Virus record (IMG/VR): IMGVR_UViG_3300010885_049703
Span: 1 to 64,000 of that record
DNA: 64,000 nucleotides
Reading direction: 5' to 3' (one strand)
From: a virus
Shown: in pieces, positions 1 to 64,000 of the stretch
Position numbering within the stretch: the stretch's first letter is position 1
Layout: each line of letters opens with the position of its first letter
Position numbers and translations under genes: made by a program
Notes under the pieces: generated by a model
The model's database searches: none
Seen by the model: only the letters and a program-made list of their open reading frames with translations
Told to the model about the DNA's origin: nothing

Positions 1-663
1 ACTGAGCTGCAATAGAGCTTGCCCACGCATCTCTTCGTTGTAGGTATAACCTCTCCAGTTACTGCGTGTGGCATAGCGTTCGCATAGTTTCATAAACATC
101 AAGGCCAGCTTCTTGGTCATTTGTCCGTGCTCTTTACAGAACTCGCCTGTGGCCAAATCACCTCGCCAGTGGCTCTTGCCCACAACGAATGGTTGTTTGT
201 TCTCATCAATCCTGTAATGCCAAAACGGAGGAAAGTTGACACGTATGTAGGCCATGTCCAGCACTGGTTCGTCTACCAGATCGTCAACTGTGGGCTCATC
301 AACAATTTCAAACAGTTCTTCTAAGCTGGCTTTCTTTGCTGCAGCCTTGGTGATTTTTTTGGGAGCCCTGGGCACATGTTCCCAGGTAGTGATTCTAAAA
401 ACCAAATCAGTGTTGGGTATTTTTTTGGGATCAACGACTACACCAGTTTCGCGTTTGATTCGATCTGCACGATTGCGTCGAGCCTCAGCCACAGTCTTTT
501 GATTGATTTTTGCAACACTGGGCAGGATCATATCAAACTGATGATCAGTCACTGGATCAACAAACGAGCAGTAAGTGTTTTTTGAAAAATGTATTTCTTT
601 GAGTATGTCGCGATTGTTTAGATAGTTGACGCGGGGCGCCGTGCGTGGGATGGTTACAGACAC
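1..663 (-). CDS. T4 gp55-like late-transcription sigma factor (3' end beyond window edge)
   Basis: Not in ORF track. GTG start at 663 with AGGAGA SD. The ends I translated read MSVTIPRTAPRVNYLNNRDILKEIH...MTKKLALMFMKLCERYATRSNWRGYTYNEEMRGQALLQLS and are in the same frame. NYxNN and NxxGYTYxEEM motifs are typical of gp55-family proteins. Confidence 0.8.
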   Translation of the reverse strand, partial: MSVTIPRTAPRVNYLNNRDILKEIHFSKNTYCSFVDPVTDHQFDMILPSVAKINQKTVAEARRNRADRIKRETGVVVDPKKIPNTDLVFRITTWEHVPRAPKKITKAAAKKASLEELFEIVDEPTVDDLVDEPVLDMAYIRVNFPPFWHYRIDENKQPFVVGKSHWRGDLATGEFCKEHGQMTKKLALMFMKLCERYATRSNWRGYTYNEEMRGQALLQLS

Positions 664-687
664 AGATGTTCTCCTAATTGTGTACTT

Positions 688-715
688 ATTGTAGCATTTT
701 TACAACAAAAGTCAA
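688..715 (-). promoter_or_regulatory. sigma70-type promoter for the gp55-like gene
   Basis: Minus strand reads TTGACT-16 nt-TACAAT, with TGn extended -10, 25 nt upstream of the start codon. Confidence 0.6.
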
Positions 716-748
716 CCATTTCTTAAACATAGCCGTTTATTTTCTGAT

Positions 749-754
749 TAAATA
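749..754 (+). promoter_or_regulatory. putative late promoter (TAAATA)
   Basis: TAAATA core of the T4-type late promoter 17 nt before the first structural gene, followed by AGGA SD. Confidence 0.6.
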
Positions 755-771
755 CACAAACAGGAACAACT

Positions 772-2937
772 ATGCCTTATATCAGTGAAAACGGCCAAAC
801 TAGATTTGTAAGCCAAGCAGAATTTGAAGCTTTCAACACAGCGCAAGGAATACCAAATCCTCCGCGTCGTGGGAGATCAACGACGGACTCTACCACATCA
901 CCGGCTGGCGGCACGGTCACAGATGTATCAAGTCCCAACAACGGACTCACTGGCAAAGAACGTCGTGCGCTGGTAGCGCAGCAACAATCGCAAGTCTCAT
1001 CTGAACTTGCTTCAGTGGATGCGACCCTGGCCCAGGCTAGCACAGGAAAGATAAATCTCAGCCCTGGAGATATTGCCAAGTTAGAGGCCAGAAAAAATCA
1101 GCTTGGTGATAATTTTAACAAACTTGAAAGTGGGCAACCTGTCACCGATGGATCCCTGGAAGGTGGCCGTGCTGCGCAGAAGATTTTAAATCCCAATACT
1201 TCAAACACTTCGCCTGACCAGCCACTACCAGCAACGTCAGAAAAAACTGCCAACAACAGCAACGTAGATCCCAACGCCGGGTATGTTCCTCAGTCCAATC
1301 GCACCGGTGCTGTGCCCACACCTGAATTTGAAACAAGACCATTGGCACCCACCGAAGACGATGCCATCAATCAAGCAGTAAATGAAGCTCGGGCAAGACA
1401 ACAAGTGCCAGCAAGCGAGATAGCACGATCACCCACAGAACAATCTGCTCAGCAGGCACAACAAGGTGGCACACCAACCCCCACGCCACAGTTTGTTCCT
1501 TCTTATAATTTTTCTGACAATGCCCCACTTGAGCAAGCTCCGCAAGAACAGCAAGGTGCGGTGTTTGATGCCAATGGCCAAGTGGTTGGTTATAGATCTC
1601 GCGGCATAGTTGAAACTATCACACGTGATGCTGCTGATCAACCACTTAATGTGGATCCCGCTGCCGGTGCCACGGCATTATCCAATACACAAGGTAGAGT
1701 CAGTTACGAAGCACCTGAACCACAGATTGATGTACAATATTACAGGGCAGCAGGCCGAGCCAATGAATTTGACGGCGCTACTGGAACAAATCCGTTTGCA
1801 GAAACTGTGGGACCTGCTGATCCACTCAGCGGCATTGCTGGTGAAGCTGACCAACGGGACAAAGAAGGTGTAGTTGGAGGCGCAATTAGACGGGCAGCCA
1901 ACACCCAAGACAATCCTTTTGCCAATCCCTATGGTGACAGACCTGAACCCAGTGTTGATCAAATCAATACTGATCCAGCGGCTCCACCAGATTCACCAAA
2001 CAGCGGCACAGGTTATGTTCAAGGCTTTGGCACTAACCCAGAATTCATAAACACTGATCCCAACAATCCGTTTGCTGCCAATCAGCAACAGTTAAAAGAC
2101 GAGGCTCGTAACCAACAGGCCTTGCGTGAACAGAAGTCAGGATTCAACGACAAAGATTGGCGAGTCAGACTTGCATTGTCGCAGCAGGCGCAGTATCTGT
2201 ACAAAGTGGCAGCACCTGGAGATATACTATATCCCTTGAACATTACCAATGGAGTGATATTTCCTTATACTCCGGCAATACAGACCAGTTACCGAGCCAA
2301 CTATGAGATGTATGATCTTACTCACAGCAACATACGTGGATTGTTCTATAAAAATTCTAGTCCTGGTGAAATAGCAATTAATGGAACATTTACAGCACAA
2401 GACACCAACGAAGCCAGTTATCTGTTGGCGGTGATACATTTTTACAAAAGCGCCACAAAGATGTTTTATGGACAAGATGCACAGGCCGGTACCCCACCGC
2501 CAATCCTATACCTATCAGGCCACGGACAATATCAATATCATTTGCACCCCTGTGTTTTGGCTGGTTTTAATTACAACCTTCCGGCAGATGTTGACTACAT
2601 ACGAGCAGGCAGTGTAACTGTCACTAACACCAATTTGATTACTCGCAGAGATCGTCAAAGCAATGTGCCCACTAGCACATCACCAATTTATTCGGCGATA
2701 TCTAGATTAAAAACTGTTTTTACGCCCAAGGGCGCATTGCCGCAGGCCAAAGCAATGTCCTCATTTGACACTGCTGGAAATTCAACAGAGTTAGGCGGCA
2801 ACAATTCAACTTACGTACCAACACACATGGAAATACAATTGACATTGATACCAATACAGAGCCGTAGTCAGATGAGCAAACAATTCAGTCTAAAAGAATT
2901 TGCACAAGGTAATCTATTGCGCGGAGGATTCTGGTAA
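772..2937 (+). CDS. baseplate/tail-tube-initiator-like protein with long low-complexity N-terminal extension
   Basis: C-terminal ~260 aa (GVIFPYTP..THSN..FYKNS..GTFTAQ..TKMFYG..GTPPP) resembles tube-initiator proteins of contractile tails. N-terminal ~450 aa is Q/P/A/T/N rich. Directly precedes a gp53/LysM-like gene. Confidence 0.55.
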   Translation: MPYISENGQTRFVSQAEFEAFNTAQGIPNPPRRGRSTTDSTTSPAGGTVTDVSSPNNGLTGKERRALVAQQQSQVSSELASVDATLAQASTGKINLSPGDIAKLEARKNQLGDNFNKLESGQPVTDGSLEGGRAAQKILNPNTSNTSPDQPLPATSEKTANNSNVDPNAGYVPQSNRTGAVPTPEFETRPLAPTEDDAINQAVNEARARQQVPASEIARSPTEQSAQQAQQGGTPTPTPQFVPSYNFSDNAPLEQAPQEQQGAVFDANGQVVGYRSRGIVETITRDAADQPLNVDPAAGATALSNTQGRVSYEAPEPQIDVQYYRAAGRANEFDGATGTNPFAETVGPADPLSGIAGEADQRDKEGVVGGAIRRAANTQDNPFANPYGDRPEPSVDQINTDPAAPPDSPNSGTGYVQGFGTNPEFINTDPNNPFAANQQQLKDEARNQQALREQKSGFNDKDWRVRLALSQQAQYLYKVAAPGDILYPLNITNGVIFPYTPAIQTSYRANYEMYDLTHSNIRGLFYKNSSPGEIAINGTFTAQDTNEASYLLAVIHFYKSATKMFYGQDAQAGTPPPILYLSGHGQYQYHLHPCVLAGFNYNLPADVDYIRAGSVTVTNTNLITRRDRQSNVPTSTSPIYSAISRLKTVFTPKGALPQAKAMSSFDTAGNSTELGGNNSTYVPTHMEIQLTLIPIQSRSQMSKQFSLKEFAQGNLLRGGFW

Positions 2938-3236
2938 TGTCAACATATTCAGCTACAAGCCCATATTACAACACAGGGTTTACCCAATACTATCTTGATC
3001 TCATGATCAATCGTCCCATACCCAAAGAGAGCGATGATTTGCTGATGAGGATCAACACAGTGTACGAATACAGGCCAGACCTGTTGGCCTATGACTTGTA
3101 TGAAACTCCTGCACTGTGGTGGGTGTTCTATCAACGCAACCCCAATACATTGACAGCACCGCCGCTAGATTTCAAAGTTGGTGTGGAAATTTATCTTCCA
3201 AAGATTACAACATTACGTGCAGTACTGGGATTCTAA
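2937..3236 (+). CDS. baseplate wedge protein, gp53/LysM-like
   Basis: 99 aa with YRPDLLAYDLYETPALWWVF..RN motif. TAATG overlap with the upstream gene. Confidence 0.75.
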   Translation: MSTYSATSPYYNTGFTQYYLDLMINRPIPKESDDLLMRINTVYEYRPDLLAYDLYETPALWWVFYQRNPNTLTAPPLDFKVGVEIYLPKITTLRAVLGF

Positions 3237-3237
3237 G

Positions 3238-6090
3238 ATGGCAGTTACCCAAGAAGAACTTAAAAAACTACAGGCTGATGTTGCCGCCGCAAAAAAAGAG
3301 TACCAGGCCGCTGAAGCCGCATATAAGAAATTTGTTGCTGCCAATGGACCTAGTTTTAAAGTAGGTACTCCCCAGTATGAAGAACAGCTACGTCTAGACA
3401 AAGCAGTCGATAAAGCGGTTAGTCAAGTTCGAGTAGCTGAATCGGCTGTTCTTGATGCGCAACAACAAGAAACAAAACAACAAGCACAACAAGACGGACA
3501 ACGACAACAAAAAGAAATAGCACAACGAGCAACAGAGACAGCCCCCCAACAAGGTACTTTTGTTGTAAGTCGTCAAAGTACCACTGGACTTTTAATACTC
3601 ACTGATACTGCCACTGGAAAAATTGTAGCGCGAGCAGAAACCCCTTATGATCTTGTGAACTTAGCTGTTCAAAAAGGTGCGGTCTCTGAAAATCAACGAC
3701 AGGAATTGATTTCTCAAGGCCAGGCATTGGTGCAACAAGAGGACTTAAAACAAGCTCAACAAAACAACGCTCAAAGTGCCGGCCAAGAAGTCAAACAATC
3801 AGGTGAGGCAGGTGTCACAAATCCACCACAGCCCACACAAGTGCTGGAGCCCGACGGCAGAATCAATCGCAATGATCTCCCCAACTCAGGTAGCACTGCC
3901 GACAAACCTAAAACCTCAGATACGTCTGCTGATTCAGGCTTGGCCAATGAAACCAAGCCTATCACGGAAACACAGGCAGTCAACAACCCACCAGGGCAAG
4001 GATCTCAACTTCTGGATCCCAGTCGCCAGCAGGCCAATCAAGGCAATGATTCAAAACCAACGTCCAGTTACGGACCGGGTGTAGGACAAGGCAATGACGA
4101 TGCCAGTCCCACAAAAAATGCCACACGACAAGACATTGAACTCAGTTTCCAGGAAGATATTGTTCCGCAACCCAACGTGTTAGATAGCTATGCCAGTTAT
4201 ACCTATCAACTTAGTTGGTATTTGTTGAATAACGATGATTATCTAAAACTTATTCAAGGTGGCCGTAATGCTGATCTTGCCGCTGGCGAAGTTGGCATTG
4301 ATGGCGGCCAACTGTTGATGCAAAGCGGCGGTGCGCATGATAAAGGCAATCCTACCTCGTCGGCTAATAATCAAACTGCCACTACGCAAAGTAGAAATCC
4401 TTATTTTAAACTTGATTACTACATTGATAGCCTGACACTTAAAAATTTGTTACCCGGGCATGCCACTGGCACAGCCAGCACAGCCACTGATTTTAAAATG
4501 ACGGTGATTGAGCCTAATGGGATAAGTTTAGTTGACAATCTTAAAAAAGCAATAAAGAGCTATGCAGGATTAGACGTGTTTCCTTCGGCTCTGTATTGTT
4601 TGGTGATACGATTCCGTGGATATGATGAAAATGGAAATCCAGTGATAGTGGGCAACACTGATAGTGGTGGGGCAAAAACAGATCCGTACTCCATTGTGGT
4701 CAAATATATTCCTTTTGCCATAACAAAATTTGATTTTTCTGTTAGTAATCGATTAACTACCTATGATATAACAGCGGCCGTTGTGCAGAATGGGTTTCGA
4801 CTTAGACAGACAGTGCAATTTGACACTGAGTTGACTGGAAGAACCGTAAGTGAAATGCTGGGTGGACAAAAAATAACCACCAGTAACTCTGAAGGGGCCA
4901 GGACCAATACAACAAGTCAGGCCAGCGGTGGCAAAAAAACATCAATTAGTCCAAAGTCATCAGGATCAGGCGCCAGTGGCTTCCCGTTAAAAAGTGCTGA
5001 TCCCAGCAAAACAAATACCACGATCAAGGCCGCACCATCAGTGGATGCGCCAGGCACAGCAGCATCAGCACCGCAAGGGACCAATACCCCGGTGCGTGGA
5101 TTGATGCAGGCTATGAATGAATATCAACAAGATCTAGTCAAAAAAGGAATTTACGAAAAAGCCGACGAGTATGTTATTGAGTTTGCCAACAACAGTATTG
5201 CCAATGCCACGGTAAAGAAACCAGGAAATCTGGCAATCGATGCTACACCAATGAATTCTACTCCAGACGCTAGAAAAAGTCTTGACGAAACGAGTCAGAT
5301 GATTGCATCACAAAGAAATTTTGCTATACGTCCTGGCAGCAGTTTAGTGCAGGCCATTGAAATGATTGTGCGTAACAGCAGCTATATTACAGATCAACAG
5401 CTCAACATTGTTGATGAAGAAACCCAACAAGAAAAACCCAATGGTACACCTATAAACAGTTTTGCTTGGTTTAAGATATCGTTAAAAGCCGAGCCATTGG
5501 GAAGCACCATAGATCGTAAACGAGGAGATTATGCCTATAAATTTACTTTTTTAGTCAGCATATACGAATCAAAGTCCATGATTAGTCCTTGGTTCCCACG
5601 TACACAATTTCGTGGAGTACATAAAAGCTATCCTTATTGGTTCACCGGACAAAATACTGCGGTGTTAGATTATCAACAGAGTTTCAACCATTATTATTTT
5701 AATGTGCTAAGTGGTACCAGTGATACTATATTAAAAGATTTTACTAGTAACTATAACGACATGCCAAGGTTTGTTTATCAGCCCACCAGTGGGGAAAGTT
5801 CACAAGGTGCTGATGGCAGAACTAACGAACCAGCAGCCAATGCAGCAGACTATCTCTATAGCCCAAGTGATATTGGCAAAGTTAAAATAAAAATTCTTGG
5901 CGACCCTGCTTGGATAATGCAAGGTGAGATATATCGCGGCCTTGATCCGCGAACATTTAGTTTCAGTGCATTTAATCAAGACGGCACTATAAATTTTGAT
6001 TCACAAGAAATCTTATTTGAAATTGTATGGCAACGTCCTGTGGACTATGACGTTGAAACCACTGGGTTGATGAACCCTAATAAATTTTAA
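3238..6090 (+). CDS. baseplate hub-like protein (gp27/VgrG-hub-like), main part
   Basis: Start re-set to ATG 3238, right after the upstream stop. Motifs PNVLDSYASYTY, FKMTVIEPNGISL and KIKILGDPAWI. Lies between the gp53-like and gp5-like genes. Confidence 0.55.
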   Translation: MAVTQEELKKLQADVAAAKKEYQAAEAAYKKFVAANGPSFKVGTPQYEEQLRLDKAVDKAVSQVRVAESAVLDAQQQETKQQAQQDGQRQQKEIAQRATETAPQQGTFVVSRQSTTGLLILTDTATGKIVARAETPYDLVNLAVQKGAVSENQRQELISQGQALVQQEDLKQAQQNNAQSAGQEVKQSGEAGVTNPPQPTQVLEPDGRINRNDLPNSGSTADKPKTSDTSADSGLANETKPITETQAVNNPPGQGSQLLDPSRQQANQGNDSKPTSSYGPGVGQGNDDASPTKNATRQDIELSFQEDIVPQPNVLDSYASYTYQLSWYLLNNDDYLKLIQGGRNADLAAGEVGIDGGQLLMQSGGAHDKGNPTSSANNQTATTQSRNPYFKLDYYIDSLTLKNLLPGHATGTASTATDFKMTVIEPNGISLVDNLKKAIKSYAGLDVFPSALYCLVIRFRGYDENGNPVIVGNTDSGGAKTDPYSIVVKYIPFAITKFDFSVSNRLTTYDITAAVVQNGFRLRQTVQFDTELTGRTVSEMLGGQKITTSNSEGARTNTTSQASGGKKTSISPKSSGSGASGFPLKSADPSKTNTTIKAAPSVDAPGTAASAPQGTNTPVRGLMQAMNEYQQDLVKKGIYEKADEYVIEFANNSIANATVKKPGNLAIDATPMNSTPDARKSLDETSQMIASQRNFAIRPGSSLVQAIEMIVRNSSYITDQQLNIVDEETQQEKPNGTPINSFAWFKISLKAEPLGSTIDRKRGDYAYKFTFLVSIYESKSMISPWFPRTQFRGVHKSYPYWFTGQNTAVLDYQQSFNHYYFNVLSGTSDTILKDFTSNYNDMPRFVYQPTSGESSQGADGRTNEPAANAADYLYSPSDIGKVKIKILGDPAWIMQGEIYRGLDPRTFSFSAFNQDGTINFDSQEILFEIVWQRPVDYDVETTGLMNPNKF
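3759..3839 (+). repeat. 81-bp direct repeat, copy 1
   Basis: 72/81 identical by manual comparison to 6447-6527. Encodes QNNAQSAGQEVKQSGEAGVTNPPQPTQ. Confidence 0.9.
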
Positions 6091-6105
6091 TGGAATAAAC
6101 TAATC

Positions 6106-7164
6106 ATGGCGATAACTGAAAATCGAGCATTGAGAGATAAACGCAATGCCCTGGTAGACGAATTGGGCAAGATTAATGACCAATACAATACTTTGCGCGA
6201 AGATGTACTCAGCGGTGATCAACAACGAGCTGCTGCAGCCCTAGGCCCGCTTGAATCACTTGCCACACAATTGGCAGCACTTTCACTTCAGGTGCGCAAT
6301 GTTCAAGTGGCCAACAGTACAGGGAATAATTTTGATCCCAAGTTGGCTCAGAGCCTAGAGGAATTAATTAACAATGTAATTGATACACAAAATGGAACGT
6401 CCATTGCAACAAGTCTAGCAAACAAGGCCGTGAGAATTGGCGCCACACAAAACAACACTCAAAGTGCCGGTGAAGAAGTCAAACAATCAGGCGATGCTGG
6501 TGTTACAAATCCAGCACAGCCCGCACAGACTTTTACCAATCCAGACGCTGCCGCCGCCACTGCTACGCAACCTGATCCAGTGGTTGCTGTGTCTAACAAC
6601 GACACCCCCGCCATTGGTGCTAGTTCCAGCCCCAGTCCTGACGCCACTGCCACTACAACACAAACCAATTCTGAAGAGGCCATAAACCGTGGGGGAACAT
6701 TAGCTCATGGAGAAACAGTTGCAACCGCAGAAAATAAAACAGAACAAAGTTATGTGTTTAGTGCAGTGTCAGTGGTTAGTGAATTTCGGCAAGGTCGATT
6801 TGAACAAACTTTAGAAGGCGTCCTTTATTTCTTCCCAAGACCAAAAACTTCTCAACTTGTTGATCCCCCAGTCAAAGCCGCAGATCTTGGTAGTCAGAGT
6901 TTTGGATTAACTCCCAATAACAATACACCTCGGGTCAATGCAGGCAAGAAAAAGGTAGCTTCGGCACAGGATGTAAGAAAGGCCACTATAGGCAATCAGA
7001 CATTCCCTCTTAAAGGTGATGCGTCTGGCAGCCAGACATTTCCTCTGAAAAAAGATACGGCTGTGTACTGGGGACAAGGAAATTCGCCAGGCGGTGTCAG
7101 TATTAGTGGTAGTGTGCAAGGCCCGCAGCAAAGTGGCGATAACATTTTTGGCTGGGGCGGATAA
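6106..7164 (+). CDS. baseplate-associated protein, probably carrying the C-terminal strands of the hub
   Basis: In frame with the previous ORF. Helical N-terminus, T/A/P-rich linker, then SYVFSAVSVVSEFRQGRFEQTLEG, which resembles hub C-terminal strands. Confidence 0.45.
   Translation: MAITENRALRDKRNALVDELGKINDQYNTLREDVLSGDQQRAAAALGPLESLATQLAALSLQVRNVQVANSTGNNFDPKLAQSLEELINNVIDTQNGTSIATSLANKAVRIGATQNNTQSAGEEVKQSGDAGVTNPAQPAQTFTNPDAAAATATQPDPVVAVSNNDTPAIGASSSPSPDATATTTQTNSEEAINRGGTLAHGETVATAENKTEQSYVFSAVSVVSEFRQGRFEQTLEGVLYFFPRPKTSQLVDPPVKAADLGSQSFGLTPNNNTPRVNAGKKKVASAQDVRKATIGNQTFPLKGDASGSQTFPLKKDTAVYWGQGNSPGGVSISGSVQGPQQSGDNIFGWGG
6447..6527 (+). repeat. 81-bp direct repeat, copy 2
   Basis: Encodes QNNTQSAGEEVKQSGDAGVTNPAQPAQ. 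See copy 1. Confidence 0.9.
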
Positions 7165-7190
7165 CTCGATATACAACTGAAAGAAGATAA

Positions 7191-8696
7191 ATGGCAGATA
7201 ATTATTACACCACACACGGCAGACCTTCGGGATATAAATTTGACCGCGGTGGGATTTCGGCGGAGATGGGGCCGTATGTTGGCGAGGTGATGAACAACGT
7301 TGACAGCATTCGTTCAGGACGCTTGCAAGTTTACATCGAACAGTTTTCTGGCGGCAACAAAACCAACAGCAAACTCTGGCGCACAGTTCGATACTTGCCC
7401 CCATTCTATGGAATAACACAAAAACCCAACGGTGGCGGCGCTGGTGATGGTACTTGGACCAGCAATCAACACACCTACGGCATGTGGTTCACCCCACCAG
7501 ACATTGGGGTAAGAGTGATGTGCTTTTTTGTGGCTGGTGATCCATCGCAAGGGTATTATCTTGGATGTATTCCTGAGCCAGGTGTTAATCACATGATACC
7601 TGCGATAGGTTCTGCTCCCAAGGGTCAATACATTCCTGGCAACAAAACACAGGCCAAATACACTGAAACATCGCCGCAGCAGCCAGTGACAGAAATCAAC
7701 GCCAAGAGCAATTCAATTGTCAGTAATCCTAGATTCTTTGATTCGCCAAAGCCTGTTCATGCTGTAGTAGCTGGCACATTTTTTCAACAAGGACTAGACA
7801 AAGATACCGAACGCGGTCCAGTCAACAGCAGCTCGCAGCGTGAAAGCCCCAGTGCAGTATATGGAATTTCAACACCAGGTCGCCCAGTATATCAAAGCGG
7901 AGTTGGTCCTAATGAAATTCGCAAAGCCTTGATGGAGAATAAACTCAGTCCGGCAGATGTGACTGTGATTGCACGGCAAGGTGGCCATACTGTTGTCATG
8001 GATGATGGTGATCTAGAAAATCAAAATGCCATGATTCGCCTGCGCACCAGCAAAGGTCATCAGATCACAATGAGTGACGACGGCAACTTCTTTTACATTG
8101 TGCATGCCAATGGGTTGACCTGGATTGAACTAGGCGTAGAAGGCACAGTGGATGTGTTTAGCACGAACTCTGTAAATATTAGAACACAGGGTACAATTAA
8201 CCTACATGCTGACAAAGACATCAATATGTTTGCCGGAGAGAAGATCAATATCAAAGCAAAAATAAATGTTGGATTGGAAAGCGATCAAACCATTACCACG
8301 TTCAGCCAGGGCAAAACTACCCTGTACAGCAAAGCTCAATTGGGCATACGAGCTGATGGCTCTTTGGCACTCAAAGGTGCAGGGGGAAGTTTTGATGGCG
8401 GCGGAGCATTGAAACTCAAAGGTGGTCGTATTGATCTCAACGGCGGCGGTGCAGACGATGTAGCACCGGTCAAAGTCATGACAAAGTACACCATGGACGA
8501 CACAAAGTTTGATGCGTCAACTGGTTGGCAAGTAGAAACCAATAAATTACAAAGTGTTGTGACACGAGCTCCTACGCACGAACCTTGGCCCTATCATAAC
8601 AAAGGAGTGGCAGTTGCAGTGACTATTGGCGAAGGCGCCAGTCCACCACCTGCTGCTGTGCCGGTGCCAGAAAACGTTTCTATTACAAAGAACTAA
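7191..8696 (+). CDS. baseplate central spike, gp5/VgrG-like (OB fold plus beta-helix, no obvious lysozyme domain)
   Basis: D..RSGRLQVYI and YGMWFTPPDIG..V.C.F..GD OB-fold motifs, followed by GHTVVMDD/GHQITMSD and repetitive beta-strand C-terminus. Confidence 0.75.
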   Translation: MADNYYTTHGRPSGYKFDRGGISAEMGPYVGEVMNNVDSIRSGRLQVYIEQFSGGNKTNSKLWRTVRYLPPFYGITQKPNGGGAGDGTWTSNQHTYGMWFTPPDIGVRVMCFFVAGDPSQGYYLGCIPEPGVNHMIPAIGSAPKGQYIPGNKTQAKYTETSPQQPVTEINAKSNSIVSNPRFFDSPKPVHAVVAGTFFQQGLDKDTERGPVNSSSQRESPSAVYGISTPGRPVYQSGVGPNEIRKALMENKLSPADVTVIARQGGHTVVMDDGDLENQNAMIRLRTSKGHQITMSDDGNFFYIVHANGLTWIELGVEGTVDVFSTNSVNIRTQGTINLHADKDINMFAGEKINIKAKINVGLESDQTITTFSQGKTTLYSKAQLGIRADGSLALKGAGGSFDGGGALKLKGGRIDLNGGGADDVAPVKVMTKYTMDDTKFDASTGWQVETNKLQSVVTRAPTHEPWPYHNKGVAVAVTIGEGASPPPAAVPVPENVSITKN

Positions 8697-8698
8697 CC

Positions 8699-10333
8699 AT
8701 GGCAGACACAGCTGATAACAAATTAGTTTACACCGGACAAGACCCTATAGTCTGGAATCGGGTCAATAAGCTACGTCTAGAACAAGGATTACCTGGTCTG
8801 ACTGATATAGGTCTCCCAAGGCCCGTGGATGATGGTAAATCTTTTAACAGCCCTTATTCGCAGTATACTCCTGCAACCGGCGCAGCCACAGGATCAGGAT
8901 CTAAGTTTACTTTTAATTTTGGCGGAGAAAATTTTACAGTTAATGCACCCGCTGGTACCACCGAAGAACAGGCACGAGCAATTTTTGATCAGCAGGCCAG
9001 CACCGGAAGCCTTACCGGGCTAAAACCAGGACAAACGTTGGATGCTGCCAAACAATTTGCCGGGGGGTTGCTCACAGCAGCCAGCCAGCTCAATGTTTCA
9101 CAATTGGCCAGTGGCCTAAGTGGATTAACCAGTGGGATAGGCGGTGGCATAACCAGTGCATTAGGGGCTGTGACACGATTCACCGGAGGTACAACTGGAG
9201 GAATAACCAGTGCTCTAGGAGCTGCGTCAAGGCTCACTGGTGTACCCATCAAGAATCCCATGAATGTTGCTGACTTTGTCAAAGTTGGGGTTGGGGCTAC
9301 CAAAGAAATAGGAGCACTGAGCAGCACACAGGTGCAAGGCCTATTAGGGCAAGCCGCAGCCAGTACCGGGCAATCAGTCAATGCTTACAGCCTAGACAAA
9401 GGCATAGGGCAGTTTGGCATCAACCCAGCACAGTTAGAACAAACAGGATATTTGAAACCAGGAACCTTGGCACAGTACACCAAGAATGCTCAAGTCACAC
9501 AGGCCGACATTGACGAAGCTCAAAGAGTCAATGCATCAGGTGGCAGCACTACACCGGAAATCATAGCTTCAAATCGCAAAATCAAAGATGTATTAAATGT
9601 CAGCGGTGTTTGGACTGGCAAAGGAGGTGTTAGTAATTTGACTTCTCTAGTGGGCGATTCAACCAAACAACTGTCAGTGCAGTCCAACATAATGGAAACC
9701 GGATACAAATCGTTAGAGAAAGCCGGCGTCATCACTGCTGGCACTGCCAAAGATGCCATAGGTGGCTTGGTACAATCAGCTGGAAAGGTTGGAGCTGCAT
9801 TGACTGCTGCCTGGAGCAAAGGCACAGCACCAGCTGGCGCAGTTGATGCAATCAACAATTTGGCCAAGCAAGGGCTTACTGCAGTGAATTTTACAGATTT
9901 TAAATTGCCCGCTGGCGCATCAGGTGAACAAATAGCCACTGGTGTAACAAACACTGTGAATCGCAAAGTGTTGAATCAATCAGTGACGGCATTTATTGGT
10001 GATGCCAAGGTACCCTCAATAGATTACGGACAACCAGTCGCTGCAGCGGCGCCAACAGCAACTCCGTCTGTGGTCAGCACCGGAGCCCTTGATGAACCGT
10101 CGGCATCGGATCGAGCTGAATTTAAACGACTCACAGAAGAAAAAGCAACATTGGGCAGACAGGTTGACTTTGACGATCAAGAGTACAATCGCCTACGAAG
10201 CATATATGGGCGCGATGATCTACAGGTCATTGCTGCTAGAGACAAGTGGGAAGCAGATTTAAATAAGTATAGAGCAGTGATTAAAACGTTGAACGCATTG
10301 GTGGATAAGTATCCTGCTTTACTCTATTACTAA
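8699..10333 (+). CDS. tail/baseplate-associated protein, G/A/T-rich, possible lysozyme-like domain
   Basis: Lies between spike and gp25. GIGQFGI..QLE..GYLKPG segment and duplicated GGITSALGA. Enzymatic role not established. Confidence 0.35.
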   Translation: MADTADNKLVYTGQDPIVWNRVNKLRLEQGLPGLTDIGLPRPVDDGKSFNSPYSQYTPATGAATGSGSKFTFNFGGENFTVNAPAGTTEEQARAIFDQQASTGSLTGLKPGQTLDAAKQFAGGLLTAASQLNVSQLASGLSGLTSGIGGGITSALGAVTRFTGGTTGGITSALGAASRLTGVPIKNPMNVADFVKVGVGATKEIGALSSTQVQGLLGQAAASTGQSVNAYSLDKGIGQFGINPAQLEQTGYLKPGTLAQYTKNAQVTQADIDEAQRVNASGGSTTPEIIASNRKIKDVLNVSGVWTGKGGVSNLTSLVGDSTKQLSVQSNIMETGYKSLEKAGVITAGTAKDAIGGLVQSAGKVGAALTAAWSKGTAPAGAVDAINNLAKQGLTAVNFTDFKLPAGASGEQIATGVTNTVNRKVLNQSVTAFIGDAKVPSIDYGQPVAAAAPTATPSVVSTGALDEPSASDRAEFKRLTEEKATLGRQVDFDDQEYNRLRSIYGRDDLQVIAARDKWEADLNKYRAVIKTLNALVDKYPALLYY

Positions 10334-10337
10334 AAAT

Positions 10338-10712
10338 ATGACAACATTTATTGGCTACAACACCATCAATCAATACAAGAAGTTTACACTGGTAGATCAG
10401 GATCTCATCAAGCGCGATCTTCTCAATGCCTTTAACATACGCCAGGGTGAGCTGGTGGGCAGGCCTGCATATGGTAGTGCAATCTGGGATTTCTTATTTG
10501 AGCCACAGACACTTGAAACTGAAATCGCCATGAAAAGTGAAATACAACGTGTGGCTGGCGGCGATCCCAGACTCACAATAGCCAACATCTACACCTATCC
10601 GCAAGAAAATGGTATCTTAATTGAACTGCAAATACAAATAGTGTCCAGCTCCAACGCTGAAATACTCTCTATATTCTTTGATCAAGAAACCCGTAGAGCC
10701 AGTTACATATAA
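10338..10712 (+). CDS. baseplate wedge subunit gp25-like
   Basis: 124 aa with LIKRDLLN.F..RQGE..G.P.YGS.IWD.LFEP and DPRL motifs. Confidence 0.85.
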   Translation: MTTFIGYNTINQYKKFTLVDQDLIKRDLLNAFNIRQGELVGRPAYGSAIWDFLFEPQTLETEIAMKSEIQRVAGGDPRLTIANIYTYPQENGILIELQIQIVSSSNAEILSIFFDQETRRASYI

Positions 10713-10732
10713 CTGCGCGGTTTTCAGGGCCA

Positions 10733-10738
10733 TAAATA
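10733..10738 (+). promoter_or_regulatory. putative late promoter (cATAAATA)
   Basis: Intergenic TAAATA 17 nt upstream of the gp6-like gene. Confidence 0.55.
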
Positions 10739-10755
10739 CAAAATAATATATTACT

Positions 10756-13700
10756 ATGGCTAAAACTACCAGACAAACAGTTATTTTTGGGGTCGAAGAC
10801 TGGAAACAGATCTATCAGACCTATCGCGAAGCTGACTTTCAAAGCTACGATTTTGAGACTCTACGCAAGAGTTTTGTAGACTACTTGCGTTTATACTATC
10901 CTGAAACTTTTAATGATTACATTGAAAGTTCAGAGTTCATTGCACTGCTAGATGTCATTGCTTTCATGGGACAATCGTTGGCTTTTAGAGCTGACTTAAA
11001 TGCCCGTGAAAACTACATGGACACAGCCGAGCGGCGTGATTCTGTCAATCGACTAGCCAGTTTGGTCAGCTACACTGCCAAACGTAATGCTGCAGCTCAA
11101 GGCTTGGTCAAAGTCACTGCAGTGTCTACCACAGAAAACATCACAGATTACAACGGTGTAGACCTAGCCAATATCACTGTGAACTGGAATGATCCCACGA
11201 ACACAGACTGGTTTGAACAGTTTACTTCTATCATCAATGCAGCGTTGATCAACAGTCAACGCTACGGTAATCCCGGAAACAAACAAACAATTATTGATGT
11301 TAGAACAGAAGAATACACCTTGAATTTAGTGCAAGGATACTTGCCAGTGATTCCTTACACTGCCACAGTGGACGGGGTCAACATGCCGTTTGAAGCAGTC
11401 AATGCCACATCTTCAGGCCGCACATATTTGTATGAACCTGCCCCGTTGCCCAATGGTGCGTTTAATATTTTATATCGCAATGATCAGTTGGGATTTGGAT
11501 CAAACAACACTGGATTTTTCTTTTTGTTCAAACAAGGATCGTTGCAGTCTGCAGATTTTAACTTGGCAGAAAAAGTCAGTAATCGTGTGGTTGCCATCAA
11601 CATTGATGGTATCAACAATGAAGACCGTTGGTTATTCCAACTTGATGATGTTGGAACAGTTCAGTCTGAATGGCTATACACTGAATCAGTGTACACGGCT
11701 GCTGCTGAACAAAGCACCACCGGCTTGCGTAAAATTTATTCAACACAAAGTCGCAGCAATGATCAAATTTCTTTGACTTTTGGCGATGGAGTATTCTCTG
11801 CTATTCCAGTGGGACTATTTCGCGCCTATGTTAGATCATCAAACGGTCTTGAATACATCATCAATCCTGAAGAAATGCAGAGCATTGTTCTACCAATCAG
11901 CTATGTGAGTCGCACTGGTAGAATTGAAACACTGACATTTACTGTAAATCTACAAACGCCAGTGAGCAATGCACAGTCGCGAGAATCCATTGATGAGATC
12001 AAGCAACGTGCTCCTGCTCGCTATTACACACAGAATCGTATGGTCAACGGTGAAGATTACAATCTGTTTCCGTTTACCCTGTACAACTCAATTATCAAAT
12101 CCAAGGCATTGGCTCGTAGCGCGATCGGAACATCGCGGTATCTTGAACTAGTTGACACCACTAACAAGTATGCCAGTACCAATGTGTTTGGCAGTGATGG
12201 CGGCCTCTACAAAGATAATACACTGCCTACATTCCAGTTTTCATGGTTTACCACCAACGATATATCTGACGCAGTCACAAATAAAGTTCAGCCAATTCTG
12301 CTAGAACCTGGTATGCTACAATTTTACTATGCTAATTTCATAAGGCCAAATCTTGCCACGTTGAATATTTCATGGAATCAAAGTACATCACTGACAAATT
12401 TATGCACTGGATATTTTAAAAATATTGCATCTCCGTTTGCCCCTTATCCAGTGGGCTCGTTTTCCAGCAGCAATACAAAGTACGTTGTGCCCAATGCTCT
12501 AGTAAAATTCATCCCACCAGACGGATATTATTTTGATCAATTCAATCATTTAGTTGCAGGTATACCCACCGCAGACACTGACAAACTTTTTATCTGGGCC
12601 ACAGTAACCGGTGTTATATTAGATGGCACTAATCAAGGCAAAGGAAATCTCACAGATGGGTCTGGCCCAATCGCTCTCAACAATTTTGTGCCAACTGGGG
12701 CTATTGCCACACAAGTTATACCATTGTTTTTGACGGATTTGCCTTCAACTATAGTTCAAACTATGATTGAATCAATTCGGTTGTATCGTAATTTTGGTCT
12801 TGGTTATAACAATCTGACTTCAACCTGGTATATAATCACTCAAACAAACCTCAATGCTGATGGAGCATTTAGTTTAGTCAATCAACAGAGCACTGCTGGT
12901 GTTTACGGTGACGCAAGCTGGCTAATCAAATTCATAACTGATGGCACACAATATTCTGTTACAGCACGTGAGTTGACATATTATTTTGCGTCAGTGCTGC
13001 AGACCCGATTCTTTTTTGAATCAGGTGCCAGCATTTATGATTCTCGCACAGGCACTGTAATCAAAGACTTTATTCGTGTATTAAAAACCAACAGTCAGCC
13101 TGCCAGCAATTCGCCCTTGTCCGGTGACACCACTATGCAAATTATTGGTCAGCCTGAACAGAGCGATGGGTATGTTGACGATTTCCAGGTCATTGTGAGC
13201 TTTCAGGACTCAGACGCTGATGGTGCAGCTGATAATCCAGATTTCTTTGAAGAAATAGTGGGACCAAATCCCACAGTGGGTCAAAGTGGATCATTGGTAT
13301 TCTTAGAAGCCACAGTGGACTTTGATAATTTACAGCGATACCTGTTGACTGAAAAAGGATATGTGAATTACCAATACGGAACTCTGTCAGAAATTACAGC
13401 AAATTCTGATCAATATCTTGATGGCCAAGTGTTTTACGCCTATAATGATCTGGCATTTTATGTATTGACTATTGCATTTGACGGAACTCGTTCGCTCACA
13501 CAATCTACTGAATTTCTAGCAAGAACGGGCCGACAGGATTTGTACTATCAGTATCGTCACAACAGTTTGTTGACTAATAGAATTGATCCTTCAATTACAA
13601 ATATTATTGATGTGTATGTCGTCACACAGAGTTACTACACTGCCTATCAAAACTGGATCAAAGATTCAACTGGCACTGTGGTTAAACCCGTGGTGCCCAC

Positions 13701-14172
13701 AATTGACGAACTCACTACAGAATTTCAAAAGTTACAAGATTACAAAATGATTTCAGATAATTTGATTTTAAACTCTGTGGTGTTTAAACCTTTGTTTGGA
13801 GCCAAAGCTTCAACTGAACTTCGTGCCACTATCAAAGTAATTAGAGCATCCAACAGCACTGCCAGTGTCAGTGAAATCAAGAATCTTGTTGTGGCCAGTC
13901 TCAACACGTATTTTACCATCGACAAGTGGGACTTTGGTGATACATTCTACTTCTCTGAGCTTGCAGCATATATCCATTCGCAGATCGGAACTATTGTAAG
14001 TTCTGTGGTATTGGTCCCAGTAAACCCACAAAAGAGTTTTGGTGATTTGTATGAAATTAGATCAGCACCAAATGAAATTTTTGTCAATGCCGCCACAGTG
14101 GCAAACATCGAAGTTATTGATGCATTGACAAGTACCAATATTAGAACAGCACCTGGCAGCGGAGTGATTTAA
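10756..14172 (+). CDS. baseplate wedge protein gp6-like
   Basis: DFQSYDFETLR, LLDVIAF, ENYMDTAERRDSV..LA..VSY, FGDGVF and ESIDEIKQRAP..YYTQNRMV..EDY motifs. Confidence 0.85.
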   Translation: MAKTTRQTVIFGVEDWKQIYQTYREADFQSYDFETLRKSFVDYLRLYYPETFNDYIESSEFIALLDVIAFMGQSLAFRADLNARENYMDTAERRDSVNRLASLVSYTAKRNAAAQGLVKVTAVSTTENITDYNGVDLANITVNWNDPTNTDWFEQFTSIINAALINSQRYGNPGNKQTIIDVRTEEYTLNLVQGYLPVIPYTATVDGVNMPFEAVNATSSGRTYLYEPAPLPNGAFNILYRNDQLGFGSNNTGFFFLFKQGSLQSADFNLAEKVSNRVVAINIDGINNEDRWLFQLDDVGTVQSEWLYTESVYTAAAEQSTTGLRKIYSTQSRSNDQISLTFGDGVFSAIPVGLFRAYVRSSNGLEYIINPEEMQSIVLPISYVSRTGRIETLTFTVNLQTPVSNAQSRESIDEIKQRAPARYYTQNRMVNGEDYNLFPFTLYNSIIKSKALARSAIGTSRYLELVDTTNKYASTNVFGSDGGLYKDNTLPTFQFSWFTTNDISDAVTNKVQPILLEPGMLQFYYANFIRPNLATLNISWNQSTSLTNLCTGYFKNIASPFAPYPVGSFSSSNTKYVVPNALVKFIPPDGYYFDQFNHLVAGIPTADTDKLFIWATVTGVILDGTNQGKGNLTDGSGPIALNNFVPTGAIATQVIPLFLTDLPSTIVQTMIESIRLYRNFGLGYNNLTSTWYIITQTNLNADGAFSLVNQQSTAGVYGDASWLIKFITDGTQYSVTARELTYYFASVLQTRFFFESGASIYDSRTGTVIKDFIRVLKTNSQPASNSPLSGDTTMQIIGQPEQSDGYVDDFQVIVSFQDSDADGAADNPDFFEEIVGPNPTVGQSGSLVFLEATVDFDNLQRYLLTEKGYVNYQYGTLSEITANSDQYLDGQVFYAYNDLAFYVLTIAFDGTRSLTQSTEFLARTGRQDLYYQYRHNSLLTNRIDPSITNIIDVYVVTQSYYTAYQNWIKDSTGTVVKPVVPTIDELTTEFQKLQDYKMISDNLILNSVVFKPLFGAKASTELRATIKVIRASNSTASVSEIKNLVVASLNTYFTIDKWDFGDTFYFSELAAYIHSQIGTIVSSVVLVPVNPQKSFGDLYEIRSAPNEIFVNAATVANIEVIDALTSTNIRTAPGSGVI

Positions 14173-17100
14173 TGGCACGAGTACGCACAGTAGAGTTTTT
14201 ACCTGAGATTTTTCAAACCTCAACTAACAGACAGTTTTTGGCCAGTACTCTTGACCAACTGGTACAAGAACCTTCATTTAAAAAAACCCAGGGATATATT
14301 GGTCGCAAGATTGGCCCGGGAATAAACCCCACTGATGCTGACTATGTGGTTGAACCCACAGCCGAGCGTGCCAACTATCAATTAGAGCCATCGGTTGTTT
14401 TCAAGTTACCTGACACAGACACTGTGTACGATACCATCACTTATCCGGGTATTACAGATGCATTGAAATTACAAGGCGCTGATGTTACACGCAGTGATCG
14501 ATTGTATGGCAGCCAATATTATGCATGGGATCCTTTTGTTGCCTATGACAAGTTGGTTAACTTTTCTGAATACTACTGGTTACCGTCGGGTCCACTGAGC
14601 GTTGCTGTCACCGGTGGCGTTATTCCCATAAGAAACACAATTGAAGTAACTCGTAATCCAGGATTTTATAGTTTCAGTGACGCTCAAGGGCAGAATCCTG
14701 TTATCACGTTGGTTCGTGGTGGCTCATACCAATTCAGTATTGCACAAAACAAAAAGAACACAGTCAATTATCGTGTAACGAATCAAGGCAACAAAGCCTA
14801 CATTATTGACTACCAGGCCAATCCGGCTATTACACTGGTACGTGGCAACACCTACATCTTTACATTAAGTATTGATGGCAATTACCCATTCTGGATTAAA
14901 ACAATTGCCAGTACCGGAGTAGTTAATGTTTACAGCACCGGAGTAACCAATAACGGTGCTTTTGATGGCACAGTTACTTTTACAGTGCCACAAAATGCAC
15001 CCAACACTCTGTACTATAGCAGTCAAACCAGCAGTCAGATGCAGGGTGTATTCAATATCATCAGCGGAGAGCCAGGCACTGGTCCAGGATTTTATATACA
15101 GGCGCAGCCCGGGGTCGATGGCAGTATGCCCACTACTCCAAATATTTCCAGCAGAGATGTGTTGGGAGTTGTCAACAACGGTGAAGATCTTGGTACAGTA
15201 ACATTTAATGTTCCATCAAAAACTGCACAGAACTTTTATTATAATTTAACGTCAATTGATTCTGTTGACTTGTTGAGTCAAATTAAATTCAATGAAATCA
15301 ACAATATCTATGTTGATGATTTTCTTGCTGCGTATCCCGCAGGTATTGATGGAGTAACTGATCTTGAAAATCGTACATTGGTGTTTGATATTCCTTCGTT
15401 GGAAGGCACAGGAATAGATGTTGATACCGCAATTGCCGGCGGATGGTTGCGTACTACTTTTTACAGTCCAGACTATGCGGCCGACCCTACCCCAGGGTAC
15501 AACGAAGAACCCTATGATTTAACCACAAGTATTGTTAGCCTAAACGAACGTTACAGCGTCTGGCAAATACAGTTTAATACCGACGACGACGGTGGGCAGT
15601 ACATGACATTGGCAGTCAAACAAGAAGTCAATGAGTTTGAAAAATTTAGAATCGTATTTGGTGTCCAATGGTCAAGTACTCAATGGTATCGCAGCGACAA
15701 CAGTTATTTTGAAAAAATACCACTGTTGACCGCAGTGCTAGATACCGTGTTCTATCAAGACAGTCTTGATCCAACATTAGTAGGTGAAATTAGATTAATT
15801 GATCCAACTGTAGAAACAACGCTTGACCTTGACACTATTATTGGTAAAAAACAATACACCAGTCCCAACGGAGTAAAATTTACCAATGGATTAATAGTAC
15901 AATTCCGCGGCAATGTAACGCCAGAATCCTATGCCAACAATGAATATTTTGTTGAAGGGGTCGGCGAAGCCATTGTGTTGGTACCAGTTACAGAGCTGGT
16001 TACTCCGGAAACTTATACTCAAAGTTTGTCGGTGAGTTTTGATGTTGTGCCATATGACATTGGCAACTACGATGTCAGTAATAATCAACCAATTGAACAA
16101 GACTACATCACAATTAATCGAGCCAGTACTGATAGAAATGCCTGGTCACGCAGCAACCGGTGGTTCCATAGGCAAGTGCTTGAAGAATCAGCCTCGTACA
16201 ATAATACCACACCACTATTGGATCTTGCTGCAAGAGCTCGCAGACCTATTCTTGAATTTCAAGCCGGAACAAAACTCTTTAATTCTGGAACAGCCGGTAA
16301 AAATCCAGTCAACATCATTGACTTTACGACATTAGACGCATTCAGCGATATCAATGGAGTCCTTAACACTTACATTATCAATGGGTATACATTGGTCAAC
16401 GGGTCACGGGTTATTTTTGCAGCTGATACTGATCCCAATGTTCGAAATAAAATCTACACAGTTGAGTTAATATCACCTGACACTGTTCTTCCTCTAATCG
16501 CCGAGCCCATCATTAATCTCACTGTGGCTGATGATGGCGATGTCAGTTATAACAATCAGACCGTATGCTTAAATGGATCCACACTGCAAGGTAAAAGTTT
16601 TTGGTTTGATGGTGTGACTTGGCAAGAAGCCCAGGAAAAAACCAGCACCAACCAATCTCCGTTATTTGATGTGCTGGTCAACGGACATAGTCTATCCGAC
16701 ACTGTGTATTTTGGTAGCAGCACATTTCGCGGTAGTAAACTATTTTCTTATGCTGTTGATTCAGCCAGTGTAGCGGATCCAATTTTAGGATTCCCACTAA
16801 AGTATCTAACAATTAACAATGTTGGAGATATTGTTTTTGACAATAATTTTTACACTGATACTTTTGTTTACGTAGAAAATCGAATAAGTTTAACTGAGCC
16901 AATTAGCCAAGGTTTTGTTTACCGTTACCTTGACCAAGTGGCTTATACTAGAAAAATTGGGTGGGCTACTGCACCATATCAAAATGCAACCTACCAACAA
17001 TTTCAATTTACCTACACTGGTCAACCACTGTTGTTGGATGTTCGGGTTCGTGATCAAATAATTGATCCCTATGTTCCTCAAACTTATCCAGTAATAAAAT

Positions 17101-20100
17101 TATATGCAGGGTCTAAGTTTCGAGACCCCGGCACCTACACTTACACACAAACCGAATTTACTACAATAATCAACGTTGATTCAACTATAGCACCAGGTGA
17201 AACTATTATTGTGTTGGCACTCAGTGATCAAGTTAGTTCTGTGGCATTTTATCAAGTGCCATCAAATCTTGAAAACAATGCGTTGAATCAAAATCCAAAC
17301 ACAGTGACCTTGGGCACTGTGCGCACTCACTATCAGACCATCTGTGAAAATTTAATTACTATTCAAGGCACTATCAACGGGTCAAACAACAGCAGAGACC
17401 TTGGATATATTGCGCCATATGGGTTAAACATTCTGCAACAAAGTTCTCCCTTGACATTGGCCGGATATTTTTTACGTGATCAAAATTATGAATTGTTCAC
17501 GGCATTGGATTTCAACACCAGAGAGTATACCAAATACAAAACTCAGCTGTTGGATCTTGTTGCTGCTAGAGATTGGGGATCACAGACTTCTGCACAAATC
17601 TTAACCAATGCAGTGGCTATATTAACTGCTGGGCGCACAGAATCAAGTCCATTCTATTGGTCAGATATGTTGCCAGCCCGTACAGTATATGCATCAACAA
17701 CATATACTCATACGCCTATCAGCACCAATTCTTTCAACACTTCAAGAGTGTATGATTTTAATTCAAGTAACTATTATGCAGTATTGGTGTATGTCAATGG
17801 TCGGTTACTGACTTTAAATTTTGAATACACTGTTGCTGTAGATGCACCTATAATTATAATCACCGCACCGTTGGAAGTTGGTGATGTGATTATTATTCAG
17901 GAATTTGATACTACTGTGGGCAATTATGTGCCCAATACGCCCACTAAGATGGGTTTATATCCTGCGTTTCGTCCACAGATTTATTTAGATACTACTTACG
18001 TTACTCCCACCACAGTGATTCAAGGGCACGATGGTAGTATAACTGTGGCATTTGATGACATTCGTGATGAAATTTTATTGGATTTTGAAACACGAATCTA
18101 CAATAATTTAAAAATTCACAGTGTTCTCCCTATCAGTGCAACTGAAATCATTCCTGGACAATTCCGTGTCACTGAATATAGTCAGAGTGAAGTCACTGAT
18201 ATTCTCAGTGCTGATTTCTTGACCTGGGTAGGATCCAACAAGTTAGATTACTCGGCACAACAGTACATTGCAACCAATCCTTGGACTTACAACTACAGTC
18301 AGAGTTCAAACAAATTAACTGGCGCACCTTTGTTAGGAGGCTGGAGAGGTATTTACGAATATTTCTACGATACAGATCGTCCCAATGAAGCACCGTGGGA
18401 AATGTTGGGATTTACCGAACAACCCATTTGGTGGGAAGATCGATATGGCGTAGCACCCTACACTTCAGGTAACTTGGTGTTGTGGGATGATTTGAGCCTA
18501 GGGCGTGTGGCTGATCCAGCCGGCGCATATATCTTGCCTCAATATGTTCGCCCAGGACTGACACAGGTATTACCAGTAGACGGTGAAGGTGCATTGATAC
18601 CTCCGCTGGAAAGCGTAGTTGGATTGTACTCTCGTACAACATTTCAGCGCAGTTGGAAAATTGGCGATGATGGTCCGGTTGAAAATGCCTGGAGAACCAG
18701 TTCAAGCTATCCATTTGCAATCATGCGATTGTTTGCGTTGACCAAGCCTGCTAAATTCTTTTCATTGTTGGTTGATCGTGATCTGTACAAATACGACACC
18801 GCATTCAATCAATATCTCTATAATGGCCGCTACCGAGTTGATGCCAACGCCATTGAGTTATACGGCAATGGTGTCAGCAAAGCCAGTTATATAAACTGGA
18901 TTGTTGACTACAACACCTATCTAGGAAATACTTCCACAACTGCAGTACTCAAACAAAATCTCAAAGGACTAGGGGTACAGTTGGCATATCGCATGGCTTC
19001 TTTCTCAGACAAACTATACATCAAAGTCTATACTGAAAAGCCCAGCCCCAACAGTTTAAACACCAGTTTGTTGCTGCCTGATGACAGCTATGATTTGTTC
19101 TTGTACAAAAATCAACCATCAGATGACATTGTCTATAGTTCAATAATTGTTCAACGTGTGCCCGATGGCTACAATGTATTTGGCTACGGCATATTACATC
19201 CGTACTTTGAAATTTTAATCAGCAAACCAACTGGGCCACGAGTTACAATTTCTGCCGGTAATACCACAGCCACAGTGCCGGTGACCTACAGCAATGATAT
19301 TGTACAAGTACCTTACGGGTATGTATTCACCAATGAAACTGCAGTATGTGATTTTATTCTCAGCTACGGTGCATTGATGTCAGCACGTGGTATGATTTTT
19401 GATGATGTAGAAAATGGACTAACTCTAAACTGGGCTCAGATGGCCCAAGAATTTTTGTACTGGAGTAATCAAGGATGGGGGCCAGGTAGTATCATAAATC
19501 TCAATCCCACTGCACAAACGCTGATGGTCACACGACCTGGCCTTATTGTTGATAGTATTGTGGAGCGTGGTGTACAGACTGTTCTTCAGGATCAAAATCG
19601 TCAACGGTTGGCGGTGCGTGATCTGGTAGTTGATCGGTACGATAATACTTTCAAGGTGACCAGCCAAACCGAACAGACTATCAATTATATTGATCTCAAA
19701 TTTACTGCCTACGAACACATTGTTGTTCTTAAAAATGTCAGTGTGTTTGGGGACTTGATTTACGATCCGGTCACTGCTGCTCGTCAGGGACGATTGCTGT
19801 TGGTAGCGGCCACAACCACTGACTGGAACGGGCAGCTTGATGCACAAGGGTTCATTCTCAATCAGAACAATATCAAGGAATGGCTGCCAGATGTCAAGTA
19901 TACCAAAGGCCAAATTGTTACTTTTAAAAACAATTACTACAGCGCAGCAACTATTGTAGAACCAAAAAATGAATTTGATTTCAATGATTGGTTAATCAGC
20001 GATTATACCAAGATTCAGAAAGGGTTACTGCCCAACTTAGCCAACAAAGCCAATCAAATCCAGCAAAGTTATAACACCATCAGTGCTAATCTTGAAAGAG

Positions 20101-23100
20101 ATCAAGACTTGTTGAGTTATGGACTTATTGGATTCCGGCCAAGACAATACATGACTGCACTGAATCTTGACGATGTCAGTCAGCTCAACGTATACAAACA
20201 GTTCCTGGGATCCAAAGGTACAAAATTCGCCATAGATTTATTTGGCAATGCAAGTTTTGGCAAAGAAGCAGCACAGTATACTGTCTATGAAAATTGGGCA
20301 ATATTAAAAGGGGTATATGGTGCTCAGGCCAATCGCAGTTTCTTTGATATTAGACTCAATCAGGCATTGCTGACCTCTAATCCTAGTACGGTGCAAATAA
20401 TACAACCTTTTGAGTTTTCACAAGCAGATCAAACAGTTACCTTGGACACACTGTGGAGAGAAAGCTACAAAATCACCAGCCCCAATGTTTTACCAACCAT
20501 CACCAAACAAGTAACAGATGTCAACTTGCCTAGTTCTGGTTATGTAAATCTCAATGACATTGATATCACAGTGTTTGATATCAACAATCCAGATGCAATA
20601 AATGCAGCACTATCTACAATTGGGGTCGGAACAACAATTTGGTTCGCAAAAATCAATGACTATGATTGGGGAGTATATCGTTGTTCTCATGTTCCAGGTG
20701 CTATTGTTGAAGTTGCAGATAATCTTGATGGTACCTCAATTGTTTTGTTCAATGAACAACATAATCTGGCAGTCAACGATCTTATTATTATTAAATTTTT
20801 CTCCACTAATATCAATGGTGTTTACAAGGTTTTTTCAGTACCATCAATAAACACCATTACCATCATCTATGAATTTGTTAATACTCCAGAAACCACTGTA
20901 CTTGGTGCAGGGGTTGGTCTTAAATTAGAAACTGCCAGAGTGGCTCAGGCCAGTGATATTAATGAGTTACCATATGTCAATGAAATGCAATCCGCCAGCC
21001 AGGTCTGGGTCGACGACATTGGTGACGGTCTTTGGTCTGTGTTGGAAAAAGAAAATCCCTGGACGTTCTCACAGTATATTTTGCCTATTCGATCAGCAAA
21101 TTCTAAATGGGCGTATGCCATTGCGCAGACTCAAAATAATAATATTTCTCTCATCTCTGCGCCGTTTTTAAGCACTGGAATAGTGTATCAATACAGTGTT
21201 AATTCAATTGGACTCTTCTCTGAAGGCTCCTTGTTGAGTTTGAATGCACCAGCAGTGTCTGGATATGGCTCTTCAATTACCATTGGTAATAATAGTTGGG
21301 GGGCAACTGGTGCTCCGACTAGTAATGACATTGGATACGCCAGTGTTTTATATTACAACGGTGAAACACAGTCTTTTGTAAATTCTCAATTGTTGTTGGC
21401 TCTTGATCAGCCGGGACCGGCAGAGTTTGGTTACAGCATGGCCATGAGCAGAAATGAGCGTTGGCTGTATATTGGTGCACCGGCAGTCAACGCAGTGTAT
21501 GCATATGGACAAGTTCCGGTGCCCGTGCAATATCTGACCTACAAAACCACAAGTCTCACCACTAGATTCAGTACAGTTGGGATCCAATATGACTATCCAG
21601 AACAGTTAGATGTCTATCTCAATGATACACCGCAGCGGTTAGGATTAAACTACACTGCTAGTTCGACTTTTATAACATTTGTTGACATTGTCAATGCAGA
21701 TGAAACTGTGACCATTTATCGTCGCACCAGAACTCAGCTTGATTTTAACCAGTACAATGATATCTCTCCCAATACATCAACAGGGGTAGGAACCGGCGCT
21801 ACATTTAATATTGATGTCACTCGTGGAATATATTCGGCTACTATACACACCAATGGAATAGACTACAGCCCGGGCGATGTTTTAACTATTTACGGTACGC
21901 AATTAGGTGGAGGAGTACCATCTGACAACTGTATAATCACAGTGGATGACGTGACATTTGCAGGGAATATTGCTGATTTTACTATCACAGGGTCAAGATC
22001 AGCGGCTCAAACAATATTCCCCATCAGCCAATATCTTTTTACTGCGCAAAATATCAATTCATTCACCGTAACGGTAAATGGTATCATACAGCGTCCTAAG
22101 ATTGATTATGAATGGGAAAAATCAGACAGTAGCCTCCCAGACAGCACGCTCAATGATTACGATCTAGTGTTTGTGACATCACCGGCGGCGGGTGCAGAGA
22201 TCTTTGTTGATGCTGCGACATATTATGCCTATGCCGGAAAAATAGCAGTCAGCGGATTGAATACTGATGCAAGATTTGGTCATTCTGTGGCCACCAATGC
22301 TGATGGTTCAGAGATATTGATTGGATGTCCACAAGAAAATTACAATGGAACATATAGAGCAGGCACTGCTTATGTGTTTAACAGAAGTATCCAGAGGTTC
22401 CAGGTTGATAGTGTGTATGTTGAAAATCCCATATTCTCTGTGAATAGTAATTTAGATTTTCCACCAGCAGTGACAGTCAATGAAGTATTTTTAAATAACA
22501 CCGCTCAGTGGGGCACCAACAGCACCAATACATTTACAGTGAGTTACCTTGGCGGCGGCTATACTGCTTCCACAGTGACGATCAATCAACCATTGAATAT
22601 TGGCAACACGGTTGAGATTGATACAAATCAATTTCAGCAAGTACAAAAAATTACGCCCGAGCAACCTGTAGAACGTGCTTATTTTGGTAAGAGCGTAATA
22701 TATGGATTATTTGACTGTGCCGTTGTAGCCGGGGCACCAGAAGACAGCTCAATATTGCCCCAGGCAGGTAGTGTACAGACTGACGTTAATCAAGCACGAT
22801 TATATGGAACAATAACCAGTACCGTGGCTTCTCCTGCACTCACAGCTGGGGCAACATTGCGTATCAACAATTACGAAGTTGCTGTACCAGCGTCGCCAAA
22901 TGATAATGTAACAGGACTGGTGGCAGCAATCAACGCCGCTGGCATTCCAAATGTTATAGCGGCAGTATCATCAGGGCTAGTGACCATTGATTTGATCAAT
23001 AAGTTAGCAGCAGTGCCGTATCAAAAATTACTGGTGTCTCCGGGAATGATCGGAACAGGAGTCAACAGTGTTTACAACGATCTGGGATTCACCAACTACG

Positions 23101-26100
23101 TGTATGCGCAGACTCTGGTTAATCCCTACATCAAAGATGGATCAAATTTTGGTGCATCGTTGTCTACTCAAGGTGTTGATCTTCTAGTTGGAGCTCCTTA
23201 TGGAACTCCACATATTATTGACACCTTTGATGGTGGCACAACATTCTTTGATGCAGGCAGCACTGTATTTTACACTGATATTTCACAGTGTGGCGCTGTT
23301 TATCAATTTGATTATCTACCATCGGCAGCCGAATCTGCACTTAATCCTGGTGCGTTTGTTTACGGGCAACAATTGTATTATAATGCATCAGAAACCAATG
23401 ACATGTTTGGCACAAGCATTGATTATACCGGCACATCATTGATGATAGGTGCACCGGGTACTGCATTTGACACAGTGGTTGATAATGGTGCCTTGGTTGC
23501 TTATAGAAATGCCAATCAAACTCAGGCCTGGACAACAAAACATTATCAGGCACCAGCAGTTAATATCTATGCCATTAACTCAGTTACACTGTATGATCGT
23601 TTACAAAGTGCAAAAACAGAATTTTTAGATTTCTTTGACCCGCTGCAAGGAAAGATTTTAGGCGCTGCTCGACAGAACATTGATCTTATTGCTGCAATTG
23701 ATCCGGCAAATTACAATGTTGGATTGGTCAACAATCAAGGAAATACCTGGGGAGCATCGCGAGTAGGAAAAATATGGTGGGATACCAGCACAGTGCGATT
23801 TGTTGATCCCGGGCAAGATGACATTGTCTATGCAAGTCGTCGGTGGGGACAGATCTTTCCCGGCAGCAGAGTAGATGTATATCAGTGGACTCAAAGTGAT
23901 GTTCCTCCAGCTGATTACACTGGTCCAGGAACCCCATATTCAATTACGAGATATTCAGTGGGATCGTTACTCAATAGTTCAGGTGCCTTTATCACCGAAT
24001 ATTTTTACTGGGTACGCAACATTCCATCGGTGAACACCGCAGCCAATAAAACGCTCAGTGCTGAGGTAATTGCACAGTATATTGCATCGCCAATTGCCAG
24101 TGGTATTCCTTTCATGGCGCCAGTGTCGCCAAGTTGCATTGCAATCTATAACAGCAATAGCTATTTAAATTCATATGATACTATAATTCATGTTGAATTT
24201 GATAGACAAATCAACGATGACAATGTTCATACTGAGTTTCAATTATTAGCACAAGGAAGAGCTGCAAGTTTCTTAACTCCTGCATTGTATAGAAAATTAC
24301 AAGATAGTTTTTGTGGGGTTGACCCGCAAGGGGGTGCAGTTCCAGATGTGTCCTTGAGTCCGGCAGAACGGTATGGAGTACAGTTCCGCCCCAGACAGTC
24401 AATGTTTGTAAATCGGTACCTTGCACTACAGAATTACATACAACATACTAATCTTATTTTAGCACAGTATCCAATAGCCGAAAGCCGGTCATTGACTCTG
24501 CTAAACAGCGAAGAGCCGATCCCCGCACAAGCCGGCAACTGGAACGAAGTGTTGGCCAATCTTGAAGAATTGAGCTGGCAAAACATTCAAATTGTACCAT
24601 TGGGATACAAGTATCTAATATTGAGCGACAGTAACAACAACGGTCTTTGGACAATATACACAGTAGAACTTGCAGCAACACTGTTGCGCCGCTTGATATT
24701 GACAAAAGTTCAAAGTTATGATACCAAGACCTATTGGAGTTATATTGACTGGTATTCTCCAGGATTCAATCGCACCAGTATTCCAAGTCAAGAAGTTCCA
24801 AGTTATGCTGCGCTGGTGGCGTTGAATGTTCCAGTGGGCACAGTTGTTTTGGTTACCAGCAACGGCGAAGGTAAATTTGAAATCTATCAACTTGATACAA
24901 CTGGCTGGAATAGAGTTGGTTTACAAGATGGCACTATTCAAATATCTGATGGCATTTGGAATTATGCCGAAGGTAAACTGGGGTTTGATGGTGAAGTGTT
25001 TGATGCACAGTATTTTGATCAAACACCGCAGACTGAAACTCGAAAAATCATTCAGAGCATCAATGAAGAATTGTTCATTGACGAATTACTGATTGAAAGA
25101 AATGACATCACTGTCTTGATGTTGAATTACATCTTGACCGAGCAGCTGGCACCTGAGTGGTTGACAAAAACCAGTTTGATTGATGTGGAACACAACATTC
25201 GAGAACTGTTACCTTACCCAACTTATAGACGAGACAATCAAGATTTTGTGTTGGACTATCTCAACGAAGTCAAGCCATATCATGTTCAGATTAGAGAATT
25301 TAATTTAAAATACAACGGCTTTGATAATTTTGCTGGAGATTTGGCAGACTTTGATTTGCCGGCTTACTATGATGCGGATATATCACCACCGCAATATGTC
25401 AGTCCAATTCTCACTGACAGTGAAATCGGACCCAGCGACCGTGCCGGCAACAATATTATCTGGCAGACAACACCGTATGATCAATGGTTTGACAATTACA
25501 AATTGTCAATTGAAGAAATTGTCATTGTTGATGGCGGAGCTGGATATACTTCCATCCCTACAGTAACCATCACCGGAACAGCAACCACACCGGCGACTGC
25601 ATACGCTCGCATTAATTCCGCTGGAGAAGTTGTTGCTGTTGTTCTTGCTACCCCAGGACTGGGATATCTGACCACAGCTATAGTCACTATCACCGGCGGT
25701 GATGGCACAGGTGCAAGGGCTGTAGCTTACATGGGCAACGGTCTTGTACGTAGTATTTCTACTACGATTAAATTTGACCGCTGCGAATATCAAACCAATA
25801 TATCAGAGTGGGAACCTAACATTACCTTTGACAACGGTCAGCTGGTAAGATACGATGCTAAAATTTGGGCAGCAAACAGTCCAGACAGTACCGGAGTCAA
25901 CACACCAACGTTTGATATAGAAGATTGGATCTTAGTTCCGATTAACGATCTCAGTGGTGTTGACCGTACCATGGGTTACTATGTTGCTGGGGTTAATTCC
26001 CCCGGACGAGAATTACCACTGTTGATTGATGGAATTGATTACCCAGGAGTACAGGTCCTTGGACTACCGCTGGAATACGATACTGGATTTGATCATGGCC

Positions 26101-28409
26101 CGTTTGATGTTACTCCTTGGGATAACTTAGACTTTGGTCCAGAAGGTCGTCCCACCTACAGTGATACTATGTTAAATGCACAGTATCAAAGTAGTTTCCT
26201 TGACATATATCTTGGCACACGCCCAGATGATGTCAACATTGACGGTGGAGCATTTGTTGACACCTATTCAAGTCATGCTCCTCAAGAGTTAGTACCTGGC
26301 CAGGAATTTGATACACTTGATTTCCGTGTATATACTCGGCCTGGATCTGATTGGAATGATCTTGGTCATGGATTCAACATCCTGGCACTGCGCAGTGAGT
26401 ACGATCCAGCAGCCCCGGTCATTTATTGGGGAGATGTTGGTGTAACACAAAATGTCAATGAACTAAACCCTGTAGGCCTGGACCTAAGCAACATTACTCA
26501 ACAAAGAGATTTGACCCTGGGAATAAATTACACAATAGATTGGGTCGAACAAACGGTCACTATTTTAAGTGGTGCAGTATTGAATGATGTATTAATTGTA
26601 GATGTCTATCAAATGGGCGGTGGAAACCAGCTGCTTAGGGCCAACTATAACGGAGCCAGCGTTGGCACATTACTTGAGATTGCAGTTAACTTCGACGAAA
26701 TTTATGAATTAGTTATCTTGGTCAACGGTGCAGAATTGACTGATGGAGTTGATTACATCTATGAAGGCATAGGATCAATAACACAAATTACGTTTTACGT
26801 AATTCTCACTGGCAGTGATGGTATAAGTCTAACTGTCATGGGCACTGAAACTCCAGAGCAGTACAGTTGGAGTAAGCCAGTGACTGAGTATATTACAGTG
26901 TTAGAAACCCCATCACTGGCCACGGCTATACTAACTTATCCTTTGGCAAATCCCATGATAGGGTCAAACAGTGACAACGCCTATGTCACTGTCAATGGAT
27001 TTATGGCCAGACCATCGCAGGGAATTGAATGGTATGGCGATGGATCTAGTGCAGAGTTTCTCATGCCAGTTCGTGGTGGCTACAGTCAGGGTCTTATTGC
27101 TGACAATGAAGTTCACGTCTATGTCAATGATGTTGAACAAATATTAGGCAGTCAATTTACCGTGGTTCCTTGGGACGGGTTCAGTGACAGAACAATTATA
27201 TTAAGCTATGTTCCGGCAGTTGGCGATCGAGTATTAATTTGTGTTAACACCCGAGCTGATTATATAATTTCATATGATGGAACAGAGTGGAATATTACAT
27301 TTAGACCATCAGGTTTATTTGGTATATTCCCCGGGGATATTGTTGCAGTGACCAGCTGGAACGACACCAGCCAACAAAATATTGTACAAAAAGTTTGGGT
27401 AAGTCCTCTTTCTACAGGTGGTACCAATACTGAAACATATGATACATATCCTTTTGATTTTGGAACAGTATCTGGTGACCCAGGCAGCTATGATTTCAGC
27501 GAAGGTATCATTGTCAATTACAATGATTTTAATCTGGATAGGGTTCAGCAAAATGCCAATCGTATGATTGTGACTTACAATGGGCGCAGACTCTTCAATG
27601 GCGCTGGGTTTACTGTGCAATACGATGATACTACGTCATATTTAATATTGCCATTTGTCATCAATGTGACAGATGTTGTTGTAGCTACACTGTTTACCAA
27701 TGATATAGTACCCGAGGCAATGGCTTTCAGGATATTCCAAGATATGCGGGGAACCCAGGCCACTTATAGAATTTTACCTAGCAGCGAAACTACGCTGGCG
27801 GAGAGTGTGCTTTATGATGATGATGTTATATATGTCAACGATGCGGGAAATCTGGGTGTACCTGACCCTGCAAAAAATATCTGGGGTGTAGTGACTATTG
27901 GAGGCGAGCGTGTGATGTATCGTTATAGAGATACAGTAACCAACTCTATATCAGGGTTGCTCAGAGGAACAGCCGGCACAGCAGCAGCATCACATCCAAG
28001 TGGAATCAAAGCCATTGCCATGGGGCGTGAAAGCATTCTTGAGCAAGGGTATGAAGATCAATTTGTGCATACAAATATCATGGCCAATGGGCAACAAACT
28101 GTATTCTCTGCACCCAATGTTGATTTATTAAATGTTGACAGCACTGAATACAGTGATGCTTTGAGAGTTTTGGTTGGCGGTATTCCTGTACCCCCGACCC
28201 AATACGTGTTGACATCGCCTAGCCCTGCAACTGTGACTTTCTATGATCCACCACAAAAAGGCGTACAAGTCACATTGGGAGTGCTGCAATCACAATCTTG
28301 GTACGGTATAAGGCTCTTTCCACCGGCACCCAGCAACGGTGTTCCATTGCAAAACACCCAAACTGCAGCAGCCAAGTTCTTACGTGGAGTACGGACGCAA
28401 TTGTTCTAA
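14172..28409 (+). CDS. giant (4745 aa) baseplate/tail structural protein with FG-GAP-like repeats and accessory beta domains
   Basis: TAATG-coupled to gp6. gp7-like N-terminus (FLPEIFQT). Several FGxSxA...IGAP repeats, repeated VYVNG-type domains and an EVKPYHV motif. Confidence 0.65.
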   Translation: MARVRTVEFLPEIFQTSTNRQFLASTLDQLVQEPSFKKTQGYIGRKIGPGINPTDADYVVEPTAERANYQLEPSVVFKLPDTDTVYDTITYPGITDALKLQGADVTRSDRLYGSQYYAWDPFVAYDKLVNFSEYYWLPSGPLSVAVTGGVIPIRNTIEVTRNPGFYSFSDAQGQNPVITLVRGGSYQFSIAQNKKNTVNYRVTNQGNKAYIIDYQANPAITLVRGNTYIFTLSIDGNYPFWIKTIASTGVVNVYSTGVTNNGAFDGTVTFTVPQNAPNTLYYSSQTSSQMQGVFNIISGEPGTGPGFYIQAQPGVDGSMPTTPNISSRDVLGVVNNGEDLGTVTFNVPSKTAQNFYYNLTSIDSVDLLSQIKFNEINNIYVDDFLAAYPAGIDGVTDLENRTLVFDIPSLEGTGIDVDTAIAGGWLRTTFYSPDYAADPTPGYNEEPYDLTTSIVSLNERYSVWQIQFNTDDDGGQYMTLAVKQEVNEFEKFRIVFGVQWSSTQWYRSDNSYFEKIPLLTAVLDTVFYQDSLDPTLVGEIRLIDPTVETTLDLDTIIGKKQYTSPNGVKFTNGLIVQFRGNVTPESYANNEYFVEGVGEAIVLVPVTELVTPETYTQSLSVSFDVVPYDIGNYDVSNNQPIEQDYITINRASTDRNAWSRSNRWFHRQVLEESASYNNTTPLLDLAARARRPILEFQAGTKLFNSGTAGKNPVNIIDFTTLDAFSDINGVLNTYIINGYTLVNGSRVIFAADTDPNVRNKIYTVELISPDTVLPLIAEPIINLTVADDGDVSYNNQTVCLNGSTLQGKSFWFDGVTWQEAQEKTSTNQSPLFDVLVNGHSLSDTVYFGSSTFRGSKLFSYAVDSASVADPILGFPLKYLTINNVGDIVFDNNFYTDTFVYVENRISLTEPISQGFVYRYLDQVAYTRKIGWATAPYQNATYQQFQFTYTGQPLLLDVRVRDQIIDPYVPQTYPVIKLYAGSKFRDPGTYTYTQTEFTTIINVDSTIAPGETIIVLALSDQVSSVAFYQVPSNLENNALNQNPNTVTLGTVRTHYQTICENLITIQGTINGSNNSRDLGYIAPYGLNILQQSSPLTLAGYFLRDQNYELFTALDFNTREYTKYKTQLLDLVAARDWGSQTSAQILTNAVAILTAGRTESSPFYWSDMLPARTVYASTTYTHTPISTNSFNTSRVYDFNSSNYYAVLVYVNGRLLTLNFEYTVAVDAPIIIITAPLEVGDVIIIQEFDTTVGNYVPNTPTKMGLYPAFRPQIYLDTTYVTPTTVIQGHDGSITVAFDDIRDEILLDFETRIYNNLKIHSVLPISATEIIPGQFRVTEYSQSEVTDILSADFLTWVGSNKLDYSAQQYIATNPWTYNYSQSSNKLTGAPLLGGWRGIYEYFYDTDRPNEAPWEMLGFTEQPIWWEDRYGVAPYTSGNLVLWDDLSLGRVADPAGAYILPQYVRPGLTQVLPVDGEGALIPPLESVVGLYSRTTFQRSWKIGDDGPVENAWRTSSSYPFAIMRLFALTKPAKFFSLLVDRDLYKYDTAFNQYLYNGRYRVDANAIELYGNGVSKASYINWIVDYNTYLGNTSTTAVLKQNLKGLGVQLAYRMASFSDKLYIKVYTEKPSPNSLNTSLLLPDDSYDLFLYKNQPSDDIVYSSIIVQRVPDGYNVFGYGILHPYFEILISKPTGPRVTISAGNTTATVPVTYSNDIVQVPYGYVFTNETAVCDFILSYGALMSARGMIFDDVENGLTLNWAQMAQEFLYWSNQGWGPGSIINLNPTAQTLMVTRPGLIVDSIVERGVQTVLQDQNRQRLAVRDLVVDRYDNTFKVTSQTEQTINYIDLKFTAYEHIVVLKNVSVFGDLIYDPVTAARQGRLLLVAATTTDWNGQLDAQGFILNQNNIKEWLPDVKYTKGQIVTFKNNYYSAATIVEPKNEFDFNDWLISDYTKIQKGLLPNLANKANQIQQSYNTISANLERDQDLLSYGLIGFRPRQYMTALNLDDVSQLNVYKQFLGSKGTKFAIDLFGNASFGKEAAQYTVYENWAILKGVYGAQANRSFFDIRLNQALLTSNPSTVQIIQPFEFSQADQTVTLDTLWRESYKITSPNVLPTITKQVTDVNLPSSGYVNLNDIDITVFDINNPDAINAALSTIGVGTTIWFAKINDYDWGVYRCSHVPGAIVEVADNLDGTSIVLFNEQHNLAVNDLIIIKFFSTNINGVYKVFSVPSINTITIIYEFVNTPETTVLGAGVGLKLETARVAQASDINELPYVNEMQSASQVWVDDIGDGLWSVLEKENPWTFSQYILPIRSANSKWAYAIAQTQNNNISLISAPFLSTGIVYQYSVNSIGLFSEGSLLSLNAPAVSGYGSSITIGNNSWGATGAPTSNDIGYASVLYYNGETQSFVNSQLLLALDQPGPAEFGYSMAMSRNERWLYIGAPAVNAVYAYGQVPVPVQYLTYKTTSLTTRFSTVGIQYDYPEQLDVYLNDTPQRLGLNYTASSTFITFVDIVNADETVTIYRRTRTQLDFNQYNDISPNTSTGVGTGATFNIDVTRGIYSATIHTNGIDYSPGDVLTIYGTQLGGGVPSDNCIITVDDVTFAGNIADFTITGSRSAAQTIFPISQYLFTAQNINSFTVTVNGIIQRPKIDYEWEKSDSSLPDSTLNDYDLVFVTSPAAGAEIFVDAATYYAYAGKIAVSGLNTDARFGHSVATNADGSEILIGCPQENYNGTYRAGTAYVFNRSIQRFQVDSVYVENPIFSVNSNLDFPPAVTVNEVFLNNTAQWGTNSTNTFTVSYLGGGYTASTVTINQPLNIGNTVEIDTNQFQQVQKITPEQPVERAYFGKSVIYGLFDCAVVAGAPEDSSILPQAGSVQTDVNQARLYGTITSTVASPALTAGATLRINNYEVAVPASPNDNVTGLVAAINAAGIPNVIAAVSSGLVTIDLINKLAAVPYQKLLVSPGMIGTGVNSVYNDLGFTNYVYAQTLVNPYIKDGSNFGASLSTQGVDLLVGAPYGTPHIIDTFDGGTTFFDAGSTVFYTDISQCGAVYQFDYLPSAAESALNPGAFVYGQQLYYNASETNDMFGTSIDYTGTSLMIGAPGTAFDTVVDNGALVAYRNANQTQAWTTKHYQAPAVNIYAINSVTLYDRLQSAKTEFLDFFDPLQGKILGAARQNIDLIAAIDPANYNVGLVNNQGNTWGASRVGKIWWDTSTVRFVDPGQDDIVYASRRWGQIFPGSRVDVYQWTQSDVPPADYTGPGTPYSITRYSVGSLLNSSGAFITEYFYWVRNIPSVNTAANKTLSAEVIAQYIASPIASGIPFMAPVSPSCIAIYNSNSYLNSYDTIIHVEFDRQINDDNVHTEFQLLAQGRAASFLTPALYRKLQDSFCGVDPQGGAVPDVSLSPAERYGVQFRPRQSMFVNRYLALQNYIQHTNLILAQYPIAESRSLTLLNSEEPIPAQAGNWNEVLANLEELSWQNIQIVPLGYKYLILSDSNNNGLWTIYTVELAATLLRRLILTKVQSYDTKTYWSYIDWYSPGFNRTSIPSQEVPSYAALVALNVPVGTVVLVTSNGEGKFEIYQLDTTGWNRVGLQDGTIQISDGIWNYAEGKLGFDGEVFDAQYFDQTPQTETRKIIQSINEELFIDELLIERNDITVLMLNYILTEQLAPEWLTKTSLIDVEHNIRELLPYPTYRRDNQDFVLDYLNEVKPYHVQIREFNLKYNGFDNFAGDLADFDLPAYYDADISPPQYVSPILTDSEIGPSDRAGNNIIWQTTPYDQWFDNYKLSIEEIVIVDGGAGYTSIPTVTITGTATTPATAYARINSAGEVVAVVLATPGLGYLTTAIVTITGGDGTGARAVAYMGNGLVRSISTTIKFDRCEYQTNISEWEPNITFDNGQLVRYDAKIWAANSPDSTGVNTPTFDIEDWILVPINDLSGVDRTMGYYVAGVNSPGRELPLLIDGIDYPGVQVLGLPLEYDTGFDHGPFDVTPWDNLDFGPEGRPTYSDTMLNAQYQSSFLDIYLGTRPDDVNIDGGAFVDTYSSHAPQELVPGQEFDTLDFRVYTRPGSDWNDLGHGFNILALRSEYDPAAPVIYWGDVGVTQNVNELNPVGLDLSNITQQRDLTLGINYTIDWVEQTVTILSGAVLNDVLIVDVYQMGGGNQLLRANYNGASVGTLLEIAVNFDEIYELVILVNGAELTDGVDYIYEGIGSITQITFYVILTGSDGISLTVMGTETPEQYSWSKPVTEYITVLETPSLATAILTYPLANPMIGSNSDNAYVTVNGFMARPSQGIEWYGDGSSAEFLMPVRGGYSQGLIADNEVHVYVNDVEQILGSQFTVVPWDGFSDRTIILSYVPAVGDRVLICVNTRADYIISYDGTEWNITFRPSGLFGIFPGDIVAVTSWNDTSQQNIVQKVWVSPLSTGGTNTETYDTYPFDFGTVSGDPGSYDFSEGIIVNYNDFNLDRVQQNANRMIVTYNGRRLFNGAGFTVQYDDTTSYLILPFVINVTDVVVATLFTNDIVPEAMAFRIFQDMRGTQATYRILPSSETTLAESVLYDDDVIYVNDAGNLGVPDPAKNIWGVVTIGGERVMYRYRDTVTNSISGLLRGTAGTAAASHPSGIKAIAMGRESILEQGYEDQFVHTNIMANGQQTVFSAPNVDLLNVDSTEYSDALRVLVGGIPVPPTQYVLTSPSPATVTFYDPPQKGVQVTLGVLQSQSWYGIRLFPPAPSNGVPLQNTQTAAAKFLRGVRTQLF

Positions 28410-28429
28410 ATCATGCTCAACATACTAGG

Positions 28430-28435
28430 TAAATA
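28430..28435 (+). promoter_or_regulatory. putative late promoter (TAAATA)
   Basis: Intergenic, 7 nt before ATG 28443. Confidence 0.5.
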
Positions 28436-28442
28436 ATACATC

Positions 28443-28586
28443 ATGGAAAAACCAATCAACCCCGAACACAAAGTTGACCCGCAACCAGAACGCCGTCCCA
28501 ACGAGAACGGCAATGTACATGTCGAGGCTTTTATGCGTATTTTTGACCCAAAAAATAAAGAAGTATTTGTAGAAGGACGAGCATAA
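28443..28586 (+). CDS. 47-aa protein paralogous to the N-terminus of the next gene
   Basis: Not in ORF track. MEKPINPEHKVDPQPERRPNENGNVHVEAFMRIFDPKNKEVFVEGRA. Fills the gap and overlaps the next gene via TAATG. Confidence 0.75.
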   Translation: MEKPINPEHKVDPQPERRPNENGNVHVEAFMRIFDPKNKEVFVEGRA

Positions 28587-29188
28587 TGCAAGTGCCTGTG
28601 AAGATTGAAGGATTTATTAAAATTTTTAATCCGTTGACCAACGAAGTATTTGTGGACAAAAAGAACGCGATTCACTATGAAAATATATCTGTTAGCATGG
28701 CGCAAACGCTGGCAGATCGCAACACTGGATATATCTATCAGATGGCGTTTGGCAATGGTGGCAGCTCGGTTGACCCAACCGGGGTCATCACATATTTGCC
28801 CCCAAATACAGTGGGGCAAAACGCCACTTTATACAATCAAACATATCAAAAAGTTGTTGATGACAACAGTGTGGACAACACTGATCCCATCAACAACAAG
28901 ATGACAGTGTTACATACTCCAGGCAAATTTTATACTGATATTCTGGTAACTTGTTTACTGGATTATGGAGAACCAGCGGGACAAGCTGCATTTGACAACA
29001 GCACCAATTTTAGTGGTGAATATGTGTTTGACGAACTTGGACTCAAAACCTGGAATGGATCTGCCACTGATTTACGCTTGATCACGCATGTAATTTTTCA
29101 CCCGGTGCAAAAGAGCTTGAATAGGCAGATACAAATTGATTATACCTTACGCATACAAACGCTGACTACCCTCAGCAGCAATGCATAA
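28586..29188 (+). CDS. baseplate/tail-fibre attachment-type structural protein
   Basis: MAFGNGG, FDELGL and LITHVIFHPVQKS..R.I.I.Y motifs. Lies upstream of the fibre genes. Confidence 0.55.
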   Translation: MQVPVKIEGFIKIFNPLTNEVFVDKKNAIHYENISVSMAQTLADRNTGYIYQMAFGNGGSSVDPTGVITYLPPNTVGQNATLYNQTYQKVVDDNSVDNTDPINNKMTVLHTPGKFYTDILVTCLLDYGEPAGQAAFDNSTNFSGEYVFDELGLKTWNGSATDLRLITHVIFHPVQKSLNRQIQIDYTLRIQTLTTLSSNA

Positions 29189-29216
29189 ATATGGGTAGAT
29201 TTAATACAAATAAATA
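29186..29216 (+). promoter_or_regulatory. two TAAATA late-promoter-like motifs
   Basis: TAAATA at 29186-29191 and 29211-29216, upstream of the fibre gene with AGGA SD. Confidence 0.45.
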
Positions 29217-29240
29217 ACTGACAAGGACAGGTTATAAAAA

Positions 29241-30632
29241 ATGGCTTATCAGATTAACTTAACTGACGGTACCCCGTTTGCAACCATTGCAGATGGTACT
29301 ATCAATACATCAACCAACATGATACTTGTTGGTAAAAACTACGCAGGTTACGGTGAGTTTCTTGACGGCAACTTCATTCACTTGCTGGAAAATGCTTCCA
29401 GTGTCACTGCTCCGGGAAACCCACTCACTGGGCAACTGTGGTGGGACAAAGGCAGTAATCTATTAAAAGTCTATAACGGAACTAGTTTTAAAACTATTTC
29501 AGCTGCCACTGCTTCAAGTACCGCACCTACCAGCAACGTTACCGGTGACTTATGGTATGATATTCCCAATCAGCAATTAAATGTTTACAATGGTACAGCA
29601 TTTATTCTAGTTGGCCCTCAAAGCAGTGCAGGTACAGGCACAACTGGTGCTATTCCGGCATTGGTCACTGATACTCCAGCTGGTATCACGCATACAATTA
29701 TTAAACTCACAGTTGCTGACACAGTTGTTGGTACAGTATCACAAGATGCTGAGTTTACGCCATCTGGTGCTGGAATTCCAGGATTCACAACAATTAAACC
29801 TGGTATTACATTGGCCAGCACTGTTGGTGGACAAGTGCCATTATTTCAAGGTACTGCTGCTAGTGCAGTATTACTAAACGGGGTTGCTTCTACAGGATTT
29901 ATACGTACAAGTGGGGTGGGACAGACTATGTCTGTGTCGTTGGGAATTCTGAACAACACCGGACTGACAGTTGGATCTAACAGCGATTTAAAAGCCTCAG
30001 TTGTTGGTACAACGGCCACAATACAAAATCAAACCCAAGACGGTAATGTCAATTTCGCAGTCAATGATGGTGGCGTGACTACTACTGTCATGACTCTTGA
30101 TGGTGCCAATGGTTCAGTTAATTTTGGCGCCACAACATCAGTGACACTGGCAGGCATTACCAAAAGTGGAGCAAATGCCAACGGTAATATTGGATCAACT
30201 TCAAATTATTTTAATCGTGTGTTTGCCACTGCTACCACAGCATTGTATGCTGACGTTGCAGAACGCTTTGCAGCTGATACAGAATATGCACCAGGCACAG
30301 TGGTTGAGCTAGGTGGCATCAATGAAATTACCTGTGCGCTGAATGATCTGTCAGATAATGTGTTTGGTGTGATAAGTACCCGAGCAGCATTCTTAATGAA
30401 TGGTGGCGCAGGAGAAGACGATACTCACCCCCCAGTGGCAATGACAGGGCGTGTTCCAGTGCGGTGTGTTGGCGCAGTCAAAAAAGGCGATCGTCTAGTT
30501 TCAGCAGGTAATGGACTGGCACGATCAGCACTGCCAGGCGAAGCAACTGCCTTCAATGTTATTGGCCGGTCCCTTGTAGATAAAACAGATTTAAATGAAG
30601 ATATGGTAGAAGCCATAGTAACTATTAAGTAA
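29241..30632 (+). CDS. tail fibre protein with C-terminal chaperone/autoprocessing-like domain
   Basis: LVGKNYAGYGE..NF..LLEN and GQLWWD/GDLWYD repeats, T/G/S-rich shaft, C-terminal YADVAERF..D..Y.PGTVV..GVIST..PVAMTGRVPV. Confidence 0.7.
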   Translation: MAYQINLTDGTPFATIADGTINTSTNMILVGKNYAGYGEFLDGNFIHLLENASSVTAPGNPLTGQLWWDKGSNLLKVYNGTSFKTISAATASSTAPTSNVTGDLWYDIPNQQLNVYNGTAFILVGPQSSAGTGTTGAIPALVTDTPAGITHTIIKLTVADTVVGTVSQDAEFTPSGAGIPGFTTIKPGITLASTVGGQVPLFQGTAASAVLLNGVASTGFIRTSGVGQTMSVSLGILNNTGLTVGSNSDLKASVVGTTATIQNQTQDGNVNFAVNDGGVTTTVMTLDGANGSVNFGATTSVTLAGITKSGANANGNIGSTSNYFNRVFATATTALYADVAERFAADTEYAPGTVVELGGINEITCALNDLSDNVFGVISTRAAFLMNGGAGEDDTHPPVAMTGRVPVRCVGAVKKGDRLVSAGNGLARSALPGEATAFNVIGRSLVDKTDLNEDMVEAIVTIK

Positions 30633-30642
30633 GGATAAAGTA

Positions 30643-31614
30643 ATGACATATTCATCAGGCGGATTGATTGAAGCTACAGATTACAATGGCTTTGTTTCAA
30701 CAAATGTAGCCAATATTAATGCAATTTGGTCAACCGGAAGCAGTGATTTTGGCTGGGGTGAAACTGCACTGAGCACAGTCTCATCGGCAGCAACAATCAC
30801 AGCCACTCAGTGGGCCACATTAGTAAATCAAATCTCTACATTGGGCAGCCAGACAGGAACAACTATCACCAGCAGAGCAGCGCCAACCGCAGGTGATACA
30901 ATTTCTGTTTTAGCTGCAGTTGGCACAGATATGACAAATATTGCTGCCAATCGTGGAAATGCAGTGGGAGCAGGCTCGCAGTATACATCTTGGACTGGCA
31001 CCAGTGGATGGACTACTAACATTGGCGGACCTGGCTCATTCCTTACATTCACTCACAATGTGACATTTCCATCAGCCACGGCAGCTCGTTATTTTTGGAA
31101 CGCAGGCGGTCGAGTATTGATTCGATTTGGTAAAAGTTCTACTGGGGAGCGCGGCGATCCAGAATGGAATGACTTGGCGCAAACCTTGTGTGGTGCCATT
31201 TCAATTACCGGAAGAATTAACAGTACCACTCAATCAATCGCTGGCGTTTCATATACAGGCACAACTAAAACAGGCGGCACAGGTACTCCAGGTACATTAA
31301 CAACCACAACTGGGTGGTATCAACTCCTAACAACAAATACTATAGTTTACAAGCAATTTGCCGACACTGCGCCGTATACCGCCAATTATATTCAGGTGCA
31401 GGCCAAAACTGGCAACACAGGTACAACATTGGACTTGACCACAACTTGGTACAATGGCGAAGGTGATGCCACCACTGGTGGTAGTCTTCCTACCGGCGCC
31501 ACTTTTGGCACAGGACCGGCAACACTGGTGACATATTATCCACCTAGTGCAACTTATCTTACCACAGCAGCATGGGGCACACCCACTGTGGTGGCCGGAG
31601 TCACAGCCGGCTAA
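30643..31614 (+). CDS. Thr/Gly-rich virion structural (fibre-associated) protein
   Basis: Very T/G/S/A rich. YFWNAGG motif. Last gene before the terminator. Confidence 0.55.
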   Translation: MTYSSGGLIEATDYNGFVSTNVANINAIWSTGSSDFGWGETALSTVSSAATITATQWATLVNQISTLGSQTGTTITSRAAPTAGDTISVLAAVGTDMTNIAANRGNAVGAGSQYTSWTGTSGWTTNIGGPGSFLTFTHNVTFPSATAARYFWNAGGRVLIRFGKSSTGERGDPEWNDLAQTLCGAISITGRINSTTQSIAGVSYTGTTKTGGTGTPGTLTTTTGWYQLLTTNTIVYKQFADTAPYTANYIQVQAKTGNTGTTLDLTTTWYNGEGDATTGGSLPTGATFGTGPATLVTYYPPSATYLTTAAWGTPTVVAGVTAG

Positions 31615-31633
31615 TACGCCATTTTGGCAACAC

Positions 31634-31653
31634 AAAGGGCCCTTGGGCCCTTT
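31634..31653 (+). terminator. intrinsic terminator ending the structural operon
   Basis: AAAGGGCC-CTTG-GGCCCTTT hairpin followed by ACTTTT. Confidence 0.7.
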
Positions 31654-31679
31654 ACTTTTATCTAATCTTCCTGTATAAT
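31651..31679 (+). promoter_or_regulatory. sigma70-type promoter heading the biosynthetic cluster
   Basis: TTTACT-17 nt-TATAAT. ATG 31686 lies 6 nt after the -10 box. Confidence 0.6.
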
Positions 31680-31685
31680 AACACG

Positions 31686-31991
31686 ATGGAAACTGACTTA
31701 TTATCACATAGCCGCGCCCGTTTTAATCACGAGGCAGCCCGGCGTATACTTCGTGAAAAGTACGAAGCCAAAATGCTTTTTGCCTATCGTGGCGGCATGT
31801 GGCGTGCTGGCCCGGAACTTAATAATATGATATTCACCTGTGGTCGTATGGGAGAAGTTGTATTGCCAGACTTATATGGCAATCCTGTTAAGATCAACAC
31901 ACAAGAATTAATGCCATTAAGTCAGGAACGTTGGAACGAACAGATGACAGCCTGGTTGGTGGAATTTGAAGAATTGAGCCAACTGCGATGA
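31686..31991 (+). CDS. hypothetical protein (101 aa)
   Basis: Start re-set to ATG 31686, since the longer ORF would span the terminator. ATGA-coupled to the next gene. Confidence 0.6.
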   Translation: METDLLSHSRARFNHEAARRILREKYEAKMLFAYRGGMWRAGPELNNMIFTCGRMGEVVLPDLYGNPVKINTQELMPLSQERWNEQMTAWLVEFEELSQLR

Positions 31992-32803
31992 CCACAGGTG
32001 CATTGATATTTGCATTTAACAATGCCGAAATCAATTATGTGAGCATGGCTGCATGGAATGCCGGCAATATCCAGCGGCATCTTGGAATACCAACGTCGTT
32101 GGTCACTGACTGTATTGATCCCAGCTGCAATGATGTTTACGATAAATTTGATCGCGTTATCGTAGTAGAAAAACCCCGAGCAGGTACGCGACATTTCAGC
32201 GATATTGGCACAACAGTAGATTGGTACAACACCAATCGTATGGATGCCTACTCATTGACACCATATGATCAAACCCTGGTGATTGATGCTGATTATGTTG
32301 TATGTAGCAGTGTCTTGAATGTAGCATTGACACGTGACCAGGATTTTCAGTGCTTTCAAGAAGCATTTGATATCACTGGCACCAATGACTTCAATAGCCT
32401 CAATACATTTGGTGAACACAGTTTTCCCATGTGGTGGGCCACAGTGATGATTTTTAAAAAAAGCACAGCAGCTCAATATATTTTTGACTCCATGCAGATG
32501 GTACGCGATAACTGGCAGCACTATCGCGATCTTTATAAAATACAGCGTCCCACATATCGCAATGACTTTGCCTTGAGCATTGCCTTGGGAATTTACAGTG
32601 GCCATACTTTGAAAGTAGATTCAATTCAACATCAGTTGGCCACTGTACTTCCTGAACATCGGCTACAGCAAATGTCTAAAGATGATTATCGGATCGAATA
32701 CAGCACTAGCACAGGTACCTTAAAATACATAACTTTGCGAGGAGTTAGTTTCCACGCCATGTGTAAACGAGATCTAGGAGCCATAGTTGCCAATCCTCTC
32801 TGA
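31988..32803 (+). CDS. glycosyltransferase-like protein, GT-A fold
   Basis: TPYDQTLVIDADY (DxD motif) and RNDFA. Paralogous to the next gene. Confidence 0.65.
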   Translation: MTTGALIFAFNNAEINYVSMAAWNAGNIQRHLGIPTSLVTDCIDPSCNDVYDKFDRVIVVEKPRAGTRHFSDIGTTVDWYNTNRMDAYSLTPYDQTLVIDADYVVCSSVLNVALTRDQDFQCFQEAFDITGTNDFNSLNTFGEHSFPMWWATVMIFKKSTAAQYIFDSMQMVRDNWQHYRDLYKIQRPTYRNDFALSIALGIYSGHTLKVDSIQHQLATVLPEHRLQQMSKDDYRIEYSTSTGTLKYITLRGVSFHAMCKRDLGAIVANPL

Positions 32804-33563
32804 ACGTGGGTATCTAATACCGGCGCTTGACAACGAATCTACTGACTATGTGCGCTGTGCGCAACAACTGGCACACAGCATAAGACAGTTTGAGCCTGAG
32901 GCAAAAATCGCTGTGGTGACATTACGGCGTTGTGCAGATTCAGTGTTTGATTACGTGATTCCGTTGCCGCATGGTGATTGCAGCACTGGAGATAACAAAC
33001 AGTGTAATGATTGGCAAATGTTTTCAGCATCACCGTTTCGTCAGACTATAAAACTTGAAGCTGACATGATCATTGCATCGTCGATTGATCATTGGTGGGC
33101 AATGATGCAACATCGTGATGTGTGTATTAGCACAGGGTGCAGAGACTATTATGATCAACCTGCACAATCAAGATTCTATAGAAAGTTGTTTGACACCAAC
33201 AACTTACCTGATGTCTACAATGCCATAACGTATTGGCGAGTCAGCGACACCGCCAAAGAATTCTTTAAATTAGTACGTGCAATATTTGAAAACTGGACAG
33301 AGTATCGTAAACTATTGAAATTCGCCGATGAAGAAGCCAGCACTGATGTAGTGTATGCAATGGCTGCAAAGATAGTTGGAGTAGAACAGTGCACCATGCC
33401 GTTTGCTAGTTACCCACAAATAGTTCACATGAAAAAACATATCATTAACACTCGCACTAACGACTGGACACGTGAACTGGTCTGGGAAACTGATCCCTTG
33501 CGTATTCAAACTGTGGCGCAGTGGGGAGCATTTCACTATCACATCAAGGACTGGCAACCATGA
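32787..33563 (+). CDS. glycosyltransferase-like protein, GT-A fold (paralog)
   Basis: SPFRQTIKLEADM (ExD variant), STDVVYA and IVHMK motifs align with the previous ORF. Confidence 0.6.
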   Translation: MPILSERGYLIPALDNESTDYVRCAQQLAHSIRQFEPEAKIAVVTLRRCADSVFDYVIPLPHGDCSTGDNKQCNDWQMFSASPFRQTIKLEADMIIASSIDHWWAMMQHRDVCISTGCRDYYDQPAQSRFYRKLFDTNNLPDVYNAITYWRVSDTAKEFFKLVRAIFENWTEYRKLLKFADEEASTDVVYAMAAKIVGVEQCTMPFASYPQIVHMKKHIINTRTNDWTRELVWETDPLRIQTVAQWGAFHYHIKDWQP

Positions 33564-33892
33564 CACCTGAAGAATTTTGGAATATTTTACATGCTGTGCC
33601 TGAACCGCACCCAATATTCTATAGACTGTATTACGATGATCAAGGGTCGCCCTTATTCTACAGCATGGAGGATTTACCAGGTAATTACATTGACATTGAC
33701 AAAGAAACTTATTTTCAATCCAGCAGTTATGTAAGAGTGCGTGACGGTCAATTAATTCGCACCAGCATAAACACCAGTCGCAAATTAGTGCCCAGCAGCA
33801 TTGGATTTGCGTGTGATCCCAATGACGTTGCTGTAGTCAGCGACTCTTCCTCTAACCGATGGGCAGTAAAAAACTATGATTCAGAAAATTGA
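33560..33892 (+). CDS. hypothetical protein
   Basis: ATGA-coupled start at 33560. Overlaps the next gene. Confidence 0.6.
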   Translation: MTPEEFWNILHAVPEPHPIFYRLYYDDQGSPLFYSMEDLPGNYIDIDKETYFQSSSYVRVRDGQLIRTSINTSRKLVPSSIGFACDPNDVAVVSDSSSNRWAVKNYDSEN

Positions 33893-34802
33893 TATTGCAG
33901 ACTTAGATTGTATATTTTTAACTTATGATGAACCAAATGCTGAGACAAATTGGGTGCATGTTAGGAACATGGTGCCCTGGGCACGACGAGTGGATGGCGT
34001 TAAAGGGTCAGACGCTGCCCACAAAGCGGCAGCCATGGCTTCTGTTACCGATCGGTTTGTGCTCATTGATGGTGATAACATCCCTGATATTGGCTTTTTT
34101 TCATGTACACTGGAGTTGGATGATACCAATCGCGATTGTGTATTTCGCTGGCGTGCCAGGAATAACGTTAACGGACTAATGTATGGTAACGGTGGTATAA
34201 GTTGCTGGACAAAGGATTATGTACTAAACATGCTGACACACGAAGCGTCGGATGGCTCTGATGAGACTGCTGTAGAGTTTTGTTTTCACCCCCGGTACTG
34301 GGCAATGCATGATTGTTATAGTACCACACATATCAATGCCACTGACTTTCAGGCCTGGCGTGCTGGCTTCCGCGAAGGTGTTAAGATGTGTTTGGATCGT
34401 GGTCGCCGTCCTAGCATCAGTGAATTCCAACACCGTGTGGCACAACGTAACTTGGACAACCTAACTATCTGGCACAACATTGGCCGTGATATAGAAAACG
34501 GGGAGTGGGCTATTGCAGGATCACGACAAGGCACTTACATGACAATGCTCACAGAGTGGGACTACGCCAAGGTACAAAATTTTGATGAGTTGGCAGATCT
34601 TTGGAAGTCAGTGCAATCACAAGAACCCAACACGCTTGCTGGCAGAATGGCCGAAGAGTTGCACACACAATTAAACTTACCAATGCATTATACACAAGCA
34701 GGAGAAAGTGAATTTTTCAAGCATCATTATCAAGCCAACTGGCGTAATCGTGGCACGATGGTGCAAGAAATTGATGTCATTAGACAACAAGGAGTCTGGT
34801 AA
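33876..34802 (+). CDS. glycosyltransferase-like protein, GT-A fold
   Basis: IFLTYDEPNAE..W, RVDGVKG..AAHKAAA, LIDGDN (DxD), NGLMYGNGG and AWRAGFRE motifs. Confidence 0.6.
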   Translation: MIQKIDIADLDCIFLTYDEPNAETNWVHVRNMVPWARRVDGVKGSDAAHKAAAMASVTDRFVLIDGDNIPDIGFFSCTLELDDTNRDCVFRWRARNNVNGLMYGNGGISCWTKDYVLNMLTHEASDGSDETAVEFCFHPRYWAMHDCYSTTHINATDFQAWRAGFREGVKMCLDRGRRPSISEFQHRVAQRNLDNLTIWHNIGRDIENGEWAIAGSRQGTYMTMLTEWDYAKVQNFDELADLWKSVQSQEPNTLAGRMAEELHTQLNLPMHYTQAGESEFFKHHYQANWRNRGTMVQEIDVIRQQGVW

Positions 34803-34803
34803 T

Positions 34804-35850
34804 ATGAGTTTAATTAACAGCCATTGCGGGTTTGCACCACTGCAAGAAGTCTGGCTAGGTGATGTATATCCAACACACTTTTATGATCATTTGTCTGCAC
34901 CAGTACGCGATGCATTTCATACCATTACTGAATGGACCAAGGAAGACCTAGGCAAAATACATGCTAAACTAACTGAGCTGGGCGTAATTGTACGTAGACC
35001 TGAATACCATAGCATAGACGATTGTTTAAATCATAACGACAACTTGTTGAAACCTGTGGTTGCAGCCCGAGATGACACATTAGTGTTAGGATCAACTATG
35101 TATCATCTACGTAATCAATTTCGTCAAAACCCTTGGCAACAAGCACTGGATGATTACAGGGCCAGTGGCGCCACAGTATTAGAATATCAAGAAGGTGAGC
35201 CTTGGGCATGTATAAGTCCCCCGTGCATGGTACGTATTGGCCGCGACTTATATATAGATTGGATATACCACAACCATGTTTGGGGAATAGTAACAGAACC
35301 GTTAGTAGAACTAGCTAAAAATTATCGTGTACATGTAAGTATGATTGATGGACACAGCGATTGTGTATTTTGTCCAGTGCGAGAAGGGTTGATTCTAACT
35401 ACTGATTACAAGCAGTCTTACGACAAAACATTCCCTGGATGGCAAATACACAATATCAATCACAAGAAACGTAAAGGATCTCTAAACATGAGTGGTGGGT
35501 TTCATCAATGGCATGTACCTGATGTTAAAATAGGTGCCAACAAAGAGTTCCAGCAACATGTACAAACGAAAGCACAAGATTGGATAGGTAGTTACCAGGA
35601 AACTGTATTTGATGTAAATTTGCTAATAGTTGATGACAAAAATATTCTTAGCATAGGAGACGATGACGAAACATTTGAGTTCTTACACCATCAGGGTTAT
35701 AATGTGCATGCCTTTGATTTTCGTTGTAGAAATTTTTGGGACGGCGGCATGCATTGTTTAACAAATGACATTCGTAGGACTGGCGATTGCAAGGACTATT
35801 TCCCACACCGTGGTGGCGCAGCATTGGATTGGTTAATTGATGGAAGTTGA
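34804..35850 (+). CDS. amidinotransferase (pentein superfamily)
   Basis: Start re-set to ATG 34804. INS...PLQEVWLG, ARD, GHSD and C-terminal WDGGMHCLT with the catalytic Cys. Confidence 0.8.
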   Translation: MSLINSHCGFAPLQEVWLGDVYPTHFYDHLSAPVRDAFHTITEWTKEDLGKIHAKLTELGVIVRRPEYHSIDDCLNHNDNLLKPVVAARDDTLVLGSTMYHLRNQFRQNPWQQALDDYRASGATVLEYQEGEPWACISPPCMVRIGRDLYIDWIYHNHVWGIVTEPLVELAKNYRVHVSMIDGHSDCVFCPVREGLILTTDYKQSYDKTFPGWQIHNINHKKRKGSLNMSGGFHQWHVPDVKIGANKEFQQHVQTKAQDWIGSYQETVFDVNLLIVDDKNILSIGDDDETFEFLHHQGYNVHAFDFRCRNFWDGGMHCLTNDIRRTGDCKDYFPHRGGAALDWLIDGS

Positions 35851-36808
35851 TGTAGTTACTAGCGATTCGCTGATTTGGAACAAACAACAATTTATATTTG
35901 ATCTGATTGTTGCAGCGCAATCAGGCCAAGTCGTTGTGAATTTACTGCACGAAGGCCCTGACTGCATCGCTGCAGGTATAGATTTGGTACTAGATCAAAT
36001 TTGCGAATTAATGAGTCTGCCACGGGAGCATTTTTTAATACAGACTAGCAATCAACTAAGTTCTAGCGCATATCCTGAACAAAGAACATCGTTTGTTGAG
36101 TTAGCGTTAGCAAAGACGTTGGCAACGCAGAGGTTACCACAAACAAGCACATTGCAGCATAAATTTGGTATATTCATAGGTCGTAGTAACTGGCAAAGAT
36201 TGGGACTAGCAGCATATTTGAGCTCACAGTATCCTGAGCAAACCACAATGACTTTTCACTACGATAATCAAATTGATTATCATCGCAATAATTTTGGGAT
36301 CGAAGAATTTGTACAACGTAATTGGGAACGTGCTCCACAGATACTGGAGTTTTTGAAACGTTTGCCTATTACAAACGATCATCAAACTTATCCTATTTTA
36401 TGGAACAAACAAGGATTTGATTTACAAGAGCAATATAAATCCTTGTTTGTTGAAATAGTATGCGAAACTTACTTTACTGGTCGCACATTTTTTATAACTG
36501 AAAAAACTCTACGGTGTATTGTAAATCGTAGGCCATTTTTAGTGCAAGGTCCTAGATGCTATCTAAAAAATTTGCATGCACTGGGATTTAAAACATTTGA
36601 TCAGTGGTGGGACGAAGGGTATGATTTAGATCATTCAGATGCTAGATATCAAACACTATGCAATGGTATAGATTGGATCGCACAACAATCATCAAATACA
36701 ATACAGCAATGGTATCAAGACATGCAACCAGTATTGGAACACAATATAGAATGTTTAAAACAACTAAGCACAAAAAAGATACTTACAACAGATTTTTCTT
36801 ATGAATAA
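35840..36808 (+). CDS. glycosyltransferase-like protein (GT10-like TEK motif)
   Basis: EIVCET...FITEKT.R.I...RPF.V.G...LGFKTF..WDEGYD. One of four paralogs. Confidence 0.5.
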   Translation: MEVDVVTSDSLIWNKQQFIFDLIVAAQSGQVVVNLLHEGPDCIAAGIDLVLDQICELMSLPREHFLIQTSNQLSSSAYPEQRTSFVELALAKTLATQRLPQTSTLQHKFGIFIGRSNWQRLGLAAYLSSQYPEQTTMTFHYDNQIDYHRNNFGIEEFVQRNWERAPQILEFLKRLPITNDHQTYPILWNKQGFDLQEQYKSLFVEIVCETYFTGRTFFITEKTLRCIVNRRPFLVQGPRCYLKNLHALGFKTFDQWWDEGYDLDHSDARYQTLCNGIDWIAQQSSNTIQQWYQDMQPVLEHNIECLKQLSTKKILTTDFSYE

Positions 36809-38192
36809 AGGTGATGAATTAGTAGGAACCAAAAGCAAGTTTTTAACTTCTGCTGAGCAAATGAAAGAACAACTGGGACCTGCACGTTGCTATGCCAAGT
36901 GGCAGCAGGTTAGTCTGCATTTAACTACGGGCATGACCAACAGTTGCTATCATCCACCACTGCATGAAATAGATGCCACTTTACTGGCAGATAACCCTGG
37001 TGCATTACATAACACGCCGTATAAGAAAGAACAGCGTAAGATTATGTTGCGCAATGAACGTCCGGAGGAATGTAGTTATTGCTGGACACAAGAAGACATG
37101 GGCAACTTGTCAGACCGGCATTATCGTAGTGGAGAGCCTTGGGCTGATATAGATCTAACAAACTTAACCGGAGATGAAGATGTCATACCTACCTATGTGG
37201 AAGTTAATTTTAGTAATGTTTGCAATCTCAAGTGTAGCTATTGCAGCCCACAGTATAGTTCAACGTGGGCTGACGAAACTAACCGACATGGGGCCTATCC
37301 TACTAGAGTCCCTCATAATGAGCCGAGTCATTTTAACGGGCGTCGTAAGCCTATACCTGTTCGCGAAGATAACCCTTATGTAGAAGCATTCTGGCGTTGG
37401 TGGCCGCAGTTATATCCCAGACTAAAGCATTTTCGTATGACCGGTGGTGAACCATTGCTGGATAAAAACACATACCGGGTATTTGACTATGTGTTGGCAT
37501 TGCCCAAGATGGATCTGCACCTAAACGTTACATCAAATTTCAGTGTTGATTATCATGTGTTTTCACGGTATCTTGATTACGTCAAGAGATTATGCAATAC
37601 ACAAATTGAACATTTTATGCAGTATGTCAGCGTTGACACCGGTGATTGGATGCAAGCTGAATACATTAGACATGGCCTTGATATGAATTTGATGTTGAGT
37701 CATGTCAACAATTATCTTGATGAAGTGCCCAATCGCAGCAGCCTTACATTTATCATCACACTAAACAATCTCAGTGTAACAGGACTGGATCAACTGTTAG
37801 ATTATATTTTAGAACTACGTGCTAGATACAGTAAGACTTATCAACGTGTGTGGTTTGATACACCATTGCTGAGACAACCACGCTGGCAGAGTTTACAGAT
37901 ACTTCCTGTTGCATATCAACGACGCATAGAGCAACACATAGAATTCATGCGGCAGAATCTTATGCCTGAGGGTAGTTTTGTAGGATTCAAAGATTATGAA
38001 GTACAACGTATGCAACGTGCCTTGGATTGGATGCGCGAGCCACAGGATGCTGTAGAAGTAAACACCGCACGAGCAGACTTCTATCGCTTTTTTGGCGAAC
38101 ATGATCGCCGCCGTGGTACTAACTTCGTAGAAACTTTTCCAGAGATGACGACTTTTTGGCAGGAATGTGAATCACATGCTCGGCAATCGTAA
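36801..38192 (+). CDS. radical SAM enzyme with N-terminal twitch/SPASM-like domain (1)
   Basis: CNLKCSYC, TGGEP, and N-terminal C..KW..CYHPP..CSYC cysteines. Confidence 0.9.
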   Translation: MNKGDELVGTKSKFLTSAEQMKEQLGPARCYAKWQQVSLHLTTGMTNSCYHPPLHEIDATLLADNPGALHNTPYKKEQRKIMLRNERPEECSYCWTQEDMGNLSDRHYRSGEPWADIDLTNLTGDEDVIPTYVEVNFSNVCNLKCSYCSPQYSSTWADETNRHGAYPTRVPHNEPSHFNGRRKPIPVREDNPYVEAFWRWWPQLYPRLKHFRMTGGEPLLDKNTYRVFDYVLALPKMDLHLNVTSNFSVDYHVFSRYLDYVKRLCNTQIEHFMQYVSVDTGDWMQAEYIRHGLDMNLMLSHVNNYLDEVPNRSSLTFIITLNNLSVTGLDQLLDYILELRARYSKTYQRVWFDTPLLRQPRWQSLQILPVAYQRRIEQHIEFMRQNLMPEGSFVGFKDYEVQRMQRALDWMREPQDAVEVNTARADFYRFFGEHDRRRGTNFVETFPEMTTFWQECESHARQS

Positions 38193-39333
38193 ATTAATCT
38201 TAGACACATTCTGTGAAGTCTACGACTTACTTCGGCCCTGGATGGATGGCGATTTTTATGATTTTTCTCAATTAACTATAGAGCCTGGCTCCATTTATAT
38301 GGTGGGCCGGGCACAGTTTAATTTGAATGTACAAAAAGTACGTGACATAGTTGACAGCAAACAAGCCATTGTAGTAATCAGTAATCCAGCCGAAGGCAGT
38401 GAAACACTCAAACATCATATGCAACGTGCCGGGGTTAATGAGTATGTGCAAGATGGAAGATTACTATTGTTAGGCGGTGGCGACATGGAGTCTGAGTATC
38501 AATATCTGCAATACGACTCTTTCTTACCAAAAGTTTACGACTATCCAGAAAACTTAATTGAATGTCAGCGAACCCCTGAGATCTATACTCAACTTGATAA
38601 ACCTTATAAGTTTTTATTCTTAAATGGTCGCGCTCGCCCGCATAGAAAATTTTTGATACAAAGTTTTAGTCAATTAGGAATGTTGGACCAAGCAATCTGG
38701 ACTAATCTTGATTTGCACACAGGCAGTACTCAAGAAATAACAATGATGCGCCAAGGGAAAGATCTGATTGCAGAGACCATTCCAATTAAATTACTTGATT
38801 CAAAGTATGAAGTGAGTAGATATCATCGTAATCTCACTCGGGGATCACCAGAAAAATTTGTCAAAAATTCTCTGTTTGATATTGGAACCGGACAACCTGA
38901 ATGGGGAGAAATTTATCTCAAAGCCGATCTCTATATTGATACCTATTTTAGTGTAGTCACTGAAACAATATTCACTTATCCATATAGTTTCCGAACAGAG
39001 AAAATTTGGAAACCAGTTGCAATTGGGCATCCTTGGATAGCAGTTGCCAATGCAGGATTTTATCGCGATATCAAAAATTTGGGATTCCGTACATTTGATA
39101 AACTTATTGATGAAAGTTTTGATGACATTTCTAATAATTCAGATCGACTACATCGTGTGAAAGATGTTATAATTGATCTATATAATAGTGACTTGCCTAG
39201 TTTTATGTTAGCAGCGCAGGAAATTTGCGAATACAACCAACAACATCTCCAAGACATGCGTGTCAAAATACGTGCAGAGTTTCCAGAGAGATATCGTAAA
39301 TTTATGATTGAACAGGGAATTATCAATGAATGA
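38176..39333 (+). CDS. glycosyltransferase-like protein (GT10-like TEK motif)
   Basis: FLFLNGR.RPHR and SVVTET...RTEKIWKP...HPW...LGFRTF..IDESFD motifs. Confidence 0.5.
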   Translation: MLGNRKLILDTFCEVYDLLRPWMDGDFYDFSQLTIEPGSIYMVGRAQFNLNVQKVRDIVDSKQAIVVISNPAEGSETLKHHMQRAGVNEYVQDGRLLLLGGGDMESEYQYLQYDSFLPKVYDYPENLIECQRTPEIYTQLDKPYKFLFLNGRARPHRKFLIQSFSQLGMLDQAIWTNLDLHTGSTQEITMMRQGKDLIAETIPIKLLDSKYEVSRYHRNLTRGSPEKFVKNSLFDIGTGQPEWGEIYLKADLYIDTYFSVVTETIFTYPYSFRTEKIWKPVAIGHPWIAVANAGFYRDIKNLGFRTFDKLIDESFDDISNNSDRLHRVKDVIIDLYNSDLPSFMLAAQEICEYNQQHLQDMRVKIRAEFPERYRKFMIEQGIINE

Positions 39334-40663
39334 TTTAGAATTCCGACAACAAGTGCTTGATACTAAAAGCGCAAGTTTCTGTGCAGCCAAGTGGTACAAT
39401 GCCACTATTTGGTTAGGCTCGGGCATGACTACAAGTTGTCATCATCCATTGCCGCACAAAGTCAGTGTTGATGAAGTACAAATTAATCCTCGAGCATTGC
39501 ACAATACCCCAAAGAAAAAAGCAGAACGTCAAATGATGCAGCAAGGCGAACGTCCAGCTGGCTGCGAATACTGCTGGAAAATAGAAGACATGGGTCGTGA
39601 TGCTATAAGCGATCGTGTTTACAAAAGTAAAATTTATCCCATAGAGGATTTAAATCGTGCAATCAATACGCCACCAAATGAAGATATTAATCTTCGCACT
39701 CTTGAAATTAGTTTTGACCGTACTTGTCAATTCGCTTGCTCTTACTGCAATCCTGCTTTCAGTTCAACATGGGTTAAAGATATCAGAGACAATGGACCCT
39801 ATACTAATTTACTGTCAGACGGTAGGAATCACTTTACTCACGCTCATGACAGTAGTCAACTTTATAGATTTGGCGAGAGTAATCCGTATGTGGAAGCGTT
39901 TTTTAAGTGGTGGGAATCGGACCTACATCAAACATTAGACGAATTACGCATCACCGGTGGTGAACCATTGATGTCAGGATATACTTGGCAGCTACTGGAT
40001 TGGTTCAAAGAGAATAAAGGCAAGAGTAAAACACGTCTTGCGATCAACAGTAATCTTGGCACACAAGTTGACATAGATAGATTGTTTACCAGTGTTGATG
40101 AGCCTATTGATTTGTACACCAGCAACGAGTCTGTGGGCTTACAAGCAGAGTACATACGTGATGGTCTTGTCTGGGATGATTGGGCCAATACAGTAGAACT
40201 TATATTAGACAATCAAATTGGTCACAAACTACGTGGGTTGCATATTATGTGTACTGTCAACACATTGTGTTTGGATAGTCTAGTGGATTTTTTAGATTGC
40301 ATAGTCAATTGGAAACTAAGTTATGGCACAGACGCAGTGAGTTTTACATTAAATATACTACGCTTCCCTAGCTTCCAAAGCCCCTTGGTATTGCCCGAAC
40401 ACTTGCGTACACAGTACAAAGATCAACTTGCTGATTTTATGGCCAGACACAAAGATAACAGTTGCTTGCATGAACATGAATGGAATCACATGCAACGACT
40501 TGTGGATTATCTTGATGTAGTCAAAACTCCTCACAGTGACTCAGCAGAGTTAGAAGTGTTACAACGAGATTTTAAGCAATTCTATCAACAATATGATCAA
40601 CGTCGAGGGAAAGACTTTGCTACAGCATTTCCAAATTTAATGGAGTGGTATGACCAAATTTGA
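39326..40663 (+). CDS. radical SAM enzyme with N-terminal twitch/SPASM-like domain (2)
   Basis: CQFACSYC, TGGEP, and N-terminal CAAKW..CHHP..CEYC. Confidence 0.9.
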   Translation: MNDLEFRQQVLDTKSASFCAAKWYNATIWLGSGMTTSCHHPLPHKVSVDEVQINPRALHNTPKKKAERQMMQQGERPAGCEYCWKIEDMGRDAISDRVYKSKIYPIEDLNRAINTPPNEDINLRTLEISFDRTCQFACSYCNPAFSSTWVKDIRDNGPYTNLLSDGRNHFTHAHDSSQLYRFGESNPYVEAFFKWWESDLHQTLDELRITGGEPLMSGYTWQLLDWFKENKGKSKTRLAINSNLGTQVDIDRLFTSVDEPIDLYTSNESVGLQAEYIRDGLVWDDWANTVELILDNQIGHKLRGLHIMCTVNTLCLDSLVDFLDCIVNWKLSYGTDAVSFTLNILRFPSFQSPLVLPEHLRTQYKDQLADFMARHKDNSCLHEHEWNHMQRLVDYLDVVKTPHSDSAELEVLQRDFKQFYQQYDQRRGKDFATAFPNLMEWYDQI

Positions 40664-41951
40664 TTACAACAGTTCTGATCCAGTTAATATTTCGCTTGAT
40701 GACCTTGATGAACATAAACAGTTTCTGTTAACTGAATCAAAAACATTTTGCATTTACCCCTGGATGCACTTACACGCCTATCCTACCGGAGAAGCCTATC
40801 CTTGTTGCTATAGTGAAATGTGGGCGCCAGTGGGATCATGCAAGAAAAATAGCTTAGAAGAAATTTGGAATGATGCACCAATCCGAAAAATACGACAGAA
40901 CATGCTTTCAGAAAATCGTAGTCCAGCTTGCACACGTTGCTACGAACAAGAGTCTGCAGGGTTTCGCAGTGGACGCCAAGGTGCCAATAAGCATCATGGA
41001 CATCATATTCATAAAATTGACGGCACTGCCAGTGATGGCCATCTTGACAAATTTGAAATGTCATACTGGGATATTCGATTTAGTAACTTATGCAACTTAA
41101 AATGTCGTAGTTGCGGACATATCTTTTCAAGTCAATGGTATCAGGATCAAGCTAAACTAGCCGGACCCGACTGGGCGAAGAATCATAAAGTTTTAAACAT
41201 ATCCGGTCGCGCAGAAGATGACATGTGGAATCAATTACTTCCACATATTGATTATGTAGAACAAATTTACTTTGCTGGCGGCGAACCTCTTCTCATGGAA
41301 GAACACTATAATATTCTTGAGGAACTTGTGCGTCGTAAAATGTTTCATGTAAAATTAATTTACAACACTAACTTTACACATACCAAGCTCAAAGATAAGA
41401 GTGTGTTTGAGTATTGGAAATTGTTCAACAGTATCAGCGTTGGCGCAAGCCTTGACGGTGCTGACCACTATGCTGAGTATATTCGCAAAGGTACAAACTG
41501 GCAGCAAGTAGAACAGAATCGCCTTGATATGATACGAATCTGCCCCGAGGTTGACTTTTACATTAGTCCCACGCTGAGTATTATGAATGCCTGGCACCTG
41601 CCAGATTTTCATCGCGATTGGGTTGAACGTGGCTTTATACGTCACCAAGATTTAAATGTCAACATTCTTCAGGATCCAAATTTTTATAGGATTGACATTG
41701 CCGGTGCAGCATACAAACAAGAGCTCAAAGATAAATTTGAAAGGCATTTAGACTGGTTGCGCCCACATGACCCTCTGCAACGAGCCACGGTAGGATTTGA
41801 GTCAGCTATAAATTTCATGATGGCCAAAGACAACAGTGAGTTGCAGGTAAAGTTTTTTGAACGCACTCAGCAACTTGATGACATACGCGGAGAAAGTATT
41901 TTCAAAGTCATACCAGAACTAGCAAGAATAAATGCAAATACCACACAATAA
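40650..41951 (+). CDS. radical SAM enzyme with N-terminal twitch/SPASM-like domain (3)
   Basis: CNLKCRSC, AGGEP, and N-terminal CIYPW..G..YPCC..CTRC. Confidence 0.9.
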   Translation: MTKFDYNSSDPVNISLDDLDEHKQFLLTESKTFCIYPWMHLHAYPTGEAYPCCYSEMWAPVGSCKKNSLEEIWNDAPIRKIRQNMLSENRSPACTRCYEQESAGFRSGRQGANKHHGHHIHKIDGTASDGHLDKFEMSYWDIRFSNLCNLKCRSCGHIFSSQWYQDQAKLAGPDWAKNHKVLNISGRAEDDMWNQLLPHIDYVEQIYFAGGEPLLMEEHYNILEELVRRKMFHVKLIYNTNFTHTKLKDKSVFEYWKLFNSISVGASLDGADHYAEYIRKGTNWQQVEQNRLDMIRICPEVDFYISPTLSIMNAWHLPDFHRDWVERGFIRHQDLNVNILQDPNFYRIDIAGAAYKQELKDKFERHLDWLRPHDPLQRATVGFESAINFMMAKDNSELQVKFFERTQQLDDIRGESIFKVIPELARINANTTQ

Positions 41952-43161
41952 ATTTTGTATCCTTCCATGGGTAAGTTTGGAAACTAGTCCCGTGGGAACA
42001 GTACGACCCTGTTGTTTAGCCAAGGATGAAATACACAATGACGGTAATAAATTCCACCTTACGACCTCAACCTTTGATCAAATACGAAATAGCAGTTACA
42101 TGCAAGGCCTCCGACAGGAATTTCTTGCAGGTCAACTTCCATCAACATGTGAGCGTTGTTGGGCAATTGAAGATTCAGGAGGAACCTCCAAGCGACAGCA
42201 TACCCTTAACAGACTTAAACACATAGTTGTTGATACAGAGTGGACTGATGATTCTAAAGATTTAATATTCTTGGATCTTAAACTAGGCAACATCTGTAAT
42301 CTCAAATGTCGTATATGTGGACCTTGGAGTTCGAGTACCTATGCCTCGGAAGAAATAGGTACCGTGATGACATTGGAACGCAAGCAAACCTATGCTTATC
42401 AGATGTTGCGCGAAGGACGCTGGCCAAGAGAGAGCCCAGACTTCTGGCAGCAACTCAGTGATATTGCTGGTCAAATACGTTATCTTGAATTTACCGGTGG
42501 CGAACCATTTATGATTGCCGAACACTTTGATTTTCTACAGACACTTGTGGATCGCGGTGTTGCCGGCAATGTTGAAATACATTATAACACCAATGGCACA
42601 CAGTATCCTGAACGTGGTATTGAGTTATGGCCACATTTTAAAACAGTTGAAATCGCCATTAGCATTGATGACTTGGGTGAACGATTTGAATATCAGCGCA
42701 CGGGTGCCCGGTGGACGGAAGTACAAGACAATATATATAAATTTAGAAAACTGCGACGCAACAGCAAAAACATTCAATTACAATTGTGTTGTACAATAAG
42801 CATTTGGAATGTTGTTTACTTCAGCGAGATTGCAGCCTGGGCTAGTTTATTTCCCTGGGACTTTGTTTACTGGAACTACCTACATGATTCCCCAACGTGG
42901 TGCATTGCCAACATGGTTGAGCCAGTCAAAGACAATATAGCAAAGCATTTACAAAGTCAACTCATAGTTGATCAACATGCTGATGAACGAGATAAAATAA
43001 TCGACTTTATGTATTCAAGAGAAGGATACATGGGGTGCGGGCGAGGTGGCGCATTAACTGATGAAATTGAACGATTTGATAAACTACGCAATCAACGTCT
43101 AGGAGATGTTGCACCGCTATTGGCAACAATGTTATACTATGACGGACCTTATGACGACTAA
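41932..43161 (+). CDS. radical SAM enzyme with N-terminal twitch/SPASM-like domain (4)
   Basis: CNLKCRIC, TGGEP, and N-terminal CILPW..G..RPCC..CERC. Confidence 0.9.
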   Translation: MQIPHNKFCILPWVSLETSPVGTVRPCCLAKDEIHNDGNKFHLTTSTFDQIRNSSYMQGLRQEFLAGQLPSTCERCWAIEDSGGTSKRQHTLNRLKHIVVDTEWTDDSKDLIFLDLKLGNICNLKCRICGPWSSSTYASEEIGTVMTLERKQTYAYQMLREGRWPRESPDFWQQLSDIAGQIRYLEFTGGEPFMIAEHFDFLQTLVDRGVAGNVEIHYNTNGTQYPERGIELWPHFKTVEIAISIDDLGERFEYQRTGARWTEVQDNIYKFRKLRRNSKNIQLQLCCTISIWNVVYFSEIAAWASLFPWDFVYWNYLHDSPTWCIANMVEPVKDNIAKHLQSQLIVDQHADERDKIIDFMYSREGYMGCGRGGALTDEIERFDKLRNQRLGDVAPLLATMLYYDGPYDD

Positions 43162-44449
43162 GCCCAAAACACTGTGCATGGCGCCATGGGTTCATACCTA
43201 TCTTTCACCGCAAACTGAACGTCGCATGTGTTGTGCCAGCAGAGAACCTGCGCAAAACTTTCAACAGTATATTGATACCCAGGCCGGTAGTGGCGAGTAT
43301 ATCCCTATTACATTAGAACAACATTGGAATGGTGATCATATGCGAGATGTACGCAGACGTATGATGGCCGGTGAATCTGTGCCTGAGTGTGACGTTTGCA
43401 ACAACAAATTATTGAATACTGACGTTTATAGAGATTATTTCTGGCAATTATTTAAACACCAGTATGACGAAATTTGGGCAACCACTGCCAGCGATGGGTC
43501 AACCACTATGCAGCCCATAAGTTGGGATTATCGTTTCAGCAATCTTTGTAATTTCAAATGTCGTACGTGTGGTGATATGTTGTCAAGCTCTTGGGAAAGT
43601 GAACAGCGCCAGTATCAGATGGTTAACTGGTCAAACCCCAAAAATAATTGGATGAAATCTGATATTCGACAACAGATTACCCAATTTCAAGACACGCAAA
43701 TTGAACAAGAGTTTGCCAAAGCAGTGGAAGAACACCGAGTAGAAGAAATATATTGGGCAGGTGGTGAACCGTTGATGTATGAACAACATTGGCGGTACAT
43801 GAAAAGAATTATTGAACTAGGAGATGGAAAACGTGTTTATGCAAGATATAACAGTAATCTTAGTCGCATCAGCTATGGCGGTGTTAATTTGTTTGATGAT
43901 ATTCTTGTTCATCTTCGCGATTGGCAGATGTGCGCGAGCCTTGACGGTACCGGCTCCACAGGAGAATACATCAGGACAGGACTTGATTACCAAAAATGGC
44001 TCAAAAATTTCCGGCACGGACTAACAGTACAGACTAATCCCAGGCAAATGCGTGTTGACTTTACATTGACATTGCCTGGCATGACCGAAGTTCTTCGCAT
44101 TGAAGAACTGTGTCATGAACTGCATGTGGCACTGTTGGCCAAAGTTATATTCAGTTTTTCCCCAGACATTGTTATGTCACCGTTGGCCTTGCCTCGGCAG
44201 CTGTTGGATCCTTGGCTAGACGATCTAATTAAACAGAGTTCAATCCCCACAATGCGTAGATTGTTAGAAGAACTAAAAACAAGACCTTGTTTTGAAGAAC
44301 AATACACTGCAAAAGAATATCGTGATGGGCTTGCTCGTGGTAAACAACGTATGTTAAAATTAGAATCAATACGTGCATGTAATACTAGCTTGGATAAAAT
44401 TTTAAAAGAAAGACCCGAAGTTTATGAATGGTGGCAATCAATTGATTAA
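43151..44449 (+). CDS. radical SAM enzyme with N-terminal twitch/SPASM-like domain (5)
   Basis: CNFKCRTC, AGGEP, and N-terminal CMAPW..MCC..CDVC. Start is 43151 or 43139. Confidence 0.9.
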   Translation: MTTKPKTLCMAPWVHTYLSPQTERRMCCASREPAQNFQQYIDTQAGSGEYIPITLEQHWNGDHMRDVRRRMMAGESVPECDVCNNKLLNTDVYRDYFWQLFKHQYDEIWATTASDGSTTMQPISWDYRFSNLCNFKCRTCGDMLSSSWESEQRQYQMVNWSNPKNNWMKSDIRQQITQFQDTQIEQEFAKAVEEHRVEEIYWAGGEPLMYEQHWRYMKRIIELGDGKRVYARYNSNLSRISYGGVNLFDDILVHLRDWQMCASLDGTGSTGEYIRTGLDYQKWLKNFRHGLTVQTNPRQMRVDFTLTLPGMTEVLRIEELCHELHVALLAKVIFSFSPDIVMSPLALPRQLLDPWLDDLIKQSSIPTMRRLLEELKTRPCFEEQYTAKEYRDGLARGKQRMLKLESIRACNTSLDKILKERPEVYEWWQSID

Positions 44450-45506
44450 AGTTACATTGCGTAACCCTTTAAAAAAGTCTCAACAATTATCTTATTACAT
44501 CCAACCCTTGGATAATCAATTAGCCAAAGATTGGGTCCGGGCGTTAGAGAATGTCATTGATCAAAATTTAATGCTAGAGAAAAACTTTTGCTTTCTAGGG
44601 TTTCCGCATGCCTTGCGTTCACTGGACTATTTGTGCAATGGTCTCAATCAATCTGTTGGTCAAATCAACGACTTCTTTGGCGGACACTATCAAATCACAG
44701 AAACATATACACCTGAAAGTTGCGTGGCCGAGGACCTAGGGCCAAATCATGAAACATTTAATACATTGCACAATCACTTTGAAAGATTACAAGGCACTGT
44801 GGAGAATCTCAGTACTTTCTATCGTAGTGCCAATGATCCCACAAAGTTTGCTATTAGACAACTCAACAATATCTGTCATGAGCTTGAGAGTTTAATTTTA
44901 AGTCAGCGTAAACTTCGTCTTGATCCTGACTGGGTTAGGCCCAGCCAAATTACAACTTGGCTCAATGCCCCCAGGCATACACTAACTGATGAGCATCGTC
45001 GAGGATTCGTTGACAATGGATATCAGCGCAATTTTGGCACAGTGTATATGCATTGGTGTCAAATTGGCAAAACGTACTTTGAAGTCTGGCGAGATGAACA
45101 TGCCCCTAAACTGACAGATACAGTGTGTGAAGCCATAACACACTTACAATATTACTCAGGGGAGTTTGACATTGAATGGGGACGCACAGTTGATAATCGT
45201 GAACAGTGGTGGCTTGAAGATATAGCACCGTTCTATCAATGGCTAGACGACAATGGACTTGACAAGAATGATACATCGCTGAGTCTTGGACATTTGCCAA
45301 TCGGCACGGTATTGCTGAAAGAAAGTTTTGGTACTGAAAATTGGGAAGAAATTTGGCCAATGCTGGAGCAGCATCTAGATATATATTCAGTAGAAGTCAA
45401 CGGACATACAGCCACGTATGATTATGTCTGGAGCGACAGTGATTACAATCAATTGCAAATTGACATGTTGCGCCCAGGTTACAAACACAGTTCAAGGAAC
45501 TCGTAA
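44424..45506 (+). CDS. hypothetical protein in the biosynthetic operon
   Basis: 360-aa ORF overlapping both neighbours. No family recognised. Confidence 0.7.
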   Translation: MNGGNQLIKVTLRNPLKKSQQLSYYIQPLDNQLAKDWVRALENVIDQNLMLEKNFCFLGFPHALRSLDYLCNGLNQSVGQINDFFGGHYQITETYTPESCVAEDLGPNHETFNTLHNHFERLQGTVENLSTFYRSANDPTKFAIRQLNNICHELESLILSQRKLRLDPDWVRPSQITTWLNAPRHTLTDEHRRGFVDNGYQRNFGTVYMHWCQIGKTYFEVWRDEHAPKLTDTVCEAITHLQYYSGEFDIEWGRTVDNREQWWLEDIAPFYQWLDDNGLDKNDTSLSLGHLPIGTVLLKESFGTENWEEIWPMLEQHLDIYSVEVNGHTATYDYVWSDSDYNQLQIDMLRPGYKHSSRNS

Positions 45507-45607
45507 TGAATTTTTTTAAAAAATGGTGGGATTGGATTCGTTTAGAAATCCGTTACCGCCGCAAACTGCGCGAACTTCGTAAAAGAGATCCGTTCATATA
45601 CAAATGA
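45506..45607 (+). CDS. 33-aa basic micropeptide ending RDPFIYK
   Basis: Not in ORF track. MNFFKKWWDWIRLEIRYRRKLRELRKRDPFIYK. TAATG-coupled upstream and ATGA-coupled to the carbamoyltransferase. Confidence 0.75.
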   Translation: MNFFKKWWDWIRLEIRYRRKLRELRKRDPFIYK

Positions 45608-47085
45608 ATATCCTAGGTATCTCAGCCGGGTTTCACGATGCTGCAATAAGTCTAGTGGATCATCACGGTGATATACTATTTGCCGGGCACAGTGAACGAT
45701 ACAGTAAAGTAAAGAACGATTCGGACATTTGTCAAGCATTGTTGTCTGAGATTCGTGACTACCAAATTGATACCATAGCATACTATGAACGTCCATTAGC
45801 AAAGCAATTACGACAATGGTACAGTGGGCAAGGCATTGAATGGAACAAGTTGTTGGCCAAGAGTATTGTACGTGATCAATGTGCACCGTGGCTACCCAAC
45901 AACCCCCGACAAATAAAGTCGTTCAATCATCATTTGAGCCATGCAGCAGCAGGATTTCAAACCAGTACTTTTGATCGTGCCACAGTGGTAGTGATAGACG
46001 CTATTGGTGAATGGGACACGGTTAGTATCTGGGGAGCTGAATATGTCAACGGTCGGGCAAAGTATACAAAACTATGGGGACAACGATATCCACATAGCAT
46101 AGGATTGTTTTATAGTGCTATGACTCAACGTGTAGGCCTTAAACCCAACGAAGATGAATACATCTTAATGGGCATGAGTGCATATGGTAAACGTGATCTT
46201 GGGGATGTGATTAGTCATCGTTTCGTACACGATGAAGTTGATATTCTGTTTAAAGAAAACTTACATACCGGCATTGTGGCTGATTATCTTGGATACGCAC
46301 AGGATACAGATATTGCTGCCGGTACACAGGATCTAGCAGAAACGTTGATATACAATGTAATGCGTCGTGCAAGAGAGTTTAACTGGAGCACGAATCTTGT
46401 TTATATGGGCGGTGTTGCCCTTAACTGTTTAGCGAATAGGAACCTTGGTGAATACTTTGAACATATATGGATTATGCCTAATCCTGGTGATGCTGGTAGT
46501 AGCCTTGGTGCTGCGGCACTTGCCTATGGTGGTCGTCTCAACTGGCGCAATGCTTATCTTGGGCATAATATACCTGGGCCATATCCTGTTGATTCCCTTC
46601 TTGATAGCCTACTGGCTGATGGGATTGTTGGTGTTGCTAACGGTCGTGCAGAGTTTGGGCCAAGAGCATTAGGCAATCGTAGTTTGCTGGCAGACCCACG
46701 TGGCGCAGATATAAAGGACAGAGTGAATGAAATTAAGCGACGTCAAAAATTTAGACCATTCGCCCCTGTTGTACTGGAGGAGATGGCTGATCAGTACTTT
46801 GATTTCCACCCTGGGTGGTGTAATAGCCGTTATATGCAGTCAGTCGCTCGTTGTCGCTTTCCTAGTGATTATCCTGCTATCTGTCATCATGATGGGACCA
46901 GTAGAGTACAGACGGTTCCAAAGGACGGTTCAGGAATCAGAGAACTGTTAGAAAAGTGGTTTATACTGACTGATTGCCCTATGCTACTCAACACAAGTTT
47001 AAACATTCGAGGTGAACCAATGGTCAATGATCGCAGCGATGCAGATAGGTTTGAAAATTTATATAAAGTAAAGGTACTAAGTTAA
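45604..47085 (+). CDS. O-carbamoyltransferase (NodU/CmcH/TobZ family)
   Basis: HDAA, ERYS, HHLSHAA, GGVALNC, EFGPRALGNRS, RPFAP, DGTSRVQTV and LNTSLN.RGEP motifs. Confidence 0.95.
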   Translation: MNILGISAGFHDAAISLVDHHGDILFAGHSERYSKVKNDSDICQALLSEIRDYQIDTIAYYERPLAKQLRQWYSGQGIEWNKLLAKSIVRDQCAPWLPNNPRQIKSFNHHLSHAAAGFQTSTFDRATVVVIDAIGEWDTVSIWGAEYVNGRAKYTKLWGQRYPHSIGLFYSAMTQRVGLKPNEDEYILMGMSAYGKRDLGDVISHRFVHDEVDILFKENLHTGIVADYLGYAQDTDIAAGTQDLAETLIYNVMRRAREFNWSTNLVYMGGVALNCLANRNLGEYFEHIWIMPNPGDAGSSLGAAALAYGGRLNWRNAYLGHNIPGPYPVDSLLDSLLADGIVGVANGRAEFGPRALGNRSLLADPRGADIKDRVNEIKRRQKFRPFAPVVLEEMADQYFDFHPGWCNSRYMQSVARCRFPSDYPAICHHDGTSRVQTVPKDGSGIRELLEKWFILTDCPMLLNTSLNIRGEPMVNDRSDADRFENLYKVKVLS

Positions 47086-47864
47086 TGATTTCCTCCACTA
47101 CAACTCGCTACAGAGATAATTTTTATTATTACAACAATGATGAAGTCATAGGTCGTAGTTTACAAAAGTACGGTGAGTATGGTCAAACTGAACTTGATTT
47201 TTTACTTTGGATTGTTGATCAACGTTATACAGTGTATGATGTAGGCGCCAACATAGGAGTATATTCCACAGCATTTGCATCTCGTGGTGCTCAAGTCTAT
47301 GCGTTTGAACCAAACCCCCACAATTATTCTTTGTTGAAACGAAATACCGAAGGATTAACTAATGTACATTGTCGACAAAATGCTATTGGCAATGGGCTTG
47401 GAAAAATCTCTATTGAAGATTTTAATCCTGAAGAATCTGGCAACTATGGAACAATGTCAACCAAACATAATCGCGGTGTTGAAGTAGACTTAATGGCATT
47501 AGACTATCTTGATATCCCTATACCTAACTTGCTAAAAATTGATGTAGAGGGAGCCGAGCTCGATGTGTTGTTGGGCTGCGAGAAAAAAATTGCTGAATCA
47601 GTGCCATGCATTGTGTATGAAGCACACGAAACCGAACAGTTTAGTGAGATTTGGCATTTCTTAAAACAATTTGATTATCGTTTGTATTGGTTGCAATGCA
47701 TGAATTACAATCCCAAGAACTTCAATGAGAATTCAGAAAACATATTTGAAAACACTGCATTGTTTAGTGTAGTGGCTTGGCCTCCAGGTTGGCCACTGTC
47801 ATTGACTGCTCAAGAAGTCACTGGCCCCAATGACGACTGGCACAAATTTGAAACTTACAGATAA
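47085..47864 (+). CDS. FkbM-family SAM-dependent methyltransferase
   Basis: DVGANIG, AFEPNP and KIDVEGAE motifs. Confidence 0.9.
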   Translation: MISSTTTRYRDNFYYYNNDEVIGRSLQKYGEYGQTELDFLLWIVDQRYTVYDVGANIGVYSTAFASRGAQVYAFEPNPHNYSLLKRNTEGLTNVHCRQNAIGNGLGKISIEDFNPEESGNYGTMSTKHNRGVEVDLMALDYLDIPIPNLLKIDVEGAELDVLLGCEKKIAESVPCIVYEAHETEQFSEIWHFLKQFDYRLYWLQCMNYNPKNFNENSENIFENTALFSVVAWPPGWPLSLTAQEVTGPNDDWHKFETYR

Positions 47865-48895
47865 GTCTCAAGACCGCCGCGACGTCTGATGTCTTGTGTG
47901 CAGCAACTAATACCTCCGTCCCAGAAGTAACTGTGACGGAGTTCGCTTATTATGGGATTGATTTGATGTCGCTCGCAAAAATCAAATACAGTTTTATTGT
48001 AGGCACTGAAAATTACATTTGATTCATCTAGTACCAGGCAGTTGACATCAAACACTGTCTCGGCAACAAACCCAGTCCACTTTGCCAAATAGGTATTGAC
48101 ATACTCTGTAAATTCAGCAGTGGGTGTTTGTCCTTGTACATACCAAGCACCAGGTGATTCCTCATAACGGAATTTTCCTATTTCCATGGCAGCATGTATA
48201 CTTGAATCCCAAATTTTACATACTTCCCATCCAGGAAAGTCTTGATCAAAATGTAAGTTTACATCGTGTTTACTTGACAGTATCACACCTGGTTTAAGTA
48301 TGGCAAACACAGCATCACCGTGCCCATCTGTTACAGCTTCATGTATTCTATACTCAGCACCTAGTACATTATCAACTATCCAACGACTTTGATCCGGGCG
48401 CAAGAAGTCACTGTTGTCAAAAAATACATCACGGCCCACACGCACAATGCAACTAGCCGACGCACCGTTTAGTATACAGTTTGGATCCCAGTTAGCACCA
48501 TGTGGATTAATGATGCACCCTGGTTGCCCTTGATTATACTCAGAACAAATATCGTTTAATTCAATCATAGGCAATACACGTAACAATTTATTACCTAGTG
48601 TTATTTGCCAATCTCTTGGAGTCAACGGCGGTAAAGGAACACCTTCGTTTCTGATTTGACTTTTTTGAAACCAATTAATATCAGGCAATTTAGGTCTGCG
48701 TACCTTGGCCCCAAAGGTTTCAATGGTGCGTTGAAGATTGTCAAGATCTTCGGCAGTTTCTAACAGTATTTGTTGTAACTGACTACGAACCTGCGGGCTG
48801 TCAATGAAGTCAAAGTATTCAGGATTGTAAGCACGACCCACGATAACTTCTTCTAATGGTTGCCAGCTGGTAAATGAATTAATTAATGGAGTCAT
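47855..48895 (-). CDS. amidinotransferase (pentein superfamily)
   Basis: INSFTSWQPLEEVIVGRA, TPRD, GHGD and WDGGISCCT motifs. Confidence 0.85.
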   Translation of the reverse strand: MTPLINSFTSWQPLEEVIVGRAYNPEYFDFIDSPQVRSQLQQILLETAEDLDNLQRTIETFGAKVRRPKLPDINWFQKSQIRNEGVPLPPLTPRDWQITLGNKLLRVLPMIELNDICSEYNQGQPGCIINPHGANWDPNCILNGASASCIVRVGRDVFFDNSDFLRPDQSRWIVDNVLGAEYRIHEAVTDGHGDAVFAILKPGVILSSKHDVNLHFDQDFPGWEVCKIWDSSIHAAMEIGKFRYEESPGAWYVQGQTPTAEFTEYVNTYLAKWTGFVAETVFDVNCLVLDESNVIFSAYNKTVFDFCERHQINPIISELRHSYFWDGGISCCTQDIRRRGGLETYL

Positions 48896-50069
48896 TGAGT
48901 TGTTTGGTTAGGGTATTTAAGCGGTTGTATTTTGACGACCAAAATAACTGTTGATTATGTCTAGCATCATCTTCGCACTGTTGAATCCATAGATCTAGAT
49001 TTTGAATCAATATACTAGAGATCGCAGCACGAATATTGATCCAACGATATGTACTATCTTCAATTTGATCATAACCATTGATTATACAATGATCAAATGT
49101 TCGGTATCCCAATGATTTTAATGTAGCCAGGCTGTTTGGCGGTGCCACTAGGATAAAAGGTTGTGTATGTTTAATTGGCTTAAAAGTTTTTTCTGTTAAA
49201 AAAGTACCACCACTTTGGTCAGCATCAAACATTGTTTCCAACACAACATGAAAATAACTATCTTGAAAATGTTCAGGAACAAGTGTATGATGTTGATTTT
49301 GAGAAGTTGTATCTAAGTCATCGCATCTATATGGAGCACCAGTAAGAAATTGATCAATATAAAGTGGTAATTTAGGAAACCAATTAAGATCTATAGGGTT
49401 GTCATTGGAGTTTTCATTGATGCTCACTGTATTGTAACTCCAGTAGGCATTATCAAGCATGTGCGATCTATGCAAATCAGCAACAACAGCAGCACGCCAC
49501 CATTTGTGTGTACGGCTCAACATGGTAAATGTTTTACTACGTGCTGTATGTTGCCAAGTTAATGGTTTATGTTTTTTATTAGCTCGCCAATAAAATAATT
49601 CATGATCGGCAAAATAAAAAAATCCTGGTATATTAGAGGATGCAGTATTGCCACTAACAAACCTATAACATTCTGTACTAAGATTGTGCTGCAAACACAA
49701 TTCATCAAGTCTTGTTTTTTCATGTGCAGGGTTATCACCTTCGTGGTAATAAAATAATACATGTAACTGTCCTTGATGTACAAGTTTTAAAGTACTGGCC
49801 GGAATTAGATTAAAATAATCAACATCAAAATTAAAAAATCCCAAGCCTATGGGATAAAAACATTGTGCGGGAATATGATCGTCAACTGCGTAAAGTTCAA
49901 TAGGAAAATTGTGATCTTGGCCATAATACAGCAAACGCAAAGGAACTACAAACGGGTATTGACTGCCCAAGTGACTATATCCTTCGCCAAGATCTTGCAA
50001 GGGTACTAAATTGGGATAAGGTTCCCCATTGACAAAGTGATCAAATACTAAGTTTAGTTTGTAAGTCAT
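48879..50069 (-). CDS. glycosyltransferase-like protein (GT10-like TEK motif)
   Basis: Start re-set to ATG 50069. HVVLET...FLTEKTFKPI...QPF...LGYRTF motif. Confidence 0.5.
   Translation of the reverse strand: MTYKLNLVFDHFVNGEPYPNLVPLQDLGEGYSHLGSQYPFVVPLRLLYYGQDHNFPIELYAVDDHIPAQCFYPIGLGFFNFDVDYFNLIPASTLKLVHQGQLHVLFYYHEGDNPAHEKTRLDELCLQHNLSTECYRFVSGNTASSNIPGFFYFADHELFYWRANKKHKPLTWQHTARSKTFTMLSRTHKWWRAAVVADLHRSHMLDNAYWSYNTVSINENSNDNPIDLNWFPKLPLYIDQFLTGAPYRCDDLDTTSQNQHHTLVPEHFQDSYFHVVLETMFDADQSGGTFLTEKTFKPIKHTQPFILVAPPNSLATLKSLGYRTFDHCIINGYDQIEDSTYRWINIRAAISSILIQNLDLWIQQCEDDARHNQQLFWSSKYNRLNTLTKQLNDSIN
48914..48919 (-). promoter_or_regulatory. possible internal late promoter (TAAATA) for the amidinotransferase
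   Basis: TAAATA on the minus strand 18 nt upstream of ATG 48895, inside the upstream CDS. Could be a chance match. Confidence 0.3.
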
Positions 50070-51150
50070 CAAGCATCTCTTGCATTTCTTTCCATAATAC
50101 AGATTCAAAACTACCACTATAAAAATGATTGTAGTTGTGATTGATCACAGGTAAAATACTGTGAAACAATGTTGTTTTATCATCAGGGGTTAAACTATCA
50201 AGATGTTTCAACAGTTGTCCAATGAGTTCTATTCTCTTTTGGTCATCGGGCTCGTCGTCGTAACTTTCGTCCCAGAAATCACCAAAGGTTTGGAATCCAT
50301 AACTTCGCAAATATGCCAAGCTACCACACGTTCCTACTAATACAAACGGCATTTGTAGACAAATAGGTTTGAATACTTTTTCAGTTAGGTGTTGTCTAGC
50401 TCCTGTGGCAATAGTTTCGGTTACAAGATATAACAAACATTGACTTGACTCATTAAACAAATCTAGTTTTGAACTTTGACTTGCGGAAACTTCGCCTTCG
50501 TTTTCAAACTGTAGTGGTAATGTCTGTTGTGAAAATACAGATTGTATATCAGGGTACCACTGTAGCAGTGGTTCAACCGCATCAACAACAGATATGTTTT
50601 CGGCTGGGCAGATATCTGGACAACTAATCAGATTGTTAGTTAATTGATTTTTAAAAATATGATACAACATCAACAACCGATGATGTCGTTGCCCGGCTAC
50701 AATACGATTTGGAGCAATAAATGTGTGAGTAATTTTTCTTTGACTGGGATCAGTTACTAGATAGGTATAATTGTAACCCCGAAACCAATCCAATGCAGCC
50801 CATCCGTTATAAAAATAATAGAATTGGAGCCAATCATAGGTTTGACAAATTCTATCTACTGTGCTACTATTGTATTCGCTAGTGATAATAACACCATGTC
50901 CGGGGCATTTCAACACATTGTCTTGACTGGCAAAAATATGCTGTAACACCGGGCGCAACCGAGAGAAGTCTAACGGCTCTTGGTCAAATACGAATATATA
51001 ATTGAACTCGTTGCCCGGCGGTGCATAGTTTTTGAGATCAGCCAGCCGCGTGTGACCAGGTGGATCACAGAACCACATACGTGTTCTGGGAATGTTTCTT
51101 TTTATGAATGGCCAAAATGTATGATTGTAAATCTCGTCAATTCTAATCAT
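50041..51150 (-). CDS. glycosyltransferase-like protein (GT10-like TEK motif)
   Basis: LVTET...HLTEKVFKPI..QMPF..G..YGFQTF..FWDESYD motif. Confidence 0.5.
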   Translation of the reverse strand: MIRIDEIYNHTFWPFIKRNIPRTRMWFCDPPGHTRLADLKNYAPPGNEFNYIFVFDQEPLDFSRLRPVLQHIFASQDNVLKCPGHGVIITSEYNSSTVDRICQTYDWLQFYYFYNGWAALDWFRGYNYTYLVTDPSQRKITHTFIAPNRIVAGQRHHRLLMLYHIFKNQLTNNLISCPDICPAENISVVDAVEPLLQWYPDIQSVFSQQTLPLQFENEGEVSASQSSKLDLFNESSQCLLYLVTETIATGARQHLTEKVFKPICLQMPFVLVGTCGSLAYLRSYGFQTFGDFWDESYDDEPDDQKRIELIGQLLKHLDSLTPDDKTTLFHSILPVINHNYNHFYSGSFESVLWKEMQEMLDDLQTKLSI

Positions 51151-52819
51151 GTTTGATGTATTTTATTTTGATCGCAAGCCCAACTTATTCCCACATGAAC
51201 GTTGGGCAAAGAATTTAGAAGATGCAAAAACTCAAAGTCGTACTAGATTTTTCTGGGTAGTCAACTACTTATCGGACTATACAGACTTTGATTTTCTTTG
51301 GGAACCAACTCCCTGGGAAGCGCACCAACGACATGTTTGGCCCAGTCAATGGCAACGAGATGGTGGCACACAGTTAGTGCCCAAACAAGGATTTACGGAT
51401 ACCAATTACGATCACACTACAGTGCCAAGAAAAGCCGGCGTTGATATTGTGTATGTTGACCATGGCAACCCAGAATCTCCCACAGTTAAACTCACACAAC
51501 GTGTGAGATACGTCGACAATTACCTTGACACATTAAAACGCATTGCCGCAGCAGAAACCAATGAATGGATATGGATCACCAGCAGCATCTGCGACTACAC
51601 TGACTTTGATTTTTCATGGCATCCTGAACCTTGGCAAGCGGACATGCTGCATGTATTTGCCAGCGGTCAACAACGCTTTGGTGATACGTTTTACATGCAT
51701 GTACCCAGTGCCCGGCAACGTCTTGGTGATGTGGAATTATTAGATTGGTATGCATTGAACTTTGTTACAGATATTGTAGTACCGCGGCATCATATTCCAG
51801 TTAACTGGCATCGCAAGGACACACACATTGATGCAATAAAGCAGCACGAGTTTCGGGCACCTTTGGAAATATTCACTTGCACTAATGTTGATGTTCCGTT
51901 GCCTGAAGTTAACCTATGGCGTAGCAAGACTAAAACTATCGTATCATTAAGTGCAGGTGCATCGGCTGTGATAGTTCCGCAAGTGGCAGCACCCACAATT
52001 AAAACACAACTCTATGATTATCCTTACATAGATAAGACCTATAACAATTGTGTGGAAGATCGTTTACAAGATGTAATCTTTATCAGCAACGGCGAGCCCA
52101 TGGCCGAAGCGAATTGGAACAATCTACAAGAACTGTGTCCCAGAGCACGTCGTAGCGATGGAGTTACCGGCCGTGAAGCAGCATACAAAGCAGCAGCCGC
52201 TATGAGTGACACACCTTGGTTCTTTGCTGTGTTTGCCAAAACAGAAGTGTTACCTGAATTCAAATTTGATTTCCAACCTGATCGTATGCAACAGCCCAAG
52301 CACTATATTTTTCACAGTCGCAATCCAGTTAATGGATTAGAGTATGGTGCCATGAATATTAACTTGTACAATCGCCAACTCACCTTAGATACACGACCCG
52401 GCTTAGACTTCACATTGAGTTCGGCACATGAAGTAGTACCCATCGTAGCCAGTATCTCAAGATTCAACACTGATCCTTGGATCAGTTGGCGCAGTGCATT
52501 TAGAGAAGTGTTGAAACTAAAGCGTGAAGTTGACTTTGGTGCTGACGTAGAAATACAATATCGTCTAGACACATGGTGTACTCGTGCTGAAGGAGAAAAT
52601 GCTGAATGGGTGTTGCAAGGTGCACAGGATGCCTTGGCATATTATGCGGAAGTCAACGGGCGACTATCACAGTTACAGTTGAGCTTTGACTGGGCTTGGT
52701 TAAAACAATGGTTTGAAAGCCGGCATGGATACCAGCTATGGGCTAAAACTGATCAACAAACTCCTGAGTCACAAACCAATTTAGATATTGCTCAACTCCT
52801 AATTCAAGGGATATTGTAG
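51149..52819 (+). CDS. multi-domain glycosyltransferase-like protein with internal repeat
   Basis: Two DYTDFDFxWxPxPW...HV repeats. C-terminal domain is paralogous to 33876-34802 but has VFAKT in place of IDGDN. Confidence 0.55.
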   Translation: MFDVFYFDRKPNLFPHERWAKNLEDAKTQSRTRFFWVVNYLSDYTDFDFLWEPTPWEAHQRHVWPSQWQRDGGTQLVPKQGFTDTNYDHTTVPRKAGVDIVYVDHGNPESPTVKLTQRVRYVDNYLDTLKRIAAAETNEWIWITSSICDYTDFDFSWHPEPWQADMLHVFASGQQRFGDTFYMHVPSARQRLGDVELLDWYALNFVTDIVVPRHHIPVNWHRKDTHIDAIKQHEFRAPLEIFTCTNVDVPLPEVNLWRSKTKTIVSLSAGASAVIVPQVAAPTIKTQLYDYPYIDKTYNNCVEDRLQDVIFISNGEPMAEANWNNLQELCPRARRSDGVTGREAAYKAAAAMSDTPWFFAVFAKTEVLPEFKFDFQPDRMQQPKHYIFHSRNPVNGLEYGAMNINLYNRQLTLDTRPGLDFTLSSAHEVVPIVASISRFNTDPWISWRSAFREVLKLKREVDFGADVEIQYRLDTWCTRAEGENAEWVLQGAQDALAYYAEVNGRLSQLQLSFDWAWLKQWFESRHGYQLWAKTDQQTPESQTNLDIAQLLIQGIL

Positions 52820-53705
52820 GATTCCAGTCAGTTACAGTTTTTAGTTTGTCACTGTCAAGAGTATCTCTATTGGGATAAAATGCATCGTGTGGTTGAGTGA
52901 TAATCTCAGCCGGAAGCCTTGCTGCAATTAGTTCTGCCGCTTCGATAATCTTTCTTCCCTGTCCTCTTGTGCAATTAAAAATTTCATTGGCTGCAGCAGG
53001 GTGTACAGCCGCAGTGACAAAAGCAGCAGCAACATCAGTGACATAACTAAAGTCTAATCGATTGTCAGGACCGTTCACATGTATCCGGCCAGTCTTGATG
53101 GCACCCACAGTCATCTTACTGATCACACGTACTACCATATCACGCACACCATACAATGCACTGGGGCGTAGAATACTGTATTCTAAGCCATGCTCGTGCT
53201 GCCAAATCTTACACATACGTTCGCATTGTAGTTTATAACTTCCGTACAATGTCAATGGATTACATTCAGCAGTTTCATTGGGAATATTACCACCAAAGTC
53301 TCCATATACCATTGACGAACTGGCCAATACAAAACGTTGAACTTTAAACTCCACACATAGATCCAATGCAATGGCAGTGGCTGCAATCATGTTAGTTGTG
53401 GCATCAACTACATTCTTCTTCACCATCTTGGCATTGGGGTATGTGGCAAGATCAATCACAACATCAGGGCCAACCTCAGAAAATACTTGTCGCAATTTTT
53501 CAGAGTTGCAGACATCAACATTCCATGCTGAATGGAATCCTATAAAGGCAGTGCGTTGGTCAAGCACAGGATTATATTCCCAATCCTTATACTCGCCGTA
53601 TTGATGATGTATGTCAACAACGTTGACTTGATGACCAAGATCAATGAGCTGGCGTGCAACATTGTGTCCGATAAATCCATGTCCACCTAGTATTAATATT
53701 TTCAT
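52743..53705 (-). CDS. NAD-dependent nucleotide-sugar epimerase/dehydratase (extended SDR)
   Basis: GGHGFIG, SSSMVYG and YGSYK motifs. Confidence 0.9.
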   Translation of the reverse strand: MKILILGGHGFIGHNVARQLIDLGHQVNVVDIHHQYGEYKDWEYNPVLDQRTAFIGFHSAWNVDVCNSEKLRQVFSEVGPDVVIDLATYPNAKMVKKNVVDATTNMIAATAIALDLCVEFKVQRFVLASSSMVYGDFGGNIPNETAECNPLTLYGSYKLQCERMCKIWQHEHGLEYSILRPSALYGVRDMVVRVISKMTVGAIKTGRIHVNGPDNRLDFSYVTDVAAAFVTAAVHPAAANEIFNCTRGQGRKIIEAAELIAARLPAEIITQPHDAFYPNRDTLDSDKLKTVTDWNPTISLELGVEQYLNWFVTQEFVDQF

Positions 53706-54739
53706 TGCAATACCTTGGCTATTTGTTCTACTTCACTGTCAGTTAGTGTGTGTTGGTTAGGCACAGTGAAACTTTGTCGTGCCAATTCATCGGCTCGTGG
53801 ACAATTGGCAGTATACAGCGTTTCCCGATGAACTGGCCTTGAATAGTGTACGGCTATGTCAATCGCTTGTTGTTGAAACTGTTTGATAACGATGTCTCGT
53901 TGCAACGATTTAAAAACTAGTTTACTGTAATCGTGTGCCCTTAGATTGGTATCTAACACACACTGGTGTTGACTTTGTGCAATAAGAAATTGCGCTATCT
54001 CATGCCTTCTGCGCTGCCATTGTGTAGCCAGTTCCAACCCAACGCTAATACACGCTGCTTCAAAACTACTGATCATACTGTTCATTCCTGGTGCAATACT
54101 TGCATCGGTATTTTTCTTCTTGCCGTGTAATCGCAGCAGTTGAGCCATGGCAGCAATGTCATCATCATCAGTGAGTACGGCTCCGCCACTGCCCCAGCTA
54201 CTGATAGGTTTACTGGGTGAAAAACTAACACAGGCAACCGTGCCTTGGTTGGCACTCCAAGTTGTACCGTTGTGACTCATTAAACTTTGAGCAGCATCAC
54301 AAATCACAGGTATGCCTAGTTGATCTAATGCGGCCCAGTTGCTCATGTTGCCAAATATATCCACTGCCACCACAGCAGCGCAGTCTTTGATTTGACTTAC
54401 ATCAATACAATAATTGTCAACAACATCAACCGCAATTGGTATATGACCGGCTCTGACAATAGCATGTGCCGTGGCAGTGAATGTGTAGGTGCTTACGGCA
54501 ATTCTACTTTGTGGGGGAAGATTCAAACACCATATGGCAATGATCAGTGCATCAGTGCAACTGGCAGTTGTGACACAATGTTTTCTATGAAACGTTGTGG
54601 CTAGCCTTGTTTCTAATCGTTGTACCAGTGCTGAGTTTTGAGCTAGGCCCTGTTGATGATCTTCGTTGAGCATTGTCCAGACTTGATCACGTATCTGAGT
54701 CCAGTTGCGAGCATTTTGGAATAGTGCGATGTTACTCAT
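53702..54739 (-). CDS. DegT/DnrJ/EryC1/StrS PLP-dependent sugar aminotransferase
   Basis: SCTDAL, TFTAT, DAAQS and SFSPSKP..GSGG with the catalytic Lys. Confidence 0.9.
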   Translation of the reverse strand: MSNIALFQNARNWTQIRDQVWTMLNEDHQQGLAQNSALVQRLETRLATTFHRKHCVTTASCTDALIIAIWCLNLPPQSRIAVSTYTFTATAHAIVRAGHIPIAVDVVDNYCIDVSQIKDCAAVVAVDIFGNMSNWAALDQLGIPVICDAAQSLMSHNGTTWSANQGTVACVSFSPSKPISSWGSGGAVLTDDDDIAAMAQLLRLHGKKKNTDASIAPGMNSMISSFEAACISVGLELATQWQRRRHEIAQFLIAQSQHQCVLDTNLRAHDYSKLVFKSLQRDIVIKQFQQQAIDIAVHYSRPVHRETLYTANCPRADELARQSFTVPNQHTLTDSEVEQIAKVLQ

Positions 54740-55352
54740 AAGAATTCACTATTGTAAAACATTCAGCAAGCGTTTGCCTATTCTTCTGCGCCCAATATTG
54801 ATTGGCAGTGTAGATATACGCAATATCTGACTGGGATAGATAACTGCCGTAACATTCCAGCAATTGACGTTTGAATGTCCAATGATCAGCAATACCAACG
54901 TAATAGTTGGCAGTGCGTTGATAGTCATGGCAATAAGGCCAACTATGCATTAACCAAGTCTGACGGGCATGCTTCTTTACATAAGGCCAAGCCAGTTCAT
55001 AGGTGGCTCTGTGGTCTTGATGACTGTCTTCAGGATTGGGGATAATTGCAATGTCACATGACTCCAACAGATCGTGTAGTTGAGTCATGATTACATTATT
55101 GACTACAAGATTTGGCCTGCCGCCGGTGTGCAAGGGAGTGGGCAATACTCTAAGATCCCAGCCACTCAATTTATAACTGGCCGCAAGTTCATTGGTTACA
55201 ATGGCTGTGGTTCGGGTGGGATTGACTTCAGTGCTGGGTTGTACAGCAACCACACTGATGATTTCTGCACCCTGCTCTTGATAACGTCTGAGAGTACCGG
55301 CACAGGCAATCTCTACATCATCGGGGTGAGCACTGACAACGAGTATTTTCAT
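54732..55352 (-). CDS. PIG-L/LmbE-family N-deacetylase
   Basis: AHPDD and HQDH metal-binding motifs. Start re-set to the ATGA-coupled ATG 55352. Confidence 0.9.
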   Translation of the reverse strand: MKILVVSAHPDDVEIACAGTLRRYQEQGAEIISVVAVQPSTEVNPTRTTAIVTNELAASYKLSGWDLRVLPTPLHTGGRPNLVVNNVIMTQLHDLLESCDIAIIPNPEDSHQDHRATYELAWPYVKKHARQTWLMHSWPYCHDYQRTANYYVGIADHWTFKRQLLECYGSYLSQSDIAYIYTANQYWAQKNRQTLAECFTIVNSYE

Positions 55353-55504
55353 GACCACCTCAACAAATATAACATGTAGTCCGCCTCATTGCGAAAGTAT
55401 AGATAGCCTCGATCACGACACCAACGAATATCTTGATCACCAAATGTTTGTTCACACCATTGCATTCTTGCCCATGCTTCTGGTATCTTTGCTCGATAGG
55501 TCAT
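55349..55504 (-). CDS. 51-aa small protein of the '...LxWS' family
   Basis: Not in ORF track. MTYRAKIPEAWARMQWCEQTFGDQDIRWCRDRGYLYFRNEADYMLYLLRWS. ATGA-coupled at both ends. Confidence 0.75.
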   Translation of the reverse strand: MTYRAKIPEAWARMQWCEQTFGDQDIRWCRDRGYLYFRNEADYMLYLLRWS

Positions 55505-55734
55505 GACCATTTTAATTTAAACCACACTGCTGGTTTTTCGTCTTTAAAGTAGTAACACCAGGAACTCATTATATAATCTACCTTGGATCTATAACCTCGT
55601 TCACGTAGCCATGAATTTAAATCATCTAACGTATAAGGCTCAATGCTAGGACGCAACTCTACCTTGTATATGAATCCTTGTTCAGCTAATCTGACACTGT
55701 AAGGTCTGCTCAACGGGTTACTGTGATCTTTCAT
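55501..55734 (-). CDS. small hypothetical protein ('FKLKWS' family)
   Basis: 77 aa, ATGA-coupled at both ends. Ends YFKDEKPAVWFKLKWS. Confidence 0.7.
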   Translation of the reverse strand: MKDHSNPLSRPYSVRLAEQGFIYKVELRPSIEPYTLDDLNSWLRERGYRSKVDYIMSSWCYYFKDEKPAVWFKLKWS

Positions 55735-56690
55735 TGCCAGTGTGTGCTAGTAGTCAGCCAATTGTAATAAGATAAGAATCCTTCAGCAACATCAACTTTG
55801 GGATCATACCCAAAGTCTTGACGAGCAGCATCAATGTTCAGTGATCCACGACTGGGGAAGTCTAGATCACGATCCCCGACTTGAATAGATCCTTGCCCCA
55901 CTATGCTGACAATCATTTCAGCTGCCTGCAACAATGTCACGGAATGACTTTTTGTTATATTATACGTGCGATTCTTTGTTTGGTCAATCAAACTGGCATT
56001 AGCGATACCTTCGGCGGCATCATCAACATAGGTAAAGTCCAAAGTTTCCGCGGCACCATTTACGTTTAACCAGCCGCCACGCAATGCCTGCATCATGAAT
56101 CGTGATATAACACGGTCTTCAACATCCAACGGTCCATATACCGCACTGGGACGAATGATGGTGTAATCAAAACAGCCGCGTCGCTGGTAATCTTTTACTA
56201 GAGCCTCGCCGGCAAGTTTCATTATACCATATTGTCCTTGTGGGCGACATATAGCATCTTCACGCACATCATCTCGGAAATCACCGTAGACCATTGAGCT
56301 TGATATGTACACAAAACGTTTGACACTGTGTGCATTCGCGCTTTCCAGCATGTTGATCAGTCCTTCAATCATCACCTTTGCTCCCAATCCAGGATTGGCA
56401 TTTACTACTTTTTGTCGGGGAAAGCTGGCCATGTGTATTACAACATCAGGCTGTTCGCCCGCAATGATGCTGTTGACTGCAGCCGCATCTGCAATGTCGT
56501 TGGTATAGCAACGTACTGATAGTGGAAATTTTACTCGACGCTGTTGTATCAAGTAGTCAAGTTCTTGTTGTGGGATGACACCATAGTTGGTGAGATTGTC
56601 AATAACTGCTACATCGTGCCCAAGGCGTGTTAGATGAAGCACGGTATTGTGCCCAATTAATCCAAGCCCACCTGTGATCAATACTTTCAT
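55731..56690 (-). CDS. NAD-dependent nucleotide-sugar epimerase/dehydratase (extended SDR)
   Basis: GGLGLIG, SSSMVYG and YGIMK motifs. Paralog of 52743-53705. Start re-set to 56690. Confidence 0.9.
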   Translation of the reverse strand: MKVLITGGLGLIGHNTVLHLTRLGHDVAVIDNLTNYGVIPQQELDYLIQQRRVKFPLSVRCYTNDIADAAAVNSIIAGEQPDVVIHMASFPRQKVVNANPGLGAKVMIEGLINMLESANAHSVKRFVYISSSMVYGDFRDDVREDAICRPQGQYGIMKLAGEALVKDYQRRGCFDYTIIRPSAVYGPLDVEDRVISRFMMQALRGGWLNVNGAAETLDFTYVDDAAEGIANASLIDQTKNRTYNITKSHSVTLLQAAEMIVSIVGQGSIQVGDRDLDFPSRGSLNIDAARQDFGYDPKVDVAEGFLSYYNWLTTSTHWQ

Positions 56691-57013
56691 TGCGACCACT
56701 TTAATTTAAAGAATGTATAGTTTTGTTCACTCATCTCGCCTTCCAAGGCAATTTTGTATCCAAGTGATATTGGATCAGCCAAAGTATGAAAGTAGATGTC
56801 GCCTTCGCAGTGTTCCGTACACCACTGACCTTTTTCCGTCTGTTGCCATTCTTGAATTGTGAATGATGCATAAAGCATGGGATCTTCAACATCACCGACT
56901 GTAAAATTATGCAACATAACTTTTTGTGTCTGCATGTATGACCTGGGATTGTTATGAAATTTAAATCGTTCCGGAAGCTGGCCAGGCCAAGTTTTACTAA
57001 AAGTGATTGCCAT
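56687..57013 (-). CDS. small hypothetical protein ('FKLKWS' family)
   Basis: 108 aa overlapping the thyX stop and the epimerase start. Ends TFFKLKWSQ. Confidence 0.65.
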   Translation of the reverse strand: MAITFSKTWPGQLPERFKFHNNPRSYMQTQKVMLHNFTVGDVEDPMLYASFTIQEWQQTEKGQWCTEHCEGDIYFHTLADPISLGYKIALEGEMSEQNYTFFKLKWSQ

Positions 57014-57674
57014 TAACTAACTCCGCAGCCATTGGAAATATTTTTGCAATTACATTGGCGCAGGCCACAGCAACTTCTTGATGTTCTTTTTGTGTGCCGT
57101 TGCCACTGCGCAGTTCAATAAAATGTATCCAACTACGCAAAGTGCCATTCATGTACAGTCGACTTTCCATGATACCTTCGGGCAACACTGCACGAGCTTG
57201 TTCTTTGGCAATGCCATTGTCAACTGCCCACTTATACGCTTCGCGACTGGCAGCTATCACATTCATTTGACGAATCTTCCATTCGTGTTCAAGTTCTTGG
57301 TCATCAGTTTCAATGCTGTTTTGACGATTCTTGGTATCTTGCAGTCGTGCATCACGCAACACAAAGTTTAGATCCTTTGTGGGATCGGCGTAACGTTGCG
57401 AGAACTCTTGGAAACTAAAACTACGATGACGTAAGATCTGTCGAGCAATGTCTCTTGTAGTGGTAATTTCTATACAAGCACTGACCATCTCAAGTGGACT
57501 CCAGTGTTGGTGCTTGATCAAATAGCGTATGAGTTTTTCGCTTGACTCAGTGTTGAGTTGATTACTGGGGTTACTGACACGAGCGCAATAGGCAATAAGT
57601 TCTTGAGCATCACCTATACCTAGCCCAGTTAGTTCAGCCGTGGGCTCGCTAGAAGAAATCAGTCTGACGTTCAT
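56997..57674 (-). CDS. thyX: FAD-dependent thymidylate synthase
   Basis: ThyX signature RHRSFSFQEFSQRY, plus HWSPLE and KEQARAVLP. Confidence 0.95.
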   Translation of the reverse strand: MNVRLISSSEPTAELTGLGIGDAQELIAYCARVSNPSNQLNTESSEKLIRYLIKHQHWSPLEMVSACIEITTTRDIARQILRHRSFSFQEFSQRYADPTKDLNFVLRDARLQDTKNRQNSIETDDQELEHEWKIRQMNVIAASREAYKWAVDNGIAKEQARAVLPEGIMESRLYMNGTLRSWIHFIELRSGNGTQKEHQEVAVACANVIAKIFPMAAELVNGNHF

Positions 57675-57980
57675 TTATAGGCCGCTTAAAATTTTGTTGG
57701 TTTCGGGTTGCACCAGCTCGGCCACAGCATTGACGTCAAGCACAAATTCAATATCTTGTACTTCGTCGCCAAGCTCGGCTAGTTGGCGGGTTATGAGAAT
57801 TTCAATTTCTTCTAACTCAAGGCCTTGTTTCTTCAGCGTGTGAAAGTTAATAGTTTTCTGACGCCGGCCTTCTATTTTGATTATAACTTTTTTGATACAT
57901 TCAAGGGGAACAGCAGTTTTTTCATCAATACCTGAAATTATGTGTTCCCACTTCTCGAGAAAATCATCACTGAGCTTCAT
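57675..57980 (-). CDS. hypothetical protein
   Basis: Start re-set to ATG 57980 (MKLSDDF...). Abuts thyX. Confidence 0.6.
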   Translation of the reverse strand: MKLSDDFLEKWEHIISGIDEKTAVPLECIKKVIIKIEGRRQKTINFHTLKKQGLELEEIEILITRQLAELGDEVQDIEFVLDVNAVAELVQPETNKILSGL

Positions 57981-58698
57981 GTGCGGCGGTTGCTTTCTTT
58001 GGACGACCACGTGTCTTGGCTGCCGCAGTTGACACGGGTGCGGTTGATTCACGAACAACAGCCTTGGGATTTGCTTTTGGGTTCATACGTGCAGCTTCTT
58101 TTTTCATGCGAGCTGCTTCAGCAATCAATCCTTTGGCTTCAATTTCCATGCGCTTGGCCTGTACCAACATATTGTCGGCAATGTCATTGTCATTAAGATA
58201 TGAACTGGTACTGGCTTGAGAACTAGGCGGAGGTGGTGCTCCTAACTCTCGACCAGCTTTGTATTCTGCTTCGGCTGCACGTTTAGTCGGAGCATCTACC
58301 ATTCCGCGATTGGCATCTACCTCGGCTAGTTTTCTACTAGCACCTTCGCCAAGCTTCATTTCGGCTAAAATCTTGTTGAGTTCGTCAAGTCTGATTGTAT
58401 TGCCAGTGCTGGGAGTCATAATCACTTGCCCAGTATTGACTTTTTTCATCATGCTTTCACGATGCAACGTCTCAAGAATGTTTCTACCATCGGGCAAAAG
58501 ATTACGATGTAATGCATCAGCAAATTCTTCGGCTTGTTGACCTACATCACTTTCCAATACTTTCATGATAGAATCATGCCAGTGTGCTGGCAATGTGTCG
58601 GGATAAATGACCAAACACATATGATCCATTCCCGGAATGGTTCTAAATATCACAGCGACCTTGCGATCGTTGTGTTTTCCAATATGCTTTAAAAACAT
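57967..58698 (-). CDS. hypothetical protein with basic C-terminal tail
   Basis: 243 aa with AGGAG SD. Coiled-coil-like segment and RGRPKK (AT-hook-like) near the C-terminus. Confidence 0.7.
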   Translation of the reverse strand: MFLKHIGKHNDRKVAVIFRTIPGMDHMCLVIYPDTLPAHWHDSIMKVLESDVGQQAEEFADALHRNLLPDGRNILETLHRESMMKKVNTGQVIMTPSTGNTIRLDELNKILAEMKLGEGASRKLAEVDANRGMVDAPTKRAAEAEYKAGRELGAPPPPSSQASTSSYLNDNDIADNMLVQAKRMEIEAKGLIAEAARMKKEAARMNPKANPKAVVRESTAPVSTAAAKTRGRPKKATAAHEAQ

Positions 58699-58699
58699 A

Positions 58700-58942
58700 T
58701 TATTCTCCTTGAAGGGCCGTTTCGGGCTCTGGCGGTAGTTCTGTTTGAGTGCTTTCTTGAACTTGTTGCGCTTGTTCTTCGATTGCTTTCAAAAATACAG
58801 AGAGACGATCAAAAACTTCGCCCACTGATTTCATTTCTTCTGCTCGATAAGCGCCACGGCTGCAAGCAACTTCAATGCAGGTCTTCAAACCTACAAGGTC
58901 CGTTACGGTTAAATTGTTGTTGGGGGTAGTAGTAGTATCCAT
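58700..58942 (-). CDS. hypothetical protein
   Basis: 80 aa, preceded by TAAATA. Confidence 0.65.
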   Translation of the reverse strand: MDTTTTPNNNLTVTDLVGLKTCIEVACSRGAYRAEEMKSVGEVFDRLSVFLKAIEEQAQQVQESTQTELPPEPETALQGE

Positions 58943-58947
58943 GCAAA

Positions 58948-58953
58948 TATTTA
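58948..58953 (-). promoter_or_regulatory. putative late promoter (TAAATA)
   Basis: Minus strand ...TTGAT-TAAATA-TTTGC-ATG, directly after a terminator hairpin. Confidence 0.55.
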
Positions 58954-58959
58954 ATCAAT

Positions 58960-58993
58960 AAAACACCGCAGATTTTATTTTCTGCGGTGTTTT
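58960..58993 (-). terminator. intrinsic terminator after the VWA gene
   Basis: AAAACACCGCAGA-8 nt-TCTGCGGTGTTTT perfect inverted repeat. Confidence 0.75.
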
Positions 58994-59004
58994 GGCAAAA
59001 TTGA

Positions 59005-60285
59005 TCAATGTACTTCGTTTTCTTCGTAATAAGCAAATTGACCCCAGGGTGGGACAATAGTCTTGGTACCGTGTAAAATCCACAGTGTGTCGGCGTAGTT
59101 CTCATCACCCCACGAACCGAATGGATAGCCATCTGTAAACACAATCAAACGTTTGGGTTCAATGTTATTCTCTTTGAGATAACTGAAGATACAGTCAAAG
59201 TCTGTACCACCACCGCCGGATACTTCATAATCTAGCATGGTTTCCATGTTTTCGCTATCATATGTTCTTGAATTGTATACTTCTGTGTCAAACGTAGCAA
59301 TATGAATACGAAACTGTCCAAACTGATTCATGATACCCTGTACCTCGCTGAGAAAATCTTTGAGCATGGATTCGTCAATTGAACCTGAAGCATCTAACAT
59401 CACACAGATATCAATCATCTCATCATTCTTTAATCCGGGCATTACAGCGTCCATGTGCCAGCCCTTGCGACTTGCCCGCATCCAAGTGTAGTCAGATTTA
59501 ATAGTTGATTCCATCTGCATACGCAACAACTCACGCCAGTCCATTTTAGGTTCAGTGAGATTTTGGATAATGCGTTTGACCCCTGCTGGAATGTTGCCGG
59601 CGTCTGATGCCTGTGCTGCGCTCAATACAGCTTCCTTGATTTCGTCGCGAATCTGTTGACGCTCTTCGTCAGTGAGTTTGGGGCGACCCTTGCCATCTTT
59701 GTCGCCTTCGCCTTCGCCTTCGCCTTCGCCTTCACCGTCTAAGTGATCATCAAGCAGTCGATCAATCAGTTGATTGATGTTGATTTTTTCGGCGTTTTCG
59801 TAGAGATGATTGTAGATCTCTTCTGAGCTCATACCATCGTATTTGGTGTCAAACAAACATGGCACTGAAGTAATCTTTTCACCAACACGATGTCGCACAA
59901 GATCGCCATTGACAGCATAGTCATTGGCTACATTCCACAATTGTGCATCTCGGCTCATGCGACGACCAAAGTGATCATACACCACATGCAATACTTCATG
60001 TCCAAACAAGAATTCAAGTTCTTTGGGCTGCAGCATTTTAACAAAACGACTATTGTAATAAAAGTTTCTGCCGTCTGTGGCTGCAGTTGAACACCACTCG
60101 TCGGCATTGACAAGTTTCAATCGTGTTGCAAGATTGCCAAAGAAACTAGACTTCAACAATAGTCCAACACGAGCAGTGATCAATTGCTCTCTCACCTCTC
60201 GATCAATCTTAGGATCCGTGGGACCAATTAAGTCAGCGAATTTCTTTGCTAACTCTTTTGTGTTTTCTGTTGTGCCTTTACTCAT
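59005..60285 (-). CDS. HEXXH metallopeptidase-like domain plus VWA domain protein (MoxR partner type)
   Basis: TAATDG, HEVLH, DASGS (MIDAS), GGGTDF and FTDG motifs. Confidence 0.85.
   Translation of the reverse strand: MSKGTTENTKELAKKFADLIGPTDPKIDREVREQLITARVGLLLKSSFFGNLATRLKLVNADEWCSTAATDGRNFYYNSRFVKMLQPKELEFLFGHEVLHVVYDHFGRRMSRDAQLWNVANDYAVNGDLVRHRVGEKITSVPCLFDTKYDGMSSEEIYNHLYENAEKININQLIDRLLDDHLDGEGEGEGEGEGDKDGKGRPKLTDEERQQIRDEIKEAVLSAAQASDAGNIPAGVKRIIQNLTEPKMDWRELLRMQMESTIKSDYTWMRASRKGWHMDAVMPGLKNDEMIDICVMLDASGSIDESMLKDFLSEVQGIMNQFGQFRIHIATFDTEVYNSRTYDSENMETMLDYEVSGGGGTDFDCIFSYLKENNIEPKRLIVFTDGYPFGSWGDENYADTLWILHGTKTIVPPWGQFAYYEENEVH
59704..59736 (-). repeat. in-frame hexamer microsatellite (GAAGGC)n encoding a GEGEGEGEG linker
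   Basis: Plus strand GCCTTC tandem units within the VWA gene linker. Confidence 0.8.
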
Positions 60286-60308
60286 AGTTTCTCCTTCATT
60301 GTTTTATT

Positions 60309-60337
60309 ATTATAACGCAAGTGAGATTATTGGTCAA
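60309..60337 (-). promoter_or_regulatory. sigma70-type (early) promoter for the VWA gene
   Basis: TTGACC-17 nt-TATAAT, then AAGGAG SD. Confidence 0.8.
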
Positions 60338-60573
60338 ACGGATTCCAAGTGTTTGAGAGCAAAAATCAACGCATCATTGGGGTCTTTGAACCAATATTCT
60401 AGTGTCCAAGCATCAACGTCGGCATTGTCAGGATTGGCATGCGCAAACCCCCAACGAACACCATATCTACCAAATTCCTGATTACACAGAGCATTGATCC
60501 GCATTACTTCAGTTGAAGTATATGGATTGAATTTCCGTTTGACTTTGGTAGTTTTCACAGTAAATAACTCCAT
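60334..60573 (-). CDS. small hypothetical protein (F.D..DA..F.LK family)
   Basis: 79 aa. C-terminus WFKDPNDALIFALKH resembles the other small paralogs. Confidence 0.55.
   Translation of the reverse strand: MELFTVKTTKVKRKFNPYTSTEVMRINALCNQEFGRYGVRWGFAHANPDNADVDAWTLEYWFKDPNDALIFALKHLESV
60561..60566 (+). promoter_or_regulatory. putative late promoter (TAAATA) for the third amidinotransferase
   Basis: TAAATA 5 nt before ATG 60572. Confidence 0.5.
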
Positions 60574-61459
60574 GTATTCAATAACAGATCCCTGGGCAAG
60601 ATTGCAACAAGTAATGGTTGGAACTTGTCATACACATCTTAATTTACCTTGGATCATAGATTCTTCCGCTCGTACTGCATTGGAAAAAATTTTACTTGAA
60701 ACTCAAGAAGATCTTGACAGTCTTGCCAATTGGTTAACTCAACAAGGTTGTACGGTTTCAAGACCAAAGGTAGATTCTACTAAGTTAACCAAGCGACCCA
60801 CAATCTCTCCCAGGGATGACATTTTAGTTGTCGACAATCGATTGTTTGTTGATGTTGACACTATCAATGGCAGCAATATTCATTATTTTGGTGACCGTTT
60901 GTGCGTAAGTCGCGATGTTGATCCGGCTGTGGCTGCACGATTGTTTCCTGATTATAAAATTATTAGATTTTATCAAACCGGGCATGTTGATGGTTGGTTC
61001 ACTATTCCAACACCTGGATTGATTGTCAGCGGGATTGATCATCAACGTCCGGACCTTATGAAAATGTTTTATAAAACATACTTTGCCGATCACGAAGTTG
61101 TCTATGTAAGTGAAACATTGGCCAAAGCAGATTGGGGATTGAATCGCACACATCAAACCTGGACCAGTCACGCAGACTCAGCACTGTCAAATTTCTTAGA
61201 TCAATATCTTTCAAGTTGGACCGGAACTCCCGAAGAAACTATATTTGAAATCAATATGTTGATACTAGATCGCCACAATGTGGCGGTGAACTGTATTGAT
61301 GACACAGTGCTCACAGCCTTGCAACGATACAGCGTCACGGCTCACATAGTTCCTTTTAGACATGCTGCGTTTTGGGACTGCGGGATTCACTGTGCCACAG
61401 CAGATCTACAAAGAAAAAGCGAGAGTCCGGAGACCCTCGCATCAACGCACCGCAATTAA
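60572..61459 (+). CDS. amidinotransferase (pentein superfamily), shorter paralog
   Basis: Start re-set to ATG 60572. W..LQQVMVG, SPRDD, GHVDG and FWDCGIHCAT motifs. Confidence 0.75.
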   Translation: MYSITDPWARLQQVMVGTCHTHLNLPWIIDSSARTALEKILLETQEDLDSLANWLTQQGCTVSRPKVDSTKLTKRPTISPRDDILVVDNRLFVDVDTINGSNIHYFGDRLCVSRDVDPAVAARLFPDYKIIRFYQTGHVDGWFTIPTPGLIVSGIDHQRPDLMKMFYKTYFADHEVVYVSETLAKADWGLNRTHQTWTSHADSALSNFLDQYLSSWTGTPEETIFEINMLILDRHNVAVNCIDDTVLTALQRYSVTAHIVPFRHAAFWDCGIHCATADLQRKSESPETLASTHRN

Positions 61460-62544
61460 CTGGCACTGGCTTGTAGAATGTACTTGCCGTAACGATTGTG
61501 GAACTCGTCAAAGTGAGTAAGTTTAGTGGGTTGGAACGGTAGATTGTACGTAGTCAATGCAATACGTGCGCCCATGACAACCAACTCAGTTTCAAAATTA
61601 TCCATCATGTAGCGGAAGAAGCAATCAGCCATGGCATGGAATTTCTTATCTTCGGCTTTGTTTTCAACTGCATCCTTGAGCTCGTAACACATTGAAATCA
61701 CCAAGGAATACATTGCCGACACTTCTTTGACATCAAGTGTAGTGACCTTGCCACTAAGGATATCTTCGGGCTTGGGCATGCGACCTGCAATTTTGCGGTG
61801 TGCTGCAAATTTAACAGCAAGGCCTTCGCCAATGGTGCCAGAAATCAAATTGGTCAAAGTTTCAACGTCAGTGTCGTCGTCGTGTAACAGTTCGCTAACA
61901 AAGGTCCAAGTACGTGGTGTAGCAAAGGCACGTGAGCTAGACTTGGCATCAAAGTCATACAAGTCTTGTTTGGCAAAACTCAAATAACCCACAACATCTT
62001 TGTGAATCTTGTTGTTGGTGGCCCACTCTTGCCAATTAGAAAAGTCAACTTTGATCTCTTGGTGAATAAAACGATTGGCAAGCGGAGTAGGCATACGGAA
62101 TGTAACACCTTTGTCCGACTCACGGTTACCTGCAGCAACCATAACAACATTGTCTGGCAATACATACTTGCCCACACGACGATTGAGAATCAACTGATAG
62201 GCTGCGGCTTGTACTGCTGGCGCTGCGGAGTTGAGTTCGTCCAGGAACAAAACCACCACAGGATATTGATCTGCTAGTTCTTGACTGGGTAAGTCAATGG
62301 GCGGTGCCCAATCCATCACACCTTTTTCTTTGTTGTAAAACGGAATGCCTCGTATGTCTGTGGGCTCCATCTGCCCCAAACGAAGATCAATCATGAAACC
62401 GTTGAGGTCTTGAGAGATTTCTGCAACTACATCACTCTTGCCAACACCCGGAGGCCCCCAGAGAAAGATGGGACGTTTAACATTGAAGGCTTTGGTGATA
62501 CACTTGCGAACTTGCTTGATTGTTACTGTGCGGGATTCTGACAC
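61456..62544 (-). CDS. MoxR-like AAA+ ATPase
   Basis: Walker A GPPGVGKS, Walker B LFLDE, AAGN and LANRF motifs. Confidence 0.9.
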   Translation of the reverse strand: MSESRTVTIKQVRKCITKAFNVKRPIFLWGPPGVGKSDVVAEISQDLNGFMIDLRLGQMEPTDIRGIPFYNKEKGVMDWAPPIDLPSQELADQYPVVVLFLDELNSAAPAVQAAAYQLILNRRVGKYVLPDNVVMVAAGNRESDKGVTFRMPTPLANRFIHQEIKVDFSNWQEWATNNKIHKDVVGYLSFAKQDLYDFDAKSSSRAFATPRTWTFVSELLHDDDTDVETLTNLISGTIGEGLAVKFAAHRKIAGRMPKPEDILSGKVTTLDVKEVSAMYSLVISMCYELKDAVENKAEDKKFHAMADCFFRYMMDNFETELVVMGARIALTTYNLPFQPTKLTHFDEFHNRYGKYILQASAS

Positions 62545-62575
62545 GAATGTTCTCCTTTTTAACTATTGAACACAT

Positions 62576-62604
62576 ATTATACTAGTTGACGAATTTTGTG
62601 TCAA
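62576..62604 (-). promoter_or_regulatory. consensus sigma70 promoter for the ATPase gene
   Basis: TTGACA-17 nt-TATAAT, then AAGGAG SD. Confidence 0.85.
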
Positions 62605-62610
62605 ACAAAA

Positions 62611-62952
62611 TCACATGCCTTCGGGATAATGCAACTCCCATGCCGCGTCGCCTACAACTGAAATCCAATGTTTCTTAGGCAACTTATCAATTATGTCAAA
62701 CGCAACATTCTCTGCGTAAAAATCGTATTCATGAATCACTTTTTTAGCCAGCAATCTAGCGATGGCTGCATCAAACTTTTCGCGAACTACAGAATCCGCA
62801 ACAGTACGAGCAATTGCATCTTTTTTAACAATACCCACTGCTCTCCATTCTGCAGTAGTAAAGTCGCCTTCGCGTCCACTCCACATTTCGCGGCATACTG
62901 ATTCAAATTTTGGGATACGCACATTTACGGTTACAGTTTTAGCAATACGCAT
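62611..62952 (-). CDS. hypothetical protein
   Basis: 113 aa with TAAGGAG SD and its own promoter. Confidence 0.75.
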   Translation of the reverse strand: MRIAKTVTVNVRIPKFESVCREMWSGREGDFTTAEWRAVGIVKKDAIARTVADSVVREKFDAAIARLLAKKVIHEYDFYAENVAFDIIDKLPKKHWISVVGDAAWELHYPEGM

Positions 62953-62984
62953 TTGATTCGCTCCTTATTAACTACTATACATCT

Positions 62985-63013
62985 ATTATAGCAAATGGAG
63001 TATTATTGGTCAA
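62985..63013 (-). promoter_or_regulatory. sigma70-type (early) promoter
   Basis: TTGACC-17 nt-TATAAT. Shares TTTGACCAATAAT with the promoter at 60309-60337. Confidence 0.8.
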
Positions 63014-63018
63014 ATAGA

Positions 63019-63047
63019 AAAAAGCCCTTGATTTACAAGGGCTTTTT
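63019..63047 (-). terminator. intrinsic terminator
   Basis: AAAAAGCCCTTG-ATTTA-CAAGGGCTTTTT inverted repeat with A/T tails. Confidence 0.8.
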
Positions 63048-63072
63048 GGTTGCTGCTTTGCTAACAATGTTG

Positions 63073-63312
63073 CTAATCTGTTAGTGCCAGGGATTTACTG
63101 CGCTTTCGTAAGAACTCTTGCCCCACATAATAATCCACTAGTTTACGCTGAATCATTGTGACTAAGTCGCCTGAATCATCGTCAACAAAGAATCGCACAG
63201 GACACCTGCCCCAAGTACTATAACGCACGAAGTCTGCGTAATACTTGCGATGATTCTTGTCCGTGGGATCAAACACTACCCAGGGTCTATGCAAAAGTTG
63301 GAGTCTGCTCAT
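63073..63312 (-). CDS. hypothetical protein
   Basis: Start re-set to ATG 63312, just after the ahcY stop. WGRCPVRF motif. Confidence 0.6.
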   Translation of the reverse strand: MSRLQLLHRPWVVFDPTDKNHRKYYADFVRYSTWGRCPVRFFVDDDSGDLVTMIQRKLVDYYVGQEFLRKRSKSLALTD

Positions 63313-63313
63313 A

Positions 63314-64000
63314 TTAATAACGATATGTCTCTGGTTTGAAAGGTCCATTAAGGTCTACACCAATGTAGTCGGCTTGTCGTTGTGTTAGTGTAGTTAGTGT
63401 AGCACCAACGTGAGCTAAATGCAACCTAGCAACCTCCTCATCTATGTGTTTTGGCAACAGATAAATGTCTACTTTGCTGTATTTTGATGAATTGGTCCAC
63501 AGCTCAAGTTGAGCCAACACCTGATTGGTGAAACTAGTTGACATCACGTAACTTGGGTGCCCCGTGGCGCAGCCCAGGTTTACCAGTCGACCTCGGGCCA
63601 ACACAATAATTTTACGACCATCGGGCCATACCACATGGTCTACCAGAGGCTTGATTTCTTCCCAGACCAAGTCTTGTAAGCCGGCAATGTCAATTTCACT
63701 ATCAAAGTGACCAATGTTACACACAATGGCATTACGTTTCATGCGATCCATGTGATGACGAGTGATCACATCAACATTGCCTGTGGCAGTGACAAAGATG
63801 TCGGCTATCTCAGCCGCGTAGTCCATGGTCACAACTTCATACCCGTCCATGGCTGCCTGCAATGCACAGATAGGATCAATCTCAGTAATCCATACCCTGG
63901 CGTTTAATGCACGTAAGGCTTGAGCTGACCCTTTGCCTACATCGCCATAACCAGCAACCACAGCAGTTTTACCTGCGATCATAACATCTGTAGCACGTTT
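63314..64000 (-). CDS. ahcY: S-adenosylhomocysteine hydrolase (5' part beyond window edge)
   Basis: [49 protein letters not shown] and [10 protein letters not shown] motifs. Confidence 0.97.

Follow-up and report, generated by a model that had tools for sequence, protein, structure and literature searches.

A conserved block of soluble sugar-acting and radical SAM enzymes beside the tail-fibre genes of an uncultured giant phage

Extent and gene content of the block

We asked what an uncultured giant phage might make with a ~25-kb block of enzyme genes that lies behind its tail-fibre genes, and on which acceptor. The window is a 64,000-nucleotide stretch of viral DNA (positions 1 to 64,000 of IMG/VR record IMGVR_UViG_3300010885_049703). 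A sequence-only reading had proposed a pathway for a modified amino-sugar glycan with aminoglycoside-like chemistry, and its ORF positions match ours. The first gene of the block starts at 31686. A terminator-like hairpin (31634-31653) lies 3' of the last fibre-like gene, with a promoter-like TTTACT-17-TATAAT further on; sites of these kinds are, in total, no more numerous than expected after shuffling. At the right end, 56687-57013 (no assigned family) and 56997-57674 (ThyX, E 3e-45) are not glycan genes, and the block therefore ends at 56699. Its widest internal gap is 372 nt (55359-55730).

31634-31679 (+): left boundary, terminator-like hairpin and promoter-like site (pattern matches only)
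31686-31991 (+): small protein, first block gene, function not assigned; 53% identity in relative G001
31988-32803 (+): GT8-like (GT-A, DxD = DAD) glycosyltransferase candidate (profile, hhalign)
32787-33563 (+): GT8-like paralog of 31988-32803 (BLASTP E 5e-8; phrog_1903, function not assigned)
33521-33892 (+): 123-aa protein without assigned function; 55% identity in G001
33876-34802 (+): 308-aa protein with DGD motif, paralog of the 51149-52819 C-terminal domain (E 9e-16)
34801-35850 (+): amidinotransferase paralog, accessory copy (profile)
35837-36808 (+): unannotated GT-B family member, accessory copy (alignment, E-T...T-E-K motif)
36801-38192 (+): N_Twi radical SAM enzyme (NF033640, 305 bits)
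38167-39333 (+): unannotated GT-B family member (paralog alignments)
39308-40663 (+): N_Twi radical SAM enzyme, core (NF033640, 288 bits)
40650-41951 (+): N_Twi radical SAM enzyme, core, N-terminal SPASM/twitch domain (NF033640, 399 bits)
41932-43161 (+): N_Twi radical SAM enzyme, core (NF033640, 338 bits)
43106-44449 (+): N_Twi radical SAM enzyme, core (NF033640, 282 bits)
44424-45506 (+): core 360-aa protein, predicted cyclophilin-like barrel with inserted helical bundle (AlphaFold pLDDT 84)
45506-45607 (+): 33-residue basic peptide, a conserved 33-codon gene absent from the earlier reading
45604-47085 (+): NodU/CmcH/TobZ-family carbamoyltransferase (Pfam, phrog_1601)
47085-47864 (+): FkbM-family methyltransferase, accessory (at most 10 kb away in 28/80 loci)
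47855-48895 (-): core amidinotransferase, most conserved block gene (~80% identity, 80 loci)
48879-50117 (-): GT-B family glycosyltransferase candidate, core (paralogy, conservation in loci)
50041-51150 (-): GT-B family glycosyltransferase candidate, core, modelled member (AlphaFold pLDDT 89)
51149-52819 (+): core protein, N-terminal repeat modules and C-terminal 250-aa domain (orthologs)
52743-53705 (-): extended SDR, epimerase-like, in an accessory block common to G001 (profile)
53702-54739 (-): DegT/PseC-type sugar aminotransferase (profile)
54732-55358 (-): PIG-L/LmbE-type de-N-acetylase, accessory (profile; 5/80 loci; HPDD motif)
55731-56699 (-): extended SDR, core (profile; median identity 64%)
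60572-61459 (+): third amidinotransferase paralog, outside the block (profile)

About eight glycosyltransferase-like proteins had been proposed; four have GT-B fold support and two are weakly GT8-like by sequence, but the other two are without fold evidence. The first four (35837, 38167, 48879(-) and 50041(-)) are paralogs of one unannotated GT-B family with an invariant E-T...T-E-K motif in alignments. The model of 50041-51150 indeed has a GT-B fold: GT-B transferases make up nearly all of its 50 best structural matches (T4 beta-glucosyltransferase (BGT), Z 10.8; H. pylori FucT, Z 9.8; T4 alpha-glucosyltransferase, Z 9.6), and Foldseek returned WaaG and BGT (E 3e-4). The 31988-32803 profile matches glycogenin, DxD included (E 0.002), and, with an hhalign probability of 73%, GT8 proteins of Vibrio phage K566. 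No match to 33876-34802 was found in PDB and Pfam, and the related C-terminal domain of 51149-52819, which is without DxD, likewise gave no fold or family match. Relatives of 51149-52819 make up 1,396 representative clusters, among them one in which a radical SAM domain is joined to the C-terminal domain. Orthologs of 51149-52819 range from 533 to 1456 aa, the number of N-terminal repeat modules differing between phages, and the long ones carry 65-residue units. Profile searches including Pfam assigned no family to 31686-31991.

The prediction of five twitch-type radical SAM enzymes held for all five (36801-44449), which score 282-399 bits against the NF033640 (N_Twi_rSAM) cut-off of 170 bits and share CxxxCxxC and four invariant N-terminal Cys. 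In 40650-41951, which has >7,400 homologs, the Pfam SPASM domain (residues 34-98) is N-terminal to the radical SAM core. The suggested BtrN/NeoN kinship was not borne out (BtrN E only 0.19-0.48); by sequence, the five belong to the uncharacterised N_Twi_rSAM family and are no BtrN/NeoN relatives. Their nearest solved structures include SkfB and YydG (peptide-modifying) and viperin (nucleotide-modifying), all with weak E-values, and bacterial N_Twi_rSAM gene neighbourhoods are heterogeneous, with no clear link to sugars.

The remaining enzyme assignments of the earlier reading were recovered. A profile of the three amidinotransferases (two in the block, the third at 60572) matches human AGAT (E 1e-22), StrB1 (E 9e-19), SxtG and HsvA and retains the catalytic His and Cys columns, although a Pfam scan detected none of the three. 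The O-carbamoyltransferase matches Carbam_trans_N (E 1e-36) and Carbam_trans_C (E 1e-46), and the FkbM methyltransferase, DegT aminotransferase, PIG-L deacetylase and both SDRs were matched by profile searches. The pathway logic drawn from them fared less well. SDR oxidation followed by transamination is not evident, because both SDRs have SSSMVYG where 4,6-dehydratases carry TDEVYG, and Pfam scans of the locus found no cyclitol-forming enzyme; "aminoglycoside-like" is an analogy only. Many Ser/Thr-rich virion linkers had also been claimed, but only two short S/T-rich 15-mers were found across 11 structural proteins; in the last fibre-like protein (30643-31614), Ser and Thr make up 29%.

Conservation of the block and of a 33-residue peptide

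Uncultured jumbo myoviruses with genomes of about 320-365 kb, distant kin of Rak2-like phages, form a large clade in which this block is a core feature. At least 213 IMG/VR contigs, found via the core amidinotransferase, carry the core, whose genes show 45-80% identity in kept order in 60-80 of 80 fetched loci (median identity 66% across 62 loci for 39308-40663 and 69% across 70 for 43106-44449). The enzymes are conserved like the baseplate wedge (67-73% identity), and the placement behind the wedge, a giant fibre-like protein and fibre-like genes is kept in four relatives (G001-G004). This confirmed a phage-encoded, co-inherited set of sugar-acting enzymes beside the fibre genes. A chimera with a bacterial locus was rejected, since the block is collinear in near-complete relatives of 320-364 kb, one of which has direct terminal repeats and is rated 100% complete.

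No membrane helix was predicted in any of the 35 proteins checked. Sugar nucleotidyltransferases (NTP_transferase) were absent from four 92-100% complete relatives (control positive in 14/14 genomes), as were ThyA-type hydroxymethylases and 5hoC synthases from the four near-complete relatives (control positive in 10 genomes). A Tet/JBP search gave no match in the relatives, and its control likewise matched in no genome. ThyX is a conserved neighbour of the block and keeps an ordinary RHRxxS motif.

The start and stop of the 33-residue peptide gene overlap the 44424-45506 and carbamoyltransferase genes. The peptide is present in 74 fetched loci, its motif in at least 120 viral contigs, and there is almost no variation in the 21 C-terminal residues, which end in RKRDPFIYK. 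Diversity by codon position in codons 13-33 (0.14/0.04/0.38) fits a translated gene. By these measures it is a genuine gene product on which purifying selection acts strongly. The carbamoyltransferase lies directly 3' of it in 54 of the 77 loci with enough flank. For the 44424-45506 model, VIA gave Z 8-9.6 to cyclophilin-fold proteins, whereas a Foldseek search was without match.

Related gene sets in other phages

The statement that no comparable phage system is known proved too strong. Glycosyltransferase and radical SAM cassettes beside tail fibres have been published as a "host recognition cluster" of pelagi- and cyanomyophages, with GT8-rich islands for which O-chain modification was argued (PMC7029224). 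Nol-like carbamoyltransferases are standard cyanophage auxiliary metabolic genes.

Parts of the block, all unannotated there, occur in the cultured Ralstonia phage RsoM2USA and in Vibrio phage K566. In RsoM2USA, homologs of 31988 (E 4e-35), 32787 (E 1e-26), 33876 (39% identity), 36801 (37% identity, adjoining the tail sheath gene) and the 51149 C-terminal domain, together with an SDR, lie among ORF356, ORF359 and ORF361, which by proteomics are a virion protein, the tail sheath and a giant structural protein (PMC8504454). In contrast, its 39308-type radical SAM enzyme (RsoM2USA_202, 48% identity) and carbamoyltransferase (RsoM2USA_199, 47% identity) adjoin DNA ligase and helicase, not tail genes. 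The K566 genome interleaves four genes for N_Twi-like radical SAM enzymes with two GT8 genes and one GT4-like gene; an independent lineage thus shows the same association of these radical SAM enzymes with glycosyltransferases. In cyanophage S-SCSM2R, an amidinotransferase adjoins KdsA, KdsB and glycosyltransferase genes. No copy of the 33-residue peptide was detectable in RsoM2USA, in K566 or in the bacterial N_Twi_rSAM loci, all of which have the enzymes.

Possible products of the block

Our preferred, still tentative, reading is that the block is a self-contained cytoplasmic kit for a glycoconjugate, which it would assemble and tailor on an acceptor that the phage itself makes and that is probably a virion protein. 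The product is most likely a sugar decoration with heavy editing, and virion glycosylation is plausible. Soluble transferases (four from the new GT-B family, the GT8-like pair and perhaps proteins of the 33876/51149 family) would take sugars from host NDP-sugars, the phage being without its own nucleotidyltransferase. The glycan would be built directly on the acceptor, for which a fibre or decoration protein of the virion is the likeliest candidate, without lipid carrier, flippase or polymerase. It or its precursors would then be edited: the N_Twi enzymes would perform C-H chemistry (e.g. epimerisation, oxidation or deoxygenation), free amines would arise by de-N-acetylation or transamination, arginine would serve as amidino donor, and carbamoyl and methyl groups would be added. 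All the substrates, the sequence of the steps and the target are inferences. The enzyme families and folds, the lack of membrane helices and of NTP_transferase, the conserved core and its kept position, and the gene contexts in RsoM2USA, K566 and S-SCSM2R together favour this reading. Two precedents also favour it. Mycobacteriophages reportedly glycosylate their virions. Giant viruses glycosylate their particles in the cytoplasm with virus-encoded enzymes (PMC9614988). Several observations weaken it: Ser/Thr-rich linkers are scarce, the terminator-like and promoter-like sites put late co-expression with the fibre genes in doubt, and the RsoM2USA radical SAM/carbamoyltransferase pair lies beside ligase and helicase. 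The heterogeneous bacterial neighbourhoods and the peptide- and nucleotide-modifying enzymes among the closest solved structures point the same way, and a pure glycan model gives the invariant peptide no role.

That peptide is central to the main rival, a glycopeptide (RiPP-like) pathway, which we consider unlikely. The peptide would be the scaffold or primer. Twitch radical SAM enzymes, the carbamoyltransferase and perhaps, on Lys, the amidinotransferase would act on its invariant C-terminal tail, which may be held at Asp-Pro-Phe by the cyclophilin-like protein; the glycosyltransferases would then decorate the peptide to yield a virion-attached or free glycopeptide. Its strong conservation, translational coupling and carbamoyltransferase neighbour suit such a role. 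Peptide maturation is a common task of SPASM/twitch radical SAM enzymes, with SkfB and YydG the best PDB matches here. The carbamoyltransferase superfamily includes HypF, which transfers a carbamoyl group to the C-terminal Cys of HypE, and the carbamoyltransferase of the block matched HypF weakly in a profile search. Glycogenin-type GT8 enzymes prime a glycan on Tyr, the block has a GT8-like match and the peptide two conserved Tyr, and the fusion of a 51149-domain relative to a radical SAM domain also fits. However, the start and stop overlaps suggest a subunit made in equimolar amounts, not a substrate produced in excess; invariance lies at the C-terminal end, without a variable core; and the peptide has no Cys, Ser or Thr. 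The other loci manage without a detectable peptide, and at least eight transferases are many for a single one.

Less probable still is host-surface remodelling, in which the enzymes would alter host LPS, capsule or S-layer glycan and block superinfection. This role was proposed for the glycosyltransferase-rich host recognition cluster (PMC7029224), and the Kdo genes beside the cyanophage amidinotransferase and the auxiliary metabolic class of Nol-like carbamoyltransferases are in line with it. The block, however, has no membrane protein, initiating phosphoglycosyltransferase, flippase, polymerase or ligase, its core is not hypervariable as surface-antigen loci are, and the ~80% clade-wide amidinotransferase identity argues for a fixed phage-side substrate. 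We see little chance of DNA hypermodification, modelled on the T4 alpha- and beta-glucosyltransferases or newer 5hmC/5hoC glycan systems, with the GT-B enzymes glycosylating a modified base and the rest tailoring the DNA-bound sugar. Both T4 enzymes match the GT-B model, BGT best of all, but GT10 fucosyltransferases and many GT-B enzymes lie within ~1 Z unit of BGT. In phages, a DNA-glycan cluster can lie amid structural genes (bioRxiv 10.1101/2023.12.21.572611), and the neighbouring ThyX and the RsoM2USA pair beside ligase and helicase also speak for it; against it are the ordinary ThyX motif and the lack of ThyA-type hydroxymethylase or 5hoC synthase in the four relatives. Aminoglycoside clusters combine amidinotransferase, carbamoyltransferase, DegT, PIG-L and radical SAM genes. 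With the StrB1 and SxtG matches, this would suit a free aminoglycoside-like or guanidino/carbamoyl pseudo-oligosaccharide, secreted or intracellular, acting against host or competitors, which is just as improbable. Pfam scans of the locus gave no cyclitol synthase, PKS-like starter, transporter or resistance gene, no exporter is apparent among the helix-free proteins, the radical SAM enzymes are not BtrN-like, and the placement inside the structural module is conserved.

Extent and conservation of the block

The source contig of the window, an IMG/VR entry of 114,259 bp of which the window is the first 64 kb, is rated ~33% complete. Virion genes occupy 772-31614 and encode baseplate hub and wedge proteins, a giant protein and fibre-like proteins, with baseplate matches to phrog_13211, phrog_43 and phrog_10646 (E 1e-284). 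The wedge protein was 34-36% identical to that of Rak2-like jumbo phages (Serratia phage BF, the Erwinia SNUABM phages and PBECO4), indicating that the virus is a distant member of that jumbo myovirus group. After the wedge gene, 14172-28409 forms a single ORF of 4,745 residues with an FG-GAP repeat match and 36-49% identity to the giant ORF of G001, one of four near-complete relatives (G001-G004). This is probably a giant fibre or baseplate-associated protein, comparable to ORF361 of the Ralstonia phage RsoM2USA.

Behind the fibre-like genes lies a block of sugar-tailoring genes, which are named here by their start coordinates.

Features of the block and its flanks (strand given where it was recorded)
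31634-31653: terminator-like hairpin, followed by a promoter-like site
31686-56699: block proper
31988 and 32787 (starts): GT8-like pair
33876-34802: paralog of the C-terminal half of 51149
35837 and 38167 (starts): GT-B family
36801-44449: region of the five twitch radical SAM genes
44424-45506: conserved core gene
45506-45607, plus: 33-residue peptide
45604-47085: carbamoyltransferase
48879 (start) and 50041-51150, both minus: GT-B family
51149-52819: protein of the repeat-bearing family
56997-57674, minus: ThyX
59005-60285 and 61456-62544, both minus: genes flanking the third amidinotransferase
63314-64000: S-adenosylhomocysteine hydrolase, running past the window end

All ORFs of the sequence-only reading were found where it had placed them. 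It had, however, drawn the right end of the block too far, as that stretch holds ThyX (E 3e-45) and a small unidentified ORF, and the block proper stops at 56699. ThyX, which is ~75% identical among relatives, and four small genes (56687-57013, 57675-58058, 57967-58698 and 58700-58942) adjoin the block in most relatives and are the next module, outside the sugar kit. Further right, the third amidinotransferase is flanked by a DUF2201 metallopeptidase/VWA protein and a MoxR-like AAA ATPase. On the left, the last fibre-like gene is followed by the hairpin and the promoter-like site before the block opens at its true first start, 31686, so that co-transcription of the block with the fibre genes stays only a possibility. 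The sole sizeable gap within the block is a non-coding stretch of 372 nt (55359-55730). Near the core SDR, most relatives hold a different DegT where the window has an SDR-DegT-PIG-L trio, which suggests cassette exchange close to this gap. Counting copies within 10 kb of the core, the trio has a close match in G001 only.

A pattern scan with the amidinotransferase profile returned at least 213 IMG/VR viral contigs, the best 80 at 77-84% identity. Conservation was counted in these 80 best loci, for genes within 10 kb of the amidinotransferase. Four core radical SAM genes (55-69% identity), the carbamoyltransferase (68%) and the core SDR (64%), together with 44424 (39%), both core GT-B genes (45-51%) and 51149 (49%), were present in 60-80 of the 80, and the order and orientation of the core genes were identical across those loci. 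This bears out the expectation that the genes co-occur across related phages. FkbM was present in 28 of the 80 and PIG-L in five, and these two genes therefore look accessory. Of the relatives, four reach 92-100% completeness with lengths of 320-364 kb, and one of these has direct terminal repeats. Their wedge is 67-73% identical to that of the window, so that conservation of the block enzymes matches that of the baseplate. In G001 the arrangement is collinear with that of the window, beginning at the wedge and continuing across the giant protein and the fibre-like genes as far as the left portion of the block, which is less conserved. Because near-complete phage relatives carry the same block in the same order, a chimera with a bacterial locus, against which the sequence-only reading had cautioned, is excluded. 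Contigs of 148-183 kb that were binned into bacterial MAGs (L083, L084 = NZ_JBBAKG01 'Haliscomenobacter sp.', L085 and L158) also carry the island, including its accessory left part; these are probably phage contigs, whose placement is either a binning artefact or a host clue.

Transferases and tailoring enzymes

Eight proteins had been read as glycosyltransferase-like, of which about six stand, four of them GT-B and two GT8-like. The four GT-B paralogs (35837, 38167, 48879 and 50041) share an invariant E-T...T-E-K motif and belong to a family whose relatives in databases exceed 3,800, all without a Pfam domain or name. An AlphaFold model of 50041-51150 showed a GT-B fold (pLDDT 89, pTM 0.88), for which Foldseek returned WaaG, T4 beta-glucosyltransferase and OtsA (E 3e-4 and weaker, probability 0.99-1.0). 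In an exhaustive VIA search with the same model, the top 50 were nearly all GT-B transferases (Z 7-10.8 over 230-290 residues), including T4 BGT (10.8), the H. pylori alpha-1,3-fucosyltransferase (9.8) and T4 AGT (9.6). The E...TEK residues presumably resemble the GT10 motif; FucT structures, at Z 8-9.8, were level with other GT-B enzymes, and Pfam, NCBIfam and PDB sequence matches gave no GT10 signature in the family. A PDB sequence search with the family profile produced chance matches only. The second pair, 31988 and 32787, are paralogs whose profile matches 100 residues of glycogenin, the DxD among them, at E 0.002, and the GT8 proteins of Vibrio phage K566 at an hhalign probability of 73%. 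Pfam gave no match for the window's own two proteins, which are candidate GT8-type transferases with moderate support. Neither Pfam nor NCBIfam nor PHROGs had a match for the peptide, for 44424-45506, or for members of the GT-B and 33876/51149 families.

The part of the glycosyltransferase claim that did not stand concerns 33876 and the C-terminal half of 51149, paralogs for which fold and family searches gave no result; with a profile of the 51149 C-terminal domain, PDB sequences yielded chance matches only. As hhalign of this domain against the GT8-like profile reached only 0.3% probability, we do not call the family a glycosyltransferase. The ESM Atlas gave weak GT2/GT92 leads for 51149 (scores 0.83-0.85). 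Orthologs of 51149 (L040, L078 and L057 hold examples) range from 533 to 1456 aa, with a varying number of repeat modules between conserved N-terminal modules and a constant C-terminal domain. In the long ones the modules are 65-residue units with the motif D-W-S-W-x-P-D-P...PPYIYVFGNQ...KYMD, and in one distant relative the protein is joined to a radical SAM domain. The model of the 44424 protein (pLDDT 84) shows a cyclophilin-like barrel into which a helical bundle is inserted, at a middling Z of 8-9.6; Foldseek found no match for it and the ESM Atlas no usable lead.

The other enzyme assignments were largely upheld. A profile of the three amidinotransferase paralogs matched human AGAT (E 1e-22), StrB1 (9e-19), SxtG and HsvA, with E-values from 1e-22 to 1e-13 over two stretches (profile positions 6-193 and 258-321) that cover both fold halves; in a scan of the ORFs of the locus, Pfam's own model missed all three. 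GH.D and GG.HC columns are invariant in the paralogs and align to AGAT motifs, where they correspond to the catalytic His and the C-terminal nucleophilic Cys. The likeness to AGAT, StrB1, SxtG and HsvA is a match within the guanidino-group-modifying superfamily at only ~25% identity, and arginine-dependent amidino transfer to an amine is a prediction. Pfam and NCBIfam agree on the carbamoyltransferase, the FkbM methyltransferase, the DegT aminotransferase, the PIG-L deacetylase and two extended SDRs. The carbamoyltransferase scored 127 bits for Carbam_trans_N and 159 bits for Carbam_trans_C (gathering scores 24 and 27), matched phrog_1601 (E 9e-89) and has the HHxxH metal motif. Both Pfam domains are common to NodU, NolO, CmcH, TobZ and the cyanophage 'Nol-like carbamoyltransferase' (phrog_1601). 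At 128 bits against a cut-off of 1000 for the NodU equivalog NF041651, the protein is by these scores a superfamily member and not a NodU ortholog. It differs from these enzymes in being coupled to a 33-residue peptide gene, an arrangement that to our knowledge has not been described for NodU/TobZ-type carbamoyltransferases. Both SDRs read SSSMVYG...YxxxK, which we take to be the epimerase-type motif, and not the TDE of the 4,6-dehydratase type; the proposed scheme of oxidation followed by transamination was not evident.

The five twitch radical SAM enzymes each scored 282-399 bits against the curated cut-off of 170 for NF033640 (N_Twi_rSAM), confirming their assignment. Seven cysteine columns are invariant in all five, namely C148, C152 and C155 of the CxxxCxxC motif and the N-terminal C34, C53, C94 and C97, and Pfam places a SPASM-type domain at residues 34-98 and 9-77, N-terminal to the radical SAM core. 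The enzymes thus resemble other NF033640 members in scoring above the cut-off and in having an auxiliary-cluster domain ahead of the CxxxCxxC core, but are distinct in forming a conserved array of four or five genes. A literature search found no characterised member of the family. The nearest solved enzymes (SkfB, viperin, YydG, MoaA, BlsE and BtrN) were all weak matches (E 3e-5 to 0.5); for BtrN the E-values were 0.19-0.48, and the named family of these proteins, NF033640, is different from that of BtrN. Genes above the cut-off numbered 9, 10, 10 and 17 in G001-G004, both in the array and scattered genome-wide; for a single radical SAM family to expand so far is unusual in a virus. The same genomes hold 3-5 amidinotransferase-like loci each. 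In bacteria, N_Twi_rSAM genes are found chiefly in Bdellovibrionota, Flavobacteriales, Polyangiaceae and Paenibacillus. A tally of their neighbours showed often more radical SAM/SPASM genes and otherwise a mixed set, and the substrate is therefore not decided by them.

Acceptor and product

Given this set of enzymes, the components that accompany them constrain where they act. None of the 35 locus proteins checked has a typical 19-residue hydrophobic segment, and Pfam scans of the locus revealed no initiating phosphoglycosyltransferase, flippase, polymerase, transporter or exporter, so that the membrane components required by a lipid-linked surface polysaccharide pathway (Wzx/Wzy or ABC type) are absent from the locus proteins. 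Furthermore, no sugar nucleotidyltransferase was found in the complete relatives, with the control matched in 14/14 genomes. Given this lack of membrane proteins and of a nucleotidyltransferase, the pathway would draw on NDP-sugars of the host and operate in the cytoplasm. The reading we prefer, tentatively and at somewhat less than an even chance, is that the block is a kit for the cytoplasmic assembly and tailoring of a glycoconjugate, with an acceptor made by the phage itself; a virion protein is the likeliest acceptor. Host NDP-sugars would be used by soluble phage transferases and tailoring enzymes to give this glycoconjugate. The soluble enzymes, the several transferase families, the conservation as strong as that of structural genes and the fixed place behind the fibre genes all point to it, as does a tie to structural genes that recurs in RsoM2USA. 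The argument for virion glycosylation from Ser/Thr-rich linkers proved weak when checked.

Remodelling of the host surface would agree with the interpretation, made without tests, of the host recognition cluster of pelagimyophages and cyanomyophages as host O-chain modification (PMC7029224). It is weakened by the missing membrane components and is distinctly unlikely. Glycan hypermodification of phage DNA is a known phenomenon; in the available text of two reports such systems begin with a ThyA homolog, or with a methyltransferase and TET, and amidinotransferases, carbamoyltransferases and radical SAM arrays are not mentioned (10.1101/2023.12.21.572611; PMC13326640). ThyA-type PF00303 was found neither in the window's contig nor in the four 92-100% complete relatives (control matched in 10 genomes), so that the enzyme which usually supplies DNA glycosylation with its hydroxylated pyrimidine is missing; a Tet_JBP search returned nothing, as did its control. 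DNA as the target is weakened by the ThyA result and is very improbable. A free aminoglycoside-like metabolite, to which the amidinotransferase match to StrB1 might point, was likewise weakened and is hardly to be expected: among the Pfam matches of ORFs 31572-61459 there was no cyclitol-forming enzyme (2-deoxy-scyllo-inosose or inositol-phosphate synthase). Membership in the aminoglycoside and saxitoxin types was rejected, as Pfam scans of the locus showed no starter enzyme.

The main rival starts from the 33-codon ORF 45506-45607, whose start overlaps the 44424 stop and whose stop overlaps the carbamoyltransferase start. The peptide was found in 74 fetched loci, with the last 21 residues nearly invariant and ending RKRDPFIYK. 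Across codons 13-33, nucleotide diversity was 0.14, 0.04 and 0.38 at positions 1, 2 and 3, the signature expected of a translated gene under strong purifying selection. The back-translated motif occurred in at least 120 viral contigs in a pattern scan. Directly downstream of it lies the carbamoyltransferase in 54 of the 77 loci with enough flank, and 44424 is upstream in 27 of 81. The invariant peptide could then be the scaffold of a radical-SAM-matured, carbamoylated and glycosylated product, which we consider unlikely. As the centre of the system, a role that is similarly doubtful, its C-terminal tail would be rewritten by the N_Twi radical SAM enzymes, the carbamoyltransferase and an amidinotransferase, and the GT-B and GT8-like enzymes would build a glycan on it, for display on the virion or for release. 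Small proteins with a Cys-His-x-Ser tail were absent from this contig. If this rival were true, a phage-made glycosylated, radical-SAM-matured peptide would be a viral product class not described so far.

Whichever acceptor is used, an abundant giant-phage clade devotes ~7% of its genome to this chemistry, with thousands of metagenomic homologs. The product, once found, would give a first function to NF033640, to the GT-B family of more than 3,800 members and to the repeat-bearing family (~1,400 clusters). It would also tell whether bacterial viruses, like giant eukaryotic viruses, can produce complex cationic glycans by themselves, and settle which role the glycosyltransferase and radical SAM cassettes at aquatic phage fibres have, be it host recognition, protection of the virion, exclusion of superinfection or a new one.

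Counterparts in cultured phages and known systems

When the locus was compared by megablast with 50,697 phage records, no match appeared, and searches of phage collections found no cultured phage with the whole block; a literature search for this enzyme combination in phages was equally negative. Parts of the kit are present in two cultured phages, which opens the question to bench tests. In RsoM2USA (MG752970, 343.8 kb) the kit genes are split over two clusters and all annotated as hypothetical. The first holds a radical SAM gene of the 39308 type (48% identity) and a carbamoyltransferase (47%) among three DUF6071 proteins, beside DNA ligase and helicase. These DUF6071 proteins (L163, 125998-129043) have G-C-S-M-T-x-G, G-G-S-S-N and D-H-P motifs and, judged by these, look like SGNH-type esterases or acyltransferases. 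The second cluster (ORFs 348-358) encodes an SDR and homologs of 31988, 32787, 33876 (39%), 36801 (37%) and the 51149 C-terminal domain. It lies among ORF356, ORF359 and ORF361, all three identified in RsoM2USA virions: ORF356 as a structural protein, ORF359 as the tail sheath and ORF361 as a giant structural protein (PMC8504454). No amidinotransferase, GT-B family member or 33-residue peptide turned up when the fetched RsoM2USA regions were searched by BLAST. In the jumbo Vibrio phage K566 (OZ196521), two GT8 genes with Pfam matches and a GT4-like gene are interspersed among four N_Twi-like radical SAM genes, and only the radical SAM genes carry names. An amidinotransferase query of the phage collection returned neither phage.

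Among published systems, the closest is the host recognition cluster, or hyperplastic region, of pelagimyophages and cyanomyophages, which is rich in glycosyltransferases (notably GT8), contains radical SAM cassettes and adjoins the tail fibres (PMC7029224). Both are large islands of glycosyltransferase and radical SAM genes beside tail fibres in the structural module. That cluster is hypervariable and non-syntenic and belongs to T4-like phages of ~150-250 kb (PMC7029224), whereas the block has a syntenic core at 45-80% identity in a jumbo-phage clade, where the genes found in few loci (FkbM and PIG-L) are only accessory. The block adds amidinotransferases, the new GT-B family, the repeat-bearing family and the invariant peptide, and, unlike the cluster, goes together with the spread of a single radical SAM family through the genome, each relative having 9-17 copies above cut-off. 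Known viral glycosylation systems share with the proposed kit soluble virus-encoded glycosyltransferases and sugar-tailoring enzymes that act in the cytoplasm on a viral target. Mycobacteriophage virions are reportedly glycosylated, and giant viruses encode their own glycosylation machinery. The latter is documented (PMC9614988). Among other phages, Nol-like carbamoyltransferases are common in cyanophages and pelagiphages, and in cyanophage S-SCSM2R an amidinotransferase adjoins KdsA, KdsB and glycosyltransferase genes.

What the first reader, a model, noticed from the sequence alone, without database searches (positions are those of the whole stretch)
36801..44449. Tandem array of five radical SAM paralogs with an N-terminal twitch/SPASM-like domain
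Seen: all five have an intact CxxxCxxC and GGEP, preceded by a four-Cys module (C..W...C(C/H)...CxxC). They fall into two subtypes: C.AKW/C.HP (36801, 39326) and C..PW/CC (40650, 41932, 43151). Known: SPASM/twitch domains are normally C-terminal. N-terminal-twitch radical SAM proteins exist as a family with no established function to my knowledge, while twitch enzymes BtrN and NeoN act on sugars. Inference: interleaving with glycosyltransferase-like genes suggests position-specific sugar oxidases/epimerases, giving this orphan family a functional context. Five multi-[4Fe-4S] enzymes is a large investment for a phage.
Basis: partly seen in the sequence, partly recalled or inferred. Interest (0 to 1): 0.8.

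Follow-up and report, generated by a model that had tools for sequence, protein, structure and literature searches.

The report
Five twitch-first radical SAM genes, phage
A giant freshwater phage carries five old, intact copies of a catalogued but never-tested iron-sulfur "radical SAM" enzyme. They sit in a fixed order among sugar-transferring and sugar-decorating genes, so they most likely edit a sugar structure by radical chemistry nobody has assayed.

Summary
Five ORFs (36801-38192, 39308-40663, 40650-41951, 41932-43161, 43106-44449) all score 282-399 bits against NCBIfam NF033640 (N_Twi_rSAM, cut-off 170). All keep four N-terminal cysteines, CxxxCxxC and GGEP.

The N-terminal module is homologous to BtrN's C-terminal twitch domain. 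The copies are 18-31% identical to each other, yet each has its own ortholog (54-69% identity) in the same order in about 80 uncultured jumbo-phage contigs. Complete relatives (344-364 kb) carry 9-12 copies.

The sugar context holds up:
- The interleaved ORFs fold as GT-B glycosyltransferases, with four paralogs in the window.
- The same co-directional block holds an amidinotransferase-like gene, a NodU-type carbamoyltransferase and an FkbM methyltransferase.
- Elsewhere the family is fused to GT2 domains in both orders, and once to a domain matching methyltransferase families that include TylF.
- An unnamed, possibly GT2-like partner family (33876-34802) accompanies the arrays in phages and in Bdellovibrionota chromosomes.

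The chemistry and the substrate are still inferred. Fusions to TPR/Sel1 repeats and one to a subtilase-like piece keep a protein-substrate reading alive. I found no paper on the family.

This scan has already reported the same array on many other phage contigs, with the same reading. It is a real, interesting orphan system, but not new to the scan.

The parts
36801..38192 (+). RS1, N-terminal-twitch radical SAM protein (subtype AKW / SCYHP)
   Evidence: NF033640 at 304.7 bits, cut-off 170. Motifs. Own ortholog clade at about 64% identity in 85 loci.
39308..40663 (+). RS2, N-terminal-twitch radical SAM protein (subtype AKW / SCHHP). An alternative start is ATG 39326.
   Evidence: NF033640 at 288.2 bits. 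Sister clade to RS1. Orthologs at about 69% identity.
40650..41951 (+). RS3, N-terminal-twitch radical SAM protein (subtype PW / CC); best match to the family model
   Evidence: NF033640 at 398.6 bits. Pfam SPASM at residues 34-98 and Radical_SAM at 143-300. AF2 model pLDDT 96.4, pTM 0.93. More than 7,400 homologs in metagenomes, the best 120 at 68-85% identity.
41932..43161 (+). RS4, N-terminal-twitch radical SAM protein (subtype PW / CC)
   Evidence: NF033640 at 338 bits. Pfam SPASM at residues 9-77. Own ortholog clade.
43106..44449 (+). RS5, N-terminal-twitch radical SAM protein (subtype PW / CC). An alternative start is ATG 43151.
   Evidence: NF033640 at 282.4 bits. Own ortholog clade at about 68% identity.
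38167..39333 (+). G2, GT-B-fold glycosyltransferase-like protein lying between RS1 and RS2
   Evidence: No Pfam or NCBIfam hit. AF2 model pLDDT 93.8. All 50 best PDB matches are GT-B glycosyltransferases, Z 13.1-8.9, full length. Foldseek best hits are SdgB and GT10 fucosyltransferase.
35837..36808 (+). G1, paralog of G2 (same GT-B-like family), just upstream of RS1
   Evidence: A profile built without any window sequence hits G1 at 8e-75. Present in about half of the related loci.
48879..50117 (-). m412, third paralog of the G family
   Evidence: Profile without window sequences, E 3e-76.
50041..51150 (-). m369, fourth and more distant member of the G family (C-terminal half matches)
   Evidence: Profile without window sequences, E 1e-36.
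33876..34802 (+). X308, unnamed family that most consistently accompanies N_Twi arrays; possibly a diverged GT-A/GT2-like protein
   Evidence: Found in 75 of 85 related loci at about 65% identity. Also found beside N_Twi genes in distant viral loci L091 and L092, in contig L110 and in Bdellovibrionota chromosomes L135 and L138. The GT2 link is only weak: Atlas score 0.87, and 2-3 of 19 members at E 0.02-0.09.
51149..52819 (+). p556, two-part protein whose C-terminal half belongs to the X308 family
   Evidence: Profile without window sequences, E 4.5e-57, residues 286-544.
34708..35850 (+). X380, amidinotransferase-like protein (C-terminal GGMHCLTND with the catalytic-Cys motif)
   Evidence: phmmer against PDB sequences: L-arginine:glycine amidinotransferase 2e-5, inosamine-phosphate amidinotransferase StrB1 2.1e-5, also HsvA and SxtG.
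44424..45506 (+). Y360, conserved unknown protein that closes the array
   Evidence: No family hit. Follows RS5 in 69 of 85 loci.
45604..47085 (+). NodU/CmcH-type carbamoyltransferase
   Evidence: Pfam Carbam_trans_N and Carbam_trans_C at 1e-36 and 1e-46; PHROG 1601. Follows Y360 in 67 of 85 loci.
47085..47864 (+). FkbM-family methyltransferase
   Evidence: Pfam Methyltransf_21 at 4.5e-22; TIGR01444 at 1.9e-29.
31988..33563 (+). X271 and X258, two conserved unknown ORFs that open the co-directional block. By eye each has a D-x-D-like segment, but they are unassigned.
   Evidence: No family hit. Conserved in 59-62 of 85 loci. A terminator-like hairpin at 31634-31653 and a promoter-like site at 31651-31679 separate them from the fibre gene upstream.
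52743..56699 (-). Sugar-nucleotide tailoring genes: SDR epimerase/dehydratase x2, DegT-family aminotransferase, PIG-L-family deacetylase
   Evidence: Pfam Epimerase 5e-38 and 6e-41, DegT_DnrJ_EryC1 3e-55, PIG-L 5e-15.

Best explanation
The five genes encode two-cluster radical SAM enzymes of the NF033640 family. Each has a standard CxxxCxxC site for the SAM-cleaving [4Fe-4S] cluster. Each also has a four-cysteine twitch module for one auxiliary cluster, and this module lies before the core instead of after it. They are five ancient, non-redundant paralogs kept in a fixed order in a large clade of freshwater jumbo phages. I read them as a set of tailoring enzymes, each abstracting a hydrogen atom from a different position or residue of a sugar or glycan. 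That sugar or glycan would be assembled and decorated by the genes of the same co-directional block: GT-B paralogs, the X308 partner family, an amidinotransferase-like protein, a carbamoyltransferase and a methyltransferase, plus nearby SDR, DegT and PIG-L genes. By analogy with BtrN and NeoN, a fully cysteine-ligated auxiliary cluster would serve electron transfer. That would give either alcohol-to-ketone oxidation, which could feed transamination and then amidination or carbamoylation, or epimerisation. The acceptor is probably a macromolecular glycoconjugate, perhaps on the virion fibres encoded just upstream. Shown: family membership, motif and order conservation, the GT-B fold of the neighbours, and the gene fusions. 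Inferred: that the clusters bind, that the substrate is a carbohydrate, the reaction type and the acceptor.
For: - Family and motifs.
- The twitch module aligns to BtrN residues 183-258 at E 3e-5.
- The full-length model is confident (pLDDT 96.4, pTM 0.93), so the N-terminal module is predicted to pack on the core.
- There are five orthogroups in fixed order in about 80 loci, flanked by X308, Y360 and the carbamoyltransferase.
- Complete relatives hold 9-12 copies.
- G2 has a GT-B fold, and the window holds four G-family paralogs.
- Full-length N_Twi domains are fused to GT2 domains in both orders (P0163, P0405; P0399, P0400), and once to a domain matching methyltransferase families that include TylF (P0403).
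- The X308 family lies beside N_Twi arrays in distant phages and in Bdellovibrionota chromosomes.
- Some scattered copies in complete relatives also sit next to G-family and FkbM-like genes.
- The block holds carbamoyltransferase, FkbM, DegT, SDR, PIG-L and amidinotransferase-like genes.
- ORFs in the array overlap end to end, leaving no room for a precursor-peptide gene.
Against: - No member of the family has a known substrate.
- Structural neighbours tie at Z 11-13 between a sugar enzyme (BlsE) and peptide or protein maturases (CteB, anSME, SkfB, SuiB). By sequence profile the best PDB match is the RiPP enzyme TigE.
- Many family members are fused to TPR or Sel1 repeats, and one to a subtilase-like piece. 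Such partners usually bind proteins.
- Only about 4 of 13 scattered copies in complete relatives have a detectable GT-like neighbour.
- The neighbours in Vibrio phage K566, RsoM2USA and one Bdellovibrio MAG are uninformative.
- The X308 to GT2 link is weak.
Confidence: 0.5

Rival explanations
1. The five enzymes are protein or peptide maturases. They would install cross-links, epimerise residues or oxidise side chains on a phage protein, for example the giant 4745-residue fibre protein or the Thr/Gly-rich protein encoded just upstream. The sugar genes would act on the same protein independently.
For: - The closest solved structures include anSME, CteB, SkfB and SuiB, and by sequence profile TigE.
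- About 50 copies in one Elusimicrobia MAG, and several metagenome proteins, are fused to long TPR or Sel1 arrays. One is fused to a subtilase-like piece.
- The block follows the fibre genes directly.
Against: - There are only four auxiliary cysteines (one cluster), not the seven-Cys SPASM pattern.
- Neither the model's secondary structure nor the fold matches show an extra N-terminal recognition domain.
- The overlapping ORFs leave no room for a precursor gene.
- Fusions to GT2 and to a methyltransferase domain (TylF among its Pfam matches) point to sugars.
- TPR domains also occur on protein glycosyltransferases, so they fit a glycoprotein substrate too (established knowledge: OGT, SPY, FlmG).
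Confidence: 0.25
2. The block makes a free, aminoglycoside-like small molecule (a decorated amino-sugar or pseudo-oligosaccharide) rather than a glycan on a macromolecule. The rSAM enzymes would act as BtrN/NeoN/AprD4-type tailoring enzymes on pathway intermediates.
For: The enzyme families present match aminoglycoside pathways: StrB1-like amidinotransferase, carbamoyltransferase, DegT-family aminotransferase and PIG-L-family deacetylase, GT-B transferases, and twitch rSAM with homology to the BtrN twitch.
Against: - All of these families are also common in ordinary glycan synthesis.
- No cyclitol synthase or exporter was seen, although most neighbouring ORFs have no family hit.
- The block sits behind fibre genes.
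- TPR fusions elsewhere suggest macromolecular partners.
Confidence: 0.12
3. The block hypermodifies phage DNA, by glycosylating and further tailoring a base, as T4 does with its glucosyltransferases.
For: T4 beta- and alpha-glucosyltransferases are among the tied top structural matches of G2 (Z 12.4 and 11.3).
Against: - No thymidylate-synthase-like hydroxymethylase was found in this record or in four relatives, three of them 91-100% complete.
- The deazaguanine island lies more than 20 kb beyond the window.
- GT-B matches to DNA and non-DNA enzymes tie.
- The same partner family occurs in Bdellovibrionota chromosomes.
Confidence: 0.05

Closest known systems
NCBIfam NF033640, N_Twi_rSAM (twitch domain-containing radical SAM protein)
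   Same: All five proteins match the model end to end, well above its cut-off. They share the N-terminal four-Cys module, CxxxCxxC and GGE(P).
   Different: Nothing differs in architecture, so they are members. The family itself has no characterised member in the literature I could search. The fixed five-gene order, 9-12 copies per phage genome and the partner families are context the family record does not give.
BtrN (butirosin 2-deoxy-scyllo-inosamine dehydrogenase) and other twitch radical SAM sugar enzymes (NeoN, AprD4, BlsE)
   Same: The auxiliary module is homologous to BtrN's twitch domain: profile positions 14-87 align to BtrN 183-258 at E 3e-5. It has the same C-x17-C ... C-x2-C spacing (direct reading). 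BlsE is the top structural neighbour, at Z 12.8. The genes sit among sugar genes.
   Different: The twitch module lies before the radical SAM core, not after it. Similarity outside the twitch and core motifs is low (TM 0.35-0.40). Whether they oxidise or epimerise a sugar is untested.
Radical SAM-SPASM protein and peptide maturases (anSME, CteB, SkfB, SuiB, TigE)
   Same: Their core folds tie with BlsE as the nearest solved structures (Z 11.5-12.3). TigE is the best PDB match by sequence profile, at 2e-10.
   Different: These proteins have one auxiliary cluster site, not two. No seven-Cys SPASM motif, recognition domain or precursor-peptide gene is visible.
GT-B glycosyltransferases (GT10 fucosyltransferases, T4 BGT/AGT, SdgB) for the interleaved G1/G2 genes
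   Same: The G2 model matches a full-length two-Rossmann GT-B fold; all 50 best matches belong to this class.
   Different: No sequence-level match to any Pfam, NCBIfam or PDB family. Donor, acceptor and catalytic residues are unknown.

Membership tests
NCBIfam NF033640 N_Twi_rSAM | Whole-protein score above the curated cut-off (170 bits) with near full-length coverage of the 398-position model | tested here: met
   Scores are 304.7, 288.2, 398.6, 338.0 and 282.4 bits, covering model positions 1-4 to 396-398. Confirmed on the DNA.
NCBIfam NF033640 N_Twi_rSAM | Twitch-type Cys module placed N-terminal to the radical SAM core | tested here: met
   C30, C49, C91 and C94 lie before C141/C145/C148 in all five. 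Pfam SPASM falls at residues 34-98 and 9-77 of RS3 and RS4.
Radical SAM superfamily | CxxxCxxC cluster motif and GGE SAM-binding motif | tested here: met
   Both are invariant in the five copies and in 115 family members.
Radical SAM superfamily | Binds [4Fe-4S] and cleaves SAM to 5'-deoxyadenosine | not testable with these tools
   Needs anaerobic reconstitution and an assay.
Twitch domain (truncated SPASM, one auxiliary cluster) | Homology to a solved twitch domain, with four conserved Cys and no second CxxCxxxxxCxxxC set | tested here: met
   Profile positions 14-87 align to BtrN 183-258 at E 3.2e-5. Only C34, C53, C94 and C97 are conserved outside the core motif.
BtrN/NeoN-type sugar-tailoring radical SAM enzymes | Twitch domain C-terminal to the core; demonstrated sugar substrate | tested here: not met
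   The domain order is reversed. The substrate is unknown. So they may work like these enzymes, but they are not members.
RiPP-type radical SAM-SPASM maturases | Seven-Cys SPASM motif binding two auxiliary clusters | tested here: not met
   Only four auxiliary Cys are conserved.
RiPP-type radical SAM-SPASM maturases | Peptide-recognition (RRE) domain and an adjacent precursor-peptide gene | tested here: inconclusive
   The model's secondary structure shows no extra N-terminal domain, and the overlapping ORFs leave no room for a small gene. An RRE was not searched for directly, and a distant protein substrate is not excluded.
GT-B glycosyltransferases (for G1, G2, m412, m369) | Two-Rossmann GT-B fold over the whole protein | tested here: met
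   The G2 model (pLDDT 93.8) matches only GT-B enzymes among its 50 best hits, at Z 13.1-8.9 with 244-297 aligned residues.
GT-B glycosyltransferases (for G1, G2, m412, m369) | Nucleotide-sugar binding and transfer activity | not tested
   No sequence family match. Catalytic residues were not examined.

The most novel reading that the evidence does not exclude
N_Twi radical SAM enzymes are a new class of carbohydrate editors that work on an assembled glycan or glycoprotein. They would carry out radical epimerisation or oxidation of individual sugar residues after transfer, as the GT2 fusions in both orders and the TPR fusions suggest. Jumbo phages would use five to twelve of them to build a hypermodified sugar coat on their fibres.
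Probability: 0.3. Interest if true: 0.8.

Novelty: new member of a known kind. Interest (0 to 1): 0.55.

Why it matters
NF033640 is a very large orphan family. A profile of the five copies finds 5,553 clusters (at 50% identity) at E <= 1e-30, and I could find no paper on it.

The phage array places it in a defined and conserved genetic setting: a fixed order of five orthogroups with GT-B, X308, carbamoyltransferase and methyltransferase partners. The gene fusions (GT2, one methyltransferase domain with TylF among its matches, TPR) give concrete candidate substrates to test.

Cultured Vibrio phages K566 and K567 carry four copies, so the question can be addressed at the bench. If the enzymes edit glycans by radical chemistry, that adds a new way of diversifying sugars. 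It would also explain why giant phages invest in up to a dozen oxygen-sensitive iron-sulfur enzymes.

Tried and rejected
- Nucleotide search of cultured phages found one marginal hit. Protein search found only Vibrio phages K566/K567, RsoM2USA and one marine fragment. The plasmid collection gave nothing.
- Pfam, NCBIfam and PHROGs gave no family for G1, G2, Y360, X308, X258, X271, m346, m412, m369 or p556.
- Profiles of the G family and of X308 found no significant match among PDB sequences.
- The protein atlas gave only weak leads: GT10 at 0.79 for G2 and GT2 at 0.87 for X308. A member-wise Pfam scan of the X308 family gave 2-3 weak GT2 hits out of 19. A profile search with the X308 alignment returned thousands of 'hypothetical protein' entries without domains.
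- Literature searches for the family name, its accession, 'N-terminal SPASM', jumbo-phage radical SAM and twitch/polysaccharide/epimerase found nothing relevant.
- Annotated neighbours in K566 and RsoM2USA are all hypothetical. tblastn and profiles found no G or X308 relatives in K566.
- The Bdellovibrio MAG neighbourhood L108 (GroEL, trypsin) and the Pacearchaeota-binned contig L109 (clamp loader, IMPDH) gave no functional hint.
- A pyrimidine-hydroxymethyl DNA-modification route was considered and set aside, because no ThyA-like gene is present in complete relatives.
- Promoter and terminator counts in the block equal those of shuffled sequence. Only the hairpin at 31634-31653 looks convincing.
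- The atomic coordinates of the models were not available to me, so I could not measure the distance between the two cluster sites.


Full report
**What is there**

The window is the first 64 kb of a 114-kb IMG/VR virus record estimated at 33% complete. Upstream genes match phage baseplate and virion protein families. They include a 4745-residue ORF and a fibre-like protein with an intramolecular-chaperone-type C-terminus.

From 36801 to 44449 lie five long + strand ORFs whose ends overlap one another. All five match NCBIfam NF033640, 'twitch domain-containing radical SAM protein', over the whole model at 282-399 bits against a cut-off of 170. Pfam places a SPASM hit at the N-terminus of two of them, ahead of the Radical_SAM hit.

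The five-way alignment has these invariant residues: four N-terminal cysteines and a tryptophan, then CxxxCxxC, GGEP and an EYxRxG segment. In an alignment of 115 family members the same cysteines are invariant or at least 90% conserved. Its start coordinates for copies 2 and 5 are internal ATGs of the longest frames.

**The auxiliary module is a twitch domain**

A profile of the 115 sequences, searched against all PDB chain sequences, aligns its positions 14-87 to residues 183-258 of BtrN. That stretch is BtrN's C-terminal twitch domain, and the E-value is 3e-5. The spacing in RS3 (C34, C53, C94, C97) is C-x17/18-C ... C-x2-C (direct reading). From memory this resembles BtrN's auxiliary-cluster ligands, but I did not check that against the structure.

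Only four auxiliary cysteines are conserved. So one auxiliary cluster, fully ligated by cysteine, is expected. This is an inference, because cluster binding cannot be tested here.

An AlphaFold2 model of RS3 built on that alignment is very confident over the whole chain (pLDDT 96.4, pTM 0.93). That implies the N-terminal module packs against the core. Solved structures match only the core and tie with one another: BlsE Z 12.8, CteB 12.3, anSME 12.1, SkfB 12.0, viperin 11.6. Foldseek TM-scores are 0.35-0.40. The fold therefore places the family among SPASM/twitch enzymes, but it does not say whether the substrate is a sugar or a peptide.

**The array is old and conserved**

The five copies are 18-31% identical to each other. 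RS3 alone has more than 7,400 homologs in public metagenomes, and the 120 best are 68-85% identical.

Eighty IMG/VR contigs, plus one contig binned as a Haliscomenobacter MAG, carry the region. In these loci each copy has its own ortholog (median 54-69% identity) in the order RS1, RS2, RS3, RS4, RS5. The array is preceded by X308 and followed by Y360 and a carbamoyltransferase. GT-like genes, SDR genes or extra rSAM copies are variably inserted.

A tree recovers five orthogroups, with RS1 and RS2 as sisters. Of 421 such ORFs, 410 keep both core motifs. Four large relatives (286-364 kb, three of them 91-100% complete, one with terminal repeats) hold 7-12 copies: five in the array and the rest scattered.

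The family is very large: 5,553 clusters at 50% identity at E <= 1e-30. Many proteins carry two or three fused copies.

**Surroundings**

The ORF between RS1 and RS2 (G2) has no sequence-family match. Its model (pLDDT 93.8) nevertheless matches only GT-B glycosyltransferases among the 50 best PDB hits, over its full length at Z 13.1-8.9. These include T4 BGT, GT10 fucosyltransferases and SdgB. G1, m412 and m369 belong to the same family, as a profile built without window sequences shows.

Other genes in the neighbourhood:
- X380 matches amidinotransferases, including StrB1, around the catalytic cysteine.
- After the array come a NodU-type carbamoyltransferase and an FkbM methyltransferase.
- On the other strand lie two SDR epimerase/dehydratases, a DegT-family aminotransferase and a PIG-L-family deacetylase.
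- A terminator-like hairpin with an overlapping promoter-like site at 31634-31679 separates the fibre gene from the block that starts at 31988. Otherwise such sites are no more frequent than in shuffled sequence.

**Evidence from elsewhere on the substrate**

Three observations favour carbohydrate:
1. Full-length N_Twi domains are fused to GT2 glycosyltransferase domains in both orders, in four unrelated metagenome proteins. One more is fused to a domain matching several methyltransferase families, TylF among them.
2. The X308 family is also the C-terminal half of p556. It lies beside N_Twi genes in very distant viral loci, in a contig binned as a Pacearchaeota MAG that also carries a 50%-identical carbamoyltransferase and a DegT homolog, and in Bdellovibrionota chromosomes. 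Its own nature is only weakly hinted to be GT2-like.
3. Some scattered copies in complete phage relatives sit next to G-family and FkbM-like genes.

Other observations favour a protein partner:
- One Elusimicrobia MAG holds 92 matches, about 70 of them above the family cut-off. Many sit in long tandem open frames, and all ten that I scanned carry N-terminal TPR arrays.
- Other metagenome proteins carry TPR or Sel1 repeats, and one carries a subtilase-like piece.

TPR arrays also occur on protein glycosyltransferases (established knowledge). The two sets of clues can therefore be reconciled by a glycoprotein or other macromolecular glycoconjugate as substrate. That reconciliation is an inference.

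**Distribution**

- The family is absent above cut-off from 14 control genomes.
- It was found in 1 of 151 Elusimicrobiota genomes sampled.
- It was found in 45 of 201 Bdellovibrionota genomes sampled, often as chromosomal arrays with eight or more copies.
- Among cultured phages, Vibrio phages K566 and K567 carry four copies in a similar arrangement, and Ralstonia phage RsoM2USA carries one.

**Rivals**

- A protein-maturase role remains plausible (about 0.25), for the reasons given above.
- A free aminoglycoside-like product would fit the enzyme families present but has no specific support (about 0.12).
- DNA hypermodification is unlikely (about 0.05). No thymidylate-synthase-like hydroxymethylase occurs in this record or in complete relatives, and the partner family is also chromosomal in bacteria.

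**Verdict**

The link to sugar genes is now supported by fold, by fusions and by a recurrent partner family. The reaction and the substrate remain untested.

I found no literature on the family. Other reports of this scan describe the same array on many other phage contigs and reach the same reading, so this is a further instance rather than a first sighting. New here, as far as those notes show, are:
- the alignment to the BtrN twitch domain;
- the GT2 fusions in both orders and the methyltransferase fusion;
- the TPR-fused expansion in one Elusimicrobia MAG;
- the X308 partner family in Bdellovibrionota chromosomes;
- the amidinotransferase-like neighbour.

Noticed in passing
G001 (Elusimicrobia MAG), e.g. 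L106:254-13840 and L107:4045-17160: One 2.9-Mb Elusimicrobia MAG has 92 matches to NF033640, about 70 above cut-off. Many lie in 540-1130-residue tandem frames, and all ten scanned carry long N-terminal TPR arrays. None of 150 other Elusimicrobiota genomes sampled has the family.
   Followed up: partly
window 34708-35850 (+): A phage gene resembles amidinotransferases (AGAT, StrB1, HsvA, SxtG) around the catalytic cysteine. It would add a guanidino group to an amine, which is unusual for a phage.
   Followed up: partly
window 14172-28409 (+): A single 4745-residue ORF follows the baseplate wedge gene and is presumably a giant fibre or baseplate-attached protein. The next genes include a Thr/Gly-rich 323-residue protein (30643-31614) that would be a plausible glycosylation target.
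   Followed up: no
window 31634-31679 (+): A strong GC-rich hairpin with a T-run, overlapped by a promoter-like site (10 of 12 matches), lies between the last fibre-like gene and the start of the sugar/rSAM block. This suggests a separate transcription unit.
   Followed up: no
window 63314-64000 (-) and 56997-57674 (-): S-adenosylhomocysteine hydrolase (cut by the window end) and ThyX lie near the block. The hydrolase could support the phage's heavy use of SAM.
   Followed up: no
window 59005-60285 (-) and 61456-62544 (-): A DUF2201 metallopeptidase-like/VWA protein and a MoxR-like AAA ATPase form a pair of unknown role in the phage.
   Followed up: no
G004 (MAG labelled Haliscomenobacter), contigs C1:104540-113620 and C3:16983-26137: Two different contigs of this MAG each carry a phage-type five-gene N_Twi array syntenic with the window. 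These are probably jumbo-phage contigs binned with the bacterium, and possibly a hint at the host.
   Followed up: no
L112 (Vibrio phage K566, OZ196521.1:161548-168284): A cultured 255-kb Vibrio phage has four N_Twi genes (locus tags 0303, 0305, 0306, 0308) interleaved with hypothetical genes in a layout like the window's. It could serve as an experimental model.
   Followed up: partly
P0023 and about a third of the best RS3 homologs: Many RS3 orthologs are 560-570 residues long, with an unassigned extension of about 135 residues at the N-terminus that the window's copy lacks.
   Followed up: no
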